DNA of 64,000 nt, from positions 1,089,450-1,153,449 of the forward strand of contig OZ220482.1 of the NCBI GenBank assembly GCA_965116145.1, read 5' to 3'. This DNA comes from Thermoanaerobaculia bacterium (GTDB taxonomy: Bacteria > Acidobacteriota > Thermoanaerobaculia > Multivoradales > Multivoraceae). Positions within the stretch are counted from its first letter, which is position 1; each line of letters starts with the position of its first letter. This document shows, piece after piece, positions 1 through 64,000 of the stretch. The notes below the pieces were generated by a model. That model was not told the origin of the DNA, did no database searches, and saw nothing but the letters and a program-made list of their open reading frames with translations. Both the position numbers and the translations under genes were made by a program.

Positions 1-786
1 GCCGGTACCCTCACCCGGCTCCTTGTTGTAGTGCATCGAGAAGTAGAGCTGGGTACCCGGCGTCAGCAGCCGGCCGGCGCCTTCCGGCAGGTAGAACGGC
101 TCGGTGCCGGGGGCGATGCCGCCGATCAGGCCGGACGCTCCCGGCGTCTCCGTTTCGGCCGCGACCCGCGAGCCGACGATGTGATGGACCACATCGCTGC
201 CGGGACGGAACTCGATCGCCTGGATCCAGCGCGGCTCGGGCAGCATCTCCTCGGTGATCATCGCCGCCCTCAGGCTGATGTTCACGTCCTTCACGTCGTC
301 GTCGACCCAGAACGGCTCGGCCAGATCGAGCACCAGGTCGGGCTCGCCGATCAGCCAGCCCGTCGGCCACGCGATCGGCTCCGGGGCCTTCGCCGGGTCG
401 CCCCGCCGCGCGCCGGTCCTCGCCCAGCGGACGATCGTGTCGATCTCTTCCGCCGTCAGCACCCGCTCGTTCGTGAACTGACCGTGGGTCTGCTCGGTCG
501 CGAACCAGGGCGGCATCTCCTTCGACTCCACCTGGCGCGCCATGCTGCGGGCCCACGGGCGCGTCTCCTGGTAGGTGGTCAGCGCCATCGGCGCCTTCAT
601 GCCGCCGTAGGCAACGCCCTCGGGGCGGTGGCAACCCTGGCAGGAGCGCTGCAGGATCGGCTCGACGTCCTCATGGAACGTCACCGCGTCGGGACTGTCG
701 GTGTCGTTGGCGCCAGCGGCCACGACCGGGGCAGCGGCAACGAACAGCAGAGTGGCAAGAGCGGCAAGGCGGGAACACCGTGACAT
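1..786 (-). CDS. cytochrome c domain protein, N-terminal part; the gene continues past the window start
   Basis: Hand translation of the minus strand from ATG at 786-784 gives MSRCSRLAALATLLFVAAAPVVAAG...DVEPILQRSCQGCHRPEG...MPPWF, i.e. a signal peptide then a CxxCH heme motif. There is no stop before position 1. It is missing from the ORF track because it is edge-truncated. Confidence 0.7.
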   Translation of the reverse strand, partial: MSRCSRLAALATLLFVAAAPVVAAGANDTDSPDAVTFHEDVEPILQRSCQGCHRPEGVAYGGMKAPMALTTYQETRPWARSMARQVESKEMPPWFATEQTHGQFTNERVLTAEEIDTIVRWARTGARRGDPAKAPEPIAWPTGWLIGEPDLVLDLAEPFWVDDDVKDVNISLRAAMITEEMLPEPRWIQAIEFRPGSDVVHHIVGSRVAAETETPGASGLIGGIAPGTEPFYLPEGAGRLLTPGTQLYFSMHYNKEPGEGTG

Positions 787-1195
787 CACAAACTTCCTCC
801 CGATAGAGGTTCTGGTGGTTGATTCGTGCCGAACGTATCACACGGCTGCGGAACGGACGGCGAATCGGCCGAGGGCTTCCCGACCGACTCAGCTCCGGGA
901 CGTCGGCTCCTCCAGCGGCGCCACCGTCTCGAGCCGGTCGATGGCATGGACCGGAGCGGCTTCGCCCTTCATCAGATGCGCGATCGCCCGCAGCACGAGG
1001 CGCTGGCGCGCCAGCCGGTTGCGGCCGGCGAAGGCCGGAGATTCGACCCGCAGGCTGAAGTGACTGCCCTCCCCCGTCACGTCGATCCGGGCCGACGGAA
1101 GGGCGGCCGCCACCGCCTGCCGAATGCGCTCGGCGGTCTCGTGCGGACTCGGCCGGCCAGCGATCTGCACCATGGATCGGCGACGGGTCGGACGG

Positions 1196-1810
1196 TCAGC
1201 CGGCGGCGCGGGCGGCCGGCATGTCGACGTCCAGCCGCTGTCCGTGCTCGGTGTCGACCACCGTGATCGCAGCTCCCTGCGCCCGCTGCGCCGAGTCCCG
1301 GTCGAGCAGGAAGAACAGACCGCCGACCGGCACGCGGAGCTCCGACCCGGCCGCTGGACCGAAGCCGAGGAAGGGCTGGAACCGGGCGTCGATCCCGAAG
1401 TGGAGCTCGCCCTGCTGCTGAAGCTGGGCCTGGCGCAGCATCTCCTCGGCCTCGGCGCTGATCGTGATCTCGACCTCGCCGCCGGCGGGACGCTCCACGC
1501 CCAGGGCGTCGTGAAGCTCGCCGTTGTCGTACATCTCCTTGACGATGTCGCAGCCGCCCATGAACTCGCCGTCGACGTAGAGCTGCGGAATCGTCGGCCA
1601 GTCGGAGAACTCCTTGACACCCTCGCGCACATCGCCGTCCGAGAGCACGTCGAAGGTCTCGTACTCGGGCAGCAGGCGATTCAGCACCTGGACCACCTGG
1701 GACGAGAAACCGCACTGCGGCGCGGCTCGGTTGCCCTTCATGAACAGGACGCAGGGTGCGGAAGCGACGATGTCCCGGATACGGGACTCGAGTTCGGGAG
1801 TGAGCGACAT
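1196..1810 (-). CDS. Grx4-family monothiol glutaredoxin (CGFS active site) with a roughly 90-aa C-terminal extension that looks like a Cys-less HesB/IscA-like domain
   Basis: The 204-aa ORF has ...VLFMKGNRAAPQCGFSSQVVQVL..., which is typical of Grx4. The C-terminal part, ITISAEAEEML...ELHFGIDARF...LRVPVGG..., resembles the A-type carrier fold but has no cysteines. The overlapping ORF 889..1632 in another frame is judged spurious. Confidence 0.85.
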   Translation of the reverse strand: MSLTPELESRIRDIVASAPCVLFMKGNRAAPQCGFSSQVVQVLNRLLPEYETFDVLSDGDVREGVKEFSDWPTIPQLYVDGEFMGGCDIVKEMYDNGELHDALGVERPAGGEVEITISAEAEEMLRQAQLQQQGELHFGIDARFQPFLGFGPAAGSELRVPVGGLFFLLDRDSAQRAQGAAITVVDTEHGQRLDVDMPAARAAG

Positions 1811-1827
1811 GTCGGAAGTTCCTGGCT

Positions 1828-1988
1828 AGCAGTCCGTGGCAGAAGTGCGTGTGGCACCGAGAGCGGTCAGGCGCCCGTCCGGCAAGGCGCGATGAGCGAG
1901 CATATCGGGATATATGTGAGCGAAGAGCAACGCAGCCGGACGGGATGCATGGCCGATCGAATGCAGCGCGACTTCTGCCACGGACTGC
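1828..1988 (+). repeat. MITE-like structured repeat, copy A (about 160 bp, terminal inverted repeats GCAGTCCGTGGCAGAAGT / ACTTCTGCCACGGACTGC)
   Basis: Near-identical copies occur at 15031-15189, 22203-22367, 32024-32174, 53368-53552 (inverted) and 59098-59231 (degenerate). An internal inverted repeat CCCGTCCGGC...GCCGGACGGG is present. The element sits between convergently or divergently arranged genes. Confidence 0.8.
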
Positions 1989-2159
1989 CAAGCGGGCCGG
2001 TCGTGCTTGTTGCTACTCTATCGGGTTCACTGCCGACCGCGACCGCACGGCACAAGATCACCGGTCAGGAGACTGCACGGAATGACGGACTCTGGCAGGG
2101 CCGCGGCCCGCAACGAACCACCCGACGAACTGCCGGGACGACCTCGCGCACGGAACCCG

Positions 2160-4331
2160 ATGGCGGCGATCGGCGTGATCGCCGGCACCCTGGCCGCCCT
2201 GCCGGTCCAGGCGAACGAATGGACATCCTGGAGAGGCCCCCACCAGAACGGCTACTCCGGCGCAACCGGCCTGATCGACACCTGGAGTCCGGACGGCGAG
2301 AACCTGATCTGGCGCCGGGACTTCACCGCCCGCTCGACCCCGGTCGTCATGGGCGGCCGGGTCTACGTCAACGGCCGCGCCGGCGCCGGCGTCGACCAGC
2401 AGGCGGTGGTCGCGGCCTTCGACGCCGGAACCGGCGAGCCGATCTGGGAAAACCGCTACAACCTCTACCTGACGACCGTGGCGATGAACCGCGTCGGCTG
2501 GGCGTCGCTCACCGGGGACCCGGAGACCGGCTACATCTACGTCCAGCTCGTCAGCGGCTTCTTCCTGTGCCTCGACCGCGACGGCGGCGTCGTCTGGTCG
2601 CGATCGCTCAAGGAGGAGCACGGCCGCTTCGAGGGCTACGGCGGCCGCACCGCGTCGGCGGTCATCGACGAGGACCAGGTCATCCTGAACATGATCAACG
2701 GCAGCTGGGGCAACCAGGGCCCGCCGCGCCACCGCTACTACGCCTTCGACAAGCGCACCGGCGCCGTCCGCTGGATGTCGACGCCAAGCGGCGCGGTCCA
2801 CGACCGGAACACCCAGTCCGTTCCGGTCGTCGCCGTCGTCGGCGGCCAGCGCCTGCTGATCGGCGGCGCCGCGGACGGCCGCATCTACGCCCTCCAGGCC
2901 CGCACCGGCAGGAAGGTGTGGGAGTTCGAGCTGTCGAAGCGCGGCCTCAACGTCTCTCCCGTGGTCGACGAGGCGGGCCGGGTGTTCATCTCCCACAGCG
3001 AGGAGAACGTCGACGAGGCCACGCTCGGCCGGCTGGTGGCGATCGACGGTAGCGGCAGCGGCGACATCACGGCCACCGGGGAGCTGTGGCGCTGGAACCG
3101 GAACAAGGCCGGTTTCCCCTCGCCGGCCCTCCATGACGGCCGCCTGTACGTCGTGAACAACCAGGGCAACCTGGCCGCCGTCGAAGCCGCCACCGGCGAT
3201 GTCCACTGGGAACTGAGCATCGGCACGGTCGGCAAGTCGTCGCCGGTATGGGCCGACGGCAAGCTCTACGCACCCGAGACGAACGGCCACTTCGCGATCG
3301 TTCGACCCGGCGACGACAGCGCCGAAATCCTCGCCCGCCACGAGCTGAGGATGCCGGACGGCCGCCGCTACGCCGAGTTCTACGGGTCGCCGGCGATCGC
3401 CTACGGACGGATCTACTTCACGACCGAGGAGGGCCTCTACTGTCTGGGCGACCCGGAAGCGCCGTTCGAGGTCACGGCAGCGGCCCCGCTGCCCGGCCTC
3501 GGCGACGAAGGGGCGGAGACAGGTCCCGCCGCGACGCTGCTCGTGGTCCCGGCCGAGGTCACCGCGAACCCCGGAGAGAGCCACGACTTCGAGGTGCACG
3601 CCTACGACGCCCGAGGCCGCGCGCTGGGGCCGGTCGAGGCCGCGTGGTCGGTCAGGGGACTCGACGCCGCGGTCGCCGGCTCGACCCTGACGGTTTCCGC
3701 CGACTCCGGATTCGCGGTCGGAGCGCTGGCGGCGACGCACGGCGAGCTGAAGGCCGAGGCCCGGATCCGGGTGTTCCCGCCGCTGCCCTGGCGCGAGGAT
3801 TTCTCGGGCGGCAAGCGCGGCCTCTGGATCGGCGGCGGCCGCTACGACGTTACCGAGGAGGACGGCGAGAGCATCCTGATCAAGCCGGTGGCGGAACGCG
3901 GCCTGCTGCGCTCGCCGCTGCTGATCGGACCGCCTTCGCTTGGCAACTACACGATCCAGGCCGACATCCGCCTCTCGCAGCAGGGCCGCCGCAAGTCGGA
4001 TGCGGGCCTGATCAACAGCGGCTACATCCTGGACGTTCTCGGCATCCACCAGCGCCTGCAGATCCGCTCCTGGTCGGCGATGCTCCGGGTCGAGGAGACG
4101 GTGGACATCGAGGTCGGGATGGACCGCTGGTACACAATGAAGCTCGAAGTCGAATCGGACGATGACGAGGCCCGGATTCGCGGCAAGGTCTGGCCGCAGG
4201 GCGCCGACGAGCCGGCGGACTGGACGGTGACCGCGGTCGACCCCCATCCGATCCGCAACGGCTCTCCGGGCCTGCTCGGCTACTCGCCGGCGGTGGTGTC
4301 CTACGACAACGTGCTGATCACGCCGAACTGA
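2160..4331 (+). CDS. secreted PQQ-like beta-propeller repeat protein fused to a C-terminal DUF1080 (3-keto-disaccharide hydrolase-like jelly-roll) domain
   Basis: The track ORF 2007..4331 begins inside repeat A. In-frame ATGs lie at 2082 and 2160; the 2160 start gives the signal peptide MAAIGVIAGTLAALPVQA. Repeated WxG / GxxYAL propeller blades follow. The C-terminal 220 aa (LWIGGGRYDV...NSGYILDV...WYTMKLEV...) match the DUF1080 pattern. The antisense ORF 2058..5285 was rejected. Confidence 0.8.
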   Translation: MAAIGVIAGTLAALPVQANEWTSWRGPHQNGYSGATGLIDTWSPDGENLIWRRDFTARSTPVVMGGRVYVNGRAGAGVDQQAVVAAFDAGTGEPIWENRYNLYLTTVAMNRVGWASLTGDPETGYIYVQLVSGFFLCLDRDGGVVWSRSLKEEHGRFEGYGGRTASAVIDEDQVILNMINGSWGNQGPPRHRYYAFDKRTGAVRWMSTPSGAVHDRNTQSVPVVAVVGGQRLLIGGAADGRIYALQARTGRKVWEFELSKRGLNVSPVVDEAGRVFISHSEENVDEATLGRLVAIDGSGSGDITATGELWRWNRNKAGFPSPALHDGRLYVVNNQGNLAAVEAATGDVHWELSIGTVGKSSPVWADGKLYAPETNGHFAIVRPGDDSAEILARHELRMPDGRRYAEFYGSPAIAYGRIYFTTEEGLYCLGDPEAPFEVTAAAPLPGLGDEGAETGPAATLLVVPAEVTANPGESHDFEVHAYDARGRALGPVEAAWSVRGLDAAVAGSTLTVSADSGFAVGALAATHGELKAEARIRVFPPLPWREDFSGGKRGLWIGGGRYDVTEEDGESILIKPVAERGLLRSPLLIGPPSLGNYTIQADIRLSQQGRRKSDAGLINSGYILDVLGIHQRLQIRSWSAMLRVEETVDIEVGMDRWYTMKLEVESDDDEARIRGKVWPQGADEPADWTVTAVDPHPIRNGSPGLLGYSPAVVSYDNVLITPN

Positions 4332-4376
4332 GCGCCGGGCACCGGCGAGAGGGCGCACAGGGAACGCAGCGAGGCA

Positions 4377-5534
4377 ATGGAACGGAGAATCCGCATGGGC
4401 ATGGTCGGCGGCGGCCAGGGCGCCTTCATCGGCGCCGTCCACCGCATGGCGGCCGGGCTCGACGGCCTGATCGAACTCGTCTGCGGCGCCTTCAGTTCCG
4501 ACCCGGAGCGCTCGCGCGCGTCCGGCGCCGACCTGTTCCTGCCGCCGGAGCGCTGCTATGGCACGTACCGGGAGATGATGGAGCGCGAGGCCGCCCGCGA
4601 TCCGGCCGAGCGGATGGACTTCGTCTCCATCGTGACGCCGAACCACCTGCACTTCCCGGTCGCGAAGGCGGCGCTCGAAGCCGGCTTTCACGTGATGAGC
4701 GACAAGCCGATGACGACGTCGGCCGCCGAGGCCGAGGCGCTGGTGGAGCTGGTCGAACGGACCGGCCTCACCTTCGGACTGACCCACAACTACACGGGCT
4801 ACCCGATGGTCAAGGAAGCCCGGCACCGGGTCCGCGGCGGTCAGCTCGGCACGGTGCGGAAGATCGTCGTCGAGTACCCGCAGGGATGGCTCGCCACCCG
4901 GCTCGAGTCGGAAGGCCAGAAGCAGGCGGACTGGCGCACCGACCCCGAGCGCGCCGGGATCAGTTGCTGCATCGGCGACATCGGCACCCACGCGGAGAAC
5001 CTCGCCGAGGCGATCACCGGCCTGCGCATCGAGTCGCTGTGCGCCGACCTGACCACCTTCGTCGCCGGGCGGCCGCTCGAGGACGACGGCAATGTCCTGC
5101 TGCGCTTCGACAACGGCGCACGCGGCGTGCTCCATGCATCCCAGATCGCGGTCGACGAGGAGAATGCGCTGGCGATCCGGATCCACGGCGAACAGGGCGG
5201 CCTGGAGTGGCGCCAGGAGGAGCCGAACACCCTGATCCTCAAGTGGCCCGACCGGCCGCGCGAGATCCTGCGCACGTCGAGCCACGGGCTATGCGATGCC
5301 GCGGCCGCGCACACCAGACTGCCCGCCGGTCATCCCGAGGGCTTCCTCGAGGCCTTCGCCAATCTCTACCGCAACTTCGCGTTGACGCTCGACTGCCGAC
5401 GCCGCGGCCGGGAACCCGACCCGACGATGCTCGATTTCCCCACCGTCCACGACGGGCTGCGCGGAATGCAGTTCATCGAGACTGTCGTCGCCAGCAGCGA
5501 GAGCGACCGGAAGTGGCTGGAGATGCCGGCCTGA
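4377..5534 (+). CDS. Gfo/Idh/MocA family oxidoreductase (NAD(P)-dependent sugar dehydrogenase)
   Basis: N-terminal Rossmann motif [16 protein letters not shown]. Length 385 aa. The C-terminal alpha/beta domain is typical of glucose-fructose oxidoreductase-like enzymes. Confidence 0.9.
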
Positions 5535-5598
5535 CGCCGGAGTCCGCGCACCGCACGGGCTGAGACCGGGCGAGTCCGCAACCCGAAGGAGACGTACC

Positions 5599-6594
5599 GT
5601 GGCCCGACCCGTAACACTGTTCACCGGCCAGTGGGCCGACCTGCCCATCGCCGACCTCTGTCCGCTCGCCGGCGAACTCGGCTACGACGGACTGGAGCTC
5701 GCCTGCTGGGGCGACCACCTCGAGGTCGACCGCTGCGACGCCGACTACGCCGCGGCGCGGCGCAGCCTGCTGAAGCAGCACGGGCTCGAACTCCATGCGA
5801 TCAGCAACCACCTGGTCGGGCAGGCGGTATGCGACCGGATCGACGCCCGCCACGAAGCGATCCTGCCGCCCCATGTCTGGGGCGACGGCAACCCGGAGGA
5901 CGTCCGCAGACGCGCCGCCGACGAGATGATCCGCACCGGTGAAGCGGCGAAGGACCTGGGGCTTTCGGTGGTCAACGGCTTCGTCGGCAGCTCGATCTGG
6001 CATCTGCTCTACTCCTTCCCGCCGGTGCCGCCGTCGATGATCGACGAAGGGTTCGCCGACTTCGCGGCGCGCTGGACGCCGATCCTCGACGCCTATCGGG
6101 AGCTCGGCGTGCGCTTCGGCCTGGAGGTCCATCCGACCGAGATCGCCTTCGACACGGTGACCGCAGAGCGCGCGATCGACGCCCTGGACGGCCACTCCGC
6201 CTTTGGCTTCAACTACGACCCGAGCCACCTCGGCTACCAGGGCGTCGACTATGTCGACTTCATCCGCCGCTTCGGCGACCGCATCGTCCACGTCCACATC
6301 AAGGACGCATCGTGGTCCGACCAGCCGAAACCCTGCGGCGTCTTCGGAGGCCACACCGGCTTCGGCGACCACCGCCGGTTCTGGGACTTCCGGTCGCCCG
6401 GCCGCGGCTCGGTCGACTTCGAGGAGGTCATCCGGGCCCTGAACGACATCGGCTACGACGGTCCGCTCTCGGTCGAGTGGGAGGACTCCGGCATGGACCG
6501 CAGGCACGGCGCTGCCGAAGCCGCGGACTTCGTCCGCGCCCTCGACTTCGCCCCCTCGGCAATCGCCTTCGACGCCGCCTTCGAAGACAGGTGA
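5599..6594 (+). CDS. sugar phosphate isomerase/epimerase (xylose-isomerase-like TIM barrel) family protein
   Basis: 331 aa with a GTG start. Motifs GYDGLEL, HVHIKD and the C-terminal region [13 protein letters not shown] are characteristic of the AP endonuclease 2 / xylose-isomerase-like TIM-barrel fold. Confidence 0.9.
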
Positions 6595-6717
6595 CGTCAT
6601 CGGCCGCAACGTCAGGCCGAACGACGGACCGTCGCTGCGGGTGGTCTCTGATCGACTATCACTGACAGAAGAGGAGACATGGCGATGAACATCAGCGCAG
6701 GCGATCGCGTCGGCCCG

Positions 6718-7014
6718 ATGCGGAACCCTCCGCACCTGGGCGAGCTGATCCGCGAGAGCATGGAGGACATGGGCTGGAACGTGACCGAGACGGCGACGCG
6801 CCTGGGCTGTCAGCGCGTGACACTGTCTCGCCTGCTGAACGGCAAGGCCGGTGTGTCGCCGAACATGGCGCTGGCGCTGGAGGGCATCGGCTGGGGCACG
6901 GCCGAACACTGGATGAGGATGCAGGCGAGCTACGAGCTTGCGCAGGCGCGTCGCGACCGGACCTCGGTCGGACCGTATTCGGTCGACGTGGCTGGCGAAC
7001 TCGTCGGCCCATGA
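6718..7014 (+). CDS. higA: HigA-family addiction-module antidote / XRE-type HTH protein (orphan; no HigB partner present)
   Basis: MRNPPHLGELIRESMEDMGWNVTETATRLGCQRVTLSRLLNGKAGVSPNMALAL matches the HigA / VapI HTH pattern. The track ORF starts earlier, at 6679. Its stop codon overlaps the xylA start (ATGA at 7011-7014). Confidence 0.75.
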   Translation: MRNPPHLGELIRESMEDMGWNVTETATRLGCQRVTLSRLLNGKAGVSPNMALALEGIGWGTAEHWMRMQASYELAQARRDRTSVGPYSVDVAGELVGP

Positions 7015-8360
7015 CGACAGCGTCCTTCTTCCCCGAGGTTCCGAAGCCGATTCCGTTCCACGGGCCGGAGAGTCGGGAGCGGCTGGCGTTCCGGTACTAC
7101 GACCGTGACCGGAAGGTCGGCCGCCGGACGATGGAGCGGCACCTGAAGTTCGCGGTCGCCTGGTGGCACACCTTCAAGGGCGGCGGACAGGATCCGTTCG
7201 GGCCGGATCCGGTCTACGACCGCGCCTGGAACCACGCGCCGACAGCGCTCGACGCCGCCGCCCGCACCGTCGACGCGGCCTTCGAGTTCGCAACGAAGCT
7301 CGGCGTGCCGTACTACTGCTTTCACGACCGGGACATCGCCCCCGAGGGCCGCTCGATCGCCGAGAGCAACGAGTTCCTGGACGAGATCGTGCCGTTGCTC
7401 CGTGCCCGGCAGCGGGCAACCGGCGTCCGGCTGCTCTGGGGCACCGCAAACCTGTTCGGACACCCGCGCTACACCCACGGCGCGGCGACCAACCCCGATC
7501 CGCGGGTCTTCGCGCACGCCGCGGCCCAGGTGCGCCGGGCGATCGACGCCACGATCGAGCTCGGCGGCACGGGCTACGTCTTCTGGGGCGGCCGCGAGGG
7601 CTACACCTCCCTGATCAACACCGACATGCGCCGCGAGCGCGAGCAGATGGCGGCCTTCCTGCGGCTGGCGGTGGACTACGGGCGCCGCCAGGGGTTCAAG
7701 GGCAGATTCTTCCTGGAACCGAAGGCGAAGGAGCCGTCCGTCCATCAGTACGACTTCGACTGCGCCCACTGCCTGAACTTCCTCAGGGAGTTCGACCTGA
7801 TGGACGACTTCCTGCTGAACGTCGAGGCGAACCACGCCACCCTGGCGACCCATTCGTTCGAGCACGAGCTGATGACGGCGGCGGGCGCCGGCATGCTCGG
7901 CAGCGTCGACATCAACCGCGGTCTCGAGGGAGTGGGCTGGGACACGGACAATTTCGCGATGAGCCTGCGCGAGTGCGTGCTCGCGCTGCTCGTCATCCGC
8001 GGCCAGGGCGGGCTGCGCTGGGGCGGCCTGAACTTCGACGCCAAGGTGCGGCGCGGCTCCTTCGACACCGTCGACCTGTTCCACGCCCATGTCGCTTCGA
8101 TGGATGTCTTCGCCAGGGCCCTGCTGATCGTCGAGCGCATCCGGGAGGACGGCGTGCTCGGCCTCGCAGGCAGGCGGATCCGGCAGCGCTACGCCGGCTA
8201 CCGCCGCGGCCTGGGCCGCAAGGCGCTCACCGGCGAGACGACGCTCGAGGAGCTGGAGCGGTGGGCCGGCAGCCTGGGGGAGCCGCCGAAGACGAGCGGC
8301 CGCCAGGAGGAGCTCGAGAGCATCCTGAACGACTACCTGTACAGCACCCGCATCGAGTGA
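7011..8360 (+). CDS. xylA: xylose isomerase
   Basis: 449 aa. Conserved WGGREG, FLEPKAKEP and VEANHATLATHSFEHEL blocks are diagnostic of XylA. Confidence 0.95.
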   Translation: MTTASFFPEVPKPIPFHGPESRERLAFRYYDRDRKVGRRTMERHLKFAVAWWHTFKGGGQDPFGPDPVYDRAWNHAPTALDAAARTVDAAFEFATKLGVPYYCFHDRDIAPEGRSIAESNEFLDEIVPLLRARQRATGVRLLWGTANLFGHPRYTHGAATNPDPRVFAHAAAQVRRAIDATIELGGTGYVFWGGREGYTSLINTDMRREREQMAAFLRLAVDYGRRQGFKGRFFLEPKAKEPSVHQYDFDCAHCLNFLREFDLMDDFLLNVEANHATLATHSFEHELMTAAGAGMLGSVDINRGLEGVGWDTDNFAMSLRECVLALLVIRGQGGLRWGGLNFDAKVRRGSFDTVDLFHAHVASMDVFARALLIVERIREDGVLGLAGRRIRQRYAGYRRGLGRKALTGETTLEELERWAGSLGEPPKTSGRQEELESILNDYLYSTRIE

Positions 8361-9937
8361 GCGGCGGCGCCGGCAGCAGCGTCTACCTCGGCGTCGACAT
8401 CGGCACCCAGAGCCTGACCGCGCTCCTGGTCGAGGTTCCGCCGGACGACGAAAGCGGCGACGAGCGGGCGCGCAGTATCGCGGCGCGGGCGGAGGTGCAC
8501 TACGACTCGGAGCTGCCGGCGTACGGCGCCGTGCACGGCCAGCTCCCGAACCACGACCCCGCGATCGGGCGGGCGCCGCCCGGCATGTGGCTGGACGCCC
8601 TCGACCTGGCGCTCGACCGTCTCGGCCGCGAGGCGTGCGGCCGTGTGCGCGGCGTATCCGTGTCCGGGCAGCAGCACGGCTCGGTCTACCTGACGGCGGA
8701 CTTCGAGCCGGTGCTCGAGGCGCTGTCGCCGGACCGCAGTCTCGCCGGCCAGATCGAGCCCGTCCTCGCCCGTGCGGAAGCGCCGATCTGGACCGATTCG
8801 TCCACCACCCGCGAGTGCGAGGAGATCCGCAGCAGCCTCGGCGGCCGGCGTGCGGTCGCCGAACTGACCGGCAGCGACACCTTCGAGCGCTTCACCGGCC
8901 CCCAGATCCGCCGCTTCGCGCGGACCGAGCCCGAGGCGTGGCGGCGCACCGCCCACGTCTGCCTGGTCAGCTCCTTCGTCACCTCGGTCCTGGCCGGACG
9001 GCTGGCCCCGATCGACCACGGCGACGGCGCCGGCATGAACCTGCTCGACATCCGTCGACGGGGGTGGTCAGGGGCGGCATTGGCGGCGACTGCCGACGGC
9101 CTCGACCGCCGGCTGCCTGAGCCCTGCGCACCGTCGACCGCGGTCGGCACGATCGCACCCCGCTTCGTCGTGCGCCACGGCTTCCCGGCCTCGACCCGGG
9201 TGATCGCCGGCTCGGGCGACAATCCGTGCTCCCTGGTCGGCGTCGGCGTCCGGGAACCGGGCGAGGCGGTGCTGAGCCTGGGCACAAGCGACACCTACTT
9301 CGGGTTGCTGCGGCAGGTCGCCGTCGACCCGGAGGCGAACGGCCACGTGTTCATCGCGCCGACCGGACACCCGATGAGCCTGATCTGCTTTCGCAACGGC
9401 TCGCTCGCGCGCGAGGCCGTCCGCGGCCGCCACGACCTGGACTGGCCGGGTTTCGACGCCGCCCTGCGGGCGACGCCGCCGGGAAACGACGGGATGATGA
9501 TGCTGCCCTGGTTCGAGCCGGAGATCGTGCCGCGGGTGGCCGCGCCCCGGGTCCATCGGCTGGGCGGACTCCGCGATGCGCCGGAGCACACGGCACAGAA
9601 CTGCCGGGCGGTGGTCGAGGGCCAGTTCCTGTCGATGCGGCTCAACTCCGAGTGGATGGCAACGAGGCCGTCGAGGCTCGTCGCCACCGGCGGCGGCTCC
9701 CGGAATCGCGAGCTCCTGCAGATCGCCGCCGACGTTCTCGGCTGTCGGGTGGACAGCCTCGAGGTCACGGACGGCGCTGCTCTCGGCGCCGCGCTCCGCG
9801 CCACCGGCCGCCGCACCTGCCCCCTGCCGCCCGCGGGCTGGCTCGGCCCGACCGCCGCGCCACGGCCGGAAGCGGCGGCGGTCTACGACACGATGCTGCC
9901 CCGCTACGCTGAAGCGCAGCGGCGCGCCGCAGGCTGA
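8357..9937 (+). CDS. xylB: xylulokinase (FGGY carbohydrate kinase family)
   Basis: This is the second half of track ORF 7163..9937. The GTG start overlaps the xylA stop (GTGA). Motifs VYLGVDIGTQSLTALLV and GSGDNPCSLVGVG, the conserved xylA-xylB gene order, and the length of about 526 aa support the call. Confidence 0.9.
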   Translation: MSGGAGSSVYLGVDIGTQSLTALLVEVPPDDESGDERARSIAARAEVHYDSELPAYGAVHGQLPNHDPAIGRAPPGMWLDALDLALDRLGREACGRVRGVSVSGQQHGSVYLTADFEPVLEALSPDRSLAGQIEPVLARAEAPIWTDSSTTRECEEIRSSLGGRRAVAELTGSDTFERFTGPQIRRFARTEPEAWRRTAHVCLVSSFVTSVLAGRLAPIDHGDGAGMNLLDIRRRGWSGAALAATADGLDRRLPEPCAPSTAVGTIAPRFVVRHGFPASTRVIAGSGDNPCSLVGVGVREPGEAVLSLGTSDTYFGLLRQVAVDPEANGHVFIAPTGHPMSLICFRNGSLAREAVRGRHDLDWPGFDAALRATPPGNDGMMMLPWFEPEIVPRVAAPRVHRLGGLRDAPEHTAQNCRAVVEGQFLSMRLNSEWMATRPSRLVATGGGSRNRELLQIAADVLGCRVDSLEVTDGAALGAALRATGRRTCPLPPAGWLGPTAAPRPEAAAVYDTMLPRYAEAQRRAAG

Positions 9938-10043
9938 CAAGGCGGTCCGGCCCGCCAGGAGCCTGCGCCGCGGAACGCAGCACAGCAGGTTCGTCGATGC
10001 CAGGTGATGGGGTGGTGAGGCGGGGCCGGGGCCCGACCTGGAG

Positions 10044-11045
10044 TCAGCGACGGGTTCGGCGGCTCTGCTCCAGCTCCAGCGCGGCGTAGAGCTCCCGCAC
10101 CTTGGTCCGCACCCGATCGCCGTTCTCGGGCCCCAGCCGCAGAAGCAGCTTCTGCGCCGGCTCGAGTTCCTCGAGCGCCGGATCGACGTACTCGAAGCTG
10201 ATGACGCGAAGGCGGAGTTCGGGCGGAGACTCCGGCATCGGCGTCGCCAGGAGCCGGGTGACCGCCCGTTCCAGCGTGTCGCCGAACTCGCCCGGATACC
10301 CGAGCTCGTCGTGCGCCCGCTCGAACAGCGGCTCGAGCTGCTGCCAGGCTCGTCCGGCGCCGGCCGCGTCGATCGATTCGAACACGTCGACCGCGAGATC
10401 GAAACGGCGGTAGCTGGTGTACGCCGGATAGAAGCGCTGGCCGCGCCGAACGACACTGAAGCCGTCATCCGGCCGCAACGGCTCCAGGCTGCCCTGGGGC
10501 GGCTCGTCGTAGGCAACGGCGCCGACCGCGCGGACGAAGCTGGTGACCAGCTCATCCGAGGCGAGCCAGACGAGCCATTCCGCGTGCCGGGACACGCCGC
10601 GGACCAGATCCCGGACCAGGGTGTCGCTCCCGAGCAGATCCGGCGCCGCGGGCGCCGTCGACGGCGGTTCGGCGGCGGCAGGCTCGGGCGCCGCGGCGGG
10701 GTCGGCGGGCACCGCATCGACAGCGGCGCCCGGGGGCTCCGCGCCGCCGGCGCCGCCGTTCGGGGGCGCCCCGCGGCTGGTGTACCACCACCACAGGACG
10801 ACCGCAGCGCCGACCAGGATCACGGTGGCGATGACGATCACCGCCATCGTGCCGGAACGGTCGGGACGTTCGCCCCCGGGGAGAGCGTCCGATTCCCGAT
10901 TCAACGCGATCGGCGGGTCGAAGACCGGACCGTCCGGCGCCCGTCCGGCCCTCTCCGGTTCGTGCTCTGCCGGCGGTCCCTCAGGCGACGGTTCCTCGGG
11001 CCGGCCTTCGCCGGTCGGGCGGACGTCCGTCGGTCTGTCGTTCAT
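10044..11045 (-). CDS. DUF3014-like membrane-anchored protein (single TM, Ala/Pro-rich linker)
   Basis: 333 aa with a TM segment MAVIVIATVILVGAAVVLWWWY and a conserved C-terminal domain. It lies downstream of, and is co-oriented with, the VWA and MoxR genes. Confidence 0.65.
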   Translation of the reverse strand: MNDRPTDVRPTGEGRPEEPSPEGPPAEHEPERAGRAPDGPVFDPPIALNRESDALPGGERPDRSGTMAVIVIATVILVGAAVVLWWWYTSRGAPPNGGAGGAEPPGAAVDAVPADPAAAPEPAAAEPPSTAPAAPDLLGSDTLVRDLVRGVSRHAEWLVWLASDELVTSFVRAVGAVAYDEPPQGSLEPLRPDDGFSVVRRGQRFYPAYTSYRRFDLAVDVFESIDAAGAGRAWQQLEPLFERAHDELGYPGEFGDTLERAVTRLLATPMPESPPELRLRVISFEYVDPALEELEPAQKLLLRLGPENGDRVRTKVRELYAALELEQSRRTRR

Positions 11046-11118
11046 GAAGACAGTGTAACCCGCGGCATCTGTCCGTCATTCCGGCGCCGCCGCGCCGCGC
11101 TGCCCGGCGTCGTGCCGA

Positions 11119-12312
11119 TCAGGCGGCGAGAGCCCGGTTCGGCCGGATGCCGCGCAGCACGTCGATGCCCTCGGTCAGACCGTCGATGGTCAGCTCGAAC
11201 ATCGGGAACACCTGCCGGATCAGGTGGATGGTCGGTGCGTTCCAGATCCGGCGCGGCTCCGGGTTGAGCCAGATCGAGTTCGGGCAGCGGTCGCGGAACC
11301 TGCGAAGCCAGTCGAGGCCGGTGACCTGGTTCGAGTGGTAGTAGTCGATCGCGCCGCCGGTGTGGGTCAGCTCGTACGGACTCATCCAGGCGTCTCCGAC
11401 CAGGCAGACGGACCAGGTGTGGTCCAGACGCTTCAGGACGCGGGACGTCGGCTCGCCCTTCCAGCGGCTGATGTCCGTGTACAGGTTCTCGTAGACGCAG
11501 TTGTGGAAGAACCTGAACTCGAACTTCTTGAAGTGGTTCGCCTTGTGCGCGGCGGAAAACAGCCGTTCGCAGAGCAGTGTGTGCGGGTCCATCGAACCGC
11601 CGACGTCGATCAGCAGCAGCAGCTTGATCCGGTTGCGCTTCGGCGGCCGGAACACGAGATCGATCTCGCCGGCATTGCGGGCGCTGCTGTCGATCGTCTC
11701 GTCGATGTCGAGTTCCTCGGGCCCCTCGTCCTTGTCCAGCTTGCGCAGACGGCGCAGCGCCAGGCCGATCTGGCGGGTGTCCAGGATGCGGTCCGAGCGC
11801 AGGTTGCGGAAGCGCCGGTCGGTCGCCACCTGCACCGCCGACCGGCCGCCGCCGGCGCCGCCGATCCGAACCCCCGTCGGGTGCTCGCCGCCGTGGCCGA
11901 AGGGCGACGTGCCGCCCGTCCCGATCCAGCGGTTGCCGCCGTCGTGGCGTTCCTTCTGTTCGTCGAGCAGCTCCTTGAAGCGCTCGCGGAGCTCGTCGAG
12001 ATCGAGGGCCTCGAGCTTCGCCCGCTCCTCTTCGGTCAGCTCCCGCGGCAGCTCCGGCTTCGACAGCCACTCCAGCAGCTCGTCGCTGATCTCGAAGTGG
12101 TTCTCGACCCCCATGAAGAAGGCGGCGAAGGCGCGGTCGTAGTTGTCGAAGTCCGCCTCCCGCTTGACCATCAGGCAGCGGGCCAGGTTGTAGAAGACGT
12201 GCAGGTCCGCCCGGCTGTGACCGGTGGCCAGAGCCTTCATCAGGGACAGCCACTCGGTGATCGTCACCTTCAGGCCGTAGCCCCTCAGATGGTAGAAGAA
12301 GTCGACGAACAT
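11119..12312 (-). CDS. VWA domain-containing protein (CoxE / ViaA-like partner of the MoxR ATPase)
   Basis: 397 aa. MIDAS-type motif LLIDVGGSMD. It is the typical partner encoded downstream of a MoxR AAA+ gene. Confidence 0.85.
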   Translation of the reverse strand: MFVDFFYHLRGYGLKVTITEWLSLMKALATGHSRADLHVFYNLARCLMVKREADFDNYDRAFAAFFMGVENHFEISDELLEWLSKPELPRELTEEERAKLEALDLDELRERFKELLDEQKERHDGGNRWIGTGGTSPFGHGGEHPTGVRIGGAGGGRSAVQVATDRRFRNLRSDRILDTRQIGLALRRLRKLDKDEGPEELDIDETIDSSARNAGEIDLVFRPPKRNRIKLLLLIDVGGSMDPHTLLCERLFSAAHKANHFKKFEFRFFHNCVYENLYTDISRWKGEPTSRVLKRLDHTWSVCLVGDAWMSPYELTHTGGAIDYYHSNQVTGLDWLRRFRDRCPNSIWLNPEPRRIWNAPTIHLIRQVFPMFELTIDGLTEGIDVLRGIRPNRALAA

Positions 12313-12335
12313 CGGTTCGGTCCGTAAACCCCGAG

Positions 12336-13166
12336 TCAGTTGACCCGTCCGCGGCGATGAGCGGCCATGACCGCTTCCATGTCGTTCTCGCGCTTCATCA
12401 GAACGCCCAGGAAGGGCAGCTCGCTCTCGATCGAATCGGTGCTCACCCCGCCGCGGCGGAGCGCCGCGATCCAGTCGATCAGTTCACTGGTCGAGGGCTT
12501 CTTGCGGAGCTCGGGCAGGTCGCGCAGCCAGTAGAAGCGCAGCAGCACCTGGCGCAGAAGCTCGGCCTCCACATCCGGGTGATGCACCCGGATGATGTCC
12601 TCCATTTCCGTCTTGTCCGGGAAGGCGATGTAGTGGAAGACGCAGCGGCGAAGGAAGGCGTCCGGCAGTTCCTTCTCGTTGTTCGAGGTGATGACGACGA
12701 TCGGCCGGAACTTCGCCGAATGCCGAGTGCCCGTCTCGTGGACGAAGAAGCTCATCCGGTCGAGTTCATGCAGCAGGTCGTTCGGGAACTCCATGTCCGC
12801 CTTGTCGATCTCGTCGATCAGCAGGACCACGCGCTGATCCTTCAGGAAGGACTCGCCCAGGGGACCGAACTTGATGTACTGCGAGATGTCGCCGATGTCC
12901 CGGTCGCCGAAGCGGGCGTCGTTCAGTCGCTGCACCGTGTCGTACACGTACAGGCCTTCCTGGGCCTTGCTGGTCGACTTGATGTTCCAGGTCAGGAGCT
13001 CCATCACCAGGTTCTCGGCGATGGCCTCCGCCAGCACCGTCTTGCCGGTGCCGGGCTCGCCCCGCACCAGCAGCGGCTTCTCGAGTGCCGACGCGACATT
13101 CACCGAGTCCCTGAGTTCGGGCGATGCAAGGTAGGTGTCGGTCCCTGAAAAGGCGTGAAATGACAT
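12336..13166 (-). CDS. MoxR-family AAA+ ATPase
   Basis: Real start MSFHAF at 13166; the track ORF 12336..14033 is over-extended upstream. Walker A LVRGEPGTGKTVLAEAIA, Walker B VVLLIDEIDKA, and the conserved MoxR C-terminal region are present. Confidence 0.9.
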   Translation of the reverse strand: MSFHAFSGTDTYLASPELRDSVNVASALEKPLLVRGEPGTGKTVLAEAIAENLVMELLTWNIKSTSKAQEGLYVYDTVQRLNDARFGDRDIGDISQYIKFGPLGESFLKDQRVVLLIDEIDKADMEFPNDLLHELDRMSFFVHETGTRHSAKFRPIVVITSNNEKELPDAFLRRCVFHYIAFPDKTEMEDIIRVHHPDVEAELLRQVLLRFYWLRDLPELRKKPSTSELIDWIAALRRGGVSTDSIESELPFLGVLMKRENDMEAVMAAHRRGRVN

Positions 13167-13310
13167 TCTGACCCTCTTGTCCTCCGGCGCGGCCGGTGTC
13201 CCCTCCAGCTTGATTGCAGGCAGCCGGCAGTGTAACAGACCGACCGGTCGGTAGAGCGCCGCCCGTAGACTCGCCCGGAAGCTGCCCGGAAACCGACTCT
13301 GGAGACACGG

Positions 13311-14105
13311 ATGAACCAGGTACAGCAGCTCGAAGGTCTGATCGAAGAGGCCTCTCGTATCGTCGCCTTCACCGGCGCGGGGATCAGCACCGAGTCCGGC
13401 ATTCCCGACTTCCGGAGCCCGGGCGGGGTCTGGACGAAGTACCGGCCGATCGACTTCGGCGAATTCATGGCCTCCGAAGAGGCGCGGCGCGAGTCCTGGC
13501 GCCGCAAGATCGGCAGCGACCGCACGATCGGGCAGGCGACGCCGAACCGCGGTCACCTGGCGCTCGCCGAACTCCGCCGCCGCGGCAAGCTGCGCGCCGT
13601 GATCACCCAGAACGTGGACGGCCTGCACCAGCAGTCGGGGATCCCGGAGAACGAGGTCATCGAGCTCCACGGCAACGCGACCTACGCCGCGTGCCTCGAC
13701 TGCCGGCAGCGCTACGAGCTGGAGCCGATCGTGGCCGCCTTCAGGGAGCGGGACGAGCTGCCGATCTGCCGACGGCAGAAACTGGACGGCGGCGTCTGCA
13801 ACGGCATCGTCAAGACCGCAACGATCTCCTTCGGCCAGGCGATGCCCGAGGCGGCGATGCGGCGCGCCCGCCAGGCGACCCTCGCGGCCGACCTGTTTCT
13901 CGCCATCGGCAGCTCCCTGGTCGTCTATCCGGCTGCCGGCTTCCCGGAGCTGGCAAGGCAGGCCGGCGCCCGGCTCGTCATCCTGAACCGCGAAGCCACC
14001 GATCTCGACGGCATCGCCGATCTCGTCCTGCACGCCGAGATCGGCCCCACCCTGGGCTCCATCACCGGTGTCTCCGGGACCGACAAGCGGGAGGCTCGCC
14101 GATAA
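13311..14105 (+). CDS. NAD-dependent protein deacylase, Sir2 family
   Basis: GAGISTESGIPDFR motif, the Zn-ribbon cysteines CLDC...CRRQKLDGGVC, and the C-terminal GSSLVVYPAA block. Confidence 0.9.
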   Translation: MNQVQQLEGLIEEASRIVAFTGAGISTESGIPDFRSPGGVWTKYRPIDFGEFMASEEARRESWRRKIGSDRTIGQATPNRGHLALAELRRRGKLRAVITQNVDGLHQQSGIPENEVIELHGNATYAACLDCRQRYELEPIVAAFRERDELPICRRQKLDGGVCNGIVKTATISFGQAMPEAAMRRARQATLAADLFLAIGSSLVVYPAAGFPELARQAGARLVILNREATDLDGIADLVLHAEIGPTLGSITGVSGTDKREARR

Positions 14106-14129
14106 GTTGATACGTTCTCCCTCATGTAC

Positions 14130-14165
14130 TTGACATCTGCGTGAGTTGCGCTAATAATCTCAAGT
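14130..14165 (+). promoter_or_regulatory. sigma70-like promoter for the Hsp20 gene, overlapped by an imperfect palindrome
   Basis: cTTGACAtctgcgtgagttgcgcTAATAATct. A -35 TTGACA and a -10 TAATAAT are separated by 16-17 nt. CTTGACAT...ATCTCAAG forms an imperfect inverted repeat across the promoter. A strong SD (AAGGAGG) lies 7 nt upstream of the ATG at 14242. Confidence 0.5.
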
Positions 14166-14241
14166 CGTCGGCAGCAGAAGTCAGCAGCCGACGCAACGGA
14201 ACGAGCAACTCACACACCGACACACAAGGAGGGAGAACATC

Positions 14242-14709
14242 ATGACCCGCAGTCTGATCCGTCACACCCCGCTCCGCCGCCCCCTGTTCGGGGCCTTCGA
14301 GCCGCTCCTCGGGAGCGCGATCCTCGACGACCTCTTCTCGCCCGTCCTGGGCCGGTTCGCCGGGCACGACGGCGCCGAGTCCACGCCGATGACCTGGTGG
14401 CCCGCCGCGGACCTCACGCAGACCGACGACGCCTACACCCTGGCCGTCGACCTCCCCGGTCTGACGAAGGCCGACATCGACCTCACGGTCGAGGATCACA
14501 CCCTCACCCTCTCCGGTGAGCGTCAGGCGAATCGGGAGGGCGCCACCGCCGGCCGCGTCGAGCGCGCCCACGGTCGCTTCGTCCGGCGCTTCAACCTGCC
14601 GGGCGATGCCGACGTCTCGGCGGTGAGCGCCGAGTTCGAGAACGGGGTGCTCGACATCACCGTTCCCAAGGCCGAGGAAGCGAAGGCGAGGAAGATCGCC
14701 GTCGCCTGA
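14242..14709 (+). CDS. Hsp20 / alpha-crystallin family small heat-shock protein
   Basis: 155 aa. Alpha-crystallin domain with the GVLDITVPK C-terminal motif. A strong RBS is present. Confidence 0.9.
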   Translation: MTRSLIRHTPLRRPLFGAFEPLLGSAILDDLFSPVLGRFAGHDGAESTPMTWWPAADLTQTDDAYTLAVDLPGLTKADIDLTVEDHTLTLSGERQANREGATAGRVERAHGRFVRRFNLPGDADVSAVSAEFENGVLDITVPKAEEAKARKIAVA

Positions 14710-14735
14710 TCCGGCCTCTCGGGAGAGACCACTGC

Positions 14736-14770
14736 AAGGGCCCTGCTTCGGCAGGGCCCTTCCTTGTTGT
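14736..14770 (+). terminator. rho-independent terminator after the Hsp20 gene
   Basis: Perfect hairpin AAGGGCCCTGC-TTCG-GCAGGGCCCTT followed by the T-rich tail ccttgttgt. Confidence 0.6.
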
Positions 14771-14899
14771 CCGGCACCAGCGACGGGTGCGGCTCTGCCC
14801 CGCCCGGTCATGCCGGCAGGCAGGCTGGCGGTAGCCGGTCTACGGCGTGCAGGCGTCCGGGAAGGTGGTCACGTCGGCGAGGGTGCGGCCGCCGGCAGT

Positions 14900-15028
14900 G
14901 TGGGTGTACCGCCAAGGCCGGCAAGGCGCGATGAAAGAGCACATTGGGGCATATGTGAGCGAAGAGCAACGCAGCCGGGCGGGATGCATGACTGAAACGA
15001 ATGCAACGCGACTTCTGCGACGGGCTGC
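14900..15028 (+). repeat. MITE-like repeat, copy B (5'-truncated), in tandem with copy C
   Basis: Shares the core GGCAAGGCGCGATGA...GAGCGAAGAGCAACGCAGCCGGGCGGGATGCATG...CGACTTCTGC and ends CGGGCTGC-TA just before copy C. Confidence 0.7.
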
Positions 15029-15030
15029 TA

Positions 15031-15189
15031 GCAGTCCGTGGCAGAAGTGCGTGTCGCACCGAGAGCGGTCAGGCGCCCGTCCGGCAAGGCGCGATGAGTG
15101 AGCATACTGGGAGTATGTGAGCGAAGAGCAACGCAGCCGGGCGGGATGCATGGCCGATCGAATGCAGCGCGACTTCTGCCACGGACTGC
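15031..15189 (+). repeat. MITE-like repeat, copy C (complete, flanked by TA dinucleotides)
   Basis: TA-GCAGTCCGTGGCAGAAGTGCGTG...CGCGACTTCTGCCACGGACTGC-TA. Almost identical to copy A. Confidence 0.8.
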
Positions 15190-15260
15190 TAGACTGCCGG
15201 CCCGGCTGACGATGCCGTAGCCGCGACCGAACCTGCGGCCCCTGTTTGTCCTCCACCAGC

Positions 15261-17060
15261 ATGACCGAGACGAACGATCACGCGCTCGCTCAGGAGGCCG
15301 GGGTGCCGCGCGCCGGGGCGGCGCCGACGGCCACGGATGAAGCTGCGGCTGATACCGTGGCGGACAACCTGGTCGTGACCGCGCTCGAGAAGGCAACGGA
15401 CGCCGAGGAGCCGGAGCTCGAGCCCCGGCACATCGGCGAGGTCACAGCAGCAGATGAGTCCGCCGCCGGGAATGCGGCCGGCGCCGAGCATCCCGCTGAC
15501 TCGGAGCCAGGGACGAAGACGATCGCCGCCGTCGAGAGCGGGGACGAAGGCGAAGCAGACACGAAGCCCGAAGCCGAGACAGCGCCGGACACGGAGATCG
15601 CGCCGGCCGTCGAGTCGACCGTCGAGAGCACGGCCGGCAGCGAGGTCGACGCGGACCCGGAGGTGGAGGTCGAAGTGACGCCAGCCACCGAGGTCGGGAC
15701 GGTGCCCGAAGCGACATTAGCGGTCGGGATCGAAACGGAACCGGAGATCGAGGCGAAGTCAGGAATCGAGGAGGAACCCGCCGCCGGAACCGTGCCGACC
15801 CCCGGCGCGGAAGCCGCACGGGACGGCGAGGACATCGAGTCGGCAAACGCGGGGGCGCCCGCCATCGAGGCCGAAGCGGAACCTGCGCCGGAGATCCCGA
15901 TGGCCCCGTCGGCCGTTCCCTTCGCCGCCGCGCTCGAGGCCGGGAACCCCGTCGAGGGCAAGGTCATCGGCTGGAACAAGGGCGGCTTCCATGTCGCCTC
16001 CGGCGGCGTCGCGACGTTCTGTCCGCGCTCGCTGATGGAACTGGGCAACCGACCCGGACCGCCTGCCCACTACGTGAACAACACGTACGAGTTCCACGTG
16101 CTCGAGATCAAGGAGGCAGGGCGCCGCATCGTCCTGACCCGACGGCCTGCGATCCGCAGCGAGCGGCGACGGGTGCTGGACGACCTGCGCGCCCGGCAGG
16201 AATCCCGGGAGCCGGTGAGCGGCACCGTGACGTCGGTCACCGATTTCGGTGCGTTCGTCGATCTGGGCGGGGGCATGGGTGGACTCGTCCACCGCAGCCA
16301 GATCTCCCGCACCCAGGCCGGCGAGCCGGCCGATCTGGTCAAGGTGGGCCAGCGGATCGAAGCTCTCGTCACCAAGGTCGAGAAGAAGCGGGGCAAGCGC
16401 GGCGGACGCATCTCCCTGTCGATGAAGGCCCTCGAGGCGGATCCGTGGAAGGAGACAGCGAAGGGACTCACGGCCGGCGACAAGTTCAGGGGCAAGGTGG
16501 TCCGGCACTGCGAGTTCGGCCTCTTCGTCGAGCTGGTGCCTGGCCTGGACGGTCTGGTCCACACCTCGCAGCTCCCGATCGGCAAGTCGATGCGCGCGCC
16601 CGAGTTCGCCGTCGGCGAGGAGATCGAGGGCTGGATCGTCGAAGTCGCCCCCAGGCGCCGTCGGCTCGCGCTCACCTTGCGCGAGGCGCCGGCAAGCGAC
16701 CCGTGGCAGGACCTGGGTGAGCAGTACGCCGAAGGCGCCGAGGTCGAAGGCAGGGTCGAGCAGGTGTCACGCCACGGCGTCTTCGTCGAGCTTGAACCCG
16801 GGCTTGTCGGCCTCCTGCCGATGTCGGCGATCACGCTGCCCGAAGGCAACCAGGCCCAAAGGGCCTATCCGCCGGGCCGCGGCGTCAAGGTCGTGATCGA
16901 GAGCATAGACCGCAAGCGGCGCCGCCTCGGGCTGGCGCCTCCCGGATCGCGTCTGGTCGGCACGAAGTCGGACTACAAGCACTATCGCAAGCGCCAGAAG
17001 CAGTCGACCGGCCTGAATGCGATGGCCTCCGCGTTCGCCAGACTCCGGCAGACCAGGTAG
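15261..17060 (+). CDS. S1 RNA-binding domain protein with a roughly 210-aa acidic low-complexity N-terminus
   Basis: The track ORF starts with TTG at 15246; the first ATG is at 15261. Three or four S1-like repeats (GKVIGWNKGGFHV, GTVTSVTDFGAFVDLGGG, GKVVRHCEFGLFVEL, GRVEQVSRHGVFVEL). The N-terminus is E/A/T/P-rich. Confidence 0.8.
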   Translation: MTETNDHALAQEAGVPRAGAAPTATDEAAADTVADNLVVTALEKATDAEEPELEPRHIGEVTAADESAAGNAAGAEHPADSEPGTKTIAAVESGDEGEADTKPEAETAPDTEIAPAVESTVESTAGSEVDADPEVEVEVTPATEVGTVPEATLAVGIETEPEIEAKSGIEEEPAAGTVPTPGAEAARDGEDIESANAGAPAIEAEAEPAPEIPMAPSAVPFAAALEAGNPVEGKVIGWNKGGFHVASGGVATFCPRSLMELGNRPGPPAHYVNNTYEFHVLEIKEAGRRIVLTRRPAIRSERRRVLDDLRARQESREPVSGTVTSVTDFGAFVDLGGGMGGLVHRSQISRTQAGEPADLVKVGQRIEALVTKVEKKRGKRGGRISLSMKALEADPWKETAKGLTAGDKFRGKVVRHCEFGLFVELVPGLDGLVHTSQLPIGKSMRAPEFAVGEEIEGWIVEVAPRRRRLALTLREAPASDPWQDLGEQYAEGAEVEGRVEQVSRHGVFVELEPGLVGLLPMSAITLPEGNQAQRAYPPGRGVKVVIESIDRKRRRLGLAPPGSRLVGTKSDYKHYRKRQKQSTGLNAMASAFARLRQTR

Positions 17061-17066
17061 AGCCTC

Positions 17067-17408
17067 GTGTCCGACGACCTGATCTACCGCGTGACCTTCC
17101 TGAGCCAGGGCGAGATCTACGAGGTCTACGCCCGCTCGGTCTCCCAGGGCGGCCTGCTCGGCTTCGTCGAGATCGGAGAGCTGGTGTTCGGGGAGAGGAC
17201 CCAGGTCGTCGTCGATCCCTCCGAAGAGCGCCTGCAGCGCGAGTTCAAGGGAGTCCGGAGAACCTACCTGCCCATGCACTCGGTCCTGCGCATCGACCAG
17301 GTCACGAAGCAGGGAACGGCCCGGATCCGGGACGTCGAGCGCTCGGAGAGCCGAAAGGTGACGCCCTTCCCCATGCCGATCTACACCCCCGGTGGAGAGA
17401 CCACATGA
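17067..17408 (+). CDS. DUF1820 family protein
   Basis: 113 aa with a GTG start. IYRVTFLSQGEIYEVYARSV...FVEIGELVFGERTQVVVDPSEERL matches the conserved DUF1820 pattern. Confidence 0.75.
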   Translation: MSDDLIYRVTFLSQGEIYEVYARSVSQGGLLGFVEIGELVFGERTQVVVDPSEERLQREFKGVRRTYLPMHSVLRIDQVTKQGTARIRDVERSESRKVTPFPMPIYTPGGETT

Positions 17409-17986
17409 TCAGCCGCAGTCGCCGCTTCATCGCGTATTCACTGGCTTCACTGGCCGCCCTGGCAGCCGTGACCGCCTCGCCGACGCTCGGCGCCCAGGAC
17501 GACGCAATGCGGGTCGCCTCGATCGATGTCGAAGCCGTCGTCGCCGAAGCCCGCGAGGGCAGGAGACTCGCGGAATTCCTGAAGCAGATCGAGACGGAGA
17601 CACGAACGGGTCTCGAAGCCAACGCGGGCCAGATCGAGGCGCTGCGCCAGAGCGCGGCCGGCAAGGGACCGGACGAGCGGCGGAGCATCCAGCACAGAAT
17701 CGAGGACCTGCAGCGCGAGTCCCAGCGCCTCGCCAGCGACGCTGAACGCCGAGCGGCAAAGCGACAGGAAGAAACGCTGCAGCAGATCAACGAGCGCCTG
17801 CGTCCGATCGTCCAGCAGTTGATCGACGAGAACGGCTACGACCTGATCCTGAACGCCAGCATCGGCGGCGTGCTCCACGCGAGCGCCCGGGCCGACCTGA
17901 CCCGGCGGGTCATCGGCATGCTCAAGGCCCAGGAGGCCCAGGAGGGAGAGCAGAGCGGGTCGAGCCCGGAGCCTCCTCGGCCGTAG
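17405..17986 (+). CDS. OmpH/Skp family periplasmic chaperone
   Basis: 193 aa with a signal peptide and coiled-coil content rich in Q, E and R. The start overlaps the upstream stop (ATGA). Confidence 0.8.
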   Translation: MISRSRRFIAYSLASLAALAAVTASPTLGAQDDAMRVASIDVEAVVAEAREGRRLAEFLKQIETETRTGLEANAGQIEALRQSAAGKGPDERRSIQHRIEDLQRESQRLASDAERRAAKRQEETLQQINERLRPIVQQLIDENGYDLILNASIGGVLHASARADLTRRVIGMLKAQEAQEGEQSGSSPEPPRP

Positions 17987-18025
17987 AGCGGGGAACACCC
18001 GGAAGGACGCCGGGCGGCCACGACG

Positions 18026-19345
18026 TCAAGGCGGCGGCGCAGGGCGCCCGCGATACCGCTCGTACGAGCGGCTGTGCCGGTTCGAGAGGTCGACGTCCCG
18101 GCCGCGGACGATCACGTGGCGCACCGCCGTGCGGACCTCCAGCGGGTCCCCGTCGGTGACGATCAGGTTCGCCCACTTGCCCCGCTCGATCGAGCCCAGG
18201 TAGGTGTCGAGTCCGAGCATCTCCGCCGCCCCCAGCGTCAGTGCACGGAGCGCAGCCTCCGGGTCGAGCCCGAACGCGACCGCGGTCGCCGCCTCGTAGG
18301 GAAGTACGCGGGCACTCGACGCATCGAACGTGCCGAACGCGATCCGGACGCCGGCGCGGTGGAGCTCGCCCGGCGCGGCGAAGGGGCCGTCATACGGGTC
18401 GTCCTCGTCGGCCGGCAACGCCTGAACCGAGCCGAGGATGACAGGCACCTGCTTCTCGGCCAGGAGCTTCGCCTCCTTCACCGCCTCACGCCCCGAGGCC
18501 AGGACCAGCCGCAGGCCATGCTCCTCCGCGAAGGCGACGGCGTCCCGAACGGCGCGGGCCCGATCGGCAACGACCAGGAGCGGCAACTCGCCCCGAGCCA
18601 CCCGAGCGACGGCCTCCAGGGCCTGATCGCGCTCCACCGCCACCGCATCGCCGGCGTTCGTGCGGGCGTGATCGTACTGCCGGGCCGCCTCGATCCAGTC
18701 GTCGAGTTCGTCCACCGTCCGGTCGTACTCCCGCTTCGCTTCCGAGAACTTCTTCTCGCGGACGCTGAACGTCGAGAAGTCGAACTCCCGGGTGGCCAGG
18801 TCCGGCCATTCGAGCACGACGCCGACGCTCTCCTCGACCACCATCTCCTCCACCGTCCAGCCGTCGAGGTGGACCACCGACGCCTGACCGGTCCAGGGTC
18901 CGCCGTCGGGGGCGGTCAGCACGTGCGTCGTACCGTTCGCCCTGGTCACCGGAATCAGCTCGCTGGCCGGATGCAGGCCTTCGATCGCCAGCAGATGCGG
19001 TGTGTCGCCCAGCTCCGCACGATCCAGCGTGGCCGAAATCGAGTCGATCTCGGTCAGCCCGAGGGCAGTCCAGGCATCGAACAGCCCGGGATAGACATGG
19101 AGGCCGCTGGCGTCGATGACGTCACCTTGCCGAGGCGCCGCAACCTCCGGGCCGGCGGCTTCGATCACGCCGTTGCGCACAACGACCGTGCCGACGTAGG
19201 GGGCGCCCGACACCGGATGCACGGTGCCGCCCGCGATCGCCAGCGTCTGGGCCGCCGCCGGCGCCGCGACGAGCGCCAGGACCGGGACCAGCACCCGCGC
19301 CAGCCGCCCTGCGGGCGCCGCGGCCAGGGCGCGCGGGCGGGTCAT
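18026..19345 (-). CDS. secreted amidohydrolase family protein (metal-dependent hydrolase)
   Basis: 439 aa. Signal peptide, the LHVYPGLFDAW pattern and amidohydrolase-like C-terminal motifs. The start overlaps the stop of the upstream amidohydrolase gene (ATGA). Confidence 0.85.
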   Translation of the reverse strand: MTRPRALAAAPAGRLARVLVPVLALVAAPAAAQTLAIAGGTVHPVSGAPYVGTVVVRNGVIEAAGPEVAAPRQGDVIDASGLHVYPGLFDAWTALGLTEIDSISATLDRAELGDTPHLLAIEGLHPASELIPVTRANGTTHVLTAPDGGPWTGQASVVHLDGWTVEEMVVEESVGVVLEWPDLATREFDFSTFSVREKKFSEAKREYDRTVDELDDWIEAARQYDHARTNAGDAVAVERDQALEAVARVARGELPLLVVADRARAVRDAVAFAEEHGLRLVLASGREAVKEAKLLAEKQVPVILGSVQALPADEDDPYDGPFAAPGELHRAGVRIAFGTFDASSARVLPYEAATAVAFGLDPEAALRALTLGAAEMLGLDTYLGSIERGKWANLIVTDGDPLEVRTAVRHVIVRGRDVDLSNRHSRSYERYRGRPAPPP

Positions 19346-22173
19346 GGCGCGTCTCCGTCGTCCTCGCCGGCGGGCTCGGTCAACGACCGCTCCAGCGCCG
19401 CCGACTGCTCCCTCCGCAGTCGATCCAGCTCGCGGTCGAAGTAGACCCTGCCGTCCACCAAGGTGGTCTCGACCACGGCGTACGAACTGAGCGGATGCCG
19501 GTCATAGATGACGAGGTCGGCGTCCTTGCCGACCTCGATCGAACCGACGCGGTCGGCGATGCCCAGTTGGCGGGCAGGATTGATCGTCACCATGGCCAGC
19601 GCCTCGTCGTCGGACAGGCCGCCCCACTTGACCGCCTTGGCCGCCTCGTGGTTCAGGTGACGCATCTCCTCGGCGTCGTCCGAGTTGATCGAGACGACCA
19701 CGCCCCGATCCGCCATCAGCGCCGCGTTGTGGGGAATCGCCTCGTAGGCCTCCACCTTGTAGGCCCACCAGTCGGAGAAGGTCGAGGCGCCGGCGCCGTG
19801 GGCCGCGATCTCGTCCGCCACGCGGTATCCCTCCAGCACATGCTGCAGGGTGGCGATCCGGAATCCGAGCTCCTCGGCCAGCCGCAGCAACTGGAGGATC
19901 TCGTCGGCGCGATAGCAGTGGGCGTGGACCAGGCGCTCGCCCTCCAGGATCTCGACCAGGGCCTCAAGTTCGAGATCCCGCACCGGCGGGCGGCTGCGTT
20001 CGCCGGCGGCCGCCGCCTCGCGATGGCGCGCCCACCCTGCGCGATACTCCTCGGCCTCCGTGAACGCCTCCCGGATGACGTCGAGGACGCCCATCCGGGT
20101 CGCCGGATAGCGGCGCGGACCCGGGCCGAAGCTCCGCGAACGCTTCGGGTTCTCGCCGAGCGCGAACTTGATGCCGGGCGGCGCGCCCCGGAAGAGCATG
20201 CCGTCGGCGTCCTGGCCCCAGCGCAGCTTAAGCACCCGGTTCTGGCCGCCGATCGGGTTGGCACTGCCGTGGAGGACGTTGATCGTCGTCACGCCGCCGG
20301 CCAGCGCACGGTAGATGGCGATGTCGGTCGGATCGACGACATCCCCGATCCGAACCATCGCGGTGACCGCCAGGCTGCCCTCGTTGACGCTGCCCTCGAC
20401 CGCGATGTGCGAGTGAGCATCGACGATGCCCGGAAGGACGTAGCTGCCCTGGGCGTCGATCACATGGGCGGCCCGGGGCGGACGGACGCCGCTGCCGATC
20501 CGCGCGATCCGGCCGTCCCGCACGACCACCGTGCCGTTCTCGATCGTCTCGCCGGCCATCGTCAGGACGGTGGCGCCGGTGATCGCCAGCACGTCGTCGT
20601 CGCGGTAGGGCCCGGTCATCGGCACCATGTCCCCGCCGGCGGCCGCGGCATAGCGCTCCGCGACTTCGGCCAGCCGCATCGGAGCGGGCGCTTCGCTCGC
20701 GGCGCCGCGCCGGCCGCCCGGCCCGCCGGGACCGCGCCGCGGACGCTCCTCGTCCGGTTCCTCGGCCGACCGGGTTTCCCCGGCGTCCTCGCCGGCGGCG
20801 CCGTCATCGCCGTCTTCATCGGCGTCCTCGCCATCGGCCGCCACGTAGCGAACCCCGTCGATGAACACCGAATCCACCCGCACCGACTCCTGCCACGGGT
20901 AGCCGTCCGCCAGCACGAGGTCGGCCGCCCGGCCCACGGCCACCGTGCCGATCCGGTCGTCCAGGCCGTGAACCGCCGCCGCGTCCCGGGTCAGCGCGGT
21001 CAGCGCCCGCGCCGGCTCGAGGCCGCCGTCGATCGCCCGGCGAACGCCTGCCAGGACATCGTCCGCACTGTCCGCACCGCCGGAGCTCAGGGCGAACCGG
21101 ACGCCCGCCGCCGCCAGCTCGGCCGGCGTCGTCGGCGCCAGACGTTCGTGGAGGATTTCGCGCAGCGGCCGGTCCGCATCCGGATCCCGTTCCGGCTCCG
21201 GCGGCGGCGCCGGCCAGTCGACATCCACCAGCACCGTCACCCCGGCAGCGGCAAGATCGTCGGCCAGACGATAGCCCTCCTGGGCGCCGTAGATCGTGAC
21301 GTCGAGGCCGAGCTCCGCGCCGAGCCGGAGGGCCCGGGCGATCGAGGCGGCGCTCGATCCCGGCAGGAGGATCCGCTCCTCGCCGGCCGCGACGGTCGCC
21401 AGCGGCGCCAGGGTCCGGTCGAACTCGGGACGCCGCCAGCCGGCGGGGTCGGCCTCCCAGGCGGCAACCGCGGCCGCATGGTGGCCGGCGTCGAGGAGAA
21501 CCTGCCGGAAGTAGGCGATCTTGCCCATCAGCGAACCCGGGTAGGAGCCGAAGCCGCCGCCTCCGCCGAAGGACGCTGTCTGGGCCAGTTCCGGGGCCAC
21601 CACCTGATGCTCCGGGTCGCGTCCGGGGGCGCCCAGCCGGATCAGGGACAGTCGGCCCGGGAACAGGCCGTCGCCAGGCTTCGCCGCCACCGAGGTGAAG
21701 CCGGCGCCGCGCCAGGTTCCGACCGCCTTGTCGTCGAGCGTCAGGTCATCGGCGGCTCGTCTCCAGGGTGTTGTCAGCGGACGGTCCTCCGGGCCGCGCG
21801 GCAGGGTCCGTTCAGAGTCCGGCCCACGCCGCTGGCCGCCGGGCGACCGGGCGGCCGCCTGCGGACCGCCGGCACGCCGACGCGGCCCCGGCAGGTCGCC
21901 CAGCGCGTCGATCAGACCCGGATAGACCGTCAGCCCCTCACCGTCGATGACCCAGGCGTGAGCCGGAATCGCCGCGCCCTCCGCCACGGCCGTGATCGTC
22001 CCGTTCTCGAAGATCACGTTCGCGCGTTCGAGAACCGATCCGTCGCCGACCTCGACCCGCACGTTCTCGATCGCGTAGAAGGGAGGCGGCGCCGGCGGCG
22101 GACCAGCCAGCAGAGGACTGGCGGCAAGCAGCAGCGCGAGAGCCGGCGACGGACGTGCGGTACTGGTCCTCAT
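19342..22173 (-). CDS. large secreted protein with two amidohydrolase domains
   Basis: The track ORF 19342..22263 begins inside MITE copy D. A later in-frame Met at 22173 gives the signal peptide MRTSTARPSPALALLLAASPLLAG. Two metal-binding regions are present (VYPGLIDALGD... and ...LPGIVDAHSHIAVEG...). An acidic linker EDADEDGDDGAAGED joins the two domains. Confidence 0.8.
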   Translation of the reverse strand: MRTSTARPSPALALLLAASPLLAGPPPAPPPFYAIENVRVEVGDGSVLERANVIFENGTITAVAEGAAIPAHAWVIDGEGLTVYPGLIDALGDLPGPRRRAGGPQAAARSPGGQRRGPDSERTLPRGPEDRPLTTPWRRAADDLTLDDKAVGTWRGAGFTSVAAKPGDGLFPGRLSLIRLGAPGRDPEHQVVAPELAQTASFGGGGGFGSYPGSLMGKIAYFRQVLLDAGHHAAAVAAWEADPAGWRRPEFDRTLAPLATVAAGEERILLPGSSAASIARALRLGAELGLDVTIYGAQEGYRLADDLAAAGVTVLVDVDWPAPPPEPERDPDADRPLREILHERLAPTTPAELAAAGVRFALSSGGADSADDVLAGVRRAIDGGLEPARALTALTRDAAAVHGLDDRIGTVAVGRAADLVLADGYPWQESVRVDSVFIDGVRYVAADGEDADEDGDDGAAGEDAGETRSAEEPDEERPRRGPGGPGGRRGAASEAPAPMRLAEVAERYAAAAGGDMVPMTGPYRDDDVLAITGATVLTMAGETIENGTVVVRDGRIARIGSGVRPPRAAHVIDAQGSYVLPGIVDAHSHIAVEGSVNEGSLAVTAMVRIGDVVDPTDIAIYRALAGGVTTINVLHGSANPIGGQNRVLKLRWGQDADGMLFRGAPPGIKFALGENPKRSRSFGPGPRRYPATRMGVLDVIREAFTEAEEYRAGWARHREAAAAGERSRPPVRDLELEALVEILEGERLVHAHCYRADEILQLLRLAEELGFRIATLQHVLEGYRVADEIAAHGAGASTFSDWWAYKVEAYEAIPHNAALMADRGVVVSINSDDAEEMRHLNHEAAKAVKWGGLSDDEALAMVTINPARQLGIADRVGSIEVGKDADLVIYDRHPLSSYAVVETTLVDGRVYFDRELDRLRREQSAALERSLTEPAGEDDGDAP

Positions 22174-22202
22174 CGCGGAACGCCGAAGCGTAGCAGCCCG
22201 TG

Positions 22203-22367
22203 GCAGAAGTCGCGGGTCGCACCGGGAGCGGTCAGGCGCCCGTCCGGCAAGGCGCGATAGCAAGGCGCGCTAGCTACGCATATTGGGGCATATGTGACCG
22301 AAGAGCAACGCGGCCGGGCGGGATGCCTGGCTCAAACGAATGCAGCGCGAGTTCTGCCACGGGCTGC
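22203..22367 (+). repeat. MITE-like repeat, copy D
   Basis: TA-GCAGCCCGTGGCAGAAGTCGCGGGTCGCACCGGGAGCGGTCAGGCGCCCGTCCGGCAAGGCGCGAT...CGAGTTCTGCCACGGGCTGC. It lies between the nth stop and the amidohydrolase start. Confidence 0.8.
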
Positions 22368-22375
22368 CGGCACCT

Positions 22376-23044
22376 TCAGCCCTCCGGCAGCCCGTTGCGC
22401 GGGCACCACGCCGCCAGCGTGCAGGTGTCGCAGGCCGGGCGCCGCGCCGAACAGACCCGGCGCCCATGCCAGATGATCGCGTGGCCGGCGAAAATCCACT
22501 TCTCCTGCGGCAGCCGGCGCATCAGGCCGCGCTCGACCTTCACCGGATCGGTCTCGGCGGCAATGCCCAGGCGGCGCGCCAGACGCCCGACGTGAGTGTC
22601 GACGACGACGCCGACCGGCTTGCCGAACCAGGTGCCGAGCACCACGTTCGCGGTCTTGCGCGCGACGCCCGGCAGAGTGACCAGATCCTCCATCGTCGCC
22701 GGCACCTCGCCGCCGAATTCCTCGACGATCCTGCGCGCGGCGCCGAGCACGTTCTTCGTCTTGCTGCGGAAGAAGCCGGTGCTGCGGATCTCCTGCTCGA
22801 ACACCGCGGGATCCGCGCTGGCGAAGTCCTCGGCGGTCCGGTAGCGCCTGAACAGGTCCGCCGTCACCTGGTTGACCCGCTCATCCGTCGACTGGGCGGA
22901 GAGGATCGTCGCGATCAGGAGCTGCAGCGCATTCTCGTGGCGCAGTTCGCAGTCCGCGTCCGGGTACAGGCGCTCAAGCTCCGCCAGCACCTGGAAAAGC
23001 GCAGACTCGGAGATCGGCTCGAACGGACCCTCCGGTGCGACCAC
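22376..23044 (-). CDS. nth: endonuclease III (DNA glycosylase / AP lyase)
   Basis: 222 aa with the HhH-GPD motif LVTLPGVARKTANVVL, the catalytic K/D, and the 4Fe-4S cluster cysteines C-x6-C-x2-C-x5-C at the C-terminus. Confidence 0.95.
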   Translation of the reverse strand: MVAPEGPFEPISESALFQVLAELERLYPDADCELRHENALQLLIATILSAQSTDERVNQVTADLFRRYRTAEDFASADPAVFEQEIRSTGFFRSKTKNVLGAARRIVEEFGGEVPATMEDLVTLPGVARKTANVVLGTWFGKPVGVVVDTHVGRLARRLGIAAETDPVKVERGLMRRLPQEKWIFAGHAIIWHGRRVCSARRPACDTCTLAAWCPRNGLPEG

Positions 23045-23050
23045 GGGCAG

Positions 23051-24406
23051 TCAGGGCTGCAGCAGGTCGAGCACCGCCAGGGTCATCGCCTCGACCCCCG
23101 CCCGGATCGCAGGTTCCGGCTCGATGCGGAAGAAGGGCGAGTGATGCGACGGTACCGGCGGGCCGCCGGCGGCTTCGACCTCGAGGTCGGCGGGCGACGT
23201 GCCGCCGACGGTGAAGTACGTCCCGGGCACTCCATGCCCGGTACGGACGAAGTAGGCGAAGTCCTCGGCGCCCATCCCCGACGGCGGCTCGCTGTGGAAC
23301 ACGTCCTCGCCCATGCCGCGGCCGATCGCGGCCTTCACCCGAGCGGCGAGCGACGGGTCGTTCACCGTGACCGGCGTCGATTCCCTGGTGCGGACCACCT
23401 TCGGCAGCAACGAGGCCGGCAACCCGGCCGCGCGGCCGACTCCGTCCGCCACCCGTTCGATCGCCTCGAGCAACTGCTCCCGCGTGTCCTCACTGTTCGC
23501 CCGCACGGTGAGCTGCAGCTCGACCCGGTCCGGGATGACGTTGTGCTTGAAACCGCCGTGGATCGAACCGACCGTGATGACGCCGGGATCGAGGGGGTCG
23601 AGCTCCCGACTGACGATGCCCTGGAGCGCCACGACGAGCTGCGCCGCCACGTAGATCGGGTCCCTGCCGCGATGGGGGGACGCCCCGTGCGCGCCGACCC
23701 CGAACACCGTGATGTCGACGCTGTCGGACGACGACGCGACCAGGCCCGGCGGCACGTCGATCCGGCCGGCCGGCCGGCCGGCGGAGACGTGGAACGCCAG
23801 GGCGTAGTCCGGCACGCCGAACCGTTCGTAGAGGCCGTCCTCGAGCATCTCGCGGGCGCCCATGATCCGCTCCTCGGCGGGCTGGCCGACGAACATCACC
23901 GTGCCCGACCAGCGATCGCGCATCGCCGCCAGCCGCCGGGCGACGCCGACCATCGAAGTGATGTGGACATCGTGCCCGCAGGCGTGCATGACCGGCACTT
24001 CCTCGCCGGAGAGATCGACCTGCCGGGCGGTCGAGGCGTAGGGCAGCTCCGATCCTTCCGCCACCGGCAATCCGTCCATGTCGGCCCGCACCAGGACCAG
24101 GGGACCGTCTCCGTTCTCCATCATGCCGACGATCCCGGTGCGGCCGATGCCCTCCGTCACCTCGACGCCCGACGTGCGCAGTTCGTCGGCCAGCCGCGCC
24201 GCCGTCTCGTGTTCGAGGAAGGAGAGCTCCGGGTGCCGATGGAAGTGCTCGAACAGGGCCCGCAGCTCGATCCGATAGTCGCGGGCTACCGCGTCGGAGA
24301 GGCTGTCCCCGGCAGAAGCGGCCGGTGCAGCCAGAGCCGCCATCGACAGCAGCAGGACGCCCTGCCGTCGTACCGGCATTCGCCAGACCTGATCGAACTG
24401 TCCCAT
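23051..24406 (-). CDS. M20-family amidohydrolase / peptidase (signal-peptide bearing)
   Basis: The track ORF runs to 24493. Internal in-frame Met codons at 24406 and 24379 would place the signal peptide LLLSMAALAAPAASAG near the N-terminus, so the start may be at either; there is no direct evidence against the upstream starts. M20 motifs HACGHDVH and GQPAEE are present. Confidence 0.8.
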   Translation of the reverse strand: MGQFDQVWRMPVRRQGVLLLSMAALAAPAASAGDSLSDAVARDYRIELRALFEHFHRHPELSFLEHETAARLADELRTSGVEVTEGIGRTGIVGMMENGDGPLVLVRADMDGLPVAEGSELPYASTARQVDLSGEEVPVMHACGHDVHITSMVGVARRLAAMRDRWSGTVMFVGQPAEERIMGAREMLEDGLYERFGVPDYALAFHVSAGRPAGRIDVPPGLVASSSDSVDITVFGVGAHGASPHRGRDPIYVAAQLVVALQGIVSRELDPLDPGVITVGSIHGGFKHNVIPDRVELQLTVRANSEDTREQLLEAIERVADGVGRAAGLPASLLPKVVRTRESTPVTVNDPSLAARVKAAIGRGMGEDVFHSEPPSGMGAEDFAYFVRTGHGVPGTYFTVGGTSPADLEVEAAGGPPVPSHHSPFFRIEPEPAIRAGVEAMTLAVLDLLQP

Positions 24407-24514
24407 GCGTCGTCCCCTCCAGTATGCAACTGCGGCCCGAGACGCGATCCTACGCGTCCGGACCCGAAACGCGGCGCGGCCGGTCGCCTCCACCAGGCCG
24501 CCGCGTGCACACCG

Positions 24515-25495
24515 TCAAGGCCTCCCGGCCAGGCGCCAGGAACAGTCGAGAGCGTGGCCGAGCGAATCCGTGAACGCCTTCCCCTGCCAGGCGATGTCGA
24601 AGGCGGTGCCGTGGTCCACCGAGGTGCGGACGATCGGCAGACCGATCGTCACGTTGACGCCGCGCTCGAAGCCGTGGAGCTTCATCGGCGCGTGGCCCTG
24701 GTCGTGGTACATGCAGACCACCGCGTCGTGGCGGTCGAGCCGGATCGCCTGCCGGAAGACGGTGTCGGCCGGATGCGGGCCCGACACGTCCAGGCCGTCC
24801 GCCGCCGCACGCTCGATCGTCGGACGGATGATGTCCTCGTCCTCGTCGCCGAACAGGCGGTTCTCGCCGGCGTGCGGGTTCAGTCCGCAGACCGCGATCC
24901 GGGGCCGTTCGACGAAGCGGGACAGGGCGGCGTGGGTCAGGTCGATCACCTTGCGAATCCGCACGGGCTCGACCCGCTCGATCGCCTCGCGCAGGCTGAC
25001 ATGGGCGCTGACGTGGGTTACCGCGAGCTCCGGCAGCATCAGCATCATCGAGACGTCGCCGACGCCGCACAGGCCGGCGATGAACTCGGTATGCCCGACG
25101 AAGTCCGGCCGCGACCTGCGCGCCGCCTCCTTGTTCAGCGGCAGGGTCACGACGCCGGCCACCCGGCCGGCGAGGGCGTCGCGTACGGCGTGCTCGACAC
25201 AGGCGATGGCGGCGGCGCCGGCTGCCGTGTCCAGGACGCCAGGCGTCACCTGTTCGGCGTCCAGCAGCCGAAGGTCACGGACGTTCAGACGTCCCTCCAC
25301 TGCCTCCTCCGGCGCCTCGACGCAGTGAAGCGGCGCCCGGACCTCGAGCTCCCGGGCGGCGCGGGCGAGCACGGCCGCATCGCCGTAGACCACGACGTCG
25401 CCGCCCAGGCGACCTTCCGCAAACCGGCGCACGGCGATCTCCGGGCCGACGCCCGAGGCATCGCCCATCGTCACCGCCATCACCCGCCGCGCCAT
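24515..25495 (-). CDS. pdxA: 4-hydroxythreonine-4-phosphate dehydrogenase, PdxA family
   Basis: The track ORF runs to 25735. Start chosen by analogy at the internal Met giving MARRVMAVTMGDASGVGPEI, the typical PdxA N-terminus. PdxA motifs HTEFIAGL, CGLNPHAGE and HGTAFDIAW are present. Confidence 0.85.
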   Translation of the reverse strand: MARRVMAVTMGDASGVGPEIAVRRFAEGRLGGDVVVYGDAAVLARAARELEVRAPLHCVEAPEEAVEGRLNVRDLRLLDAEQVTPGVLDTAAGAAAIACVEHAVRDALAGRVAGVVTLPLNKEAARRSRPDFVGHTEFIAGLCGVGDVSMMLMLPELAVTHVSAHVSLREAIERVEPVRIRKVIDLTHAALSRFVERPRIAVCGLNPHAGENRLFGDEDEDIIRPTIERAAADGLDVSGPHPADTVFRQAIRLDRHDAVVCMYHDQGHAPMKLHGFERGVNVTIGLPIVRTSVDHGTAFDIAWQGKAFTDSLGHALDCSWRLAGRP

Positions 25496-25813
25496 GCAGT
25501 GAATGTACTCTCGCCCCGCCGCCGGCCGGACCTCGGGGCCGCAGCTCTCGACGACCTCCTGCCGCCGTCGCGGATCGTCGGAGCGTGACGGCTTCCTCGA
25601 CGCGACTAGTAGTTCCTCGATGCGACTGGCAATGTCTGAGCGAACGCCCTTGACCACCCGCATCATCGCCCAGATTGCACCTGCCAAGGCACCAATCTCG
25701 ACGACTAAGAGTGCTGCTCCTGTGGTCCAGTCCACGTTGCACCCTGGTCAGGAGTCGGTGTCCACCGTCGATCTTGGCCAGCACCCTTCTCACCAGGAGG
25801 TCCGCTCGAGCGG

Positions 25814-26992
25814 TCAGGCGCCCAGGATGCGCAGTTCCCGCGGCGACGAGGTCAGGAGTTCGCAACCCTCGGCGGTGACCCGGACGTTGTCCTCGATCCT
25901 GACACCGCCCCAGCCTTCGAGGTAGAGACCCGGTTCCACCGTGAACACTGCCCCCTCCTCGACGATGTCCGTGTTGCCCGCCATCACGGACGGCGGTTCG
26001 TGGATCTCCAGACCGAGGCCGTGCCCGGTGCGATGGGTCATGAAGTCCTTGAAACGGCGGGTGTGGAGATTCGCCTGGCAGTTCTTGTGGACGTAGTCGT
26101 AGGTCACGCCCGGCCGCGAAGCCGCCACGCCCCGGATGTTCGCCTGCAGCACGGCCTCGTAGACCTCTCGCATCCGGTCCGTCGGCGAACCGCTGACCAC
26201 GAAGGTGCGCGTGATGTCGCAGTGATACCCGTCGAACGAGGTCCCGAAGTCGATCAGCAGGAACTCCCCTTCCTCCATCTTCCGCTCACCGGGCACGCCG
26301 TGGGGCAACGCACTCTTCGGACCGCTGAGGACGATCGGCCCGAACGAGATACCGCCGCCGCCGCGGCGCACGAGCTCGCTCGAGAGCTTGGCCGCGATCT
26401 CCCGCTCCGTGCGTCCGGGACGGACATCGCGCAGAGTGAACTCGAGCGCAGCCTCGGCGATCTTCGAGGCCTGCCGCATCGCCTTCACATCCTCGTCGCT
26501 CTTCTTCAGCCGCAGCTCGCTGACGATCGCGTCGGCACTTTCGAGCTTCGCCTTCGGCAACTCCCGCTGCAGGTGCTGGAACTCCATGTAGCGCAGGCCG
26601 AGCGGTTCCACCGCCACCCGCCTCGCCTTTCCGAGTCCGGCGAACGCCGCTGCGGCGGCCGCTTCCGGCCCGTCCGCGTCGTCCCAGAGATGCACGGACT
26701 CGACGGCCGGCGCCGCCCCGCGGAAGTTCGCCGCCTCGAGTGCCGGGACGACCGCCACTGCCGCGTCGGCGGTCGGCACGACCAGCAGGAACAGCCGTTC
26801 GTGACCGTCGAAGCGGCGGCCCAGAAGCCAGGTCATCGTCGCTCCCGGCGTCAGCACCACGGCGTCGACACCGGTAGCGGCCGCCGCCTGCCGCAACAGC
26901 TCGATCCGAACGGCATCCCGGCTTGCCGGCGCGCTCGCCTCTCCGTCTTCGGCGCCCTCCGCCAGCCTTGCTTCCACCGTGTCGTCGCTCAT
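25814..26992 (-). CDS. M24-family Xaa-Pro aminopeptidase / creatinase-like peptidase
   Basis: 392 aa. An N-terminal creatinase-like domain and a C-terminal pita-bread domain with HGLGLEIHEPP and GGVRIED metal-ligand blocks. Confidence 0.85.
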   Translation of the reverse strand: MSDDTVEARLAEGAEDGEASAPASRDAVRIELLRQAAAATGVDAVVLTPGATMTWLLGRRFDGHERLFLLVVPTADAAVAVVPALEAANFRGAAPAVESVHLWDDADGPEAAAAAAFAGLGKARRVAVEPLGLRYMEFQHLQRELPKAKLESADAIVSELRLKKSDEDVKAMRQASKIAEAALEFTLRDVRPGRTEREIAAKLSSELVRRGGGGISFGPIVLSGPKSALPHGVPGERKMEEGEFLLIDFGTSFDGYHCDITRTFVVSGSPTDRMREVYEAVLQANIRGVAASRPGVTYDYVHKNCQANLHTRRFKDFMTHRTGHGLGLEIHEPPSVMAGNTDIVEEGAVFTVEPGLYLEGWGGVRIEDNVRVTAEGCELLTSSPRELRILGA

Positions 26993-27153
26993 CGTGTCCT
27001 CGCCGCCCTTCCGGAGGTTGTCGCCTGACGGACAATCGCCAGCGAGTCGAAGGTCGTGGCGTTCATGGTTCGCAGCCTAACGCACAGCCCTGAGGACCGG
27101 GAACAACCCGCCCGAGCATCGTGCGCGATACAGCGCGATACAGTTCTCCGACC

Positions 27154-28350
27154 ATGGACACTTCGATCGGTTCCGAGTACGACTCCCTCCGCGAGGAGGT
27201 CCGCTCCTTCTTCACCGCCAACCGGGATGCCGCGGTTCCCGCCGGGCCCGGGTTCGGCGGCGATGCCTCGGAAGTGCGCCGGCGCGTCGTCGAGTGGCAG
27301 AACCGGCTGGTCGACGCCGGCTACGCCGGCCGAACCATTCCCAGGCAGTACGGCGGCGCCGGCCATGAGCCGGACCCGCTCGCCAGCCTGGTCATCGAAG
27401 AGGAGTTCCACGACGCCGGCTACTCCCTGGGCATGGAGAACCAGGGGATCAGCATGTTCGTCCCGACGCTCCTCCAATTCGGCCGCGAGGACCAGAAGCG
27501 GGAGCTGATCCCACCGACGATCCGGGGCGCGCTGATCTGGTGCCAGGGATACAGCGAGCCGGGCTCCGGTTCCGACCTCGCTTCGCTGCGCACCTCCGCC
27601 CGCCTCGACGGAGACGAGTACGTCATCAACGGCCAGAAGATCTGGACCAGCAGCGCCAACGAGGCCGACATGATGTTCGGCTTGGTGCGTACGGAGCAGG
27701 CCGCCGGGAAGCACGCGGGCATCAGCTACATCGTGCTCTCGATGAACACACCGGGCATCGAGGTCCGGCCGCTGATGACGATGACCGGCGACGCCTCCTT
27801 CAACGAGGTCTTCTTCACCGACGTCCGAGTCCCGGCGACGAACGTGATCGGTCGTCCCGGCCAGGGCTGGGAAGTCGGCACGTACACACTGCGCTTCGAG
27901 CGCAACATGCTGGGCCGGTCGAACGCGACGGAGAACTACTTCGCCGGCTGCGTCGACATCCTGCGCGAGACCGGGCTCATCGATTCGCCCGTCTACCGCG
28001 ACCGGCTGGCCCGGCTGGAGGGCCGGATGCTGGCGATGAAGTACCACCAGTTGCGGCTGCTCACGGATCGGCTGAAGCAACGTGACTCCGGGGCCGGCGG
28101 GCTGATCGTCAAGCTGAACAACTGCCAGTTGAACTACGACCTGTGCGGCCTGGCGATCGACGCGATGGCCGAGCGCGGTGTGCTCCGGCGCGGCTCGAAG
28201 CACGTCCGCGACCACGGCAACTGGCAACGCAACCACATGTACGCCCTCGGCCTGATCATCGGCGGCGGCACTGCCCAGATCCAGAAGAACATCATCGGAG
28301 AGCGGGGCCTGGGCCTGCCGCGGGAACCGAAGCCCGCGGCCACCGCCTGA
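27154..28350 (+). CDS. acyl-CoA dehydrogenase family protein (first of an adjacent pair)
   Basis: The track ORF starts at 27121; a later ATG at 27154 (MDTSIGSEYD...) is chosen, but neither start has RBS support. ACAD N, middle and C domains are present. The C-terminal block reads IIGGGTAQIQ where most ACADs have IYEGT.QIQ. Confidence 0.85.
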   Translation: MDTSIGSEYDSLREEVRSFFTANRDAAVPAGPGFGGDASEVRRRVVEWQNRLVDAGYAGRTIPRQYGGAGHEPDPLASLVIEEEFHDAGYSLGMENQGISMFVPTLLQFGREDQKRELIPPTIRGALIWCQGYSEPGSGSDLASLRTSARLDGDEYVINGQKIWTSSANEADMMFGLVRTEQAAGKHAGISYIVLSMNTPGIEVRPLMTMTGDASFNEVFFTDVRVPATNVIGRPGQGWEVGTYTLRFERNMLGRSNATENYFAGCVDILRETGLIDSPVYRDRLARLEGRMLAMKYHQLRLLTDRLKQRDSGAGGLIVKLNNCQLNYDLCGLAIDAMAERGVLRRGSKHVRDHGNWQRNHMYALGLIIGGGTAQIQKNIIGERGLGLPREPKPAATA

Positions 28351-28387
28351 GTCCGCCGCGTCGCCATAACCGCACGAGGAGTCCGGC

Positions 28388-29446
28388 ATGGACTTTGGCC
28401 TGACGCAGCCGCAGGAGCTGCTCCGAGACACGATCGCCCGCTTTCTCGCACAGGATGTCGGCCTGGGACGCGTCCGCGCCGTCATGGACTCGGACTCGGG
28501 ACACGACGAGACGATTCACGGTCAGCTCGGCGACCAGGGAATCGCCGGCCTGCTGATCGGCATCGAGCGCGGCGGCGCGGGCCTCGGCCTGCAGGAAGCG
28601 GCGATCGCGGCCCAGGAGATCGGCCGCGCCGCAGCGCCGGTGAACTTCCACTCGGCCTACGTCCTCGCGCCGCTGCTGCTCGCGGGCGCGAACGGCAGCG
28701 ACCGCCGGAACGAACTGCTCGAGGGAATCGCGGCGGGAAGAACGCTGATCACCCCCATTCTCGACGCACCGATCTCGGACGGCCGCATCGACGGTTCGGT
28801 CGTCTACGTGCCGGACGCCGCCTGGTCCGATGCCTTCCTGCTGGAGTCGGACGGTGCGCTGCACCTGGTCGCCGCCGACTGCCCCGGCGTCTCCGTCGCG
28901 CCGCTGCAGACGATCGACGGCACCCGCCGCGTCGGCGAGGTCACATTCGAAGGCGTCGATCTCGACGCCGCAGGCGCCGCGGAGAGCCTCGGCGGCAGCA
29001 ACGGCTTGACCCGGCGCGCGCTCTGCGCAGCCCGCACCGCCCTCGCCGCCGATGCCTTGGGCGCCGCCCAGGAAGGCCTCCGCATCGCCGTCGACTACGC
29101 CCGGGAACGCCGGCAGTTCGACCGCATCATCGGTTCGTTCCAGGCGGTCAAGCACATGTGCGCCGAGGTTCTGGCCGAGGTCGAGCCGGTGCAGGCCCTG
29201 CTCTGGCACACCGCCGACGCCTGGGACCGGAAGTCCGACGAGATCGACCATCTCGCCTCCCTGCTCAAGGCCCACGCCACGGAGGCGGCAACGAACGCCG
29301 TCACCACGACGACTCAGGTGTTCGGCGGCATCGGCTTCACCCACGAGTGCGACATGCACATCTTCTACAAGCGCGTCGGCTACGACCGCCAGATACTGGG
29401 CAACCCGACCGCACTCCGCGAGCAGGCGGCCGCCCGCTACGCCTGA
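28388..29446 (+). CDS. acyl-CoA dehydrogenase family protein (second of the pair, shorter)
   Basis: 352 aa. An SD sequence gaggag lies 9 nt upstream. ACAD C-terminal helical domain signature VFGGIGF. Confidence 0.85.
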   Translation: MDFGLTQPQELLRDTIARFLAQDVGLGRVRAVMDSDSGHDETIHGQLGDQGIAGLLIGIERGGAGLGLQEAAIAAQEIGRAAAPVNFHSAYVLAPLLLAGANGSDRRNELLEGIAAGRTLITPILDAPISDGRIDGSVVYVPDAAWSDAFLLESDGALHLVAADCPGVSVAPLQTIDGTRRVGEVTFEGVDLDAAGAAESLGGSNGLTRRALCAARTALAADALGAAQEGLRIAVDYARERRQFDRIIGSFQAVKHMCAEVLAEVEPVQALLWHTADAWDRKSDEIDHLASLLKAHATEAATNAVTTTTQVFGGIGFTHECDMHIFYKRVGYDRQILGNPTALREQAAARYA

Positions 29447-29489
29447 AGGCCGGCAGTCGGGGGAGGCGGCTGCCGAGGTCCGTGGCCGC

Positions 29490-30206
29490 CTACGGCAGTC
29501 TGTCGGCGGTCTCCGGCCGGCGCAGGGACGGCGGCAGCAACTCCGGACGGGTGTTGTAGTTGACCTCCATCGCCCGGCGCCAGGCGGGACGCGCGTTCAG
29601 GCGCTCGCGGTAGGCGGCGAGGCGCGGACCGATCGGTTCGCCGTAGGCGGCCGCCCAGTCCAGACAACTGCCGAGAAGGATGTCGACGCCGGTGAACCGA
29701 TCGCCGAGCAGGAACTTCCGGCCGTCCGCGAGCTCGAGCTCCGCCACGGACGACTGCTTCGCGAACCCCTCGCTCGCCGTACGGATCGCGGCGGGCGCGT
29801 CACCGTAGAGGTCGGCGAGGTCGCGGTGCTTGCGGATCACGTACAGCGTGTGGGCGTCGAGCTCCATCATCGTGAAGAACGCCCACTGGTCGTAGCTCAC
29901 CCGCGCCTGGCTGCCCGCGGCCGGCAGCAGTCCATCCGCCGCACCGTACGTTCCGGCAAGGTAGTTCACGATCGCGGCGCTCTCGGCGAGCGTCAGTTCC
30001 CCATCCTGCAGCACCGGGATCTTCTGGCGCGGATTCAACCGCGTGAACTCGTCCGTCCGGGTCTCGCCGGTACGCGGGCCGATCGGCCGGTGCTCGTAGT
30101 CGAGCCCCAGCTCGGCAAGCGCCCAGTGCACCCTCAACGTCCGCGCCGTGCTGCAGCCCCATGCGACGATGGCGGAATCCGCGGTGTCAGTGCGCGGAGC
30201 CGGCAT
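29490..30206 (-). CDS. glutathione S-transferase family protein
   Basis: 238 aa. N-terminal thioredoxin-like GST domain (KIPVLQDGELTLAESAAIVNYL) and a helical C-terminal domain. Confidence 0.8.
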   Translation of the reverse strand: MPAPRTDTADSAIVAWGCSTARTLRVHWALAELGLDYEHRPIGPRTGETRTDEFTRLNPRQKIPVLQDGELTLAESAAIVNYLAGTYGAADGLLPAAGSQARVSYDQWAFFTMMELDAHTLYVIRKHRDLADLYGDAPAAIRTASEGFAKQSSVAELELADGRKFLLGDRFTGVDILLGSCLDWAAAYGEPIGPRLAAYRERLNARPAWRRAMEVNYNTRPELLPPSLRRPETADRLP

Positions 30207-30212
30207 CGGGGC

Positions 30213-30422
30213 CTACGCAGAACGGGGCAGCGACAACGCCAGTGACACGCCCAGGCAGGCCAGGGCGAGGACGTAGAAGGCGATCGTGACGACATCGGCC
30301 AGAACCGGAACGTCGACCGGGCCGGACAGGGACCGCTGGCAGGCGGCCACCGGCAGGCCCGCGCCGATCACAGCAAGGGCGATCCACCGCACCCAGGTCA
30401 GTCGAGATTTCGATTGCGTCAT
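30213..30422 (-). CDS. small hypothetical membrane protein (two predicted TM helices)
   Basis: MTQSKSRLTWVRWIALAVIGAGLPVAAC...VVTIAFYVLALACLGVSLAL. Only weak RBS support. Confidence 0.25.
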   Translation of the reverse strand: MTQSKSRLTWVRWIALAVIGAGLPVAACQRSLSGPVDVPVLADVVTIAFYVLALACLGVSLALSLPRSA

Positions 30423-30712
30423 GTCCCGGTCCCGCCGTCGTGTCCCCTGGTTGCGCCGCACCACGGGCGAAGCGGGCCGGAGCATGTCACAGTTCGCAAG
30501 CCCCTGCACCACTGCGGAACCACTGCGGAACGAAGCCCGGACTGTGCCGTCCGGCAGGCAGGCCCCGGCCTGATACCGGGCTGCGTATCGGCCGCACAGC
30601 GTCTGCTGTTGCGGCTTCCCGGACGGCTGCGCGGCCACGGTCGGCTGAAGCAACGCAGAACCGTAGTACGCTCTGCGCTGCCCGACCCACATCCTGCAAG
30701 GAGGAAACTCGC

Positions 30713-32005
30713 GTGAACCGACTGCGTCCTCGGGGGCCGTACGCCCCGCTCACCCTCGCCGTCCTCGTGCTCGCGGCCGCCCTGGCCGCACCGGCATTCT
30801 CCGCCGACCCCGAACTTCAGCACGCGAAACCGGCCGACGTCGGGATGGATCCGGCCGGCCTCGCCAGGCTGTCCGAAGCGATGAACGCCATGGTCGACAA
30901 GGACCAGCTCGCCGGCGTCGTCACCATGGTCTCCCGCAAGGGAAAGGTCGTCCACTTCGAGGCCTACGGCCAGCAGGACATCGAGAGCGAAGTTCCCGTC
31001 GCGAAGGACACGATCTTCCGCATCTTCTCGATGACCAAGCCGATCGTCGGCGTCGCCCTGATGACGTACCACGACGAGGGCCGGTTCACGCTCGACGACC
31101 CGGTGGCGAAGTTCATCCCCGAGTTCGCCGACCTCGAGGTGGCGAAGGAGGACGGGCCGGACGGCAACCCGATCACCGAGGAAGCCGACCACCCGATGAC
31201 GATGCGGGAGCTGATGAGCCACACCGCCGGCCTGACCTACGGGCTGTTCTCCCGATCCCAGGTCGACACCCTGTACACGAAGGCGGGCATCATCACCGAC
31301 CCGAACCAGACGGTGAAGGACATGGTCGACAAGCTGGCGAAGATCCCGCTCCGCCAGCAGCCGGGATCGCTCTGGCACTACAGCGTCGCAGTCGACGTGC
31401 AGGGCTACATCCTCGAGATCCTCGCCGGCAAGCCGCTCGACGAGGTCCTGAACGATCGCGTCTTCGGGCCGCTGGGGATGACGGACACCGCCTTCTGGGT
31501 CGAGCCGGACAAGGTGGACCGATTCGCCAGCATGTACGAGCTGAAGGACGGCAAGCTGGCGAAGACCGAGTTCGGGCAGTACCTCCAGAAGCCGAAGTTC
31601 CTCTCCGGCGGCGGCGGCCTTGTATCGACCGCGGCGGACTACATGCGCTTCGCCCAGATGCTCGCCAACGGCGGCGAGCTCGACGGCGTCCGCATCCTGA
31701 AGCCGGAGACGGTCGAGCTGATGCACACCGACCACCTGCCGGCAGCGGTCACCGACATGGGCCCGATCTACCGGGGCAACCGCTTCGGCCTCGACTTCGC
31801 GATCGTCACCGACCCGCACCCCGCGACCGACCATGAGCGCGCCAGGGGCGAGTACTGGTGGTACGGCATCGGCGGCACCTGGTTCGGCATCAACCCGGTG
31901 CAGGACCTGGTGGTCGTCGGCATGATCCAGACCCGCGACTTCCGCACCGCGGCGGCGGCACGCTTCACCAGCAAGCGGCTGGCCTACGAAGCGATTGTCG
32001 ACTGA
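30713..32005 (+). CDS. serine hydrolase, beta-lactamase-related (class C / esterase) family, secreted
   Basis: GTG start at 30713 preceded by the SD caaggagga; the track ORF starts earlier, at 30440. Signal peptide, S-x-x-K motif FSMTKPIV, and YSVAVDV / GGGGLVSTAADY blocks. Confidence 0.85.
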   Translation: MNRLRPRGPYAPLTLAVLVLAAALAAPAFSADPELQHAKPADVGMDPAGLARLSEAMNAMVDKDQLAGVVTMVSRKGKVVHFEAYGQQDIESEVPVAKDTIFRIFSMTKPIVGVALMTYHDEGRFTLDDPVAKFIPEFADLEVAKEDGPDGNPITEEADHPMTMRELMSHTAGLTYGLFSRSQVDTLYTKAGIITDPNQTVKDMVDKLAKIPLRQQPGSLWHYSVAVDVQGYILEILAGKPLDEVLNDRVFGPLGMTDTAFWVEPDKVDRFASMYELKDGKLAKTEFGQYLQKPKFLSGGGGLVSTAADYMRFAQMLANGGELDGVRILKPETVELMHTDHLPAAVTDMGPIYRGNRFGLDFAIVTDPHPATDHERARGEYWWYGIGGTWFGINPVQDLVVVGMIQTRDFRTAAAARFTSKRLAYEAIVD

Positions 32006-32023
32006 CTCCCTGGTGGCCCGAGG

Positions 32024-32174
32024 CAGAAGTGCTTGCCTTGCCGAACGCGGTCAGGCGCCCGTTCAGCAAGGCGCTGCAGTTGCGCACATATCGGAGCACA
32101 TGTGACCGACGAGCAGCGCGGCCGGACGGGTGCGTGGCCGAATCGAATGCAGCGCGCCTCCTGCCACGGGCTGC
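32024..32174 (+). repeat. MITE-like repeat, copy E (5' end eroded)
   Basis: GGCCCGAGGCAGAAGTGCTTGCC...GGTCAGGCGCCCGTTCAGCAAGGCGC...GACGAGCAGCGCGGCCGGACGGGTGCGTGGCCGAATCGAATGCAGCGCGCCTCCTGCCACGGGCTGC. Confidence 0.75.
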
Positions 32175-32234
32175 CAGCCGGCGGGAAGCCGGCGCCCGCA
32201 GTCTGAACCGCCAGAAGACACGAGGAGGTCGTTG

Positions 32235-33827
32235 ATGAGTCTGATTGCCTGGTCGTGGATGTTCCTCATCCTCTATGTCGCCGGCATGCTGATCTTCGGC
32301 TGGGTCGCCAGCCGCCGCATCAGCAACGCCGACGACTTCGCCACCGCGCGAAGCAGCTACGGCCCGTACTTCCTGGCGCTGGCCTTCGCCGCCAGCACGG
32401 CAAGCGGCGCCACCTTCCTGGGCAGTCCGGGGCTCGGCTACCAGTTCGGGATGGCCAGCGTCTGGAGCAAGTTCCTCTACCCGATGGGGGTCTACTTCGG
32501 CGTCCTGATCACGATCCGGCTGGTCGCGAATTCCGGACACAAGTTCGGCAACCGCTCGATCCCCGAGTACCTGGGAGACCGCTACCGGAGCGACGGTGTC
32601 CGCCTGCTGGTCTCGGTCTTCTCGCTCGTCCTGTTCTTCTACATCGCCGGCCAGCTCGTTTCCGGACTGGTGATGTTCGAGACGATGCTCGGACTCGAAC
32701 CGATGACCGCGTTGATCATCACCTCCGGCGTGCTGCTGGTGTACGTCGCGCTCGGCGGCGCCCATGCCGACATCCTGACCGACGGCATCCAGGGGCTGAT
32801 GATGCTGAGCGTCGCCGTCGTCGTCATCGTCATGTTCCTCTTCGCCGCCGGGATGGACGGCGGGCTGTCGGACATGGTCGGCAACCTGCGCGGCCAGGAC
32901 CCCGACCTGGTCGGGCCGCTCAACACCTCCAACTCGCTCTACGACTCCTGGTGGGCCATTGCCTGCGTGCTGTTCGCGCACATTCCGCTCGGCATGCTGC
33001 CCCACATCGGCAACAAGGTCTGGGCGCTACGGGACGACGGCGACCGGATGCGCTTCGTCAAGCTCGCCTTCGGCGTCGGGCTGACGATGGGGATGCTCGG
33101 GCTGGGCGGCATTCTGGCTCGCGGCGTTCTCGGTCCCGAACTCCTCGACGCGAGCCGCAACCCGAACGAGGCCCTGCCCGCACTCTTCATCGAGCTGTTC
33201 CCGACCTGGCTCGCCGCCCTGATCGGGGTCGGCATCCTGGCCGCGATCATGTCGACGGCGGACGGACTCGTCGTCTCGTCGTCGCAGATCGTCGCCAACG
33301 ACATCTACCGCCGCTCGATCGTCCCCAGGTACACGCCCCACCTCAGCGACCGGGAGGTCGACCGCAAGGTGCTCGTCATCAGCCGCTGGAGCACGGTGAT
33401 CGTGCTGGTGCTCTGCACCTGGATGGCGTGGGCGATGCAGGACATGAACATCGCCCTGCTGGTGTGGATCGGCAGCGGCGGCATGATGGCCGCGTTCGCC
33501 GGCCCGCTCGTCGTAGGCGGCCTCTGGCGGGGCGTTACCCTGGCCGGCGCCTACACCGGCCTGGTCAGCGGCATGGTGACCTTCGTCCTGCTTCGCAGCG
33601 GCCTGCCCTGGATGATCGTCGACCCCGGTTCGCTCGGGCCGCTGTCGGGGATCGCGGAGTGGCTTGCCCACTACCGGATCAACCCGTACTCCTGCGCGGT
33701 GGTCGGCGAGGTCGTCTCGATCGCCGGGACTTATGTCGTGTCGAAGCTGACGCAGCCGCTGCCCGAGTCCCACGTCGAACAGCTCTTCAGCGCTCCGGCC
33801 GACACCGCCGAAGCCGCCGGCGGGTAA
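32235..33827 (+). CDS. sodium:solute symporter (SSS) family transporter
   Basis: ATG at 32235 preceded by the SD gaggagg; the track ORF starts at 32130, inside repeat E. About 13 TM helices with typical SSS blocks (GGAHADILTDGIQG, MSTADGL). Confidence 0.9.
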   Translation: MSLIAWSWMFLILYVAGMLIFGWVASRRISNADDFATARSSYGPYFLALAFAASTASGATFLGSPGLGYQFGMASVWSKFLYPMGVYFGVLITIRLVANSGHKFGNRSIPEYLGDRYRSDGVRLLVSVFSLVLFFYIAGQLVSGLVMFETMLGLEPMTALIITSGVLLVYVALGGAHADILTDGIQGLMMLSVAVVVIVMFLFAAGMDGGLSDMVGNLRGQDPDLVGPLNTSNSLYDSWWAIACVLFAHIPLGMLPHIGNKVWALRDDGDRMRFVKLAFGVGLTMGMLGLGGILARGVLGPELLDASRNPNEALPALFIELFPTWLAALIGVGILAAIMSTADGLVVSSSQIVANDIYRRSIVPRYTPHLSDREVDRKVLVISRWSTVIVLVLCTWMAWAMQDMNIALLVWIGSGGMMAAFAGPLVVGGLWRGVTLAGAYTGLVSGMVTFVLLRSGLPWMIVDPGSLGPLSGIAEWLAHYRINPYSCAVVGEVVSIAGTYVVSKLTQPLPESHVEQLFSAPADTAEAAGG

Positions 33828-33956
33828 CGCGGCGCGGACAGGCAGGGTCCATCCCCGGAAACTGCGAACGGTTCCCGGCGGAACAGGCCGCAGCGGCGGC
33901 GGCCGGCGGCTTTCGGCAGAACGTCGACGGACGGCGCGGCAGCGGCCGCCGCGGCG

Positions 33957-34166
33957 TCAGTCGTCCCAGTCGGGCAACGGCTGAGGCCCCGGGACGATGC
34001 CTGCGATGTCCGGATCCTCTCCGGTCGGGGTCTCCGGCGCTTCCTCGGCGGCCTGCTCCTTCTCCAGCTTGCGCTGCTCCCGCCGTGCCAGTTTCTCCTT
34101 GCGGCGCTCCCGCTTGCGCATCTCTCGTTGACGCTTCGCGAATGTGGTCGGGCCAGGTCTGGCCAT
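33957..34166 (-). CDS. small basic/acidic protein (69 aa): Lys/Arg-rich N-terminus and acidic C-terminus
   Basis: MARPGPTTFAKRQREMRKRERRKEKLARREQRKLEKEQAAEE...LPDWDD. A strong SD (ggaggagggg) lies about 8 nt upstream. Confidence 0.45.
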   Translation of the reverse strand: MARPGPTTFAKRQREMRKRERRKEKLARREQRKLEKEQAAEEAPETPTGEDPDIAGIVPGPQPLPDWDD

Positions 34167-34277
34167 GGATCAACTCCCCTCCTCCACGCCGACATCCCGC
34201 CGGGGCGGAACGGCCGATGGTAACAGCATCTTGACAGCGTGACGTGCGGCGGCCGGCGCCCGACGCCGCCGGCCGGT

Positions 34278-35906
34278 TCAGGGCGGGTAGTACGTCGGCG
34301 ACCCGGGGCCGACCGGCAGGCCTAGGGCGAACACCCAGACGTAGAACAGCGTCACCCAACCGACCAGGTAGGAGATCGAGTAGGGGATCATCGTCGCGAT
34401 CAGGGTGCCGATGCCGAGCTTTCGGTCGTAGCGCATCGCCACCGCCAGGATCAGGCCGAAGTAGCTCATCATCGGCGTGATGATGTTCGTCGTCGAGTCG
34501 CCGATCCGGTACGCCGCCTGGATGACCTCCGGGCTGTACCCGACCGTCATCAGCATCGGCACGAAGATCGGCGCGGTCACCGCCCACTGCGCCGATGCGC
34601 TGCCGAGCATCAGGTTGACGAAGCAGCACATCAGGATGAAGGGCAGAAACACGATCGGCCCGGTGAGATCGAAACGGGTCAGCAGGTCGGCGCCGACGAC
34701 GGCCGTGATCGTCCCCAGATTCGTCCAGTTGAAGAACGAGACGAACTGGGCGGCGAAGAAGACGAGGACCAGGTAGGGGCCGAGCGAACTCATCGCCCTG
34801 CCCATGCCGTCGATCACGTCGCGGTCGTTGCGGAGCGACCCCGTGACCCGGCCGTAGACGATCGAGGGCACGATGAAGAAGACGAAGATGAGGGCGACGA
34901 CACTCCGCAGCATCGGCCGCAGATCGTCGATCAGGAGCGCGTTCGCTGCCGGGTCGCGGAACCAGCCGTTCTCCGGCAGGGCGAGCAGCGCCAGACCGCC
35001 GATCATGGCGAGGACGGTCAGGCCCGCCAGCTTGAGGCCGCGCTTCTCGGCTGTCGACAGCGTCTTCAGGCCGTCCTCCGGATTCTCCAGGTCGGCCGCC
35101 GCCCGGTCCGGGTCGAACGCCCCCAGCTTGGGCTCCACGATCCGGGTGGTCACGACCGTGCCGATCGCCGTGATCATGAAGGTGCTGACGAGCATGAAGA
35201 GGTAGTTGGCGGTCGCCGGAATCTCGTTGGCGGCGCCGGGCGCGTAGGACGGATCGATGATGCGTGCCGCCTCGGTCGTGATGCCGGCGAGCAGGGGATC
35301 GACCGTCCCGATGAGAACATTCGCGGAGTAGCCGCCCGAGACCCCGGCGAAGGCGGCGGCCAGGCCGGCCAGGGGGTGGCGGCCGACCGCCCGGAACACG
35401 ACCGCGGCCAGCGGGATCAGCACGACGTAGCCCATCTCCGACGCAGTGTTGGAGACCACCGAGGCGAACACCACGACCGCGGTCAGCAGATTGCGCGGTG
35501 CGCTCAGCACCAGCGCCCGCAGCACGGCGCCGAGCAGACCGGACCGCTCGGCGACGCCGACACCGAGCAGCGCGACCAGGACCGTGCCGAGAGGGGCGAA
35601 GCCGGTGAAATTCGTCACCAGGTTCATCGCGATCCGCCGCATCCCCTCCGGGTCCAGCAGGCTGACCGCGCGGATCAGCCCGTCGTCGGAACGGCCGGAG
35701 ACACCGGCGGGACGCGGATCGGCAACCTGCCAGCCGAGCAGTTCCGCGAGCCCCGAGACCAGCAGGATGAGCAGAGCCAGCACCGCGAACAGCGTCACCG
35801 GGTGCGGCAGAAGGTTGCCGAGGAACTCGACGGCATTCAGGAAGCGGGCGAACGGTCCCGGCCCGCGCCGCTCCTTGTGCTTCCGCCGCTTCGAAGCCCC
35901 GGCCAT
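34278..35906 (-). CDS. AbgT-family transporter (p-aminobenzoyl-glutamate transporter family)
   Basis: An internal Met at 35906 (MAGASKRRKHKERRGPGPFARFLNAVEFLGNLLPHP) matches the AbgT N-terminus. Many TM helices. Confidence 0.85.
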   Translation of the reverse strand: MAGASKRRKHKERRGPGPFARFLNAVEFLGNLLPHPVTLFAVLALLILLVSGLAELLGWQVADPRPAGVSGRSDDGLIRAVSLLDPEGMRRIAMNLVTNFTGFAPLGTVLVALLGVGVAERSGLLGAVLRALVLSAPRNLLTAVVVFASVVSNTASEMGYVVLIPLAAVVFRAVGRHPLAGLAAAFAGVSGGYSANVLIGTVDPLLAGITTEAARIIDPSYAPGAANEIPATANYLFMLVSTFMITAIGTVVTTRIVEPKLGAFDPDRAAADLENPEDGLKTLSTAEKRGLKLAGLTVLAMIGGLALLALPENGWFRDPAANALLIDDLRPMLRSVVALIFVFFIVPSIVYGRVTGSLRNDRDVIDGMGRAMSSLGPYLVLVFFAAQFVSFFNWTNLGTITAVVGADLLTRFDLTGPIVFLPFILMCCFVNLMLGSASAQWAVTAPIFVPMLMTVGYSPEVIQAAYRIGDSTTNIITPMMSYFGLILAVAMRYDRKLGIGTLIATMIPYSISYLVGWVTLFYVWVFALGLPVGPGSPTYYPP

Positions 35907-36043
35907 CCGCGGAACAGTACCCTCTGGCAGTCCCTGGAGATAGTCGCACGGCATCGGTCAGGGCGACCCGTACTCTCGCCTCGGACTGCCGGGACCCAGG
36001 CCGGCAGGCGGCATCGGCACGCATAGGATCGGGCGGGAAACGG

Positions 36044-37747
36044 ATGATTCGACGTTCCAGCAGCGCCGGCCGTATCCGGCGGACCGCTCCGCAGCTCGCG
36101 GCCATGTGCCTGACCGTGTGCCTTCTCGCCGTCGGTTCGACCGCCGTTCCGGCGGCGCAGGACGCGATCGGCGAGAACGGCGAAGGCCGGCCTTCCCTGG
36201 CCCGCATCCTCGCCCATCTGCGCGTGCTGGGCGGCGACGAAATGGAAGGCCGCGGCACCGGCGCCAGGGGCGGCGACCGCGCCGCCGCCTACATCGAGGC
36301 GACGCTCGAGGAACTCGACGTGGAGCCGATCGCCGGCTCCTATCGGCAGGCGGTGCCGATGCACTCGAGCCTGCCGCTGCCGTCGAGCCAGCTCACCGTC
36401 CATTCCGAAGGAGACGGCGAGCACGCCCTGGCGCTGTGGGAGGACTACGTCCTGTTCGACACCGGCGCCCAGACCTACCTTCCGCAGCCGACTCCCCTGG
36501 TGTTCGTCGGCTACGGCATCGTCGCACCGGAATACCGCTACAACGACTACCAGGGCCTCGACATGGCCGGCCGGATCGCCGTCTTCCTGGCCGGCGAACC
36601 GGTCTCGGACGACCCCGTCTTCTTCGAAGGCGCGACGGCGACGTTCTACTCCGATCCCGGAATGAAGTTCCGCACCGCGCTCTCGCGCGGGGCCCGCGGA
36701 GCGATCCTGCTGCCCTCGCCGCGGGGAACGCTGTTCACCCGTTGGAACGAAGTCCGCGACGCCTTCGAGACCGAGGACGTCACGCTGCCCTACGGCATCG
36801 CCGGCAGCCTGAACGTCCTGCTCGAGATGCACCAGGCGGAGCGGCTGTTCGACGGCGCCGAAGCCTCCTTCGGAGAGGTCCTGGAACTCGACCGTCGGGG
36901 CGATCTCGGCAGCTTCCCGCTGGCGGTTCGCGTGCGGTTCCACGGCGAGTTCAGGGAGCGTGATTTCGCGGCCCACAACCTGATCGCGCGCCTTCCCGGC
37001 TCGGACCCCCTGCTCAGGGCCGACCACGTGATCGTCAGCGCCCACTACGACCACCTCGGGCTGGGGCGGCCGGTCGACGGCGATGCGATCTACAACGGCG
37101 TCATCGACAACGCCAGCGGCGCCGCGGTGACGCTAGAGCTCGCACGCATCCTGTCGAGCGGTCCGGAACGGCCCCGGCGGTCCATTCTCTTCCTGCTCGT
37201 GACCGGCGAGGAGAAGGGCCTACTCGGTTCCCGCTACTACCGCGACCACCCGGTCGTGCCGCTCCACCGGACGGTGGCGGCGCTGAACATCGACGGCATC
37301 TCCTTCCTCGACACGACAGACGAATTCGTCGGCATCGGCTCGAAGTACTCGACCCTCGGCGACCTGCTCGAGCGGACCCTGGCCTCCCTCGATCTCCGCC
37401 ACAGCGGCGTCCCCGCACCGCTTGCCCTCCGCGAGCCGTTCTACCGTTCCGACCAGCTCGCCTTCGCCCAGGCCGGCATCCCGTCGATCCTGGTCATGGA
37501 GGGACTGGCCTTCCGCAATCTGGATACGGACGAGGGACTGCGACGGTTCGTCGACTGGTCCCTGAAGCGCTACCACACACCCTTCGACGACCTCGAGCAG
37601 CCGCTGCACAGCCCCGCCATCGAGCAGCACGCCGAAGTGCTGCTGGCCTTCGTGCGCTCGGTCGCGAACACGCCGGCGGAGCCCCGCTGGCTGCCCGGAG
37701 CACCGTGGGTCGGAGAACGTCTCCGCACCCTCGCCGAAGGGCGCTGA
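36044..37747 (+). CDS. M28-family metallopeptidase with a PA domain, secreted
   Basis: 567 aa with a signal peptide. M28 motifs HYDHLGLG, NGVIDNASGAA and TGEEKGLLGS. Confidence 0.85.
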   Translation: MIRRSSSAGRIRRTAPQLAAMCLTVCLLAVGSTAVPAAQDAIGENGEGRPSLARILAHLRVLGGDEMEGRGTGARGGDRAAAYIEATLEELDVEPIAGSYRQAVPMHSSLPLPSSQLTVHSEGDGEHALALWEDYVLFDTGAQTYLPQPTPLVFVGYGIVAPEYRYNDYQGLDMAGRIAVFLAGEPVSDDPVFFEGATATFYSDPGMKFRTALSRGARGAILLPSPRGTLFTRWNEVRDAFETEDVTLPYGIAGSLNVLLEMHQAERLFDGAEASFGEVLELDRRGDLGSFPLAVRVRFHGEFRERDFAAHNLIARLPGSDPLLRADHVIVSAHYDHLGLGRPVDGDAIYNGVIDNASGAAVTLELARILSSGPERPRRSILFLLVTGEEKGLLGSRYYRDHPVVPLHRTVAALNIDGISFLDTTDEFVGIGSKYSTLGDLLERTLASLDLRHSGVPAPLALREPFYRSDQLAFAQAGIPSILVMEGLAFRNLDTDEGLRRFVDWSLKRYHTPFDDLEQPLHSPAIEQHAEVLLAFVRSVANTPAEPRWLPGAPWVGERLRTLAEGR

Positions 37748-37769
37748 CCGGGAGGCGGCAAGGTTCGTG

Positions 37770-38609
37770 ATGCGCTACCTGCTGGTCCTGGCGGCGGTCG
37801 TTGCCGTCTACGCCGACGTCGCGGCCGCTCAGCCGGCGGACCGTCAGAACGGCAGCATCCGCATCCGCGGCTCGGACACGATGCTGCTCCTGGTGCAGCG
37901 GTGGTCCGAGGAGTTCATGACCGCGCACCCCGGCATCTCGGTCGAAGCGCGGGGCGGCGGCACGACGAAGGGCCTCAACGCGCTGATCGAAGGCGAAGTC
38001 GACATCGCGTCCGCCTCCCGTCCGCTCAGACCCGACGAAGCGCAGCGCATGCTGGAGCGGCACGGCTCGCTCGGCTTCTCGGTGCTCGCCGCACGCGACG
38101 CCCTGAGCGTCTACGTTCATCCATCGAGCCCGATCCGCAACCTGTCGCTGGAGCAGCTCCGCGTGATCTTCACGGGACGCGTTCAGCGCTGGAGTCAACT
38201 CGGAAGCGAGACGACGCCGCACGACGAGATCCTGGTCATCAACCGCAGCCCGGCTTCGGGCAGCCGACTCTTCTTTCGGGAGCACGTCCTGCTCGGCGCG
38301 AAGTACGTCCGGCGCGCGCGCGTGCGGCCGACGACTGCATCCGTCGCGGCCGCGGTCACGGCAGCGCCCGGCGCGATCGGCTACGGCGGCATCGGTCTCG
38401 CGGAGGGCGTCCGGCTGCTCGAGATCGACGACGTGGAACCGTCTTTCGAGAACGTGCGGAACGGCAGCTACCCGATCTCGCGCTACCTCTACCTCTACGC
38501 GGCCAAGCCGCCCGCGGGGGTCACCAGGAGCTTCATCGACTGGATACTCGGTGACGCCGCCCAGCGCGTCGTCGCCGAGGTCGGCTTCGTACCGCTTCGG
38601 GATCCATAG
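37770..38609 (+). CDS. PstS-like phosphate-binding periplasmic protein (PBP superfamily); no pstCAB genes adjacent
   Basis: Signal peptide, and GSDTMLLLVQRW...GGGTTKGLNAL...GYGGIGLA blocks typical of PstS-family binding proteins. Confidence 0.75.
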   Translation: MRYLLVLAAVVAVYADVAAAQPADRQNGSIRIRGSDTMLLLVQRWSEEFMTAHPGISVEARGGGTTKGLNALIEGEVDIASASRPLRPDEAQRMLERHGSLGFSVLAARDALSVYVHPSSPIRNLSLEQLRVIFTGRVQRWSQLGSETTPHDEILVINRSPASGSRLFFREHVLLGAKYVRRARVRPTTASVAAAVTAAPGAIGYGGIGLAEGVRLLEIDDVEPSFENVRNGSYPISRYLYLYAAKPPAGVTRSFIDWILGDAAQRVVAEVGFVPLRDP

Positions 38610-38751
38610 CGGGTCGACCACTCCTCCCCCTTGCCGGAAGACTGCCGTGCAGCGGGTACAAGAATGTCGAACGGAGACGACAGCGCCGGTCGGAGTGCTC
38701 TGCGACAGCGCGTCGATGCGCCGCCAACCGCGCCGATCCCGTCCCGGCAGC

Positions 38752-39474
38752 TCACGGCCGGATGCCTCCGAGGACGGTGCGCAGCCGCTCGCGGTCGGGC
38801 TCGGTCAGCGGCAGGAAGAGGCGGCCTCCTTCGCGCAGCGCGGTCGCCGGATCGCAGGGATGGCACATCAGCACGCCTGGCTCACCGACATGCGTCAGCC
38901 CGAGGACATGCCCGAGCTCGTGGGCGATCACGTTGCGCAGGACGCCGGCGCCGGCGTGGTTGCTGTCGCCGTTGCCATCCTCGCCCGAGGGGATGGCGAC
39001 GAAGTGGCGTCCGCCCTGGCTGCCGTAGGGCCAGGCGAAGGGCATGAGCTTCCGGGCGGACAGCAGCACGACGACATCGGCCTCGAGCCGCAGGAGCGCA
39101 TCGGGCGGCCGCGGCCCCGGTTCCGACGAATCGAGGCGTCCGGCAAGCCGCGAGAGTCGGTAGGCGTAGTTCTCGAACGGCCGCAGGCCGCCGCCGGGAA
39201 CTGCCGGCGTCGGCGCAGAGAACGGAGCGGCCAGTCCGAGATCGGCGGCGGTCCGGTTCCAGAAGGAGACCGCCTCGCCCACCAGGGCGGCCCGGTCGTC
39301 ATCGGCGGCGGCCAGCACGACGACCCGCATGGGCGCGCCGACCTCGGATTCCGAGGCGAACGCAACTGACAGAATGCCGGGCAGGAGAACGACAGCAACA
39401 ACGAACCAGACGCGGCCCGCCGCGCCCGCGAGCACGGCGCCAGCGGCCCGCACACTCCAGAAGAAGATCATCAT
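38752..39474 (-). CDS. metzincin-type zinc metalloprotease (HExxHxxGxxH)
   Basis: HELGHVLGLTH zinc-binding motif and a hydrophobic N-terminus. The annotated start overlaps the divergent S15 peptidase start codon, so its true start is uncertain. Confidence 0.7.
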   Translation of the reverse strand: MMIFFWSVRAAGAVLAGAAGRVWFVVAVVLLPGILSVAFASESEVGAPMRVVVLAAADDDRAALVGEAVSFWNRTAADLGLAAPFSAPTPAVPGGGLRPFENYAYRLSRLAGRLDSSEPGPRPPDALLRLEADVVVLLSARKLMPFAWPYGSQGGRHFVAIPSGEDGNGDSNHAGAGVLRNVIAHELGHVLGLTHVGEPGVLMCHPCDPATALREGGRLFLPLTEPDRERLRTVLGGIRP

Positions 39475-41404
39475 GCGTCACGTTCGAACGGTCATCGGGC
39501 TCCTGTCGGCCGCCATCTTCCTCGTCCTGGCCGCGCCGCCGGCCGGCGGCCAGATCCACCGGACATCGGACCCGGTGCGCCGCACCGATCTCCATCGCCA
39601 GGCAACGGTCGACCGGATGGTGATGGTACCGATGCGCGACGGCGTGCGCCTCGCCACCGAGATCTACCGGCCGCGCAATGTCGAGGGCCCGGTGCCTGCG
39701 GTCTTCTGGCGCACGCCCTACAACTTCAGTCCGCTGCCGGGGCCGAACCCGGGGCGGCCGAGCGCTCTGCTCAAGTTCGGACTCGATGCGATCGAGCGCG
39801 GCTACGCCTTCGTGGTGCAGAACGAGCGCGGCAGGTTCTTCTCGGAGGGCGACTGGGAGATCCTCGGGCGGCCGCGCACGGACGGCTACGACGCGCTGAC
39901 CTGGATCACCGAGCAGTCGTGGTCCAACGGCAGGGTCGCCACGCTCGGCTGCTCGTCGACCGCCGAGTGGCAGATGGGCCTCGCCGCGATGCGCCACCCG
40001 GGTCACGCCGCCGCCGTGCCCATGGGCCAGGGCGCCGGCATCGGCCGCATGGGGCCGTTCTTCGAGCAGGGGAACTTCTACCGGGGCGGCGCCCTCCAGT
40101 TGCCGATGGCGGTGTGGCTCTACGGCGAGCAGAACACGCAGCGGCCGACCTTCCCGCCGGGGACCAGCCGCGAGGACCTTGAGCGGCTCGCGACCTACTT
40201 CGATCTCGCAGCAAAGATGCCGGCCGTCGACTGGCGGCAGGCGCTCTGGCACCTCCCCATCCAGACGCTGATGGAGTCTGTCGGCGGTCCGAAGGGGATC
40301 TTCCGCGAGTTTGCGGCGCGGACCCCGAACGACCCGGCCTGGTACGAGGGCGGCCTGTACCACGACGACGAGCCGTTCGGAGTGCCGGCGCTCTGGGTCA
40401 ACTCCTGGTACGACCTGTCCGTCTCTCCGAACCTGGCCCTCTACGGCCATGTCCGCAACAGCGCCGATCCGGAGGTGCGCGACCACCAGTACATGGTCAT
40501 CGCACCGAGTCTCCACTGCAACATGTACCGGCTCACCAACCCGCTGATCGTCGGCGAGCGGGATTTCGGCGACACGGAGTTCGGCTTCGACGAGATGCTC
40601 TGGGGCTTCCTCGACCGCTTCACCAGGCCGGAGGCAAACGGCTTCGAACACCGCTATGCCAGGGTCCGCTACTTCCTGATGGGCGAGGACCGCTGGCGGA
40701 ACGCGGACAACTGGCCGCCCGCAGGAACAGAACCGATGACGCTCTACCTGGACAGCGACGGCAACGCCAACGGCGCCGCCGGAGACGGCAGGCTGACAGC
40801 GGATCCCCCGGCTCAGGGCGCCGCCGCCGACCGCTTCGTCTACGACCCCGCATCACCGGTGCCGACCCGCGGCGGCGCCTTCTGCTGCATGGGCAGCTAC
40901 CGGCCCGGCGCGTTCGACCAGCGCGGCGTCGAGGCCCGCGCCGACGTGCTGGTCTACACGACCGCACCGTTCACGGAACCGCTGACGGCGGCCGGCCCCG
41001 TCGAGGTCGTCCTGCACGTCTCGTCCGACGCTCCCGACACCGACTTCACGGTCAAGCTGGTCGATGTCCACCCGGACGGCCGCGCCTTCAACCTGGACGA
41101 CACCATCCTCCGCATGCGCTACCGCGAGGGATTCGACCGGGAGGTCCGCATGGAAGCCGGCGAGATCCACGAGGCGAGGCCGGGACCGCTCGCCACCGCC
41201 AACGTCTTCGGCGTCGGCCACCGCCTGCGGATCGAGATCTCGAGCAGCAACTTCCCGCGCTACGACCGCAACCTGAACACCGGTGGCAACAACCACGACG
41301 AGAGCGAATGGCGGGTGGCCCGGAACGCGGTCCACCACACCGCGGAACATCCCTCGCGGATCGTGCTGACGGTGCTGCCCCGCAGTTCGGACACGGATCC
41401 GTAG
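39473..41404 (+). CDS. CocE/NonD-family hydrolase (peptidase S15, Xaa-Pro dipeptidyl-peptidase-like), secreted
   Basis: Signal peptide MRHVRTVIGLLSAAIFLVLAAPPAGG; the track ORF starts at 39329. Catalytic-Ser block GCSSTAEW and a C-terminal beta-sandwich domain. Confidence 0.85.
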   Translation: MRHVRTVIGLLSAAIFLVLAAPPAGGQIHRTSDPVRRTDLHRQATVDRMVMVPMRDGVRLATEIYRPRNVEGPVPAVFWRTPYNFSPLPGPNPGRPSALLKFGLDAIERGYAFVVQNERGRFFSEGDWEILGRPRTDGYDALTWITEQSWSNGRVATLGCSSTAEWQMGLAAMRHPGHAAAVPMGQGAGIGRMGPFFEQGNFYRGGALQLPMAVWLYGEQNTQRPTFPPGTSREDLERLATYFDLAAKMPAVDWRQALWHLPIQTLMESVGGPKGIFREFAARTPNDPAWYEGGLYHDDEPFGVPALWVNSWYDLSVSPNLALYGHVRNSADPEVRDHQYMVIAPSLHCNMYRLTNPLIVGERDFGDTEFGFDEMLWGFLDRFTRPEANGFEHRYARVRYFLMGEDRWRNADNWPPAGTEPMTLYLDSDGNANGAAGDGRLTADPPAQGAAADRFVYDPASPVPTRGGAFCCMGSYRPGAFDQRGVEARADVLVYTTAPFTEPLTAAGPVEVVLHVSSDAPDTDFTVKLVDVHPDGRAFNLDDTILRMRYREGFDREVRMEAGEIHEARPGPLATANVFGVGHRLRIEISSSNFPRYDRNLNTGGNNHDESEWRVARNAVHHTAEHPSRIVLTVLPRSSDTDP

Positions 41405-41472
41405 CCTCAGCCCGCAGGATCGTCGCGCCCGCGATCGGCGGTCCGGCGCCGGGCGCCGCGCTGACGACCGGT

Positions 41473-42561
41473 CTACTCGCCGCCGCCGGCAGATGCGAGC
41501 GCATCCGCCTCGAGCAGCCGGGCGCCGCGCATCACGTTGCCCAGCGCGTAGTTGCCTTCGTGGCAGGCGTACTCGAAGACCTTGTTGGGGGTTGACCGCC
41601 ACACGTACTCGCCGCTCCAGGCCGTCTCCCACACGTTCGGATCCTCGACCGTGAAGCCATAGAGCAGATCGCCGTTCGGCAGCCGCCGGAAGCGCTCCAC
41701 CACGTGCAGATCCCGTGTCGCCGAACCGAGAGCCGGCTCATCGACGAAGTTCGTCGTATCGACGACCAGGGTGTCGCCCTCCCACCAGCCGATCGAATCG
41801 CCCATCCACCGGCGCTCGGTGGCCGGAGCATGCTCGCCGTCGATCCGCACGACGCGCGCGTCGTGGACCATCTCGATCAGGATCATGACGTGGTTCCCGG
41901 TCTGCACGATCCGCTTGTGGTTGTTGTAGAGGGCCGGCAGCATCGGGGGGCCGCCGGTCGAACTGAAGCCGAGCAGGCAGCGCTCCGGATGCGGCCGCTG
42001 CTCCACGTTGTCGTAGGGGCCCGAACCGTCCTCGTTCTCCTCGAGCCACCAGGCGGTTCCTGTGTTCTTGTGGCCGAACGCCGCGAACTGGGCCGCCGCA
42101 CGCGCCATGCCGGCGGCGGTCATCTCGGGGTACTGGCCGTTCGGCGGATCGGTGATGATCGAAGTCCGCCACTTGCCGTCGATCCTGACCACGTTGTCGC
42201 CGGGATCCATGTAGAAGGCGTTGTAGCCGCCGCTGCCGCCGGACGCGACCTCGAGCCCGGGATCGAAGATCGGCGCACCGCCGACCGGAGGCGCTTCCCG
42301 GTTCGGGTCGCTGGGCTTGAAGTCCGCCTCGTAGATCTCCGTCTTGCGCCGGGAGATCGCGGCCGCCTCCTCGTCGCTCAGGGTCAGCCGGTCGCCGAAC
42401 TCGCGGGGACGCACGAGGGGCGTCAACGTCGCGGCGTCGTAGGCCCCGGTCAGATCGGGCCGGCCGTCGGACCGCCGCGGAATCTCGTCCTGCGAGACAA
42501 CAACGGCCGGGACCGCCAGAAGAGCCGCCAGGCTCAGGAAGGAAAGACGCTCCAGCTTCAT
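41473..42561 (-). CDS. secreted protein, paralog 1 of an unrecognised family (conserved C-terminal domain with WEGDTLVV and ACHEGNY motifs)
   Basis: The signal peptide MKLERLSFLSLAALLAVPAVVVSQ begins at an internal Met with the SD GGAGG 8 nt upstream; the track ORF 41473..42909 is over-extended. The C-terminal 150 aa are homologous to the C-termini of genes 45467..47305 and 47256..48107. Confidence 0.6.
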   Translation of the reverse strand: MKLERLSFLSLAALLAVPAVVVSQDEIPRRSDGRPDLTGAYDAATLTPLVRPREFGDRLTLSDEEAAAISRRKTEIYEADFKPSDPNREAPPVGGAPIFDPGLEVASGGSGGYNAFYMDPGDNVVRIDGKWRTSIITDPPNGQYPEMTAAGMARAAAQFAAFGHKNTGTAWWLEENEDGSGPYDNVEQRPHPERCLLGFSSTGGPPMLPALYNNHKRIVQTGNHVMILIEMVHDARVVRIDGEHAPATERRWMGDSIGWWEGDTLVVDTTNFVDEPALGSATRDLHVVERFRRLPNGDLLYGFTVEDPNVWETAWSGEYVWRSTPNKVFEYACHEGNYALGNVMRGARLLEADALASAGGGE

Positions 42562-42716
42562 TCCGGCACCTCCTGGTTCCAGGTCGTCAACGCAAGCCTC
42601 CCAAGGGCCGGGAGCTCGCACCGAAAGCACCAGCGTACCAGACCGCCGACCGACGCCGGCCACCGCAAACCGGACCTCGGCCCCGCGCGCAGCGTCGAGT
42701 TCTTCGGCACGAAACA

Positions 42717-42990
42717 CTACTCCTTCGGTTCCTCGAAGAACCGTGCGACCGCCCCGCCGGCGACGATCTCCTTGGCAGCGTAGCGGGTTGCGGTCTTCGG
42801 GTCCTTCCATCTGCCGGCCTGGATGAGCTCGGCAGTGGAGGCGCCCCGGGCGACCAGCGACTGGGCGCTGCCGATGCGCAGCGAGTGTCCGCTGATCCGG
42901 CCCTGACAACCGGCGGCTGTCGCCCGCCGCCGGATGCGCCTGCGGATCCCGCTCTGGCTGAGCGCCGTCTCGCCGACCGCGCCGCCCTTC
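42717..42990 (-). pseudogene. tyrosine recombinase (phage-integrase family) C-terminal fragment
   Basis: Only the last 85 codons of ORF 42717..43451 are integrase-like: GHSLRIGSAQSLVARGASTAELIQAGRWKDPKTATRYAAKEI, containing the HxxR box and the catalytic Tyr. The upstream part is Arg/Pro-rich junk, so this is a remnant. Confidence 0.55.
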
Positions 42991-43647
42991 GAGATGCTCC
43001 CTTGCTTCCCCTGTTCCTGCTCCTCTCCGGAGCTGCCTCCCTGCCCGCCAGCACGTCGCTTTCGTTGCCCGGCATCCCCGACTTCCGGCTGCCGTCGGCA
43101 GGATCGGTCGACACGGTGTCGCCGGCGGCCACGGGCGGCCGGCGCCCCTACACCTACAGCGTCAGCGGCCTGCCGTCCGGGACCGGGACGCGGAGGCGGC
43201 GGCCGACCGCGAGCACCTGGGAGAGCTGGACTGGTAGGGGCCGTCGTGGCCGTGCACGCTCCGAGGCGCTGTCCCCGGCGCTCACGACGAAGAGCTGCTC
43301 GGCATCGACTCTGCCCTCGGACGGAAACGAAGCCAGGCGAGTCACCAGACGGCAGAGACAACAGACGAGAACCGGCTCGGTGTCCCGACGGCTCCAGACT
43401 CGTTCGGCTACCAGCCTGATCCCGCCCTCGTCGGGTGTTCGCCATGGTCACCGAATCACGGCTGTTCGTCTACTGCGATCGTCGACCGGCGGCGGTTCTG
43501 GCGGGAAGCGGGGGATCAACGTGTCGGCCGCCAGGACCTACGTGCTCAGGCTGTCGTTTGACGTGTCGGTAGAGTTGACGGGAACGACCATCGACTTCTG
43601 GTCGATTCGGCCGGCCGGCCGACCGACGAGCAGAAGAACAGGGATGG

Positions 43648-45069
43648 GTGCTGATGCGAACACGACTTGCTGACATGACGTTTTTCTGGCTGCTGGTCAC
43701 CCTCGGTGCGGCGCCTGCTGCCGTGGCAGACGACAACACACTTCAGATGAGCAGGAACAGCTTCATCGACGCCTTTGTGACAGACACGGGACGAGCGGTT
43801 CTGGCGATCCATCCTTCTCCGGCCCCGGAGTCTCCTCATACAACACTCGTTTCCTGGAACGGAGCCGTCGCCAGAACACTCGAGATCGACCTCGACGTGA
43901 AGGCGCTCCGAGAGCTGACCGGCGACAGGCTCATGGTGCGGGGCTTCAAACGAGCGGATGGCCCCGAACCGGACCAGATCCGATGGCCTTGGCCCTTGGC
44001 CTATGGCTTCAGGGTCTATCGAGTGACCGAGTCCGGTTTCAGGCTCGAAGAGGAGTTCGACCTCGAGCCCGAGTGGGTCGAGCCGGGTTGGGTCGAGGTT
44101 TCGCCCGATTTGAGGTTGTGGGTAGGGATGACGGACTTGTATCCTCCGTACGAAGATCGTGTGCCACCTTCCGCTCTGGGGAGACGGTTTGCCTTCGGCA
44201 GCGTCAAGTCGGGCCGTTTGTTGCGGACCATGGATGTCGAGCTCTTCGCGGCGGCTCCGCTCGAGGACGACGTTGTGGCCTTTCGGATTCTGGGCTCGGA
44301 AGGGCCGATCGTACTTGCTTCCTACAGCACCAGCCTCTTCCTGCTGCGCTTCTTCGATGAAGGCGTGGACACGGTGCCGGTCGATCACCTGAGGGCGGCG
44401 GTGGAGCCCAGTGGAGGCGACCTTCGCGTGATCTGGCAAGACGACGAGAACATCCTCTGGGCTCTCGTGTCCAACGAGTGGCTGGCGTACGACCTGTGGA
44501 ATCTCGCGTACGCGTCTTCTGTCCCTCGGGAGCCGTTTCTTCGGCGCAAGGCGGCCGCCGGCCGACCGCATGCTGCCCGCGGCTTCGTTGAAGTGCAGGA
44601 ACGGACTGATGGCGCCTTTCGGGTCCGGCATGTCTGGCAGAGTCCGCAGTTTCCGGACTGGCAGGAAGAGCATCTGTCCGACTGGCAAGTTGGCAAGGCC
44701 CCAAGGAGTCCGATCGTGAGTGCGAACGGCCGCCACCTTCTGATTGTCGATGTCAGTCGTTCAGAAGAACGAGTGGACAGCACGATGGCACGGCGCATCG
44801 GACTGACGCGTGCACCGTCTCGACTGCCGCCGGAGGCTGCGCGGCAGAGAAAGAGCCGGCGGAAGGACCGGGATCGGCTGACGACGCCCACTGATGCGCC
44901 GGTCATCCCGTCACGGCGACAGCCCTCGTCACGGTCCACGCCAGGTCAGGGCTGGCCGCGGTTGTCGTACGGTGCTCCGGTGCCTGACGAACCGGCGAAC
45001 AGGCGGCGGCCGTCTGGCAGGGTGACGTCGCGGCCGTTCGCCCGCGGGGCGCCGTCGATCGCCTGGTAG
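43648..45069 (+). CDS. hypothetical secreted protein in a lower-GC segment; the 3' extent is uncertain
   Basis: Signal peptide MTFFWLLVTLGAAPAAVA. GC of 43.4-44.8 kb is about 58 % versus about 68 % for the flanks. The last 120 codons are Arg/Pro/Ser-rich and overlap the convergent DUF6152-like gene, so the true stop may be earlier, or the gene may be decayed. Confidence 0.35.
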   Translation: MLMRTRLADMTFFWLLVTLGAAPAAVADDNTLQMSRNSFIDAFVTDTGRAVLAIHPSPAPESPHTTLVSWNGAVARTLEIDLDVKALRELTGDRLMVRGFKRADGPEPDQIRWPWPLAYGFRVYRVTESGFRLEEEFDLEPEWVEPGWVEVSPDLRLWVGMTDLYPPYEDRVPPSALGRRFAFGSVKSGRLLRTMDVELFAAAPLEDDVVAFRILGSEGPIVLASYSTSLFLLRFFDEGVDTVPVDHLRAAVEPSGGDLRVIWQDDENILWALVSNEWLAYDLWNLAYASSVPREPFLRRKAAAGRPHAARGFVEVQERTDGAFRVRHVWQSPQFPDWQEEHLSDWQVGKAPRSPIVSANGRHLLIVDVSRSEERVDSTMARRIGLTRAPSRLPPEAARQRKSRRKDRDRLTTPTDAPVIPSRRQPSSRSTPGQGWPRLSYGAPVPDEPANRRRPSGRVTSRPFARGAPSIAW

Positions 45070-45470
45070 CCCTCGACCAGCACCTCGGTGCCCGGCGCGA
45101 CCGAGTCCTTCTTCCAGCCCCGCCGGACCAGGGCGCCCGGCGGGCCGCACTCGACCATCCAGGCCGTCACGGCGCCGTCCTCGTCCGTGACGTCGATGTG
45201 GATCCAGGCATGCGGGTTCACCCACTCGACCTTCGTCACCTTGCCGCGCAGCCGCACCGGCTTCGTTGCGTCGAACTCGGCGGCGAAGGCATGGTGGGCG
45301 GCCGAGGGCCTGGGCGGCGTGAACATCACCAGGCCCAGGGACACGGCGATGACGGAAGCCGGGAGGACAAGGCTGCCGGAGATCTCCACCGTCGGCGCTT
45401 GCCCGGCGCCTTGCGGTCCACGCGCCGGTCGGACGTTGCGCTCGGCGCGCTGCCTGGTTCTCCACTTCAT
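44946..45470 (-). CDS. DUF6152-like small secreted protein
   Basis: An internal Met gives MKWRTRQRAERN..., then a signal/TM segment, then HHAFAAEFDATKPVRLRGKVTKVEWVNPHAWIHIDV, a pattern I recall for DUF6152. The track ORF runs to 45674. Confidence 0.55.
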   Translation of the reverse strand: MKWRTRQRAERNVRPARGPQGAGQAPTVEISGSLVLPASVIAVSLGLVMFTPPRPSAAHHAFAAEFDATKPVRLRGKVTKVEWVNPHAWIHIDVTDEDGAVTAWMVECGPPGALVRRGWKKDSVAPGTEVLVEGYQAIDGAPRANGRDVTLPDGRRLFAGSSGTGAPYDNRGQP

Positions 45471-47305
45471 GGTCTGGCCTCCTGACCGGCGCCCGCATCG
45501 GCCTCCGCCCCGGTAGCGGCCGCGGCGGCCGCAGCCTCCTCGCGGTCGCGGGCCCGGGCGCCGGAGAGGATGTTCGTCATTCCGTAGTTGCCCTCGTGGC
45601 AGGCGTACTCGACGAGCTCGTACTGCTCGTTGTCGAGCTCGAACTCGAAGCGGGCCGTCCAGGGACGGGTCCACACGGTCGGATCGTCGACCGTGAACCG
45701 GTACTCCAGCCGATGCGGACCAAGGCGGGTGTAGCGCTCGGTGAGCTTCAGCTTCTCGCCGGCGCCGCGGTAGGCCGCGCGGCCGTTGAAGTTCGTGACC
45801 TCGACGACCAGGGTGTCACCCTCCCAGCGTCCCTGGGAATCGCCCAGCCACTGCCGGATCCCGGCGCCCAGGGGCTCCCGCGGTGCGGTGGGGATGACCC
45901 GGGTCTCGTGGATCATCTCCTTCTGGATGGCGACGAAGCCGGGACTCTGGCTGATCTGCAGGCCGTTGTTGTAGATGGAGGGCATCATCAGTCCCGGCAG
46001 TCCGCGGGTGATGCAGCGGACGTAGGGTGTCAGGTCTTCGGGCCCGGCGGGGCGGCGGCGCACGTAGTCGCCGAACGAAGCGGCGGCGCTGCGCCGACTC
46101 TCCTGCGCCTCTTCGGTCAGGGGCGGCAGGCGGCCGTCCGGCGGATCGACGACCATCGCCACCTGCCGCGACGGCGCCGACTTGACATAGCCGAGGGTCG
46201 TGTCGCGCCACTCGCGCTCGTAGCCCCAGATGCTCCCCAGGGTGCCCCGCTCGCGGCGAGCGGCCGCCTCCTCGGCGGTCAGTTCCTCCCGATCGGCCAG
46301 CTCTTCCGGCCGCTCCAGCGGAATCCCGTGCGCCTTGTTGCCCGACCACATCCCCTGCAGATCGGGAGCGCCCCAGGGAGTCCGCGGCACGACGTACGGC
46401 TCGGCCAGCGCAACGTCCTCCGGGTCCGCCGCTCGGAACCCGTCGTCGACGCCGCGCCAGCCGGATTCGAGCACCGCCACCCGCACGTTGTCCGGGGCGG
46501 CGATGAAGCCGCGGCGGGCCTCGGAACGCCCGCCGTCGGGCCGCGCCGGATCGCGGGTGAAGCGGACGCCCCGGTCACGCAGGCCGACGGCGGCCGTGTC
46601 GAGGTCGGCGAGTTCGAAGGCCAGATGGTCGATCGCCCGGCCGACGCTCGGCGCCGGATCGCCCTCGGGATGCCGCGAAGCAAACAGCCAGACCTCGCCG
46701 AACCGGAGGCCGTCGAGCGTGCCGCGCAGGGTCTCCGGCACGCCGCCGAGGGCCTCGCGGTACCAGCCGAGGGTCCGCTCCGGGTCCCGTGCGCTCAGGT
46801 GGACGTGATGAAAGCCGGGCGTATCCGGGTCTTCGACCAGCTCGATCCGCGTCCCCCAGGGATCGAAGATCCGGCCGACCCGGAACAGGCCGGGCTCCTC
46901 GCGCAGGGTCGAACCGTCGTCGTAGCGCTGCAGACGGACACCGGAGCCACGCACGCCGACCGCCTCCAGCTCGGCCATCTTCTCCTCCAGATCGGGGAAC
47001 GAGAAGCCGATGTGGTCGATGCCCGTGCCCTGGCTTGAACCCATGATCGGGCCCTGGGTGAACTCGATCACCGCGTTGCCGCAGTCGATCGCCTCGGCGC
47101 GCTCCGCGATCGGCTCGCAGTCCAGATGCCGCTCGTACCACTTGACCGCCTCGCTGCGGGCGGACGTGGTCAGTTGCACGGCGAGGCCGCCGTCAGCCCC
47201 GGCCGGGACCGCCGCCGTCAGCGCCAGCAGCAACGCCGCGGGCACGGCCGGGACGCTACGGATCGCCGTCGGTCGGAGGTTCTTCGCGTCGTCGCAGATG
47301 GCCAT
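45467..47305 (-). CDS. secreted fusion protein: tandem VOC (glyoxalase / bleomycin-resistance / extradiol-dioxygenase) domains plus the paralog-family C-terminal domain (paralog 2)
   Basis: Signal peptide after MAICDD. Two VOC-like repeats (GIDHIGFSFPDLEE...WGTRIELVE and AIDHLAFELADLD...). The C-terminus WLGDSQGRWEGDTLVVEVTNFN...YELVEYACHEGNY is homologous to paralogs 1 and 3. Confidence 0.7.
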   Translation of the reverse strand: MAICDDAKNLRPTAIRSVPAVPAALLLALTAAVPAGADGGLAVQLTTSARSEAVKWYERHLDCEPIAERAEAIDCGNAVIEFTQGPIMGSSQGTGIDHIGFSFPDLEEKMAELEAVGVRGSGVRLQRYDDGSTLREEPGLFRVGRIFDPWGTRIELVEDPDTPGFHHVHLSARDPERTLGWYREALGGVPETLRGTLDGLRFGEVWLFASRHPEGDPAPSVGRAIDHLAFELADLDTAAVGLRDRGVRFTRDPARPDGGRSEARRGFIAAPDNVRVAVLESGWRGVDDGFRAADPEDVALAEPYVVPRTPWGAPDLQGMWSGNKAHGIPLERPEELADREELTAEEAAARRERGTLGSIWGYEREWRDTTLGYVKSAPSRQVAMVVDPPDGRLPPLTEEAQESRRSAAASFGDYVRRRPAGPEDLTPYVRCITRGLPGLMMPSIYNNGLQISQSPGFVAIQKEMIHETRVIPTAPREPLGAGIRQWLGDSQGRWEGDTLVVEVTNFNGRAAYRGAGEKLKLTERYTRLGPHRLEYRFTVDDPTVWTRPWTARFEFELDNEQYELVEYACHEGNYGMTNILSGARARDREEAAAAAAATGAEADAGAGQEARP

Positions 47306-48107
47306 AGAGCAGCTCCTCGGAAAACTCGACACACTTGTACTCCAGCACCCGGACGTTCTGCTCCAGGCGCCGGTAGAGCGGCATGCGGATCGTCCAGGCG
47401 CGGGTGAAGACCTTCGGATCCTCGAGCGTCGCCTCGTAGATCATGGTGTTCGGACCGGTCGGCGTGTAACGCTCGACCACGCGCAACGTGTCGCTCGCGA
47501 AGTTGCCGGCACGGTCCAACCAGCCCTGGCCGTTGAAGCCGGCAGCCTCCACGACCAGGGTGTCTCCCTCCCAGCGGCCGTGCGACCGCCCCATCCAGCT
47601 ATCGATCGGCGCCGGCTCCGGATTCTGCTTGTCCATGTGGATCGTCCGGTTCGCCTCGGCGAAACCGTAGACGACCATGATGTGGGTCGTGCCCTGGAGA
47701 ATCCGGAACGGAAACGGCATGTAGGTCGCGCGCGGCACCCCCGGCAGATAGCACTTCGCCTCCGGGTCCTCGCGCCAGCGGTTCTCGAAATTCTGCCGCT
47801 GCTGCTTGCGGGCCCAGTCCTGATAGGGGATCTCGCCGCCGACAACGACGCCCTGGCCGGGCGGCATCGCGGTGAGCGTTCCGTACTCCGAAGGGCCGGC
47901 GGCGGCGGAATGGCCCTCGAGGTTCCAGTGCGCGGTGTTGATCGCCTGCCAGACACCGTTGATGTCCGGGTTGCCGTCGTGGTGCCGGGGGATCGAGTCG
48001 CCGCTCTGCGCCAGGGACGGCGCGGTGAGCGCCAGAGCCAGGAACAGCGCCGTCAGCAACCGTGGCAGCCGCGCCCCATCCAGTACGTCCTGCAATCGCT
48101 TCCTCAT
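47256..48107 (-). CDS. secreted protein, paralog 3 of the same unrecognised family
   Basis: 283 aa with a signal peptide; ...HIMVVYGFAEANRTIHMD...WMGRSHGRWEGDTLVVEAAGFN...VLEYKCVEF. It shares DG.PD..G.W and C...G.P blocks with paralogs 1 and 2. Confidence 0.65.
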   Translation of the reverse strand: MRKRLQDVLDGARLPRLLTALFLALALTAPSLAQSGDSIPRHHDGNPDINGVWQAINTAHWNLEGHSAAAGPSEYGTLTAMPPGQGVVVGGEIPYQDWARKQQRQNFENRWREDPEAKCYLPGVPRATYMPFPFRILQGTTHIMVVYGFAEANRTIHMDKQNPEPAPIDSWMGRSHGRWEGDTLVVEAAGFNGQGWLDRAGNFASDTLRVVERYTPTGPNTMIYEATLEDPKVFTRAWTIRMPLYRRLEQNVRVLEYKCVEFSEELLYGHLRRREEPPTDGDP

Positions 48108-48245
48108 CGCGGAAGGGTGAACATCGTCGGGTGGATGGACAGCATAGCCCAGCCAAGGCCGGCGCTACCTGCCGGATGCAGGTGGGACTGGACACAGGAC
48201 CCGAATCAGACTAGTCTGATCGACCAGACGGTACTGGAGAAGACG

Positions 48246-48491
48246 ATGACGACGATCGGCGCCTACGAAGCCAAGACCCACCTGCCGCGACTCCTCGACC
48301 GCGTCGGCCTCGGTGAATCCCTGACCATCACCCGACACGGGCGGCCGATTGCCCGGCTGACACCCATCGAGAAGGACGACCGGGAACGCGCCGCCGAGGC
48401 GGCCCGGCGCATCGAAGAGCGGCGCCGGCGGCTCGGACAGGCGACCCTGGCCGAGCTGATCGACTCGATCCACGAAGGTCACCGCTATTGA
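48246..48491 (+). CDS. Phd/YefM-family antitoxin
   Basis: This is the last 82 codons of track ORF 47010..48491. MTTIGAYEAKTHLPRLLDRVGLGESLTITRHGRPIARLTPIE is the classic Phd/YefM N-terminus. Confidence 0.8.
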   Translation: MTTIGAYEAKTHLPRLLDRVGLGESLTITRHGRPIARLTPIEKDDRERAAEAARRIEERRRRLGQATLAELIDSIHEGHRY

Positions 48492-48910
48492 GCGTCCTCG
48501 TTGTCGACAACTCCATCGTGCTCTGCTGGTGTCTGGCGGACGAGGTCGATCCGCTGGCGCAGCACGCACTGCTCCTGACCATCGGGCAGGGCGCGGTCGC
48601 TCCACGGCTCTGGCGGTACGAGCTCTGCAACGCGTTGCTCGTCAACGAGCGGCGGGGGCGCCTGAAGGCCGCCGACACTCGCGCCGCCCTCTTCGACCTC
48701 GATCAGATGCGTATCGAGCTCGACGTCGACCACGACGAGCCGAAGGTCCTCGACCTGGCGCGCAGAGGCGATCTCACCGCGTACGACGCCGCCTACCTCG
48801 AGGTCGCACGGCGCCGCGGCCTGCCGCTGGCGACCCTGGATCAGCGGCTTCGGGATGCCGCCGCCGCGGATGGAACGCCGCTGCTCGACGACGGGCCGGC
48901 AGGGCCATAG
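48488..48910 (+). CDS. vapC: PIN-domain toxin (VapC family)
   Basis: 140 aa. A TTG start overlaps the antitoxin stop (TTGA). VVDNSIVLCW...D...AYDAAYLEVA carries PIN acidic residues. Confidence 0.8.
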   Translation: MSVLVVDNSIVLCWCLADEVDPLAQHALLLTIGQGAVAPRLWRYELCNALLVNERRGRLKAADTRAALFDLDQMRIELDVDHDEPKVLDLARRGDLTAYDAAYLEVARRRGLPLATLDQRLRDAAAADGTPLLDDGPAGP

Positions 48911-48941
48911 CCGCGAGTCAGCGGCGCCACGGGCTGCTACG

Positions 48942-49811
48942 TCATGCGTCGTCCGTCGCTCCGGCCGAGGCAGCGGCTTCGTCCACCACCGGTGTCTGCC
49001 CGGCCCGGCCGCCGCGCTGGCCGCGCAACGCGAGATCGACGCCGACCAGCCGCCGGTTGCCCTCGACCCGGCTGGAGCTGCCGCGGATCTCGCGCAGCAC
49101 CAGGTAGTCGGCAAAGGCGGCCTCGACGTTGGCGCTGTAGCCCATCGCGTCCTGGGCCTTGTTCACCGCGAGCTTGCCCAACCGCAGCACCTCCGGATCG
49201 TTCTCCGCGACCCGCTCGGCGTAGGCCATCGTCTCGCGTTCCAGCTCGTCCTCGCCGCAGACCCGGTTGACGAGACCCAGCTCGCGTGCTTCCTCGGCAT
49301 CGATGAAGCGGCTCTCGAACAGCAGCTCCTTCGCCTTGCGCGGATGGATGTCCCAGGGCACGGTGAACGTCTCGAACAGACTCGCCAGGAAACGGGCGCT
49401 CGGCGCGGCGAAGATCAGGTCCATCGACGCCGCGATCATCCAGCCGCCGAAGATGCAGTAGCCGTGGACCATCGCGATCGTCGGCTTGGGCAGGTTGCGC
49501 CACTTGACCGTATTGTCCAGGTTGTACCAGCGGAACGCTTCGTACCAGTCCAGACCGACCCACTCGGTGAGCCCGCGGGCCTCGATGTCCGCCTGCTGCT
49601 CCGGGGTGCCCAGGTCGTGGCCGGATGAAAAGTGCCTGCCGTCCCCCTTCAGCACGACGACCCGAACGTCGCTGTCGGCCATCGCCCGGTCGAGCTGCCG
49701 ATCAAGATCGTCGAGCAGCTTCCAGCTCTGCGCGTTGTGGTAGCGGGCGCGGTCCAGCGTCAGCACGGCGACCGGCCCGCGCCGCTCGTATCGAACCTCG
49801 TCTGTTGTCAT
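48942..49811 (-). CDS. enoyl-CoA hydratase/isomerase (crotonase) family protein
   Basis: An internal Met gives MTTDEVRYERRGPVAVLTLDRA... with SD support; the track ORF runs to 50024. Oxyanion-hole region FSSGHDLG and the GYCIFGGWMIAASMDLIFAA block. Confidence 0.85.
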   Translation of the reverse strand: MTTDEVRYERRGPVAVLTLDRARYHNAQSWKLLDDLDRQLDRAMADSDVRVVVLKGDGRHFSSGHDLGTPEQQADIEARGLTEWVGLDWYEAFRWYNLDNTVKWRNLPKPTIAMVHGYCIFGGWMIAASMDLIFAAPSARFLASLFETFTVPWDIHPRKAKELLFESRFIDAEEARELGLVNRVCGEDELERETMAYAERVAENDPEVLRLGKLAVNKAQDAMGYSANVEAAFADYLVLREIRGSSSRVEGNRRLVGVDLALRGQRGGRAGQTPVVDEAAASAGATDDA

Positions 49812-50067
49812 GGTCCTTGCCCTCGGCTCGGGATGTGTCCAGGAAGCCGACAAAGCGTAGCAATCCGCGGCGAACGGCGGCGCGCCTGTCTGCCTGCGAC
49901 GACACCGGCAAGCCCGAGCGGTCCCTGAACCGCCCTCGGTCAGGTCCCGCGGCAGCCGTGGCGACCACATGCGGGATGGAGGGGTAGCGCCGTCGGGCGG
50001 GCAAGGTGGACACGAACGCAGCACGACTCTTGTCTTGCCAGGACTGTTGTACTAACGTGCGCCGCCG

Positions 50068-50460
50068 ATGCGGCGCCGGAGCGACTCGCCCAGGAGCAAC
50101 TCACTGCTTTCCACCGTCAGCGCGCTTGGGCTGACGGTCGCCACGCTGTTCAGCGGAGCGTGGGAAGCGAGCGGGCACGGCCACGACCCGGCCACGGAGA
50201 ATGCGGGTCGGTGCACGGTCGAGTACGACGCCGAGATCGCCAGGTCCCCGAACCGCGCCGTCATCACCAGCGCCGCAGCGCCGCACGACCACTCGTGCCT
50301 CGCCTGCGAGCTCGGACGCTCGAAGACCACGGCCAACGGCGGAGCCGCCGGGCTCAGCCCCCGCGACCGTCTGCCGGCCGCGGAAGGCATCCCGAGCAAG
50401 GGACGCCCGCAGACCGGCGAGCGCTGGCAGCAGACCGCCCGCGGGCCGCCCCGGGTCTGA
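50068..50460 (+). CDS. small putative metal-binding protein, module copy 1 (N-terminal TM/signal; HGHDP, HDHSCLAC motifs)
   Basis: 130 aa, MRRRSDSPRSNSLLSTVSALGLTVATLFSGAWEASGHGHDPATENAGRCTV...HDHSCLACELGRS...RDRLPAAEGIPSKGRPQTGERWQQTARGPPRV. A paralog at 53643..54029 has a near-identical N-terminus and C-terminal tail. Confidence 0.55.
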   Translation: MRRRSDSPRSNSLLSTVSALGLTVATLFSGAWEASGHGHDPATENAGRCTVEYDAEIARSPNRAVITSAAAPHDHSCLACELGRSKTTANGGAAGLSPRDRLPAAEGIPSKGRPQTGERWQQTARGPPRV

Positions 50461-50738
50461 GTCCATAGCACCTCCGATCCCGACCCTGAGCGTCAGTCGC
50501 GCCGGAGTCGGTCGGAAGCCGCCGCGGACAACAGCGCCCCCTTCGTCGGGGGAACACCGACAGAGCCCGTCGCTGGCTCGTCGGCCCGTCGCTGCCAGTC
50601 TGGCTGACAGGCAGGAGTCGCAGGTCGCAAGACCGACGACTGGCTGTCTGTGCCTGGCTGCCAGTGCGGCCGCCAGCAGTCAGCAACCAGCAGCCAGCAC
50701 TTATCGATTCAGACCGAACTACCCAGGAGTTCTCCTAC

Positions 50739-53114
50739 ATGCTCTCCCTTCAGATCAGGCCTTCACATCTCTCGCCTCCGCTCCGCTACCGAGCGGCCGC
50801 GGGCGCCGTTCTCGCCGTCCTGGCTCTTCTTCTCGTTCCACCGGCAGCCAGCGCCCAGGAAACCGGATCCGTCGTCGGCAACCTCGAAACCGACGGCGAG
50901 AGGATCGTCCTCGCCGTGGCGCGGATTCCCGAGCTGGGCATCAGTACCGCGGTCTCAACGGACGGCGCGTTCCGCTTCGACGAGCTGCCGACCGGCGCCT
51001 GGCTAGTCGTCGTCGACGTTCCAGCCGTCGGCACGGCCCAGGGCACGGTGACGGTCACCGGCGGCGCCGAAGCGGCGATCGATCTGGAGATGCGCCATGG
51101 CATGCACTCGGACGAGATCGTCATCACCGCGACCGGCGACCTGCGCCGCGCCTCGGAGCTGGCGACTCCTGTCACCGTGCTGTCGGCCACGGACCTCCAG
51201 TTGCGCCAGGGCGCCACCTTGGGCGAGACGCTCGAAGGTGAACCCGGCGTGGCGTCAACCGCGTTCGTACCCGGCGTCGGGCGGCCCGTCATCCGCGGTC
51301 TGACCGGCGCCCGGGTGCGGGTGCTGGAAGGCGGTATCGACAGCGGCGACACCTCCGCCGCCAGCCCCGACCACGCGGTGACCTTCGAACCGGCGCACGC
51401 CACGAGAATCGAAGTGCTGCGCGGCCCCGCCACGCTCCGCTACGGCTCGGAGGCCATCGGCGGCGTGGTCAACGTGATCGACGGACGGATTCCCGAAGAA
51501 AGGCCGGTCCGGACAGTCCGCGGCACGATCGACCTGCGCGGCGGCTCGGCCGCTGACGAACAGATGGGTGCGGTCCAGCTCACCGGCGGCAGCGGCGACT
51601 GGGCCTGGCACCTCGGCGCCGTCAGCCGGGAGACCGATCCCTACGACATCCCCGGTTTCGCGCGTGTCGAGGAGGATCACGACGACCATGACGACCATGA
51701 CGATCACGACGACGAAGCGGAGAACTCGTTCGGAGTCGTTCCGAACACCGGGCTGACCAACGAGAGCGGACGGTTCGGCTTCACCCGGTTCTTCGGTGAC
51801 CGCGGTTTCATCGGCGCCTCGGTCAGCGGCTTCGACACGAACTACGGAATTCCTCCTGGCGCTCACACCCACGCGCACGAAGAAGATGGCCACGACGACC
51901 ACGACGACCACGAGGACCATGACGATCACGATGACCACGATGACGTCCCGATCCGCATCGACATGAAGCAGCGCCGCGCGGACCTTCGGGCCGAGGCCCT
52001 GCCAACCGGCGGCGTCTTCCAGCGGATCGCGGTTCAGATGGCGGGGACCGACTACGAGCACGTCGAGCTCGAGGGCACGAGAGCCGGCACGCTGTTCTTC
52101 AACGAGTTCTTCGAGACCCGGGTCGAGATGTTCCAGCGCGAGCGCGACCGCAACCGCGGCTCAGTCGGTCTCCAGTACACCGACCGCAACATCTCCGTGT
52201 TCGGCGAGGAGGCGGTCGTGCCCCCCACGCAGTCCCGGGGATGGGCGCTCTTCACCTCCCAGGAGATAGAGGCCGGCCCCGTCCGCTGGCAGTTCGGTGC
52301 GCGCCTGGAGACGCTCGATCACAACCCGACCGGCTCCGCCAGCGACAGGTCGCGCGACGGCGTGTCCGCTTCCGCCGGCCTGGTCTGGGACACCGACTCC
52401 GTCTGGACGCTCGGCGTGTCGGCAGCCCGCTCGGTCCGCATGCCGAGCGCAGAGGAGCTCTACTCCGACGGCGTGCACGCGGCCACCAGCTACTACGAGA
52501 TCGGCGATCCGAACCTGGGCAACGAGGTCGGGACCGGGGTCGACGTGTCGCTGCGAAGAACGGAAGGCCGCCTGACCGGCGTGCTGACCTTCTTCCGCCA
52601 GAACTTCAGCGACTTCATCTACCAGGCCTTCACCGGCGAAGAGAAGCATGGAGCCTCGGTGTTGCGCTCCAACCAGAGGGACGCGACGATGACCGGCGCC
52701 GAGCTCCGGACCCGGATCGAAGTCGTTGATGTCGGCGGGCATCACATGCACGTGGAGCTGCTGGGAGACACGGTCGACGCGGAGATCGACGCCGGCGGCA
52801 ACCTCCCCCGGACCCCGCCGATGGGCTTCGGCGCCGGACTGCACTACCACGGTCATGACTGGCGGGCCGCCGTCGAGGGACGCTGGATCGACAACCAGAA
52901 CGACGTCGCGGAACTCGAAACCCCGACGGAGGGCTATACGATCGTGAACGCCCACGTCGGCCGACGCGTGATCCTTGGCAACCGGATCCTCGACGTGCTC
53001 CTGCGCGGACGCAACCTGACCGACGAGGAAGCCCGCGTCCACACATCGTTCCTGAAGAACTTCGCTCCGCTGCCAGGACGTGACGTAACGCTCTCGGCCC
53101 GTTTCTGGTTCTGA
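50739..53114 (+). CDS. TonB-dependent receptor, module copy 1, with an N-terminal CarboxypepD_reg-like domain and two acidic His/Asp-rich inserts
   Basis: About 791 aa. Signal peptide, plug, barrel, and a C-terminal aromatic terminus SARFWF. Inserts EEDHDDHDDHDDHDDEAEN and HAHEEDGHDDHDDHEDHDDHDDHDDVPIR. Highly similar to 54280..56841. Confidence 0.9.
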   Translation: MLSLQIRPSHLSPPLRYRAAAGAVLAVLALLLVPPAASAQETGSVVGNLETDGERIVLAVARIPELGISTAVSTDGAFRFDELPTGAWLVVVDVPAVGTAQGTVTVTGGAEAAIDLEMRHGMHSDEIVITATGDLRRASELATPVTVLSATDLQLRQGATLGETLEGEPGVASTAFVPGVGRPVIRGLTGARVRVLEGGIDSGDTSAASPDHAVTFEPAHATRIEVLRGPATLRYGSEAIGGVVNVIDGRIPEERPVRTVRGTIDLRGGSAADEQMGAVQLTGGSGDWAWHLGAVSRETDPYDIPGFARVEEDHDDHDDHDDHDDEAENSFGVVPNTGLTNESGRFGFTRFFGDRGFIGASVSGFDTNYGIPPGAHTHAHEEDGHDDHDDHEDHDDHDDHDDVPIRIDMKQRRADLRAEALPTGGVFQRIAVQMAGTDYEHVELEGTRAGTLFFNEFFETRVEMFQRERDRNRGSVGLQYTDRNISVFGEEAVVPPTQSRGWALFTSQEIEAGPVRWQFGARLETLDHNPTGSASDRSRDGVSASAGLVWDTDSVWTLGVSAARSVRMPSAEELYSDGVHAATSYYEIGDPNLGNEVGTGVDVSLRRTEGRLTGVLTFFRQNFSDFIYQAFTGEEKHGASVLRSNQRDATMTGAELRTRIEVVDVGGHHMHVELLGDTVDAEIDAGGNLPRTPPMGFGAGLHYHGHDWRAAVEGRWIDNQNDVAELETPTEGYTIVNAHVGRRVILGNRILDVLLRGRNLTDEEARVHTSFLKNFAPLPGRDVTLSARFWF
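51669..51716 (+). repeat. coding 9-bp (HDD) repeat tract 1 in TBDR copy 1
   Basis: gat cac gac gac cat gac gac cat gac gat cac gac gac: tandem CAY-GAC-GAY units. Confidence 0.8.
51880..51946 (+). repeat. coding (HDD) repeat tract 2 in TBDR copy 1
   Basis: ggc cac gac gac cac gac gac cac gag gac cat gac gat cac gat gac cac gat gac. Confidence 0.8.
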
Positions 53115-53132
53115 AGCCAGCCAGCCTGAACG

Positions 53133-53196
53133 AACCCGTTGGGGGTTGGGGCCGAAGAGACCGGAGTCCGTCCGGCCGGCAACCCCCAAACGGGGC
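53133..53196 (+). terminator. long terminator-like hairpin after TBDR copy 1, with stems related to the tRNA-Glu 3' end
   Basis: cccgttgggggttg...ccggccggcaacccccaaacggg: 13-14 bp stems around a roughly 32-nt loop. The same kind of element follows TBDR copy 2. Confidence 0.5.
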
Positions 53197-53367
53197 CTGG
53201 CTCCAGACACACGCATGGAGCGAACCGCAACCGGATCCTGCCGCCGCGGTTCCGGCGGCGGCTGGCGGTCGAGGCGGCGGCGGACCCTGGGCTGGAAACG
53301 AAGGACGCGAACACCGACCACCCCGGCGCGGGCGCGGATCGACAATCTGCATGCCGCAGCACATCCA

Positions 53368-53552
53368 GCCCGTGGCAAGAGTCACGCTGCATTCGTTCAG
53401 CCATGCGTCCACACGGCTGCGTTGCTCTTCGGTCACCTGCGCCCCATGTGCGTACGTTCCCGTCGGTCTGGCGGCTGCCACCGTGGTCGCGCCTTGACGG
53501 ACGGGCGCCTGGACCGCTCTCGGTGCGACCCGCACTCTTCGCCGCGGGCTGC
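53368..53552 (-). repeat. MITE-like repeat, copy F (inverted orientation, between the two TBDR modules)
   Basis: GCCCGTGGCAAGAGTCACGCTGCATTCG...GCTGCGTTGCTCTTCGGTCACCTGCGCCCCATGTGCG...GGACGGGCGCCTGGACCGCTCTCGGTGCGACCCGCACTCTTCGCCGCGGGCTGC is the reverse complement of the element consensus. Confidence 0.75.
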
Positions 53553-53642
53553 CAGGCGAGGAGCAACGCAGCCGCGCGATGTTCCTCACGGGTTGCCAGG
53601 CCGCCAGTCACCGTGCAGAAACCTGTCTGCTACTGTCCGCCG

Positions 53643-54029
53643 ATGCGTCGCAGGACGGACTCACTGCTTGCCGCCGTCAACGCGCTTGCGCTGACGGTCG
53701 CCACCCTGTTCACCGGGGCGTGGGACGCGAGCGGGCACGGCCACGACCCGGACGCAGAGAACGCGGGCCGGTGCACGGTCGATCACGAAGGCGGGATCGA
53801 CGAGACCGCCGCGTCCACGAGCCGGGCCGCCATCACCGGGGCCGGAGCGTCGCACGACCACTCTTGCGTGGCCTGCCTGCTCGGCCGCTCCAGGACCACC
53901 GCAGCAGGCAAGGCCGTCGGGCCTGGCCCCCGGGACCGCCTGCCGGCCGCGCAAGGAACCCCGAGCAAGAGCAGCCCGCAGACCGGCGAGCGCTGGCAGC
54001 AGGCCGCCCGCGGGCCGCCCCGGGCCTGA
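53643..54029 (+). CDS. small putative metal-binding protein, module copy 2
   Basis: This is the last 129 codons of track ORF 53139..54029. MRRRTDSLLAAVNALALTVATLFTGAWDASGHGHDPDAENAGRCTVDHEG...HDHSCVACLLGRS...RDRLPAAQGTPSKSSPQTGERWQQAARGPPRA. Confidence 0.55.
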   Translation: MRRRTDSLLAAVNALALTVATLFTGAWDASGHGHDPDAENAGRCTVDHEGGIDETAASTSRAAITGAGASHDHSCVACLLGRSRTTAAGKAVGPGPRDRLPAAQGTPSKSSPQTGERWQQAARGPPRA

Positions 54030-54279
54030 GTCTGCAGGACCTCCGATCCCGGCCCTGAGCGCCAGTCGCACCGGAGCCGGTCGCAGGCCGCCGCGGACAA
54101 CAGCGCCCCTTTGTCGACGCAACACCGACAGAGCCCGTCGCTGCCAGCCTGGCTGACACGCACGAATCGCAGGTCACAAGACCGACGGTTCGTTTCTATG
54201 CGCCTGCTGTCGGCGCGGCTGCCAGCAGCCAGTACCTCCCGCCTTGACTCGGACAGAACTACCCAGGAATTACCTCACC

Positions 54280-56841
54280 ATGCTCTCTCTGCTCTCTCTT
54301 CAGACCATGCCTTCCCGTCCCTTGTCGCCGCTCCGCTGCCGAGCGGCCGCGGGCGCCGTTCTCGCCGCCCTGATCCTTCTCCTCGTGCCACCGGCGACCG
54401 TCGCCCAGGAAACCGGCTCCGTCGTCGGCAAGGTCGAAACTCACGGCGAGAGGATCGTCCTCGCCGTGGCGCGGATTCCCGAACTGGGCATCAGCACCGC
54501 GGTCTCCACGGACGGTGCATTCCGCTTCGACGAGCTGCCGGCCGGCGCCTGGCTCGTCGTCGTCGACATCCCGGCCTTCGGCACGGCCCAGGGCATGGTG
54601 ACGGTCACCGGCGGCGCCGAGGAGGCTATCGACCTGGAGATGCGCCATGGTGTGCACTCGGACGAGATCGTCGTCACCGCAACTGGCGACCTGCGCCGCG
54701 CCTCGGAGCTGGCCAACCCCGTCACCGTCCTGTCGGCCACGGATCTCCAGTTGCGACTGGGCGCCACCCTGGGCGAGACACTCGAAAGCGAACCCGGCGT
54801 GGCGTCGACCGCCTTCGTACCCGGCGCCGCGCGGCCGATCATCCGCGGTCTGACCGGCGCCCGGGTGCGGGTGCTGGAAGGCGGTCTCGACAGCGGCGAC
54901 ACCTCCGCCGCCAGCCCCGACCACGCGGTGACCTTCGAACCGGCGCAAGCCGAGCAGATCGAAGTACTGCGCGGCCCCGCCACGCTCCGCTACGGCTCGG
55001 AGGCCATCGGCGGCGTGGTCAACGTGATCGACGGACGGATTCCCACCGAGAGGCCGGTCCGGGCAGTCGGCGGCACGTTCGACCTGCGCGGCGGCTCGGC
55101 TGCCGACGAACGGATGGGGGCGGTCCAGCTCGACGGCGGCAGCGGCGACTGGGCCTGGCACCTCGGCGCCGTCAGCCGGGAGACCGATCCCTACGACATC
55201 CCCGGCTACGCACGTGTCGAGGAAGATCACGACGACCATGACGACGGCGATGACCATGACGACGGCGACGATCACGACGACGGCGATGACCATGACGATC
55301 ACGATGACCACGAGGATGAAGACCACGACGACGACCATGACCACGAAGCGGAGAACTCCTTCGGAATGGTCCCGAACACCGGATTGACCACCGAGAGCGG
55401 ACGGTTCGGCTTCACCCGGTTCTTCGGCGACCGCGGCTTCATCGGGGTCTCGGTCAGCGGCTTCGACACGGACTACGGACTACCTCCCGGCGCCCACAGT
55501 CACGCGCATGAGGAAGATGATCACGACGACCATGATGGTCACGACGACGGCGACGACCATGACGATCACGACGACGGCGACGATCACGACGACGGCGACG
55601 ATCACGACGATGGCGATGACCATGACGATCATGATGACCACGACGATCACGACGACCACGGAGACGAGGAACTCCCGATCCGCGTCGACATGAAGCAGCG
55701 TCGCGTGGACGTTCGGGCCGAGGCTCTGCCGACCGCCGGCGTCTTCCAGCGGATCAAGGTCCAGATGGCAGGGACCGACTACGAGCACGTCGAGCTCGAG
55801 GGCCCGAGCCCCGGCACGACGTTCTTCAACGAGTTCTTCGAGACCCGGGTCGAGATGTTCCAGCGGGAGCGCGGCCGCAACCGCGGCTCAGTCGGTCTCC
55901 AGTACACCGATCGCGACCTCTCCGCGTTCGGCGAGGAAGCACTCGTGCCTCCCGCGCAGTCCCGGGGATGGGCGGTGTTCACCTCCCAGGAGATCGAGGC
56001 CGGCCCTGTCCGCTGGCAGTTCGGCGCACGCCTGGAGACGCTCGATCACAACCCGACCGGATCCGCCGCCGACAGGTCGCACGACGGCGTATCCGCTTCC
56101 GCCGGCCTGGTCTGGGACGCCGACCCCGCCTGGACGCTCGGCGTGTCGGCAGCCCGCTCGGTCCGCCTGCCGAGCGCTGAAGAGCTCTACTCCGACGGCC
56201 TGCACGTGGCCACCCTGAGTTACGAGATCGGCGATCCGAACCTGAGCAACGAGGTCGGGACCGGGATCGACGTGTCGCTGCGAAGAACGGAAGGCCGCCT
56301 GACCGGCGAGCTGACCTTCTTCCGCCAGAACTTCAGCGACTTCATCTACCAGGCCTTTACCGGCGAAGAGGACCATGGAGCCTCGGTTCTGCGTTTCAGC
56401 CAGAAGGACGCGACGATGACCGGCGCCGAGCTGAGGGCCCGGATCGAGGTCCTGGATGTCGACGACCACCACCTGCACCTGGAGTTCCTCGGCGACACGG
56501 TCGATGCGGACCTTGACGCAGGCGGCAACCTCCCGCGGATCCCGCCGCTGAGCTTCGGCGCCGGAGTCCACTACCACGGTCATCACTGGCGGGCCGCCGT
56601 CGAGGGGCGCTGGATCGACGACCAGAACGACGTCGCGGAAGTCGAAACGCCGACGGAGGGCTACACGATGGTGAACGCCCATGTCGGCCGACGCGTCATC
56701 CTCGGCAACCAGATCCTCGACGTGCTCCTGCGCGGGCGCAACCTGACCGACGAGGAAGCCCGCGTCCACACGTCGTTCCTGAAGAACTTCGCCCCCCTGC
56801 CAGGACGCGACGTCACGCTCTCGGCCCGCTTCTGGTTCTAG
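54280..56841 (+). CDS. TonB-dependent receptor, module copy 2, with greatly expanded His/Asp/Gly tracts
   Basis: About 853 aa; collinear with copy 1. Its inserts are about 40 and 52 residues of (HDD)/(GDD) repeats, against about 13 and 18 in copy 1. Confidence 0.9.
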   Translation: MLSLLSLQTMPSRPLSPLRCRAAAGAVLAALILLLVPPATVAQETGSVVGKVETHGERIVLAVARIPELGISTAVSTDGAFRFDELPAGAWLVVVDIPAFGTAQGMVTVTGGAEEAIDLEMRHGVHSDEIVVTATGDLRRASELANPVTVLSATDLQLRLGATLGETLESEPGVASTAFVPGAARPIIRGLTGARVRVLEGGLDSGDTSAASPDHAVTFEPAQAEQIEVLRGPATLRYGSEAIGGVVNVIDGRIPTERPVRAVGGTFDLRGGSAADERMGAVQLDGGSGDWAWHLGAVSRETDPYDIPGYARVEEDHDDHDDGDDHDDGDDHDDGDDHDDHDDHEDEDHDDDHDHEAENSFGMVPNTGLTTESGRFGFTRFFGDRGFIGVSVSGFDTDYGLPPGAHSHAHEEDDHDDHDGHDDGDDHDDHDDGDDHDDGDDHDDGDDHDDHDDHDDHDDHGDEELPIRVDMKQRRVDVRAEALPTAGVFQRIKVQMAGTDYEHVELEGPSPGTTFFNEFFETRVEMFQRERGRNRGSVGLQYTDRDLSAFGEEALVPPAQSRGWAVFTSQEIEAGPVRWQFGARLETLDHNPTGSAADRSHDGVSASAGLVWDADPAWTLGVSAARSVRLPSAEELYSDGLHVATLSYEIGDPNLSNEVGTGIDVSLRRTEGRLTGELTFFRQNFSDFIYQAFTGEEDHGASVLRFSQKDATMTGAELRARIEVLDVDDHHLHLEFLGDTVDADLDAGGNLPRIPPLSFGAGVHYHGHHWRAAVEGRWIDDQNDVAEVETPTEGYTMVNAHVGRRVILGNQILDVLLRGRNLTDEEARVHTSFLKNFAPLPGRDVTLSARFWF
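55221..55347 (+). repeat. expanded coding (HDD/GDD) repeat tract 1 in TBDR copy 2
   Basis: gat cac gac gac cat gac gac ggc gat gac cat gac gac ggc gac gat cac ... Confidence 0.8.
55511..55671 (+). repeat. expanded coding (HDD/GDD) repeat tract 2 in TBDR copy 2
   Basis: About 52 codons of CAY-GAY-GAY / GGY-GAY-GAY units. Confidence 0.8.
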
Positions 56842-56861
56842 CCAGCCAGCCTGCTTGACCG

Positions 56862-56922
56862 AACCCGTTGGGGGCGCCGAACACACCGGGATCCGCGCCC
56901 GGCCGGCCAACCCCCAACGGAT
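56862..56922 (+). terminator. terminator-like hairpin after TBDR copy 2, containing a tRNA-Glu 3'-end-like sequence
   Basis: cccgttggggg...ccggccggccaacccccaacgg, followed by attcgttacgagcgcaagc, which resembles the tRNA segment ccccaacgggattcgaacccgtgttgcc. Confidence 0.5.
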
Positions 56923-56961
56923 TCGTTACGAGCGCAAGCACCGAGTGCGGAAGCGCGCACG

Positions 56962-57415
56962 CCGACCATCCCGTTGGGGACGACGATCGCGCCCCAAGGC
57001 GCTACACCGGCAGCACGTAACGGATTCGCGCCAAGCGCAACCGCCGAAGGCGGGGCGCGCACGCCGACCATCCCGTCGGGGACGACGATCGCGCCCCAGG
57101 AGGCTACACCGGCAGCACGTAACGGATTCGCGCCAAGCGCACACGCCGAAGGCGGGATGCGCCCGCCGACTATCCCGTTGGGGACGACGATCGCGCCCCA
57201 GGAGGCTACACCGGCAGCACGTAGCGGATTCGCGCCAAGCGCAACCGCCGAAGGCGGGGCGCGCGCACCGACCATCCCGTCGGGGACGACGATCGCGCCC
57301 CAGGAGGCTACACCGGCAGCACGTAACGGATTCGCGCCAAGCGCAACCGCCGAAGGCGGGGCGCGCACGCCGACTATCCCGTTGGGGGCGGCGATCGCGC
57401 CCCAGGGGGCGCGAT
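56962..57415 (+). repeat. tandem array of 102-bp units (4 full copies plus a partial one, over 90 % identical) abutting the 3' end of tRNA-Glu
   Basis: Unit starts at 56962, 57064, 57166, 57268 and 57370; exact period 102. Unit: ccgaccatcccgttggggacgacgatcgcgccccaggaggctacaccggcagcacgtaacggattcgcgccaagcgcaaccgccgaaggcggggcgcgcacg. The last partial unit merges into the tRNA. Each unit carries tRNA-Glu 3'-end-like segments in both orientations. Confidence 0.85.
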
Positions 57416-57492
57416 TGGCGTCCCCAACGGGATTCGAACCCGTGTTGCCAGCTTGAAAGGCTGGAGTCCTGACCTGGCTAGACGATGGGGAC
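57416..57492 (-). tRNA. tRNA-Glu (anticodon TTC)
   Basis: The minus strand reads GTCCCCATCGTCTAGCCAGGTCAGGACTCCAGCCTTTCAAGCTGGCAACACGGGTTCGAATCCCGTTGGGGACGCCA. The cloverleaf is nearly identical to E. coli tRNA-Glu. The anticodon loop is CTTTCAA, and an encoded CCA is present. Confidence 0.9.
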
Positions 57493-57609
57493 GCGGATCG
57501 GGGCGCGCACGCCGCGGCCGACCGCTGTCGAACCGCAGAGTATACCCCCGTCACGGCCTCCGGATCCCGCCTGACAACGAGCCGCCATGCGAGCCGCTAT
57601 CCTCCGCGC

Positions 57610-59082
57610 GTGACCGGCGCGCAGAGACGCACCGTCGGCGGATCGCAGGCAGATCGGCCGGTGCTGATGTGGTTTCGTCGCGACCTCCGGCTGACGGACA
57701 ACCCGGCGCTCGCCTGGGCAGCCCGGACGCAGCGCCCGGTGGTCCCCGTCTTCCTGCTCGACGACGATCAGCCGGGCCGACGGCCGCCGGGCGGAGCCTC
57801 CCGCTGGTGGCTGCACGGCAGTCTCGAAGCGCTGCAGACCTCGCTGGACGGGCTGAGCAGCCGTCTGACGCTGCGCCGCGGCGCCGCCGACACGGTCCTC
57901 GGGCAATTGGTGCACGAGACCGGCGCGGCGGACATCGTCTGGAGTCGGCTCTACGACCCGGACACGATCCAGCGCGACAAGAGCATCAAGGCCCGCTTCG
58001 CCGGCAGCGGAGTGACCGCAAGGTCCTTCAACGCCGGGCTGCTCTTCGAACCCTGGACCGTCCGCAGCGGCAAGGGCGAGCCGTACCGGGTCTTCACGCC
58101 GTTCTGGCGACGCTGCCTGCAGGAAGAACTCGACGCTCCGACCGACAGTCCCCCGGCTGCACTCTCCGCCCCGTCGGCCTGGCCCAGGAGCGACGACCTG
58201 GACGACTGGCGGCTGCGCCCCGGCACACCGGACTGGGCAGCAGGCCTGCGCGCGGCGTGGCGGCCCGGAGAAGCCGGCGCCGGCGACGTGCTCGACACGT
58301 TTCTCGCCACGGGTGTCGACCGCTACAGCAAGGACCGCGACCTGCCCGGCACGACCGGCACCAGCCGCCTGTCTCCCCACCTGCACTTCGGCGAGATCGG
58401 ACCCCGCCAGATCGCGGCGGCCCTCAAGCCGATGGCTGGCCCAGCCGGGCGGGACGCCTTCCTCCGCCAGCTTGGCTGGAGAGAATTCAGCCACCACCTG
58501 CTCTACCACAACCCCGACATGGCCGACACCAACCTGCGAAGCGGCTTCGACGCGATGCCCTGGCGCAGCGACCCCGATGCCCTGCGCCGCTGGCAGCGCG
58601 GCCAGACCGGCTATCCCCTGGTCGACGCCGGAATGAGAGAGCTGTGGACCACCGGCTGGATGCACAACCGCGTGCGCATGGTCACCGCGTCGTTCCTGAC
58701 CAAGCACCTGCTGCTCGACTGGCGCCTCGGCGAGAACTGGTTCCACGACACCCTGGTGGACGCCGACTGGGCCAACAACAGCACCGGCTGGCAATGGGTC
58801 GCCGGCTGCGGCGCCGATGCCGCCCCCTACGTCCGTGTCTTCAACCCCGTCGCCCAGTCGCGCCGGTTCGACCCGGAAGCGCGCTACCTGCGGAAGTGGC
58901 TTCCCGAGCTCGCACACCTGCCGGACGACCTGATCCACGCCCCGTGGCAAGCGTCCGAAGCAGAGCTCGGCAAAGCCGACATCCGCTTGGGCGCCGACTA
59001 CCCGCACCCGATCGTCGACCACGCCGCCGCCCGAGCCAGAGCCCTCGACGCCTGGCGCCGCCACGTGCAGCAGTCCATGTGA
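57610..59082 (+). CDS. phr: deoxyribodipyrimidine photolyase (cryptochrome/photolyase family)
   Basis: 490 aa; GTG at 57610 or ATG at 57667 (MWFRRDLRLTDNPAL). The FAD-binding C-terminal domain has WREF, TGYPLVDAGMREL, TGWMHNRVRM and NSTGWQWVAG motifs. Confidence 0.9.
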   Translation: MTGAQRRTVGGSQADRPVLMWFRRDLRLTDNPALAWAARTQRPVVPVFLLDDDQPGRRPPGGASRWWLHGSLEALQTSLDGLSSRLTLRRGAADTVLGQLVHETGAADIVWSRLYDPDTIQRDKSIKARFAGSGVTARSFNAGLLFEPWTVRSGKGEPYRVFTPFWRRCLQEELDAPTDSPPAALSAPSAWPRSDDLDDWRLRPGTPDWAAGLRAAWRPGEAGAGDVLDTFLATGVDRYSKDRDLPGTTGTSRLSPHLHFGEIGPRQIAAALKPMAGPAGRDAFLRQLGWREFSHHLLYHNPDMADTNLRSGFDAMPWRSDPDALRRWQRGQTGYPLVDAGMRELWTTGWMHNRVRMVTASFLTKHLLLDWRLGENWFHDTLVDADWANNSTGWQWVAGCGADAAPYVRVFNPVAQSRRFDPEARYLRKWLPELAHLPDDLIHAPWQASEAELGKADIRLGADYPHPIVDHAAARARALDAWRRHVQQSM

Positions 59083-59097
59083 GAGTGCAAGTCGCGC

Positions 59098-59231
59098 CGA
59101 GGACGTGCAGACGCCCGCCCCTCCGGCAAGACGCGATGACGGAACACGTCGGCGATGCCCGATCGAAGAGCAGCGCCGCCGGACGGGCTGCCGGCCGCTC
59201 GAACGCAGCGCAACTCTGTCCGCGGACTACC
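59098..59231 (+). repeat. MITE-like repeat, copy G (degenerate)
   Basis: GCAGACGCCCGCCCCTCCGGCAAGACGCGATGA...TCGAAGAGCAGCGCCGCCGGACGGGCTGC...CGAACGCAGCGCAACTCTGTCCGCGGACTAC aligns to the element consensus at reduced identity. Confidence 0.55.
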
Positions 59232-59391
59232 AGGTACGAGGCGAGCAGCCGACAACCGCTGGAGCCTGCCCGGGCCTGCGGCGCAGCATCAGCCTCGCCT
59301 GGAGTCAGGCGACTCCGAGGAGCCTGCCACCACACAGCCGCCGCACACGTGCCGTGCGCACGTCGAGAGCCAAGCCGATAAGATCCCTGCC

Positions 59392-59673
59392 ATGGCCGAA
59401 ATTCGGACAGCCAAGGTGTCCGCCACGGGCCAGGTCGTCATACCCGCCGCCATCCGAACGAAGCTGGGACTCAAGCCCGGCGCCCGGTTCGTCGTCCTCG
59501 GCAAGGGCAACACGATCGTGCTCAGGCCCATCGCGAAGCCCTCGATGCGCGAGTTCACCGAGACCGTCGAACAAGCACGCGAGGCGGCCCGCCGCGCGGG
59601 AGTGAAGAAATCGGACGTTGCCGCGGCAGTTGTCGACGCGCGGCTTGCGGGCGATAGCATCGGAGCCAGCTAA
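59392..59673 (+). CDS. AbrB/MazE/SpoVT-family DNA-binding protein (antitoxin-like)
   Basis: MAEIRTAKVSATGQVVIPAAIRTKLGLKPGARFVVLGKGNTIVLRPI is the swapped-hairpin barrel motif. The track ORF 59155..59673 starts inside repeat G. Confidence 0.7.
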   Translation: MAEIRTAKVSATGQVVIPAAIRTKLGLKPGARFVVLGKGNTIVLRPIAKPSMREFTETVEQAREAARRAGVKKSDVAAAVVDARLAGDSIGAS

Positions 59674-59686
59674 GAGGAGCGCTCCC

Positions 59687-59887
59687 GTGAAGAAGAACCC
59701 CGAAAAGCCCGCCAAGCCTGTAGCGCGACCGAACCGTGGGGACACCAGACCGGGCACCAAGAAAGTCCTTCGGTTGTCTCGACGGGAGCCGCTGAAGGTC
59801 AAGGATGTTCTCCCGCCACGGGAAGGCACCAAGAAGGGGACCGGCAAGGACGCGCCGCCACGACCGGGAGGCACCAAGAAGAGATAG
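59687..59887 (+). CDS. small Lys/Pro-rich basic protein with three GTKK repeats (hypothetical)
   Basis: GTG start with the SD aggag 7 nt upstream: VKKNPEKPAKPVARPNRGDTRPGTKKVLRLSRREPLKVKDVLPPREGTKKGTGKDAPPRPGGTKKR. Confidence 0.3.
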   Translation: MKKNPEKPAKPVARPNRGDTRPGTKKVLRLSRREPLKVKDVLPPREGTKKGTGKDAPPRPGGTKKR

Positions 59888-59900
59888 AGAGGTGTAGTGT

Positions 59901-60458
59901 ATGGACTCTCAATGCGATCAGGACAAATTGCTCTTCAGTGTGCGTCTTTCGATTCGATACCACGAGAGACGCCAGCGGTTCATGAGCAATATTTTGAACT
60001 TTACGCTCTGGTGGGGCCTGGTCATGGGTTCCGCTTCGATGGCCGCCGTTCTTGCAGAGCTGCCGTCGCCCTTCTGGACTGTGGTGCCGATGCTCCTGCT
60101 GACGGTTCTGTCTGCGGCCTGCCTCGCTTACGGCATTCGAGCACGGTTCGTCCTGCATGACGATCTGCGCCGGCGCTTCATCGCCCTGGAAGCGAAACTC
60201 CGGGAGTCGCGTGACGATCCAGACGAGACAGCGCGGTGGGGCGAGCTTGAGCGTCTCCGTATTGAAGCTGACGAGCCTCCGATCCTTGAAGTGCTCGCCT
60301 GTCTCTGTCACAACGCGGAGTCCAGAGCAATGGGCTTTCCCAAGGAAAAACAGGCAAGAGTCACATGGTATCAGCGGTGGTTTTCTTCGTTCCTGGATCT
60401 CAGGGCCCACACGATCCACTTGCCTCCGGACAACGGGCCGGAGACGTCGACTGCGTAA
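59901..60458 (+). CDS. hypothetical 2-TM membrane protein, possibly SLATT-like, in a low-GC segment
   Basis: 185 aa: ...RLSIRYHERRQRFMSNILNFTLWWGLVMGSASMAAVLAELPSPFWTVVPMLLLTVLSAACLAY..., then a charged helical tail. GC is about 52 %. The gene ends 12 bp before the IS3 left inverted repeat. Confidence 0.5.
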   Translation: MDSQCDQDKLLFSVRLSIRYHERRQRFMSNILNFTLWWGLVMGSASMAAVLAELPSPFWTVVPMLLLTVLSAACLAYGIRARFVLHDDLRRRFIALEAKLRESRDDPDETARWGELERLRIEADEPPILEVLACLCHNAESRAMGFPKEKQARVTWYQRWFSSFLDLRAHTIHLPPDNGPETSTA

Positions 60459-60539
60459 CGGACTATCCGTGAGGTGGTCCCGGAAAATTGGACAGGTAGC
60501 CAAGGTGTACTCCTCGACCATTGAGAGGAAGGCACGATC

Positions 60540-60830
60540 ATGAAGAAGCGGCGCCGTTTCACGGCGACATTCAAGTCGAAGGTGGCTCTGGAGGCTCTTC
60601 GTGAGGACCGTCCGCTGTCGGAGATAGCGTCTCGTCACCGTGTGCATCCGAACCAGGTTGGGAACTGGAAGCGCCAGGCGATCGCGGGTCTTGCCGCGAC
60701 GTTCGGGGAGAAGTCGTCTGGTCGCAGTCGGGACACCGAGGAGGAGATACGCGATCTTCACGCGAAGATCGGGGAGTTGACGATCGAGCGGGATTTCTTG
60801 TCGAGGGGCTCGGGCGTTGACCCGGCCGGA
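60540..60830 (+). CDS. IS3-family transposase OrfA (HTH); 3' end approximate, with a frameshift into orfB expected
   Basis: MKKRRRFTATFKSKVALEALREDRPLSEIASRHRVHPNQVGNWKRQ...LHAKIGELTIERDFL. There is no in-frame stop (the track ORF runs to 61883), and no canonical A_AAA_AAG slippery site was found. Confidence 0.7.
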
Positions 60831-61752
60831 GCGCCTTCAGATGGTGAATCGGGAAGGTTCGGAGCTGAGCTTGAGCCGGCGGTGCCGGCTGCTTCAGATC
60901 AGCCGTTCTTCGCTGTACTACCGCCCGCAGGGGGAGAGCGCGGAGACACTGTCGCTGATGCGGGAGATCGACGAGCTGCACACCGCTCATCCGTTCTACG
61001 GTTCCCGTCAGATGGTGCGCCACCTGCGCCGGCAGGGCATCCGTGTCGGTCGTCACCGTGTGCGTCGTCTGATGCGCCTGATGGGGATTGCGGCGATCTA
61101 CCAGTCGCCGCGGACCAGTGCTCCCGGCCCGGAGCACCCTGTGTACCCGTACCTGCTCAGGGAGCTGACGATCGAGCGTCCCGACCAAGTGTGGTGCGCC
61201 GACATCACCTACATCCCGGTGCGGGGCGGCTTCCTGTACCTGGTCGCGGTGATGGACTGGGCGAGCCGTCGGGTGCTGTCCTGGCGTCTGTCGAACAGTC
61301 TCGACGTCTCGTTCTGCATCGAAGCGCTCGACGAGGCGTTCGAGCGCCACGGCAGGCCTGCGATCTTCAACACGGACCGGGGCAGCCAGTTCACCAGCGC
61401 GGAGTTCACGGGCCGTCTGCAGGCGGCCGGCGTTGCGATCTCGATGGACGGTCGGGGCCGGTGCATGGACAACATCTTCATCGAGCGCCTGTGGCGTTCG
61501 CTGAAGTACGAGGCGGTCTACCTCCACGACCTCGCCGACGGGGTCGAGGCGCGGCGGGTCATCGGCGAGTGGATCGCCTACTACAATGCCGACAGGCCGC
61601 ACTCCGCGCTGGATGGCGCAACGCCCTTCAAGGCGCACCAGGCGACCATGGCAAGCAGCGAGAAAATCGACATTCCGCACATTATCCACAGGTTTTCCAC
61701 AGCTCCGGAGGCTACTGCTGCGGATTTCATTCAACCATGGAGTACACCTTAG
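60817..61752 (+). CDS. IS3-family transposase OrfB (DDE / rve integrase core)
   Basis: ...YGSRQMVRHLRRQGIRVGRHRVRRLMR...WCADITYIPVRGGFLYLVAVMDWASRRVLSW...FNTDRGSQFTS...DNIFIERLWRSLKYE: D, D and E residues in canonical spacing. Confidence 0.85.
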   Translation: MTRPERLQMVNREGSELSLSRRCRLLQISRSSLYYRPQGESAETLSLMREIDELHTAHPFYGSRQMVRHLRRQGIRVGRHRVRRLMRLMGIAAIYQSPRTSAPGPEHPVYPYLLRELTIERPDQVWCADITYIPVRGGFLYLVAVMDWASRRVLSWRLSNSLDVSFCIEALDEAFERHGRPAIFNTDRGSQFTSAEFTGRLQAAGVAISMDGRGRCMDNIFIERLWRSLKYEAVYLHDLADGVEARRVIGEWIAYYNADRPHSALDGATPFKAHQATMASSEKIDIPHIIHRFSTAPEATAADFIQPWSTP

Positions 61753-62830
61753 CCCGGACCGAAACTGTCCAACAAACCGGGTCAAGCTCAAGGATGGCCG
61801 AGTACTCGAAGTGGCCGTCTTCGGGGCTGAAGAGGTCGAGCTGGAAGTTCTTGCGGGTCTCGTGGTTGACCTTGCGGCGGTAGAGCACGAAGCGTCGGAC
61901 CCGTCCCCAGACCTCAAGTCGGGCCTCGGCGTAGCTGGTGTGGTGGTCAAGGCGCCTCCACTGGGCCCGGCCCGCGACCTGCTTGAGGTTGAGCCAGGGA
62001 TGGAACGGGGCCTTGATCGCGTACTCGACGCCTGCCCGGTCCAGCACGTCGAGAACGTCCTGGAGGAAGAAGGCCCCGTCCATGCGGAGTTCCAGTGTGC
62101 GGCGCCGCCCCACCGCGGCGCGGACCTGCGCGATCAGCTCGGCAATGAAGCCGACCGCCGCCTTGCCGTCATGGTTGTTGCCGGGCCGGTTCAGGAGCCT
62201 GACGATCTTTCCCTCCTGAGCCTCGTAGCCGGTGATCGGGTAGTAGCTGGGCACCTTGCGCCGGTTCGGGTTGTAGCCCCGGCGCGCGCCCTTGACCTTG
62301 AGTCCCGTGCTGATCACCGAACCGTCGACGTCAAGGGTCAGCCGCCGACCGCCGGAACGCTTCAAGGACCCTTCCACGAGCCCCTCGTTCAGTTTCGCGA
62401 GACGCTCGACATCCCGGCCGGAGAACCGCTGCAGCCAGCCGCTCATCGTCCGCGGCGCCGGCAGTCTCGACAGCCCCGCGAAGCGGGTGACAACGGGGTC
62501 CGACTGCTCGTGGACCAGGTGACTGATGCGACGACCTCCGACCAGGATCAGCGCCAGAAGGGTCAGCAGCATCGACACCACACCGAAGTCGGTCGAACGA
62601 AATCCCGAACCGACCGACCGCCGCAGCCTGGACACGAAGCCGCTCTTGCTCACGTACTCGCCGACGAGCTCGAGACCAGCATGCGACGTGACCTGCTGCA
62701 GGCCTGCTCTGAAGTCCACGATACCGTTGACACGACGCTTCAGTTCTGTTCTTCTTGATCGCACTGGGAGTGGCCTTTCGTCGATGGGTCCCGTGATGGG
62801 TTGAAAACACGAGAATAACCCATCCCGCAA
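61727..62830 (-). pseudogene. IS1380-family transposase, C-terminally truncated by the IS3 insertion
   Basis: GYNPNRRKVPSYYPI and the DDE region are typical of IS1380-family transposases. At 367 aa it is shorter than the usual 430 aa or more. The last 21 codons and the stop lie inside the IS3 right inverted repeat (61727-61790). Confidence 0.65.
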
Positions 62831-62967
62831 GGCTCTCCCAGCCTCTCACCGCACCCGAACCGACCTCATTTCTCGCGAATCAAGGCCAACTGTCTCCGCC
62901 GAGGTCGAGCCCAGACATGCGTCCCAACCTGCGCCAATCGAGACACGTGCGCGCGGCGACTGTCTCG

Positions 62968-63918
62968 CTACCGCGCAAGGCGCTCCTGCAGGTTCTGACA
63001 GTGTCCGTTCTGCGGATCTCTCTTCAATCCGACATGCACAATGTCGCGTGCGCGCTCGGCGCTACCGTTGTTCATATACAGCCAGGCCAGGCGCGAACAG
63101 TCTGTTGATGTCAGATCTGCCAATCCACGCTGCATCCTCTCGCACACGCTGTGTAGTAGGCTTCGCACTTCTTCCGACCATGCAGCGTCGACCTGTTCGG
63201 CTTTCATTACACGCAATCTGTTATTTAACATGTTCACGCAATTGCCCATATCCCCTTCACGTGCCGACGCAAGCAGCGCGACCTCGCAGAGGCCATGGAT
63301 CTCACCCATGGCGTCTCCCATCGCGCGACAGCGTTCAGCCACTCTGCGCCACACGTCCCGTCGCCGCGCAACAGGAGCGTCAGTCTCCAGATAAGCTCGC
63401 AGGTAGCCAACAGCTAATCGTCGCATGTCATCAGAATCACCAATCTCCCAGACAAGCTCAGAAAGACCGACAAAGGCCTCAGGTAGAGACTTCGCCATGT
63501 ACTCCAACAAAGGCCGGTATTCGTCGAAACGGGACGCGTCAGACTGTGCGCTCGATGCAACCACTTCGTACAGCCTCTGTATTCTCGGCAGAACCTTCTG
63601 GTCCGAACGTCGTCCCTTACCAGGGCCAAACTCCATAAGCAGCTTGCGATCTTCTTCAACCACTGGCCGCAATGAACTCGCGGCCAACTTGAAGCGGCCA
63701 AAAACCGATGCGGCGAGTGGTAAGCTCACCATATCTTGTCCTTGTTCCTCGGCAGATGTTCTCTCCAGCAACGAGAATCTTGCGAGCTCATCAACGGCCC
63801 GTTGTACATCGATCTTCGGACCCCTTGAACGAAGAAGTACGGCGCGGATCGCTATTTCAGGAACAATTACCCTCCAACTTGCAAGCAGTAAAAACGCTCT
63901 TTGCGTGCTTGGTTCCAT
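62968..63918 (-). CDS. hypothetical alpha-helical protein in a low-GC (about 50 %) segment
   Basis: The track ORF 62968..63942 starts with TTG; the first ATG gives MEPSTQRAFLLLASWRVIV.... No recognisable motifs. Confidence 0.45.
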   Translation of the reverse strand: MEPSTQRAFLLLASWRVIVPEIAIRAVLLRSRGPKIDVQRAVDELARFSLLERTSAEEQGQDMVSLPLAASVFGRFKLAASSLRPVVEEDRKLLMEFGPGKGRRSDQKVLPRIQRLYEVVASSAQSDASRFDEYRPLLEYMAKSLPEAFVGLSELVWEIGDSDDMRRLAVGYLRAYLETDAPVARRRDVWRRVAERCRAMGDAMGEIHGLCEVALLASAREGDMGNCVNMLNNRLRVMKAEQVDAAWSEEVRSLLHSVCERMQRGLADLTSTDCSRLAWLYMNNGSAERARDIVHVGLKRDPQNGHCQNLQERLAR

Positions 63919-64000
63919 TTGCTCGTAGGTTCTTTCGAACAACGCCTGCAGTATCGAATCGGCATCAGCGAGTATCCGTTCAGGCGTGACAGTACGTCTC

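Follow-up and report, generated by a model that had tools for sequence, protein, structure and literature searches.

Bacterial MITEs are elements of 100-200 bp with TA termini, target-site duplications and transcripts that form long stem-loops (PMC2229807). The Correia/NEMIS elements of Neisseria (about 155 bp) carry terminal inverted repeats, duplicate TA and are transcribed into a single long stem-loop; their copies are interspersed beside genes, and no cognate transposase has been identified (PMC2229807). The ERIC/IRU sequences of Enterobacteria and Vibrio are imperfect palindromes over their whole length, end in TA, show target-site duplication and are conserved across genera, and their copy number varies between genomes, from low to expanded; the enzyme that mobilises them is not known (PMC2229807). 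The RUP elements of Streptococcus pneumoniae have ends that resemble those of IS630-Spn1, to which they have been linked (PMC2229807).

The window analysed here, a stretch of 64 kb, contains seven copies (c1-c7) of one element of approximately 160 nt, together with three short relics. With a probability of roughly 0.8, this repeat family is a non-autonomous mobile element, namely a MITE of the Correia/ERIC/RUP kind. The family had been noticed in a preliminary description of the window, and searches with blastn, nhmmer and a covariance model (filters off) each returned exactly the same seven copies. The 18-mer terminus occurs eight times in the window at three or fewer mismatches (0.06 expected), and a two-block internal pattern matches all seven copies, with 0 matches expected by chance. 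The copies described earlier are real, but several starts had been placed 10-30 nt off (c4 begins at 22193, not 22203, and c5 at 32013, not 32024), and those of c7 (59070, not 59098) and c2 (about 14856, not 14900) were also displaced.

Two copies are young and intact. Copy c1 (1829-1988, plus strand; 160 nt; covariance model score 180.6 bits) retains 47 of 48 consensus pairs, is flanked by TA (1827-1828) and CA (1989-1990), and separates the ribosome-binding site of grx4 (1196-1810, minus strand) from the conserved region upstream, at a distance of 18 nt from the start codon of this gene. Copy c3 (15031-15189, plus strand; 159 nt; 187.9 bits) shares 97% identity with c1, also keeps 47/48 pairs and has TA on both sides (15029-15030 and 15190-15191). 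It directly abuts c2 (about 14856-15028, plus strand; 60.7 bits over 14872-15022), an old copy with a well preserved 3' half and a heavily mutated 5' arm carrying an insertion of about 15 nt; the two share a single TA, c3 having inserted into the TA that borders c2 on the right. In another locus (L050), a partial copy lies immediately upstream of a full one. Copy c4 (22193-22367, plus strand; 175 nt; 136.7 bits), with nth (22376-23044, minus strand) on one side and an amidohydrolase gene on the other, contains about 15 extra nt resembling an internal duplication. Three further copies are old: (i) c5 (32013-32174, plus strand; 103.9 bits), which retains 34/48 pairs, is decaying and begins 7 nt past the stop codon of a beta-lactamase-like gene, (ii) c6 (53365-53552, minus strand, inverted; 188 nt; 97.8 bits), which keeps 36/48 pairs, has an internal insertion of about 28 nt and is found on the downstream side of a TonB-dependent receptor gene, and (iii) c7 (59070-59230, plus strand; 100.1 bits), with 36/48 pairs. 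The relics, which are additional to the seven copies first reported, comprise a 63-nt sequence with an internal deletion (35927-35989, plus strand; 22 bits on both strands) that retains both termini (GCAGTCC...GGACTGC) and the GTCGCAC block, a degenerate 3' half (49969-50043, plus strand; nhmmer E = 3e-4) reading ...CGAACGCAGCACGACTCTTG..CCAGGACTG, and a fragment with the conserved loop block GAGGAGCAACGCAGCCG (53556-53574, plus strand), adjoining c6. This genome has gone through an old wave of insertion (c2, c5, c6, c7 and the relics) and a recent burst (c1 and c3).

Each copy of the family is one long imperfect hairpin, i.e. a full-length palindrome, G+C-rich and gene-less, with a core of exactly 160 nt in 32 of the 38 full copies. 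The preliminary description had correctly recognised pairing termini, but it limited the structure to 18-20 bp ends and one internal repeat, whereas the whole element is a hairpin. From the outside inwards, it consists of (i) a basal stem of about 22 bp (perfect in c1 and c3), whose sequence varies among host lineages while its pairing is always kept, (ii) a conserved internal loop, GUCGCACCGAGA facing UCGAAUGCAGCG, (iii) two more stems, (iv) a conserved, purine-rich apical region (GGCAAGGCGCGAYGA ... GARGAGCAACGCNGCCGG), and (v) a small A+T-rich hairpin at the tip. The termini read G[G/C]AGYCCG, with G first at both ends. The family is present in Vicinamibacteria and Thermoanaerobaculia, with one copy each in records labelled Gammaproteobacteria and Planctomycetota; the scanned public collections gave no match beyond these, and no blastn match was obtained in plasmids, phages or 5,426 E. 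coli genomes. Copies of other genomes occupy unrelated insertion sites. The host of the window is a soil acidobacterium with a genome of about 69% G+C.

Copies c1, c3 and c4 are precise extra segments (about 160-175 nt) relative to related genomes. The c1 site is empty in relatives L066-L068, the c4 site comprises merely 19-29 nt in relatives, and at the c3 site L064 and L065 (about 80% DNA identity to the window at the nth locus) read CTGC-TA-CAAT, whereas the window reads CTGC-TA-[c3]-TA-GACT, so that a single TA corresponds to TA on both sides of the copy. Clean duplication of TA in a filled-versus-empty comparison is seen for c3 only, c1 and c4 each having one mutated flank. Approximately 100 kb of syntenic DNA of the five related loci (L064-L068) contains no copy. 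Among 36 distinct copies the flank consensus is C-TA/element/TA-G (C at position -3 in 29/36, G at +3 in 23/36), TA is intact on each flank in about two thirds, and both flanking TAs decay at an equal rate; CTAG occurs 11 times in the 64 kb, three of these being element junctions. The element inserts at TA dinucleotides, with a preference for C-TA-G, and duplicates TA. Its earlier interpretation as a non-autonomous transposable element with TA flanks is upheld by the three absences at orthologous sites, the duplication at c3 and the flank consensus, and the expected presence/absence variation among relatives is found for c1, c3 and c4. A palindromic TA is formally indistinguishable from an element-borne TA beside a ...CTA target, the geometry of IS200/IS605. 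Under an alternative that we consider unlikely, the element would move as a folded single strand. A structure-specific enzyme of the HUH/Y1 type (IS200/IS605, RAYT) or another would recognise its conserved loops and cleave it a set number of nucleotides away, at the foot of the stem; in this scheme the left CTA represents the target, and the right TA is part of the element. The symmetric flanks and the equal decay of the two TAs are easier to reconcile with target duplication than with an end carried by the element.

In about 40% of the independent copies (approximately 12 of 31), the flanking TA and the terminal G of the element supply the TAG stop of the neighbouring gene, a long ORF with high GC3; 13 of the 631 TA dinucleotides of the window lie inside stop codons. 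TA is rare in these genomes of about 69% G+C, yet present in TAA and TAG stops. Because the element has G at both ends, insertion into a stop codon rebuilds TAG and leaves the protein unchanged, which explains why many copies are found exactly at gene ends; such insertions would be neutral. At c7, the flanking CA and the first G of the element form an in-frame CAG codon of a photolyase gene, whose ORF extends four codons (13 nt) into the copy, contrary to the previous statement that every copy is intergenic. This CAG was probably once a TAG stop.

The secondary structure proved to be strongly conserved: 89.8% of stem cells are paired (versus 36-43% in slid controls), compensatory changes occur at 31 of 51 pairs, and compensatory cells number 180, compared with 64±6 in shuffles, none of 500 shuffles reaching the observed value (fold z-score -9.7). 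In the two basal helices 84-90% of cells pair across 36 copies, and the interior stems covary too. The loop blocks are nearly invariant across the family; across phyla, the interior loops are the most conserved part, above the termini. Covariation of interior stems is not explained by binding of a transposase to the ends, and both this covariation and the conservation of interior loops above termini are unusual for a DDE-mobilised MITE. Young copies of every lineage keep the fold whole, whereas it is eroded in old ones. Base pairs have disappeared from the old copies of the window, which places the constraint on the fold in active lineages and not at individual loci; its integrity in young copies and erosion in old ones suggest that the hairpin is required for propagation rather than for host function at each site. 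Cruciform or single-strand folding may bring together both ends of this very short element. Covariation could also accumulate without selection, through independent fold-back duplication of one IS end in each lineage or homogenisation of the arms by mismatch repair. Palindromic MITEs can arise by fold-back, and the young copies are nearly perfect hairpins, but every lineage has the same asymmetric loops, bulges and wobble positions (U35-G211 is present in 32/36 copies, G57-U190 in 29/36); independent fold-backs would not recreate these shared asymmetries and arm homogenisation would erase them, which leaves such an origin extremely improbable.

The two strands are not equivalent: G-U pairs outnumber A-C pairs (81 versus 46, conserved wobble columns excluded), the plus strand folds better in 32 of 38 copies, and covariance model scores are about 100-188 bits for one strand but do not exceed 44 for the other. 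A purely double-stranded mechanism does not predict a one-strand wobble bias. Movement of a folded single strand would be consistent with these asymmetries, with covariation over the whole-length fold (interior stems included), with the fixed core length, with loops better conserved than termini, and with the common orientation of six of the seven window copies. It would also agree with the element tree, which follows host clades, as has reportedly been described for REPIN-RAYT systems. However, the element is one long hairpin, whereas IS200/IS605 derivatives carry two separate subterminal hairpins, and REPs are 20-40 nt long and lack target duplication; furthermore, no Y1 transposase domain was detected among the approximately 45 window ORFs scanned.

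The element is non-coding, and its open frames arise incidentally from the palindrome and the G+C content: at the sole variable site of the conserved block, the change is non-synonymous with respect to the open frame, 1-nt indels distinguish copies from one another, and a peptide database search matched just eight tiny spurious ORFs. Host-serving structured RNA genes or cis-elements (an mRNA stabiliser, RNase III site, protein sponge or small RNA), with spread as a secondary feature, could likewise produce the strong covariation, the conserved one-strand G-U wobbles and the better folding of the plus strand, and the conserved single-stranded blocks contain GGAGGA and ARN-like repeats. Correia and ERIC transcripts do affect mRNA fate (PMC2229807), and in one strain pair (L052/L049) the element differs at 2/161 positions, against about 7.5-10% in its flanks. 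In a second pair (L021/L026), however, it differs at 6/160 positions against about 3% locally, i.e. with no extra conservation. The copies show no preferred orientation with respect to flanking genes (6 are co-directional, 8 antisense, 7 placed between convergent genes and 2 between divergent ones), the neighbour genes have no function in common, the hairpin is not followed by a T-run terminator, and the same loci are copy-free in close relatives. Rfam 15 at the gathering threshold matched only a tRNA-Glu in the window and nothing in the element, the hits in E-value mode were confined to plant miRNA models, which matched generically as long hairpins and scored far below threshold, and seven loci with diverse copies yielded no match. 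Taken with the loss of pairing in old window copies, these results make a primary host function very unlikely; the small-RNA family proposed as an alternative in the preliminary description is disfavoured by the unbiased orientation and the in situ pairing loss.

As a MITE, the element would depend on a transposase that acts in trans from another part of the genome, the most likely candidate being a TA-duplicating DDE enzyme of the IS630/Tc1 or IS5 (IS427/IS1301) type. MITEs derived from IS630/Tc1-mariner are marked by TA duplication at a CTAG/NTAN target and by ends matching an IS630-family element with a DDE_3 transposase. IS630 targets CTAG and duplicates TA, and C-TA/element/TA-G is the target signature of IS630 and IS1301; TA in CTAG is equally the mark of the IS427/IS1301-type members of the IS5 family, and the signature is not specific to IS630. 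The IS630/Tc1-like mobiliser suggested earlier is plausible with respect to its target, but the window, 68 other loci and the plasmid collection yielded neither an IS630-type gene nor an IS whose ends match, and the window ORFs scanned contained no IS630-type domain. The only transposase genes of the window belong to IS3 and a truncated IS1380, whose ends are unrelated to the element, and no extra terminus-like sequence was found in 65 loci.

Like REPIN/RAYT systems, the family is a hairpin-forming, non-coding repeat that persists within host clades under a constrained fold. The REP/REPIN-RAYT class is characterised by short REP palindromes with a GTAG-type tetranucleotide, a REP-flanked RAYT gene and the lack of target duplication. 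Assignment to it is nevertheless not supported: the element duplicates TA at c3, its arms are not short self-palindromic REPs, its termini have the sequence given above, and the window showed neither a RAYT nor a Y1 gene. The duplication and the size likewise disfavour the REP/BIME-like element considered previously. With RUP and other IS630-derived MITEs the family shares insertion at TA and the C-TA-G flank consensus; it differs in that the window, the other loci analysed and the plasmids contain no IS630-type gene and no IS whose ends match. The likeness to ERIC/IRU lies in the whole-length imperfect palindrome, the TA termini with target-site duplication, the conservation across genera and the varying copy number, whereas the window element is longer (160 nt versus 127 bp), resides in different host phyla, is absent from the E. 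coli genomes searched and has termini forming a much longer perfect stem. Correia/NEMIS resembles it in length, terminal inverted repeats, TA duplication, the single long stem-loop and placement beside genes. We know of no sequence similarity between the two; the blastn searches covered E. coli genomes, phages and plasmids. The window element is G+C-rich, whereas Correia is A+T-rich; it occurs in Acidobacteriota and a few other phyla, its interior loops exceed its termini in conservation, its covariation is documented over the whole length, and an IHF site or promoter is not among its established features. The class of structured bacterial MITEs is already known, and the 160-nt family, which has no name, is an addition to it, ordinary in kind but with a fold that is conserved to an unusual degree.

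Seven full copies of the approx. 160-nt hairpin element (c1–c7) were distinguished in the window: c1 (1829-1988), c2 (approx. 14856-15028, with a degenerate 5' arm), c3 (15031-15189), c4 (22193-22367), c5 (32013-32174) and c7 (59070-59230) on the plus strand, and c6 (53365-53552) on the minus strand. The same seven copies were recovered by a blastn search with c1 as the query, by a two-block internal pattern (which matches 7/7 copies and nothing else, with 0 matches expected in the window), and by a covariance model applied with filters off to the whole window (61–188 bits; the antisense strand of the element scores at most 44 bits). With up to three mismatches allowed, 8 occurrences of the 18-nt terminus GCAGTCCGTGGCAGAAGT were counted in the window, compared with 0.06 expected. 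The preliminary description had reported at least seven copies in 64 kb; these are real, but their positions were refined, e.g. those of c4 and c7. There are also three degenerate remnants: an internally deleted copy of 63 nt (35927-35989), the 3' half of an element (49969-50043) and a loop-block fragment adjoining c6 (53556-53574).

The G+C content of the window is approx. 69%, and is lower (0.60–0.63) in its last 4 kb. The genes are ordinary Gram-negative housekeeping genes (grx4, hsp20, an rpsA-like S1 gene, nth, a photolyase gene, and genes for TonB-dependent receptors and peptidases), and the encoded Nth and Grx4 proteins share 77–87% identity with proteins of uncultured Acidobacteriota, including those of the Thermoanaerobaculia chromosome OZ243982.1. 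The window also carries a type II toxin-antitoxin pair (approx. 48250-48910), composed of a Phd/YefM antitoxin domain at the end of the ORF 47010-48491 and a PIN-domain toxin (48488-48910). Four ORFs of approx. 260–480 aa within 41473-45100 (41473-42909, 42885-43673, 43546-44736 and 43648-45069) gave no Pfam match and are putatively coding.

Five loci of related genomes (L064–L068) are syntenic with window positions approx. 1–26 kb, two of them (L064 and L065) at approx. 80% DNA identity, and neither nhmmer nor the covariance model identified a copy in any of the five, where the window carries four in the same stretch. At the c1 site, the spacer between the PQQ gene and grx4 is 109 nt long in the relatives, and the same conserved sequence is broken in the window by approx. 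162 nt, with the junctions ...CCCGCT-TG-(c1)-TA-GCCAGGAA...ATG. At the c4 site, 19–29 nt separate nth from the amidohydrolase gene in the relatives, and the window has approx. 174 nt more. The c3 site reads ...CTGC-TA-CAATC... in the relatives and ...CTGC-TA-(c3)-TA-GACTGCC... in the window, i.e. the TA is duplicated. Copies found in other genomes adjoin unrelated genes. Judged from these sequence comparisons, the hairpin element is mobile. The earlier proposal of a non-autonomous transposable element with TA flanks is thus borne out by the absence of c1, c3 and c4 from the relatives and by the TA duplication at c3, and we consider it probable (roughly 80%) that this is a mobile, non-autonomous element inserting at TA.

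In the tandem pair c2/c3 one TA is common to both copies, and in the element-free hsp20–S1 spacers of L064 and L065 (reverse-complemented; L064 approx. 3420-3450), which read ...CGGGCTGC-TA-CAAT or ...GAACTGC-TA-CAAT, the approx. 10 nt preceding the TA match the 3' end of the element. These end-like nucleotides could either be what is left of an ancient copy or reflect a target preference for end-like sequences. With the former, c2 may be of ancient origin and have been largely lost from the relatives by deletion, c3 having later inserted into the junction TA; this order would predict both the TA shared by the tandem pair and the arrangement seen in another genome (L050), where a partial copy lies just upstream of a full one. 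The TACAAT of the relatives at this site resembles a -10 box for the S1 gene. Directly after hsp20 (14735-14770) lies a strong intrinsic-terminator-like hairpin, AAGGGCCCTGCTTCGGCAGGGCCCTTCCTTGTTG, which is also conserved in L064, and the c2/c3 insertions are located downstream of it. Copy c1 stands in the putative 5' leader of grx4, with GTAGAGTAGCAACAAGCACGACCGG, a block that the relatives also possess, on one side and the ribosome-binding site of grx4 on the other (1811-1828 and 1989-2100). The block is possibly the grx4 promoter region, in which case the grx4 leader would carry the whole hairpin, in antisense, approx. 18 nt before the start codon.

Analysis of 36 distinct copies gave the flank consensus C (29/36)-T-A / element / T-A-G (23/36), with the TA intact on each side in approx. 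two-thirds of the copies and replaced mostly by CA or TG in the rest. The flanking CTA and TAG can pair with each other in only approx. 55–60% of the copies, compared with approx. 90% for pairs within the element, and were therefore rejected as a part of the stem and assigned to the flank. Both TA and CTAG are scarce in this genome: the window contains 631 TA dinucleotides and 11 CTAG tetranucleotides, three of the latter being element junctions. In approx. 12 of approx. 31 independent copies, TA and the first G of the element form the TAG stop codon of an incoming long ORF with high GC3; of all 631 TA dinucleotides of the window, no more than 13 belong to stop codons. Copy c7 fits this stop-codon insertion pattern: its CA and the G make an in-frame CAG codon of the photolyase gene, whose ORF ends 4 codons inside the element. 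The element would thus target TA, with stop codons among the few TA sites at which it is tolerated, and as both of its ends begin with G, insertion into TAA or TAG would restore TAG and would presumably be neutral. Such rebuilding of TAG by the first base offers a simple explanation of why, in genomes rich in G+C, elements of this kind accumulate at the ends of genes. The copies show no orientation bias relative to the neighboring genes (6 are co-directional with them, 8 are antisense, 7 lie between convergent and 2 between divergent genes), and these genes have no common function.

Every copy folds into one long hairpin, with a folding energy of -100.7 kcal/mol (z = -9.7) for c1 as RNA and -50.4 kcal/mol (z = -5.9) for c3 as DNA. 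In an alignment of 38 full copies the core is exactly 160 nt long in 32. Covariation was scored on a structure of 51 pairs, in which 89.8% of the cells hold standard pairs (36–43% with slid partners) and 31 of the 51 pairs show changes on both sides. The number of compensatory cells is 180, compared with 64±6 in shuffled alignments (0 of 500 shuffles reach 180). The basal and middle stems covary, as does the apical A+T hairpin. This agrees with the preliminary description, in which the terminal repeats were expected to pair into a long hairpin, and extends the fold to the whole length of the element. Four blocks, GTCGCACCGAGA, GGCAAGGCGCGAYGA, GARGAGCAACGCNGCCGG and TCGAATGCAGCG, are nearly invariant and do not covary, and conservation in the unpaired columns of the copies equals or exceeds that in the paired ones. 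The fold is strand-asymmetric: there are three conserved wobble positions, outside of which G-U outnumbers A-C by 81 to 46, and the aligned strand folds better in 32 of the 38 copies (by 7.6 kcal/mol on average).

The upkeep of the fold differs between copies. In the young copies c1 and c3, which share 97% identity, 47 of 48 pairs are intact, and copies in other genomes mostly keep 44–48 of 48 despite differing stem sequences, whereas the old copies c5, c6 and c7 (60–80% identical to others) keep only 34–36 of 48. The fold therefore belongs to still-spreading lineages and decays once a copy is stranded, which is an argument for a role of the hairpin in propagation and against a host function at the individual loci; tests of in situ conservation on pairs of strains had mixed outcomes. 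Near the apex, two old copies carry internal insertions: c4 (within 22240-22285) has approx. 15 extra nucleotides resembling a duplication of AGCAAGGCGCG, and c6 (within 53440-53490) has approx. 28, so that a change of length at the apex is tolerated in dead copies, in contrast to the intact copies, which are fixed at 160 nt. As for other roles, no K-turn, loop-E, IHF-site or promoter reading fitted the conserved loops convincingly by eye, and an intrinsic terminator was discarded, the stem having no T-run after it. A protein-coding role was also rejected; a search with the open frame of the element against 5.8 billion proteins returned only 8 small spurious ORFs.

Pattern scans of species-representative genomes and JGI metagenomes yielded 63 loci, in 38 of which nhmmer confirmed the hairpin element. 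The carriers are mostly Vicinamibacteria/Vicinamibacterales MAGs, Vicinamibacterales MFD04651.bin.2.36 among them, with two Thermoanaerobaculia and single copies in records labeled Gammaproteobacteria (OX639965.1, Ca. Rariloculus) and Planctomycetota. In a neighbor-joining tree the copies cluster by host clade, and the family is therefore long resident. A different palindrome of approx. 75 nt with a similar terminus, GGAGCCTGCGCCGTAGGAAAT, was noted at a distance of 130 nt from the copy of Ca. Rariloculus (L018, 408-487) and may represent a second MITE family using related ends. No match was found in a scan of viral contigs, in an exact 23-mer scan of species-representative genomes, or by blastn against plasmids, phages and E. 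coli; Rfam contained no corresponding family at the gathering threshold or in permissive E-value mode, and literature searches with the conserved motifs gave chance matches to a 9-mer and none to longer motifs. The element thus remains without a name, as in the preliminary description.

The only transposase genes detected by Pfam and NCBIfam scans of approx. 45 window ORFs belong to an IS3-family element (approx. 60499-61753; orfA from 60540, orfB 60817-61752; inverted repeats GCCAAGGTGTACTCC / GGAGTACACCTTAGC) and to a truncated IS1380-family transposase gene (61727-62830, minus strand), inside or against which the IS3 is inserted. The ends of both are unrelated to the hairpin element. The loci searched held no extra copies of the terminus, a 41-nt terminus query against plasmids gave chance matches only, and among the 5.8 billion proteins no transposase read into the arms. 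C-TA-G with TA duplication is a signature of IS630 and of IS5-family elements such as IS1301. Being common to both, it provides a lead and not a test, pointing to a candidate mobilizer of IS630 or IS5/IS1301 type. Hence, of the earlier suggestion of an IS630/Tc1-like mobilizer, the target signature fits and the transposase itself is missing from the scanned ORFs. A single-strand or cruciform mechanism is a less likely rival, suggested by three features that a transposase binding double-stranded ends does not explain: covarying interior stems, fixed length and strand asymmetry. Both the fold, through compensatory changes, and the loop motifs have been retained in Acidobacteriota and in the records labeled Gammaproteobacteria and Planctomycetota. 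A cruciform with an A+T-rich center could bring the two ends of the 160-bp element together; an enzyme would read the conserved loops of a folded single strand or cruciform (or, less likely, of an RNA intermediate) and cleave the base of the stem at a set distance. That the hairpin itself is the substrate of such a structure-specific mechanism, undescribed for TA-duplicating elements, seems unlikely to us.

The hairpin family showed the MITE features tested for, other than a cognate IS, of which none was found in the window or in the loci and plasmids searched. It is a real, unnamed, structured family of an already known class, with a recent burst in the genome of the window. With it, a MITE family that spans several phyla and comes from little-studied soil Acidobacteriota joins a class described mostly from pathogens. 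The comparative evidence is unusually clean: compensatory changes keep the fold in every active lineage, and dead copies lose it. A function of the hairpin in propagation is thereby indicated, and it becomes possible to test why the MITEs of bacteria are hairpins over their full length. In practice, the copies yield spurious ORFs, can shift predicted gene ends (e.g. for the photolyase) and are markers of recent changes that distinguish the genomes of closely related MAGs. Bacterial MITEs of 100–200 bp, exemplified by Correia/NEMIS, ERIC and RUP (the last linked to IS630-Spn1), have TA termini, target-site duplications and long stem-loop transcripts (PMC2229807). In contrast to these textbook families, the hairpin element is G+C-rich, occurs in several phyla, has interior loops that are more conserved than its ends, and shows clear covariation support over the whole fold.

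Follow-up and report, generated by a model that had tools for sequence, protein, structure and literature searches.

Comparison with related loci showed that P3, P2 and P1, three genes of an unannotated secreted barrel family, and a DUF6152 gene form a native, vertically inherited operon of a Thermoanaerobaculia ('Ca. Multivoraceae'-like) acidobacterium. The same comparison showed that an integrase remnant with an orphan open reading frame (ORF), on the one hand, and a Phd/PIN toxin-antitoxin pair, on the other, are two later, independent insertions into the spacers of this operon. The core of the operon, consisting of a short-type gene, a long-type gene with or without VOC domains and a DUF6152 gene, proved to be an old module of Acidobacteriota, Gammaproteobacteria and Gemmatimonadota. 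A native old operon, two late insertions and a periplasmic mechanism involving a ligand and a metal make up a joint explanation that we regard as rather probable.

All four genes lie on the minus strand of the window, by which we mean the whole 64,000-nucleotide stretch of DNA that was analysed. In the window lineage P3 (47256..48107, 283 aa), a short-type member of the family, is the first gene of the module and P1 (41473..42561, 362 aa), a long-type member without VOC, is gene four of the operon; both were delimited by ORF calls. P2 (45467..47305, 612 aa) is a long-type member with an N-terminal two-domain VOC fusion, in which a VOC di-domain of glyoxalase-I-like arrangement (46451..47188, minus strand, aa 40-285) precedes the family domain (45467..46408, minus strand, aa 300-612, aligning to P1 residues 27-346). 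The DUF6152 gene (44946..45470; PF19649) encodes a small secreted protein whose predicted mature N-terminus is His-His. Recorded sequences match the gene calls of P1, P2 and P3. P3 and the start of P2 overlap by 50 nt, and the ATG at 45470, which has AGGAGG upstream and overlaps the P2 stop codon as ATGA, is most likely the start codon of the DUF6152 gene. The N-termini of all four products resemble Sec signal peptides, and the proteins therefore probably act in the periplasm; both the signal peptides and the DUF6152 cleavage site were called by eye, without a predictor.

The relationship of P1, P2 and P3 proposed in the first-pass annotation was confirmed by BLASTP (P1-P2, 5e-36 with 35% identity over 247 aa; P1-P3, 1e-16; P2-P3, 8e-23), and tblastn detected exactly three copies in the window. 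The C-terminal domain that they were said to share is indeed homologous, but its length had been underestimated at ~150 aa, the P1-P2 span being ~320 aa. The motif blocks WEGDTLVV, ERY/ERF and Y-x-C-x-E are present as described, and the N-terminal motif D-G-x-P-D-(L/I)-x-G-x-W is present but variable, with W-G for D-G in P2 and a final Y in P1. Positions invariant among 123 family members include C195, R236, W260, E289, Y301, E330 and C333 (P1 numbering). P1, P2 and P3 are anciently diverged paralogues with ~35% identity, and each type has its own orthologues in other phyla at 60-90% identity. P1 orthologues are 84-90% identical when they come from relatives and 56-67% when they come from other phyla, and more than 8000 P3 homologues were found in other taxa at 65-86% identity. 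The term 'triplicated', previously applied to the family, is misleading because no local amplification is involved: the paralogues are old, and each has separate orthologues. The family comprises 21,899 clusters at 50% identity, with many copies per genome, including tandem arrays. Sequence and profile searches of Pfam, NCBIfam and the PDB gave no match to it, and six members searched against Pfam with E up to 10 gave zero matches; the view that the conserved domain falls outside known families thus holds for these searches. In one family member a fusion to an α/α toroid domain of terpenoid-cyclase-like type was seen.

The gene order ECH / P3 / P2 / DUF6152 / P1 / S15 hydrolase is identical in the related loci L006, L007 and L008, none of which has the orphan ORF, the toxin-antitoxin pair or the integrase scar; L006 and L007 are collinear with the window at ~85% nucleotide identity. 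Insertion A (42575..44956) lies in the spacer between DUF6152 and P1 and comprises ~2.4 kb that are specific to this lineage. The blastn homology between the window and L006, where the spacer is 84 bp, ends at 44957 and restarts at 42574, and DNA similar to the insertion was detected in none of the retrieved loci. Insertion A contains a C-terminal tyrosine recombinase fragment (pseudogene; 42717..42990, minus strand; PF00589, E 7.5e-6), already noted as an integrase remnant, which covers profile positions 104-168 of 172 only and scores 26.3 bits, under the 27.1-bit cut-off. This fragment has neither a complete catalytic domain (R..K..HxxR..Y) nor a core-binding domain, and the upstream part of the ORF shows a non-coding GC pattern. 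The orphan lower-GC ORF (43648..45069, plus strand) exists as reported, but its GC content was measured at 62%, not 58%, and its GC3 is 0.72, against 0.88-0.93 in host genes. It reaches 45069 only because it continues, by read-through, antisense to the 3' end of the DUF6152 gene (its residues 435-473 are DUF6152 antisense), the foreign part ending at or before 44956. The orphan ORF gave no Pfam match and no relatives among plasmids, viral contigs or metagenome contigs. Insertion B (48057..48985, ~0.9 kb) lies in the ECH-P3 spacer, at a site that measures 168 bp in L006, and houses the toxin-antitoxin pair. The adjacent genes of this pair, a Phd/YefM antitoxin (48246..48491, plus strand; PF02604, E 6e-12; TIGR01552; 45.6 bits against a cut-off of 29.8) and a PIN-domain (VapC-type) toxin (48488..48910, plus strand; PF01850, E 6e-9; 36.9 bits against 23.6), overlap by 4 nt, in agreement with the Phd-VapC assignment made before. 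An 81% identical copy of Insertion B was found in locus L009, where it occupies another of the operon's spacers.

These observations bear on the first-pass reading, in which the whole 41.5-48.1 kb segment is an island gained by horizontal transfer, the paralogues are its cargo, the integrase scar and the toxin-antitoxin pair mark its ends, and the integrase decayed later. The paralogues are indeed interspersed with an integrase fragment, a foreign-looking lower-GC stretch and a toxin-antitoxin pair, and to this extent the window resembles an integrase-bounded genomic island. However, both the synteny of relatives and the composition speak against it. Since the relatives keep the gene order without the integrase scar, the island reading is refuted on its own terms, and only 42575-44956 and 48057-48985 turned out to be lineage-specific. 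The GC3 of the paralogues is host-typical at 0.88-0.93, and the dip in the GC scan (0.61-0.64 at 43.3-44.8 kb) is limited to the 2.4-kb insert. In contrast to genomic islands, the foreign DNA lies inside an operon spacer and excludes the paralogues, and neither flanking direct or att repeats nor a nearby tRNA were found, the sole tRNA being at 57416. Moreover, the integrase and the toxin-antitoxin pair occupy separate spacers, with the L009 copy in yet another, and the gene triplet is conserved among phyla. A decayed island is therefore very improbable.

The P3/VOC-P2/DUF6152 triplet was found in Ca. Rariloculus, in Pseudohongiellaceae and on other contigs. Both a P3-type gene and DUF6152 were present in 27 of 80 genome loci, all of which had been selected for carrying a P1-type gene. 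In the reverse test, centred on DUF6152 in metagenome loci, a family gene stood directly upstream in 56 of the 66 informative loci (those with enough upstream DNA) and was lacking in 3. The P3-type gene is immediately upstream of the long-type gene in relatives, and P1 directly follows DUF6152 in L006 and L007. The flanking genes of the module are variable, with no common pathway among them.

AF2 models were obtained for P1 (pLDDT 81.9, pTM 0.82) and P2 (pLDDT 81.5; family-domain strands at 448-557). Modelling predicted a C-terminal β-barrel, weakly FABP/calycin-like, for which Foldseek gave CRABP2, FABPs and NanoLuc as the best PDB matches (E ~1e-3, TMt 0.45-0.51). The predicted order within the P2 family domain is an N-terminal strand motif, a helical insert, the β-barrel and a C-terminal helix. 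Both paralogue types would have one common fold, which would start with the N-terminal strand motif PRxxDGxPDLxGxW and continue with a helical insert of variable size and an 8-strand C-terminal barrel of weakly FABP/calycin-like shape. Their conserved Cys pair probably forms a disulfide, and the invariant polar residues E187, R236, E289, Y301 and E330 probably belong to a single putative binding or catalytic site. The family is like FABP/CRABP proteins (calycins) in its modelled antiparallel C-terminal barrel, a weak structural match, and in a helical 'lid' insertion that comes after the N-terminal strand; its invariant Arg and Tyr may recall the FABP carboxylate clamp. It differs from them in sequence, as searches of Pfam and the PDB gave no calycin or FABP-lipocalin profile match and no similarity to any Pfam lipocalin/FABP model. 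It is also secreted or periplasmic, has a length of ~280-360 aa, contains a conserved Cys pair as well as large helical inserts, and consists of two paralogue types that share an operon with DUF6152. The models are compatible with the secondary suggestion of the earlier annotation that the family domain may bind or process a small periplasmic ligand.

The VOC repeats previously noted in P2 were recovered with PF00903 in two stretches (E 2.9e-14, 53.9 bits against a cut-off of 20.6), and P2 also matches PF13669. The fusion is old and is conserved at no less than 63% identity along the full length (63-86% among full-length orthologues). Within the two-domain VOC enzymes, such as glyoxalase I, GLOD4, PcpA-type hydroquinone dioxygenases and FosA, maize glyoxalase I is one on which P2 aa 40-285 superpose (Foldseek E 3e-12, TMt 0.64-0.67); further matches were GLOD4, 1zsw and PcpA. 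In the alignment the second repeat retains His at the FosA metal-binding positions H7 and H64, and the P2 residues H166 and H227 are kept in 97/97 and 95/97 orthologues, respectively. P2 differs from these enzymes in its signal peptide, in its fusion to a barrel domain and in its first repeat, where the window clade has Gln in place of the first metal-binding His, a replacement seen in 15 of the 97 orthologues. None of the NCBIfam equivalogs for glyoxalase I, FosA and methylmalonyl-CoA epimerase scored above its cut-off (120-275 bits), the best being FosA with 36.4 bits against 250, and glyoxalase I reaching 22 against 120. The use of a glutathione-type cofactor by the P2 VOC in the periplasm is doubtful. 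Because the module also occurs without VOC, VOC catalysis is not its general mechanism.

The identity of the DUF6152-like gene was confirmed with PF19649 (E 4.5e-33, 113.7 bits against a cut-off of 27). Its invariant motifs are A|HHAF..EFD and NPHxWIH, and in 18/18 aligned DUF6152 proteins the predicted cleavage site, of A/G-x-A type and placed by eye, is followed by an invariant HH. In other families of secreted proteins, experiments showed that a conserved His at the start of the mature chain predicts Cu/Ni binding (PMC12537917). The invariant His-His at the predicted mature N-terminus suggests that DUF6152 is likewise a metal-binding protein. Mature DUF6152 is predicted to be His-first, like the known N-terminal-His metalloproteins (CopC, YcnI and LPMO with its histidine brace; DUF4198, DUF6702 and Ang-1/2 of PMC12537917), and it carries further invariant His. 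In contrast, DUF6152 showed no sequence relation to any of these families, with PF19649 as the only match in Pfam and none in the PDB, and its partner is the barrel family instead of a CopD- or HupE-type permease.

In the mechanism that we favour, the module would act in the periplasm, where a metal would assist in the binding or processing of a ligand. Proteins of the short and long types would form a pair capturing a small ligand, and the P2 VOC, with a predicted His/His(/Glu) metal site in the second repeat, would transform the captured ligand. Alternatively, the module could serve metal trafficking alone, the barrels binding a metal ion through invariant carboxylates and DUF6152 acting as a metallochaperone for neighbouring metal-type TonB-dependent receptors. 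The four invariant His of DUF6152, His1 included, and the Glu/Asp-rich invariant residues of the family are in line with this possibility, as are the DUF6644 membrane proteins repeatedly seen near the module and, in the window lineage, the TonB-dependent receptors with (HDD)n loops and the small His/Cys proteins of DUF2946-like type that adjoin the operon. However, the receptor link is not conserved outside the lineage, and a search of the DNA upstream of P3-type genes gave no Fur, Zur or CueR-like boxes. The VOC fusion and the variable lid of an FABP-like barrel fit an organic ligand better, and Arg and Tyr, both invariant here, typically serve the binding of anions or carboxylates, so we consider pure metal trafficking unlikely. 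Less likely still are non-catalytic periplasmic carriers that would take over hydrophobic nutrients or xenobiotics at outer-membrane receptors and pass them on to enzymes of the periplasm, with DUF6152 as only a structural or docking subunit. Carriers would fit the FABP-like barrel, the multiple and tandem copies per genome, the toroid-domain fusion and the common neighbours, namely TonB-dependent receptors, sulfatases, SDRs, esterases and PQQ or GSDH dehydrogenases. Yet the same invariant polar residues over more than 20,000 clusters are unexpected if the ligands vary, and a near-obligate DUF6152 partner with invariant His suggests chemistry or metal handling.

The ligand-and-metal mechanism can be extended, tentatively and with more doubt than confidence, to a three-component metallo-system of the periplasm that spans several phyla and has so far gone unrecognised. 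Here P3, P1 or P2, and DUF6152 would assemble into a complex for the capture of a small molecule, which would be chemically transformed or trafficked by means of a bound transition metal, one subfamily having recruited a fused VOC catalytic module. If this is true, the module would be a periplasmic enzyme or chaperone of a new class, abundant among the Acidobacteriota, Gemmatimonadota and Gammaproteobacteria of soils and the sea.

The segment between 41.5 and 48.1 kb had been read in the first-pass annotation as a horizontally acquired island. It contains three paralogous minus-strand genes, P1 (41473–42561, an ORF of 362 aa), P2 (45467–47305, 612 aa) and P3 (47256–48107, 283 aa), the translations of which are on record as called genes, and, as already proposed, a DUF6152 gene between the paralogues (Pfam match at 44946–45353, E 4.5e-33). 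We compared the segment with a close relative (L006/L007) found in ENA metagenome assemblies by gene-context look-ups for orthologues; the nearest named genomes were Holophagales and 'Candidatus Multivorans' MAGs of the class Thermoanaerobaculia. Blastn showed L006 to be collinear with 34.3–49.8 kb of the window at 80–89% identity, with three stretches present in the window only (42575–44956, 48057–48985 and 35923–38528). The gene order in L006 was enoyl-CoA hydratase (ECH), P3, P2, DUF6152, P1, an S15 CocE/NonD hydrolase on the opposite strand, an M10-like gene and AbgT. The GC content of the window is about 70%, and the GC3 of P1, P2, P3 and DUF6152 was 0.88–0.93, similar to that of the flanking S15 gene. 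This host-like composition and the same gene order in a relative free of the extra stretches, which the first-pass annotation had itself named as evidence against an island, overturned the island reading. No tRNA or flanking repeat marking an att site was detected, and att-like direct repeats around the insert next to P1 were chance-level matches only. Since the operon is stable in relatives while its spacers hold varying cargo, the operon is the backbone and the spacers collect mobile debris; we are highly confident that the locus is a native conserved operon and not an island. The genes are tightly packed in the window, with a 50-nt overlap of P3 and P2 and an ATGA overlap of P2 and DUF6152 with a good Shine-Dalgarno sequence, and these overlaps suggest translational coupling. 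Scanning the region for promoters and terminators gave no useful information, and no Fur, Zur or CueR-like box was found upstream of 40 P3-type genes.

Mobile debris entered the operon in two later insertions. The insert of about 2.4 kb in the DUF6152–P1 spacer (42575–44956), where L006 has 84 bp, was delimited by blastn and MAFFT; one boundary coincides exactly with the stop of DUF6152 and the other lies ∼13 nt before the start of P1, which leaves the P1 ribosome-binding site intact. The integrase remnant noticed earlier was confirmed in this insert by a partial tyrosine recombinase profile match (positions 104–168 of 172, just below cut-off) at the 3' end of an ORF at 42717–43451. The lower-GC ORF that had been described beside it exists (43648–45069, plus strand, GC3 0.72), but its GC content is 62% and not 58%. 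This orphan ORF has no stop within the insert, and its last ∼40 codons (44957–45069) run antisense to the 3' end of DUF6152. The ORF is therefore read-through or truncated, which suggests loss of its own 3' end during insertion. No relatives of it were detected in plasmids, viral contigs or metagenome contigs. The insert in the ECH–P3 spacer (48057–48985; 168 bp in L006) carries the Phd-VapC toxin-antitoxin pair of the earlier reading, with Pfam matches to PhdYeFM and PIN at 48246–48910. A copy of this pair, 81% identical, lies in 'Ca. Multivorans thiocomprendens' (L009 2578–3279) in the P2–DUF6152 spacer rather than the ECH–P3 spacer, and the pair is a separate insertion event. The spacers of relatives (L051 1881–10001, L009 487–8561 and L008 9251–10001) contained an rve transposase, Uma2, a BCCT transporter, McrBC with an AAA_5 ATPase, PIN, a toxin-antitoxin pair of TumE type (TumE/HVO_A0114) and a TonB_C protein, the last located between DUF6152 and P1. 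The operon spacers appear to be a recurrent insertion hotspot. The remaining window-only stretch (35923–38528, 2.6 kb) holds genes for an M28 peptidase and for a periplasmic binding protein (PBP_like_2), and L006 has a 54-bp spacer in its place. The locus illustrates an annotation trap, in which debris of mobile elements within an operon gave a core locus the look of an island.

The homology of the three paralogues was clear (BLASTP P1–P2 5e-36 with 35% identity, P1–P3 1e-16, P2–P3 8e-23), and tblastn found exactly three copies of the family in the window. The motif blocks quoted in the first-pass annotation were present in the paralogues and the shared domain is real, but the length of about 150 aa assigned to it was too short, as the P1–P2 similarity covers ∼320 residues (tblastn). 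Neither P1 nor P3 nor the C-terminal half of P2 matched anything in Pfam or NCBIfam, even at E up to 10, or in the PDB by sequence or by profile, in agreement with the earlier statement that the domain could not be assigned to a known family. When a profile built from the three paralogues was run against representatives of 50%-identity clusters, 21,899 cluster representatives were recovered with E ≤ 1e-3 and 10,825 with E ≤ 1e-10. Orthologues of P3 numbered more than 8000, in a saturated search, at 65–86% identity, including Gammaproteobacteria and Thermoanaerobaculia, and P1 orthologues were found at 56–90% identity. We rejected a recent local triplication because the copies are only ∼35% identical and the separate orthologues of each type reach 60–90% identity in other phyla. 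Given the very large size of the family and the separate orthologues of each type, the 'triplication' described before is ancient paralogy in a very large family without a name. The same 3.73-Mb genome encodes a fourth member (P0413) beyond the window, with 65% identity to P1, and genomes elsewhere carry 3–6 copies, often in tandem. The representative search also returned a 714-aa protein (P0277) with an N-terminal domain like the C-terminal domain of squalene-hopene cyclase (α/α toroid, PF13243, E 2e-10), a second kind of domain fusion in the family besides VOC. The neighbours of singleton family genes showed no shared theme (RecBCD, two-component systems, FGE-sulfatase, GSDH).

The AlphaFold2 model of P1 (pLDDT 81.9, pTM 0.82; input alignment of 123 sequences) consists of a short N-terminal strand with the PRxxDGxPDLxG motif, a helical region, eight consecutive β-strands (215–323) and a C-terminal helix. 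Its only PDB matches were weak ones to FABP, CRABP and NanoLuc-type barrels (Foldseek E ∼1e-3, TMt 0.45–0.51). Residues C195, C333, E187, R236, W260, E289, Y301 and E330 were invariant in all three types; the two cysteines probably form a disulfide, and the barrel would hold a FABP-like ligand cavity with an Arg/Tyr/Glu site. The two VOC-type repeats noted earlier at the N-terminus of P2 were recovered as two stretches matching PF00903. The fusion is conserved over the full length of orthologues (63–86% identity) and is old. In the AlphaFold2 model of P2 (pLDDT 81.5) the best superpositions of the VOC half, at E 3e-12 to 8e-9 and TMt 0.5–0.67, were with single-chain two-domain glyoxalase I, GLOD4, Bacillus metalloproteins and PcpA, whereas catechol extradiol dioxygenases fitted only at an rmsd of ∼18 Å. 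No NCBIfam equivalog cut-off was approached by this half. The second repeat aligns to the His7 and His64 positions of FosA, and these two histidines were kept in 97/97 and 95/97 orthologues. Most P2 orthologues have the mature N-terminus DYHHVHIT, preceded by A, in place of which the first repeat of the window P2 reads LAVQLT (aa 40–47, ∼47170–47190). Gln replaces the putative first metal-binding His in the window clade, as in 15 of the 97 orthologues, and therefore one of the two potential VOC metal sites may be degenerate in this clade, the window P2 included.

Alignment of 18 diverse DUF6152 sequences showed a hydrophobic leader, then a small-x-A/G site and then an invariant HHAF..EFD, with further invariant positions at NPHxWIH, RRG, GYQ, ANG and GAP. 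Since the leader ends at the small-x-A/G site before HHAF, the predicted mature form of DUF6152 starts with His-His, and four of its histidines are invariant. The histidine brace is built on a conserved His1 that follows the signal peptide. Judged from its sequence, DUF6152 looks like a metalloprotein and would bind metal. Conserved His1 has been used to discover Cu-/Ni-binding DUF4198, DUF6702 and 'anglerase' proteins experimentally (PMC12537917), a treatment from which DUF6152 is absent. We found no PDB relative of DUF6152, and nothing in the searchable literature on DUF6152, DUF6644 or 'Candidatus Multivorans'.

The order of a P3-type (short) gene, a VOC-fused P2 and DUF6152 recurs in Ca. 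Rariloculus, where it adjoins TonB-dependent receptors and a PQQ dehydrogenase, in Pseudohongiellaceae and on other long contigs with unrelated flanks. Cultured carriers of the barrel proteins include Pseudohongiella nitratireducens (L081). Of 80 genome loci that the family profile retrieved, 27 had P3-type, long-type and DUF6152 genes together, and the taxa with all three were Vicinamibacterales, Bryobacterales, Thermoanaerobaculia, Pseudomonadales, Gemmatimonadales and Longimicrobiales. Stronger evidence of linkage than these loci was provided by the reverse test, with 80 metagenome loci retrieved by DUF6152, 66 of which had at least 400 bp of upstream DNA. A family gene lay directly upstream of DUF6152 on the same strand in 56 of the 66 and elsewhere in the locus in 7, and was missing from 3; the family is linked to DUF6152 near-obligately. 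Neighbour clustering from greedy ORF calls in high-GC DNA was mixed with long antisense ORFs, of which 'cluster 1' was an artefact, and only Pfam-confirmed clusters were used. A DUF6644 integral membrane protein (∼186 aa, conserved His) stood beside the P3/P1/DUF6152 module in 8 loci, including L028, L073 and L085, and may be its membrane partner. A ∼550-aa protein (cluster c10; L054, L057 and 4 other loci) adjoins a TonB-dependent receptor and family genes and carries a CxxCH heme motif at its N-terminus (weak Haem_bd match), together with several HH, HxH and HxHxH motifs.

VOC and calycin-like barrel folds have precedents, and the barrel family and the three-gene module find no counterpart among the families and systems described in Pfam, NCBIfam, PDB or the searchable literature. 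We tentatively propose a ligand-processing complex that uses a metal, in which the products would be located in the periplasm, the short and long types would pair and VOC catalysis would act on the bound ligand. A pure metal-trafficking role would suit the local neighbours, two tandem copies of a two-gene unit (50068–53114 and ∼53640–56841), each encoding a small His/Cys-rich protein (GHGHD...HDHSCxAC; weak DUF2946 match in one copy, E 0.005, below cut-off) and then a TonB-dependent receptor in which two loops bear striking (HDD)n repeats, with as many as 9 His in 30 residues. These units look like a duplicated metal-uptake receptor module of Cu or Zn type. L006 has only one such receptor. The receptor link, however, is not kept elsewhere. 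The barrels might instead be non-catalytic carriers, but polar residues invariant across so large a family point to one probable common site rather than to carriers of varied ligands. The module is abundant and probably metal-dependent.

Members of the barrel family are strongly conserved and frequent among the dominant heterotrophs of soil and ocean, often with several copies per genome, and the family has had no family model, structure, name or literature. Linking it to DUF6152 and to the VOC fusion turns three 'hypothetical proteins' into one defined, testable module. If the periplasmic task of the module is indeed to handle a metal or transform a small molecule, it would close a gap in the picture of how abundant, mostly uncultured groups acquire or detoxify compounds.

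Follow-up and report, generated by a model that had tools for sequence, protein, structure and literature searches.

Within the 64,000-nt stretch of contig OZ220482.1 analyzed here (the window), a small ORF encoding Cys/His motifs is twice followed by a TonB-dependent receptor gene with runs of His and Asp codons, raising the question of what the two genes do together and how the small ORF bears on the receptor. In what follows, the module is read as a metal-uptake unit under post-transcriptional control, in which a ZnuD-type receptor is combined with a translation-arrest leader of the CruR kind, a reading to which we assign a probability of about 0.6.

Organization and duplication of the modules

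A sequence-only reading of this region had described two collinear tandem modules of small ORF and TonB-dependent receptor, and this was confirmed by the ORF layout and by a DNA identity of 82–91% between the diverged copies, each consisting of an ORF of about 130 aa, a spacer of 250–278 nt and the receptor gene (Table 1). The identity begins approximately 10 nt before the small ORF and ends approximately 85 nt beyond the receptor stop, with background levels outside. The small proteins of the two copies are 63% identical and the receptors 81%, with large indels only within the His/Asp tracts. An assembly artefact was rejected as the source of the duplication, since the copies are 9–18% diverged, both lie on one 3.73-Mb contig and, in 13 of 44 related loci, the first small ORF is likewise followed at about 3 kb by a second of the same kind. 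Tandem pairs also occur in chromosome-level assemblies of relatives and, as part of the best explanation, the two modules would represent a paralogue pair specific to the lineage.

Upstream of the small ORF, a −10-like element is kept in 47 modules (mean column conservation 0.83), while sequence farther upstream is not conserved and comparison of the upstream regions revealed no conserved Zur- or Fur-like operator. As small ORF 1 is not preceded by a Shine-Dalgarno sequence, its mRNA may be leaderless. At the other end of the module, a hairpin resembling the 3′ end of tRNA-Glu had been proposed; a stem-loop does follow each receptor and the resemblance is close in copy 2 (13/15 nt) but weaker in copy 1, which shares just CCCGTTGGGG and does not match the 15-nt tRNA-Glu probe at up to three mismatches. 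The stem-loop after receptor 1 is probably a terminator lacking a U-run, and a terminator scan found no canonical site for it. Acquisition or amplification of the module at tRNA-Glu is unsupported, because the upstream neighbors (a glyoxalase, a protein of ~283 aa and an enoyl-CoA hydratase) are syntenic in relatives with no tRNA at that place and tandem pairs are common in the clade.

Table 1. Features of the two modules, in window coordinates.
Feature	Position	Strand	Remarks
−10-like element, module 1	50050..50058	+	TACTAACGT; clade consensus TGCTAACCT; located 9 nt before small ORF 1
Small ORF 1	50068..50460	+	130 aa; signal peptide; putative CruR-like leader
GHGH, small ORF 1	50173-50184	+	motif
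CTVEY, small ORF 1	50212-50226	+	Tyr in place of conserved His
HDHSCLAC, small ORF 1	50284-50307	+	followed by 44-aa spacer
RGPP, small ORF 1	50440-50451	+	followed by 2 codons, TGA
Long-range helix 5′ arm, module 1	50454..50463	+	GGUCUGAGUC; includes small ORF 1 stop codon; single-sequence MFE, RNAalifold, pair counts
Leader/intergenic region 1	50461..50738	+	278 nt; C over G; several conserved hairpins
Long-range helix 3′ arm, module 1	50706..50715	+	GAUUCAGACC; 9 nt upstream of receptor AGGAG (50725-50729)
ZnuD-like TonB-dependent receptor 1	50739..53114	+	791 aa from ATG 50739; ORF 50664-53114
His/Asp tract 1, receptor 1	51669..51716	+	EEDHDDHDDHDDHDDE; 16 residues; extracellular loop 2; TRF period 9
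His/Asp tract 2, receptor 1	51876..51944	+	23 aa; extracellular loop 3 = ZnuD loop 3
Stem-loop 3′ of receptor 1 stop	53135..53195	+	CCCGTTGGGGG ... CCCCCAAACGGGG; no U-run
−10-like element, module 2	53628..53636	+	TGCTACTGT
Small ORF 2	53643..54029	+	128 aa
GHGH, small ORF 2	53733-53744	+	motif
CTVDH, small ORF 2	53772-53786	+	motif
HDHSCVAC, small ORF 2	53853-53876	+	followed by 44-aa spacer
RGPP, small ORF 2	54009-54020	+	followed by 2 codons, TGA
Long-range helix 5′ arm, module 2	54025..54032	+	CCUGAGUC; includes stop codon
Leader/intergenic region 2	54030..54279	+	250 nt
Long-range helix 3′ arm, module 2	54246..54252	+	GACUCGG; upstream of CAGGAA (54264-54269)
ZnuD-like TonB-dependent receptor 2	54280..56841	+	853 aa; ORF 54244-56841
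His/Asp(/Gly) tract 1, receptor 2	55219..55347	+	43 aa; loop 2
His/Asp(/Gly) tract 2, receptor 2	55507..55671	+	55 aa; loop 3
Stem-loop 3′ of receptor 2 stop	56864..56920	+	5′ arm = 13/15 nt of tRNA-Glu 3′ end

The receptors and their His/Asp tracts

The receptor ORFs most likely start at ATG 50739 and ATG 54280, since a conserved AGGA(G/A) lies ahead of each and relatives keep the same position. Receptor 1 has a signal peptide and a CarboxypepD_reg-like domain, together with a TonB-box-like EIVITAT, a plug and a barrel of 22 strands. The plug and barrel of the receptor previously described are clear, while its CarboxypepD_reg-like domain, at 20.7 and 21.5 bits, stays below the cut-off of 32.3 in the window, although it is precomputed for homologues. 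The best NCBIfam match of both receptors is ZnuD (NF038289; 359 and 360 bits, E ~1e-107), which is also the sole PDB sequence match under 1e-10 (4rdr, E 5.7e-52), and with an AlphaFold model of the receptor (pLDDT 84.4, pTM 0.87) ZnuD entries headed the Foldseek matches (E 5e-44, with the next family at 1e-29). The high-affinity zinc ligands of ZnuD are Asp99, His100, Glu340 and His499 (PMC4557270), which align with D211, H212, E443 and H580, invariant in 70 homologues. In keeping with the metal-import role proposed earlier, the receptors are predicted to be ZnuD-type TonB-dependent outer-membrane importers that take up a divalent metal, zinc being the most probable.

The His/Asp tracts are made of 9-nt units or multiples of 9, as had been noted, and, counted as [HDEG] runs, are slightly longer than first estimated (16 and 23 residues in copy 1, 43 and 55 in copy 2). 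Structure modeling and comparison with ZnuD place them on extracellular loops rather than periplasmic turns, with tract 1 between model strands 3 and 4 (loop 2), at low pLDDT, and tract 2 between strands 5 and 6 (loop 3). Loop 3 is the zinc-capturing loop of ZnuD, and tract 2 stands in place of the two His/Asp clusters found there. Most relatives have tracts at the same two loops, including a module whose small ORF is just 28% identical. The suggestion that tract length evolves fast was borne out by a range of 13–76 aa and by differences between receptors that are 95–99.6% identical.

The small ORF as a candidate arrest peptide

The motifs reported for the small ORF, GHGH(D), HDHSC(L/V)AC and a near-identical C-terminus (...GERWQQxARGPPRx), were found in both copies. 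Throughout the family a signal peptide is combined with invariant His/Cys motifs, the last being HxHxCxxC, and eight His/Cys residues, five of them His, are conserved. In a set of 60 copies (44 related loci plus the window) the spacer from CxxC to RGPP, variable in sequence in the family alignment, is 43–44 aa long in every copy, and RGPP is always followed by exactly two codons and the stop. Motifs and spacing are retained down to 22–30% identity. Codon-position entropy is highest at the third position, and all four Gly codons occur in RGPP (13/13/12/8) whereas the residues Arg, Gly, Pro and Pro themselves never vary, which argues that selection acts on the peptide. AlphaFold predicted an N-terminal helix and an otherwise unstructured protein. 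Wherever the downstream DNA suffices, a ZnuD-like receptor follows the small ORF at 136–280 nt, the exceptions being locus L007, in which no large ORF was found, and L044, with a gap of 380 nt to the gene. In copy 1 a nearly invariant His is lost (CTVEY) and the tracts are the shortest of the clade, so this copy may work differently.

CruR, encoded upstream of a TonB receptor gene, has a CxxC, 45 aa and RAPP three residues from its end, followed by a long intergenic region with C>G bias; its stalling is relieved by copper and Rho termination occurs upstream of the receptor gene (PMC9426467). The strongest arrest cores, RGPP and RAPP, are EF-P-resistant and act with Pro3 in the P site and Pro4 in the A site; RGPP is avoided in proteomes, and both show C-terminal enrichment among small secreted proteins whose genes lie upstream of those for TonB receptors (PMC12992588). 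The arrangement CxxC-43/44 aa-RGPP parallels CxxC-45 aa-RAPP, and CruR too is reported to be unstructured beyond its N-terminal helix. Distant receptor homologues again show the 43–44 aa spacing, and in one of them RAPP replaces RGPP and the protein, at 24.1 bits, lies above the 23.7-bit Pfam cut-off for DUF2946. The earlier mention of DUF2946-like proteins proved a good lead, with PF11162 matching end-to-end but sub-threshold in 14/18 close and 18/26 distant relatives. Homology with CruR is likely but falls short of proof, because the window proteins are below the Pfam DUF2946 threshold (copy 2 at 18 bits, copy 1 with no match) and hhalign of the family profile against the one neighbor over that threshold gave no link (E 0.1); convergence is possible. 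By analogy, the most plausible role for the small ORF would be that of a translation-arrest leader, CruR-like and DUF2946-related. Of the metal-binding or regulatory roles first suggested for it, the regulatory one is the likelier and a stable metal-binding partner the less likely.

The leader RNA

The leader between the two genes is conserved between modules, as previously claimed, at 82% identity over 278 and 250 nt. The structure named for it is 83.5% paired against 30–38% in slid controls, with a covariation score of 0.172 against 0.05–0.08 in controls, a value reached by 0/500 shuffles, and has no Rfam match. The small-ORF stop codon lies within a conserved closing helix whose partner site precedes the receptor start by about 26 nt, and MFE folding recovered this helix independently in relatives and in each of the two window copies. 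Both sides of its 8-bp core are conserved but double-sided covariation is absent; the core is degraded in the three members with a UAA/UAG stop and absent from the most distant module. Base pairs that would occlude the Shine-Dalgarno sequence are kept at just 63%. In 37/37 modules C exceeds G by about 10 points, a bias common to these leaders and CruR, whereas the strong structure differs from the unstructured rut region of CruR.

Proposed mechanism and alternatives

In the proposed mechanism, the long disordered (His-Asp-Asp)n tracts on loops 2 and 3, with lengths that would shift quickly through slippage or recombination, would act as low-affinity "fishing lines" for metal and hand the ion to the buried, ZnuD-like Asp/His/Glu/His site. 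The small ORF would be primarily a leader peptide of the CruR kind rather than a structural partner, with the ribosome stalling at Arg-Gly-Pro-Pro, two codons short of the stop. At the stall the His/Cys cluster (HxH, CxxDH, HxHxCxxC) would be at least 44 residues from the peptidyl-transferase center and so just outside the exit tunnel. When metal is scarce the stall would persist, with the ribosome footprint reaching the stop codon that forms part of the 5′ arm of the helix closing the 250–280-nt leader, and the receptor would be made because the leader is kept open and/or shielded from Rho. Plentiful metal would bind the nascent cluster, the folding of which would pull the chain and release the stall, after which the ribosome would terminate, the leader close (or Rho end transcription) and receptor synthesis fall. 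We infer both the stalling itself and zinc as the effector of leader control.

Rather unlikely is that the same mechanism senses and imports copper, as in CruR and OprC-type systems. CxxC is the classic Cu(I) motif, so copper remains a candidate metal; it is also the copper-sensing motif of CruR, and the characterized metal-sensing nascent peptides (CruR, CutF) all respond to copper. OprC structures were among the receptor fold matches and Cu(II) is also bound by His/Asp tracts. However, ZnuD is by far the closest relative in sequence and fold, all four of its zinc ligands are invariant, the TonB-copper TIGR01778 matches are weak (35–39 bits, where the cut-off is 472), the sensor peptide has five conserved His besides its Cys residues and the modules have no copper genes (PepSY_TM, PCuAC, YcnI, CopC) as neighbors. 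Import of a chelated ligand (haem, metallophore or corrinoid), with the tracts serving another use such as carrier-protein docking or calcium binding, is improbable. Haemin and haemoglobin receptor subfamilies are the second-best NCBIfam matches, ChuA, PhuR and ShuA are the next fold matches, and a FRAP/NPNL-like box is common to ZnuD-type and haem receptors. FecCD-type importers usually take chelates (haem, siderophores, corrinoids) rather than free zinc, and a Peripla_BP_2/FecCD/ABC importer lies directly downstream in 5/44 loci, but is absent at 39/44 and in the window. Against a chelate, moreover, the receptors keep the Asp and Glu ligands that are peculiar to the ZnuD zinc pocket, the tract positions coincide exactly with the zinc-capturing clusters of ZnuD, and ZnuD itself does not bind haem.

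It is about as improbable that the small ORF product is stable and exported to the periplasm or outer membrane, where it would bind metal as a partner (chaperone or relay) of the receptor, with an incidental RGPP tail. Its signal-peptide-like N-terminus, eight conserved His/Cys residues and constant co-location with the receptor would fit such a role, but not the lack of predicted structure past the signal helix, the 44-aa segment of variable sequence and invariant length, a proteome-avoided motif always equally far from the stop in 60/60 copies or the long gap to the receptor gene, which is at odds with simple co-translation; CruR itself escaped detection as a protein (PMC9426467). It is highly improbable that the small ORFs are open by chance in a high-GC genome, with the conserved leader working as RNA alone, or that the duplication is an assembly artefact. 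The window is rich in spurious overlapping ORFs, the leader has conserved hairpins and the short-read contig L003 carries a chimeric receptor, maybe through assembly collapse. Yet the codon-position pattern, with synonymous changes at invariant residues, indicates a translated ORF, the family is conserved at low identity, the leader lacks an Rfam match, and the divergence of the copies and the pairs in relatives speak against an artefact.

The preferred reading of a CruR-like leader before a ZnuD-type receptor also revises the claim that the module matches nothing that can be named, which was too strong. Relatives are known for both halves (CruR and the RAPP/RGPP arrest peptides on one side, ZnuD on the other), while the pairing of a His-rich leader with a zinc-type receptor in Acidobacteria is previously undescribed.

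Two diverged modules in tandem

The two modules each consist of a small ORF, a leader and a gene for a TonB-dependent receptor, both receptor start codons being preceded by a conserved AGGA(G/A) and agreeing with the starts of relatives. The sequence-only reading took them for a tandem duplication and the duplication is real, since the copies have diverged, their proteins lie on a 3.73-Mb contig and a second small ORF is present ~3 kb downstream of the first in 13 of 44 related loci. The two small proteins are 63% identical when aligned with each other, and 68-72% in the comparison with relatives, none of which exceeds 57%; for the receptors the corresponding figures are 81%, 87% and at most 75%. 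DNA identity of 82-91% extends from ~10 nt 5′ of the small ORF to ~85 nt 3′ of the receptor stop, beyond which it is at background. As judged by sequence, the window copies are each other's closest relatives, which points to a lineage-specific duplication or gene conversion, many relatives having instead an older A/B pair told apart by HDHSC vs HEHSC. Small ORF 1 reads CTVEY where nearly all members read C-x-(V/I)-D-H, with loss of a nearly invariant His, and has a 5-residue insertion in the n-region of its signal peptide, while receptor 1 has the shortest His/Asp tracts of the clade. The function of copy 1 may therefore be relaxed or altered.

Features of the two modules and their surroundings, in window positions
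Feature	Position	Strand	Length	Remarks
Phd/YefM antitoxin and PIN-domain toxin pair	48252-48910
TGCTAACCT-like (-10-like) elements	50050-50058 and 53628-53636
Small ORF 1	50068-50460	+	130 aa
CTVEY of small ORF 1	50212-50226
Closing-helix arms, copy 1	50454-50463 and 50706-50715		10 pairs	GGUCUGAGUC and GAUUCAGACC
Spacer (leader), module 1			278 nt	Between small ORF 1 and receptor 1
Receptor 1	50739-53114	+		ATG 50739; listed ORF starts further upstream, GTG 50664
Small ORF 2	53643-54029	+	128 aa
Spacer (leader), module 2			250 nt	Between small ORF 2 and receptor 2
Receptor 2	54280-56841	+		ATG 54280; listed ORF starts further upstream, TTG 54244
102-bp tandem repeat and tRNA-Glu	56916-57410 and 57416-57492			Repeat: 4.8 copies, 90% matches
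Photolyase gene	57610-59082
MazE-like antitoxin	59410-59673
Two transposase genes	60817-62830	+ and -		rve integrase-core IS element (+), DDE_Tnp_1 (-)

Every large gap in the alignment of receptors 1 and 2 falls inside the His/Asp (HDD)n tracts, the repeat unit of which is 9 nt or multiples of 9. Measured as runs of H, D, E or G, tract 1 is 16 aa in copy 1 and 43 aa in copy 2, while tract 2 is 23 and 55 aa, respectively. The idea that these putative metal-capture loops evolve rapidly in length was borne out, with tract lengths varying among receptors that are 95-99.6% identical (48 vs 54 aa at 99.6%, for example); receptors without tracts are all 789 aa. One related locus, L003, known from a short-read (Logan) contig, carries an A/B chimeric receptor (L003:7276-9735; compared with loci L002 and L001), which matches the A-type receptor of L002 at 100% identity in its N-terminal part, whereas its C-terminal part agrees better with a B-type receptor (95.6% identity) than with the A type (66%). 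Tract 2 contains the junction, and this locus lacks the ABC importer and the second small ORF. The chimera reflects either recombination of the tandem paralogues at the repeat or collapse of the assembly.

A small ORF conserved as a peptide

Relatives of the small ORF are few, with 18 found by a word-indexed search and just 32 proteins by an exhaustive profile search of 1.84 billion representatives, while the 40 loci obtained by a genome scan all belong to MAGs of Acidobacteriota (Thermoanaerobaculia, 'Candidatus Multivorans' and Holophagales). The relatives found carry no Pfam domain and no name beyond 'hypothetical protein', and in a profile search of a 5.8-billion set none of the 22 matches had a Pfam domain. 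Feature counts were made on 60 copies, comprising those of the window and of 44 loci. All 60 have an N-terminal hydrophobic helix ending in GAW, followed by GHGH and, in nearly all, by Cys-x-(V/I)-D-H (CTVEY in copy 1). H-(D/E/G)-H-x-C-x-x-C is likewise found in all 60, so the CxxC of DUF2946 is present throughout. A spacer of 43-44 aa separates CxxC from RGPP in all 60 copies, and from RGPP or RAPP in three more distant modules, and each of the 60 ends with A-R-G-P-P, then exactly two residues, then stop. Distant members at 22-30% identity keep the same motif skeleton.

Third codon positions are the most variable in every segment of the small ORF. The Gly of RGPP is encoded by GGA, GGG, GGT and GGC (13, 12 and 8 uses for the last three and 13 for the first) and the Pro codons of RGPP also vary synonymously with the amino acids unchanged, while the spacer has the lowest sequence conservation (amino-acid entropy 1.76) at a fixed length. 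UGA is the stop in 43 of 46 distinct copies. These motifs, spacings and codon patterns indicate that selection is acting on the peptide, and uphold the small ORF as a conserved gene. AlphaFold predicts an N-terminal helix at residues 8-31 (pLDDT ~95) and no fold beyond it (pLDDT 61.7 for the small protein), the signal peptide itself being called by inspection.

Comparison with CruR and other arrest peptides

DUF2946 (PF11162), which the first reading tentatively placed next to copper TonB-dependent receptors, includes CruR (Bp2923) of Bordetella pertussis, which is encoded by an upstream ORF and carries a signal peptide (Roy et al., 2022, PMC9426467). Small ORF 2 scores 18 bits on PF11162 (E 0.005), below the gathering threshold of 23.7 bits, and small ORF 1 gave no match. 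End-to-end sub-threshold matches were obtained in 14/18 and 18/26 family members, and the RAPP-type small ORF of the related locus L049 reached 24.1 bits, just over the cut-off, while hhalign of the family profile against the single L049 sequence gave no link (E 0.1). As such the suggestion proved a useful lead, the two window ORFs falling short of the cut-off and support coming from across the family, and homology of the small-ORF family to DUF2946 is likely, not demonstrated.

In CruR, CxxC lies 45 residues ahead of RAPP, a distance that varies by no more than 1-2 residues among over 2000 homologues, and RAPP in turn lies three residues from the end; 162 nt of intergenic sequence then lead to the TonB transporter gene bfrG (PMC9426467). 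Without copper the ribosome stalls at RAPP and Rho is blocked, while with copper, sensing by CxxC relieves the stall such that Rho terminates transcription (PMC9426467). RAPP and RGPP have been shown to be the most robust arrest cores, resistant to EF-P, avoided by proteomes and enriched near the C-terminus of small secreted proteins encoded 5′ of TonB-receptor, copper and other genes (Fujiwara et al., 2025, PMC12992588). In vitro, arrest on CruR occurs when Pro3 occupies the P site and Pro4 the A site (PMC12992588).

CruR and the small ORF are alike in being small exported proteins, first in the operon and predicted to be unstructured, with CxxC, a fixed spacer (45 aa in CruR, 43-44 aa here) and Arg-x-Pro-Pro near the stop, and in both cases a long intergenic region with C in excess of G leads to a TonB-dependent transporter. 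The putative arrest motif here is RGPP plus two residues, that of CruR being RAPP plus three, with RGPP published as functionally equivalent. Unlike CruR, the small ORF has additional invariant His motifs (GHGH, CxVDH and HxH before CxxC), its leader is highly structured with a helix that embeds the stop codon, the downstream receptor is ZnuD-like rather than BfrG/OprC-like and the PepSY_TM gene is missing. The host phylum, Acidobacteriota, is absent from the list of the 2022 CruR survey, which comprised Proteobacteria and a few Planctomycetes, Firmicutes and Deinococcus (PMC9426467).

The layout of the small ORF, with RGPP at the C-terminus, a signal-like helix at the N-terminus and a receptor gene downstream, is that of the arrest peptides described by Fujiwara et al. 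The RAPP/RGPP arrest peptides ApdA, ApdP and the S. lividans set (with the related RAGP of SecM) likewise have the C-terminal core, a localization signal and a position upstream of the regulated gene (PMC12992588). Enrichment of such uORFs 5′ of TonB-dependent receptor genes in Gram-negative phyla has already been reported (PMC12992588), yet the studied members are Sec/YidC monitors or uncharacterized, none being tied to zinc or to ZnuD-type receptors, and the stop-codon-embedding helix found here has not been described for them. CutF of Rhodobacter capsulatus is also a nascent exported sensor with a Cys motif and a C-terminal stalling region, the translation of which controls a downstream metal gene as is proposed here, but it has another motif set, is copper-specific and precedes the multicopper oxidase CutO (PMC9973294). 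The characterized metal-sensing nascent peptides (CruR and CutF) all respond to copper.

A ZnuD-like receptor follows the small ORF

A ZnuD-like receptor lies 3′ of the small ORF in every locus with enough downstream DNA except L007, in which no receptor ORF was found after the small ORF. The gap between the two genes is 136-280 nt, the lone exception being L044 at 380 nt. The association extends to P0030, a module at 28% identity, where the receptor reaches 422 bits against the ZnuD model and both of these loops likewise contain tracts, here of the form (HDDDE)n. A reverse search from receptor homologues 49-55% identical recovered an upstream small ORF in all three examined, each with His-rich motifs, CxxC, the 43-44-aa spacer and then RGPP, or RAPP in L049.

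Pfam identifies a Plug domain, a TonB barrel and a weak CarboxypepD_reg match in the receptors, and by far the best NCBIfam family is the zinc receptor ZnuD (NF038289), at 358.5 and 359.7 bits. These scores are below the curated cut-off of 950 bits, so the receptors are ZnuD-like relatives, not equivalogs. ZnuD (4rdr, E 5.7e-52) is the sole sequence match in the PDB below 1e-10. In an AlphaFold model built on an alignment of 70 homologues (pLDDT 84.4, pTM 0.87) a plug and a 22-strand barrel are present, with ZnuD entries being the closest solved folds (4rdr E 5e-44, TM 0.71-0.92), followed by the haem receptor ChuA at 1e-29 and then OprC and BtuB. The tracts are the only long low-confidence segments, tract 1 lying between strands 3 and 4 and tract 2 between strands 5 and 6. 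The connections between strands 2-3 and 4-5 are turns of 2-4 residues, and therefore, by barrel parity, the tracts form extracellular loops 2 and 3, placing them on the surface as first supposed and not in periplasmic turns.

ZnuD of Neisseria meningitidis (PDB 4RDR, 4RDT and 4RVW) holds zinc at a buried site through Asp99, His100, Glu340 and His499 (Calmettes et al., 2015, PMC4557270). These residues align to D211, H212, E443 and H580 (copy 1 numbering), which are invariant in 70/70 homologues, suggesting that the four high-affinity zinc ligands are common to both. The plug-and-barrel fold, the haem-receptor-like FRAP/NPNL region and His/Asp/Glu clusters on extracellular loop 3 are also common to ZnuD and the receptors here. 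In contrast to this, identity is just 23-25%, there is an extra N-terminal CarboxypepD_reg-like domain, and the structured clusters of loop 3 give way to a pure (HDD)n repeat, with tract 2 replacing ZnuD residues ~241-298 and a second tract added in loop 2. The tracts are hypervariable, reaching 76 aa, unlike ZnuD, and while ZnuD is Zur-dependent and zinc-repressed, no Zur box was found upstream of the 47 modules aligned. ZnuK/L/M of Caulobacter crescentus are TonB receptors with which an environmental non-pathogen scavenges zinc, comprising several paralogues of overlapping function as here, but they are transcriptionally controlled by Zur boxes, with no leader peptide described (PMC4176598).

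In five of 44 loci (L002, L031, L034, L035 and L041), ABC importer genes lie directly 3′ of the receptor, encoding a lipoprotein-type Peripla_BP_2 protein (419 aa), a FecCD permease and an ABC ATPase (L002:11211-14264, where they sit between the two modules). NCBIfam types the importer as generic FecCD; its Peripla_BP_2 protein has no NCBIfam match and no His-rich loop.

Upstream region and leader RNA

Zur and Fur boxes were looked for and did not appear, an alignment of 47 upstream regions showing a -10-like element, TGCTAACCT-like and 9-15 nt before the small-ORF ATG, as the sole conserved feature, with no Shine-Dalgarno and no palindrome. This suggests that the 5′ leader is short or absent, the mRNA being leaderless or nearly so, and that there is no Zur-type operator upstream of the small ORF. 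The modules appear to be controlled post-transcriptionally instead of by Zur. CCTCC follows the TGCTAACCT-like element in most relatives. Scanning 49.6-57.6 kb for sigma-70 promoters and intrinsic terminators gave no promoter, and terminators only at chance level.

Between the small ORF and the receptor, C exceeds G by ~10 points in 37/37 modules, as in the rut region of CruR. RNAalifold and single-sequence folds indicate that the leader is strongly structured, with several hairpins and a long-range closing helix, while Rfam at E up to 1 gave no match in the leaders. The 5′ arm of the closing helix runs from the final base of the ORF through the UGA stop and GUCG, and its 3′ arm is CGACUCGG, ~26 nt 5′ of the receptor ATG. 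The named leader structure is 83.5% paired on 30 sequences against 30-38% when slid, a comparison in which it is favored over the slid controls by having been partly derived from one of the tested sequences. Its covariation score is 0.172 against 0.05-0.08, a value reached by none of 500 shuffles, and genuine compensatory changes occur in hairpins 5 and 6. In the closing helix the 8-bp core is 91% paired, supported only by conservation on both sides; its pairing is weaker in the three members that stop at UAA or UAG, and the helix could not be recognized in the most distant module. An extension of the helix sequestering the Shine-Dalgarno was considered as a conserved feature and rejected, being only 63% paired and without covariation. 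At L041 (~5700-5760), the loop of a conserved leader hairpin (GATCAGCC...GCTGATC) contains an expanded CTAG microsatellite (CTAGCTAGCTAGCTAGCTAG).

Surroundings of the modules

The upstream neighbors, encoding a glyoxalase, a ~283-aa protein and an enoyl-CoA hydratase, are syntenic with relatives, so acquisition of the locus at tRNA-Glu, as had been suggested, is not supported. A Pfam scan of the neighboring genes gave nothing metal-related. The Phd/YefM antitoxin and PIN-domain toxin pair interrupts a run of genes that in relatives are neighbors or syntenic, while the transposase genes lie downstream of the photolyase gene, beyond tRNA-Glu.

The 102-bp tandem repeat lies between module 2 and tRNA-Glu, each unit containing an exact or one-mismatch copy of the last 15 nt of the tRNA T-arm/acceptor 3′ strand (ATCCCGTTGGGGACG), oriented opposite to the tRNA gene. 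Allowing three mismatches, this 15-nt pattern occurs 14 times in the window, where chance would give 3.5. An inverted repeat of ~60 nt, made up of the last repeat copy together with the tRNA 3′ end, gives microRNA-like false Rfam matches, the only ones obtained apart from the tRNA. A length of 102 nt is 34 codons and both strands of the repeat are open, with no Pfam domain match. The repeat could represent att-site remnants or a tRNA-trailer structure. The 445-nt spacer after module 1 was also tried as a decayed 102-bp repeat and rejected, its score of 28 lying within the shuffles (maximum 33).

Proposed mechanism and effector

By analogy with CruR, a ribosome stalled at RGPP would have Pro3 in the P site, placing the stop codon at nucleotides +13 to +15, the leading edge of the ribosome, such that it would prevent the 5′ arm of the closing helix from pairing. 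That would account for the fixed distance of exactly two codons before UGA, for which there is otherwise no explanation. The stall would leave the leader open and/or shielded from Rho, allowing the receptor to be made. At that point the His/Cys cluster would be 44 or more residues from the peptidyl-transferase center, and metal binding to it on the nascent chain would release the stall and shut down receptor expression, a sign of response that fits an uptake gene, as for CruR.

Zinc is favored as the effector, given the ZnuD ligands of the receptor and the His-rich sensor. Copper may be the effector instead and is kept as a candidate since CxxC is a Cu(I) motif, with the additional His motifs and the zinc-site ligands downstream being what weighs toward zinc. 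For the receptor, the substrate may be a chelated ligand rather than the free metal of a ZnuD-type site, a candidate kept because of the FecCD-type ABC importer beside the receptor in five of 44 loci. The full proposal, put at a probability of roughly 0.3, is of a natural zinc-sensing (or at least non-copper) nascent peptide in which a His5Cys3 mini-domain lies exactly 44 residues from RGPP and its metal-driven folding at the tunnel exit would pull the chain free. The footprint of the stall would reach the stop codon in the closing helix, open the leader and switch on the ZnuD-type receptor, with the hypervariable (HDD)n loops serving in addition as recombination substrates between tandem paralogues. 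Such a leader-opening read-out differs from the Rho-only model of CruR.

Significance

The observation holds up and is of greater interest than a simple receptor duplication would be, although both halves are of described kinds. What appears to be new from the sequences is the combination, in Acidobacteria, of ZnuD-type receptors with a His-rich leader of the RGPP type, along with an implied nascent-chain sensing of a metal other than copper, probably zinc. The leader helix embedding the stop codon and the extreme, fast-evolving (HDD)n loops are also new. Nilsson et al. (Cell Reports, 2015) reportedly found that an arrest peptide can be freed when a small domain folds in a zinc-dependent way close to the tunnel exit, and the system here, if the proposal is true, would be a natural counterpart to that laboratory finding. 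It is short and directly testable by cell-free translation. The (HDD)n loops are also a warning that short-read assemblies can collapse such loci. With 13-76 residues and differing between near-identical strains, they are a clear case of rapidly evolving, putative metal-capture elements on the surface of uncultured marine Acidobacteria. If true, the proposal would bring zinc (or another divalent metal), and the Acidobacteria, within the range of sensing by arrest peptides, with the expected Zur control of a zinc receptor being replaced by post-transcriptional control.
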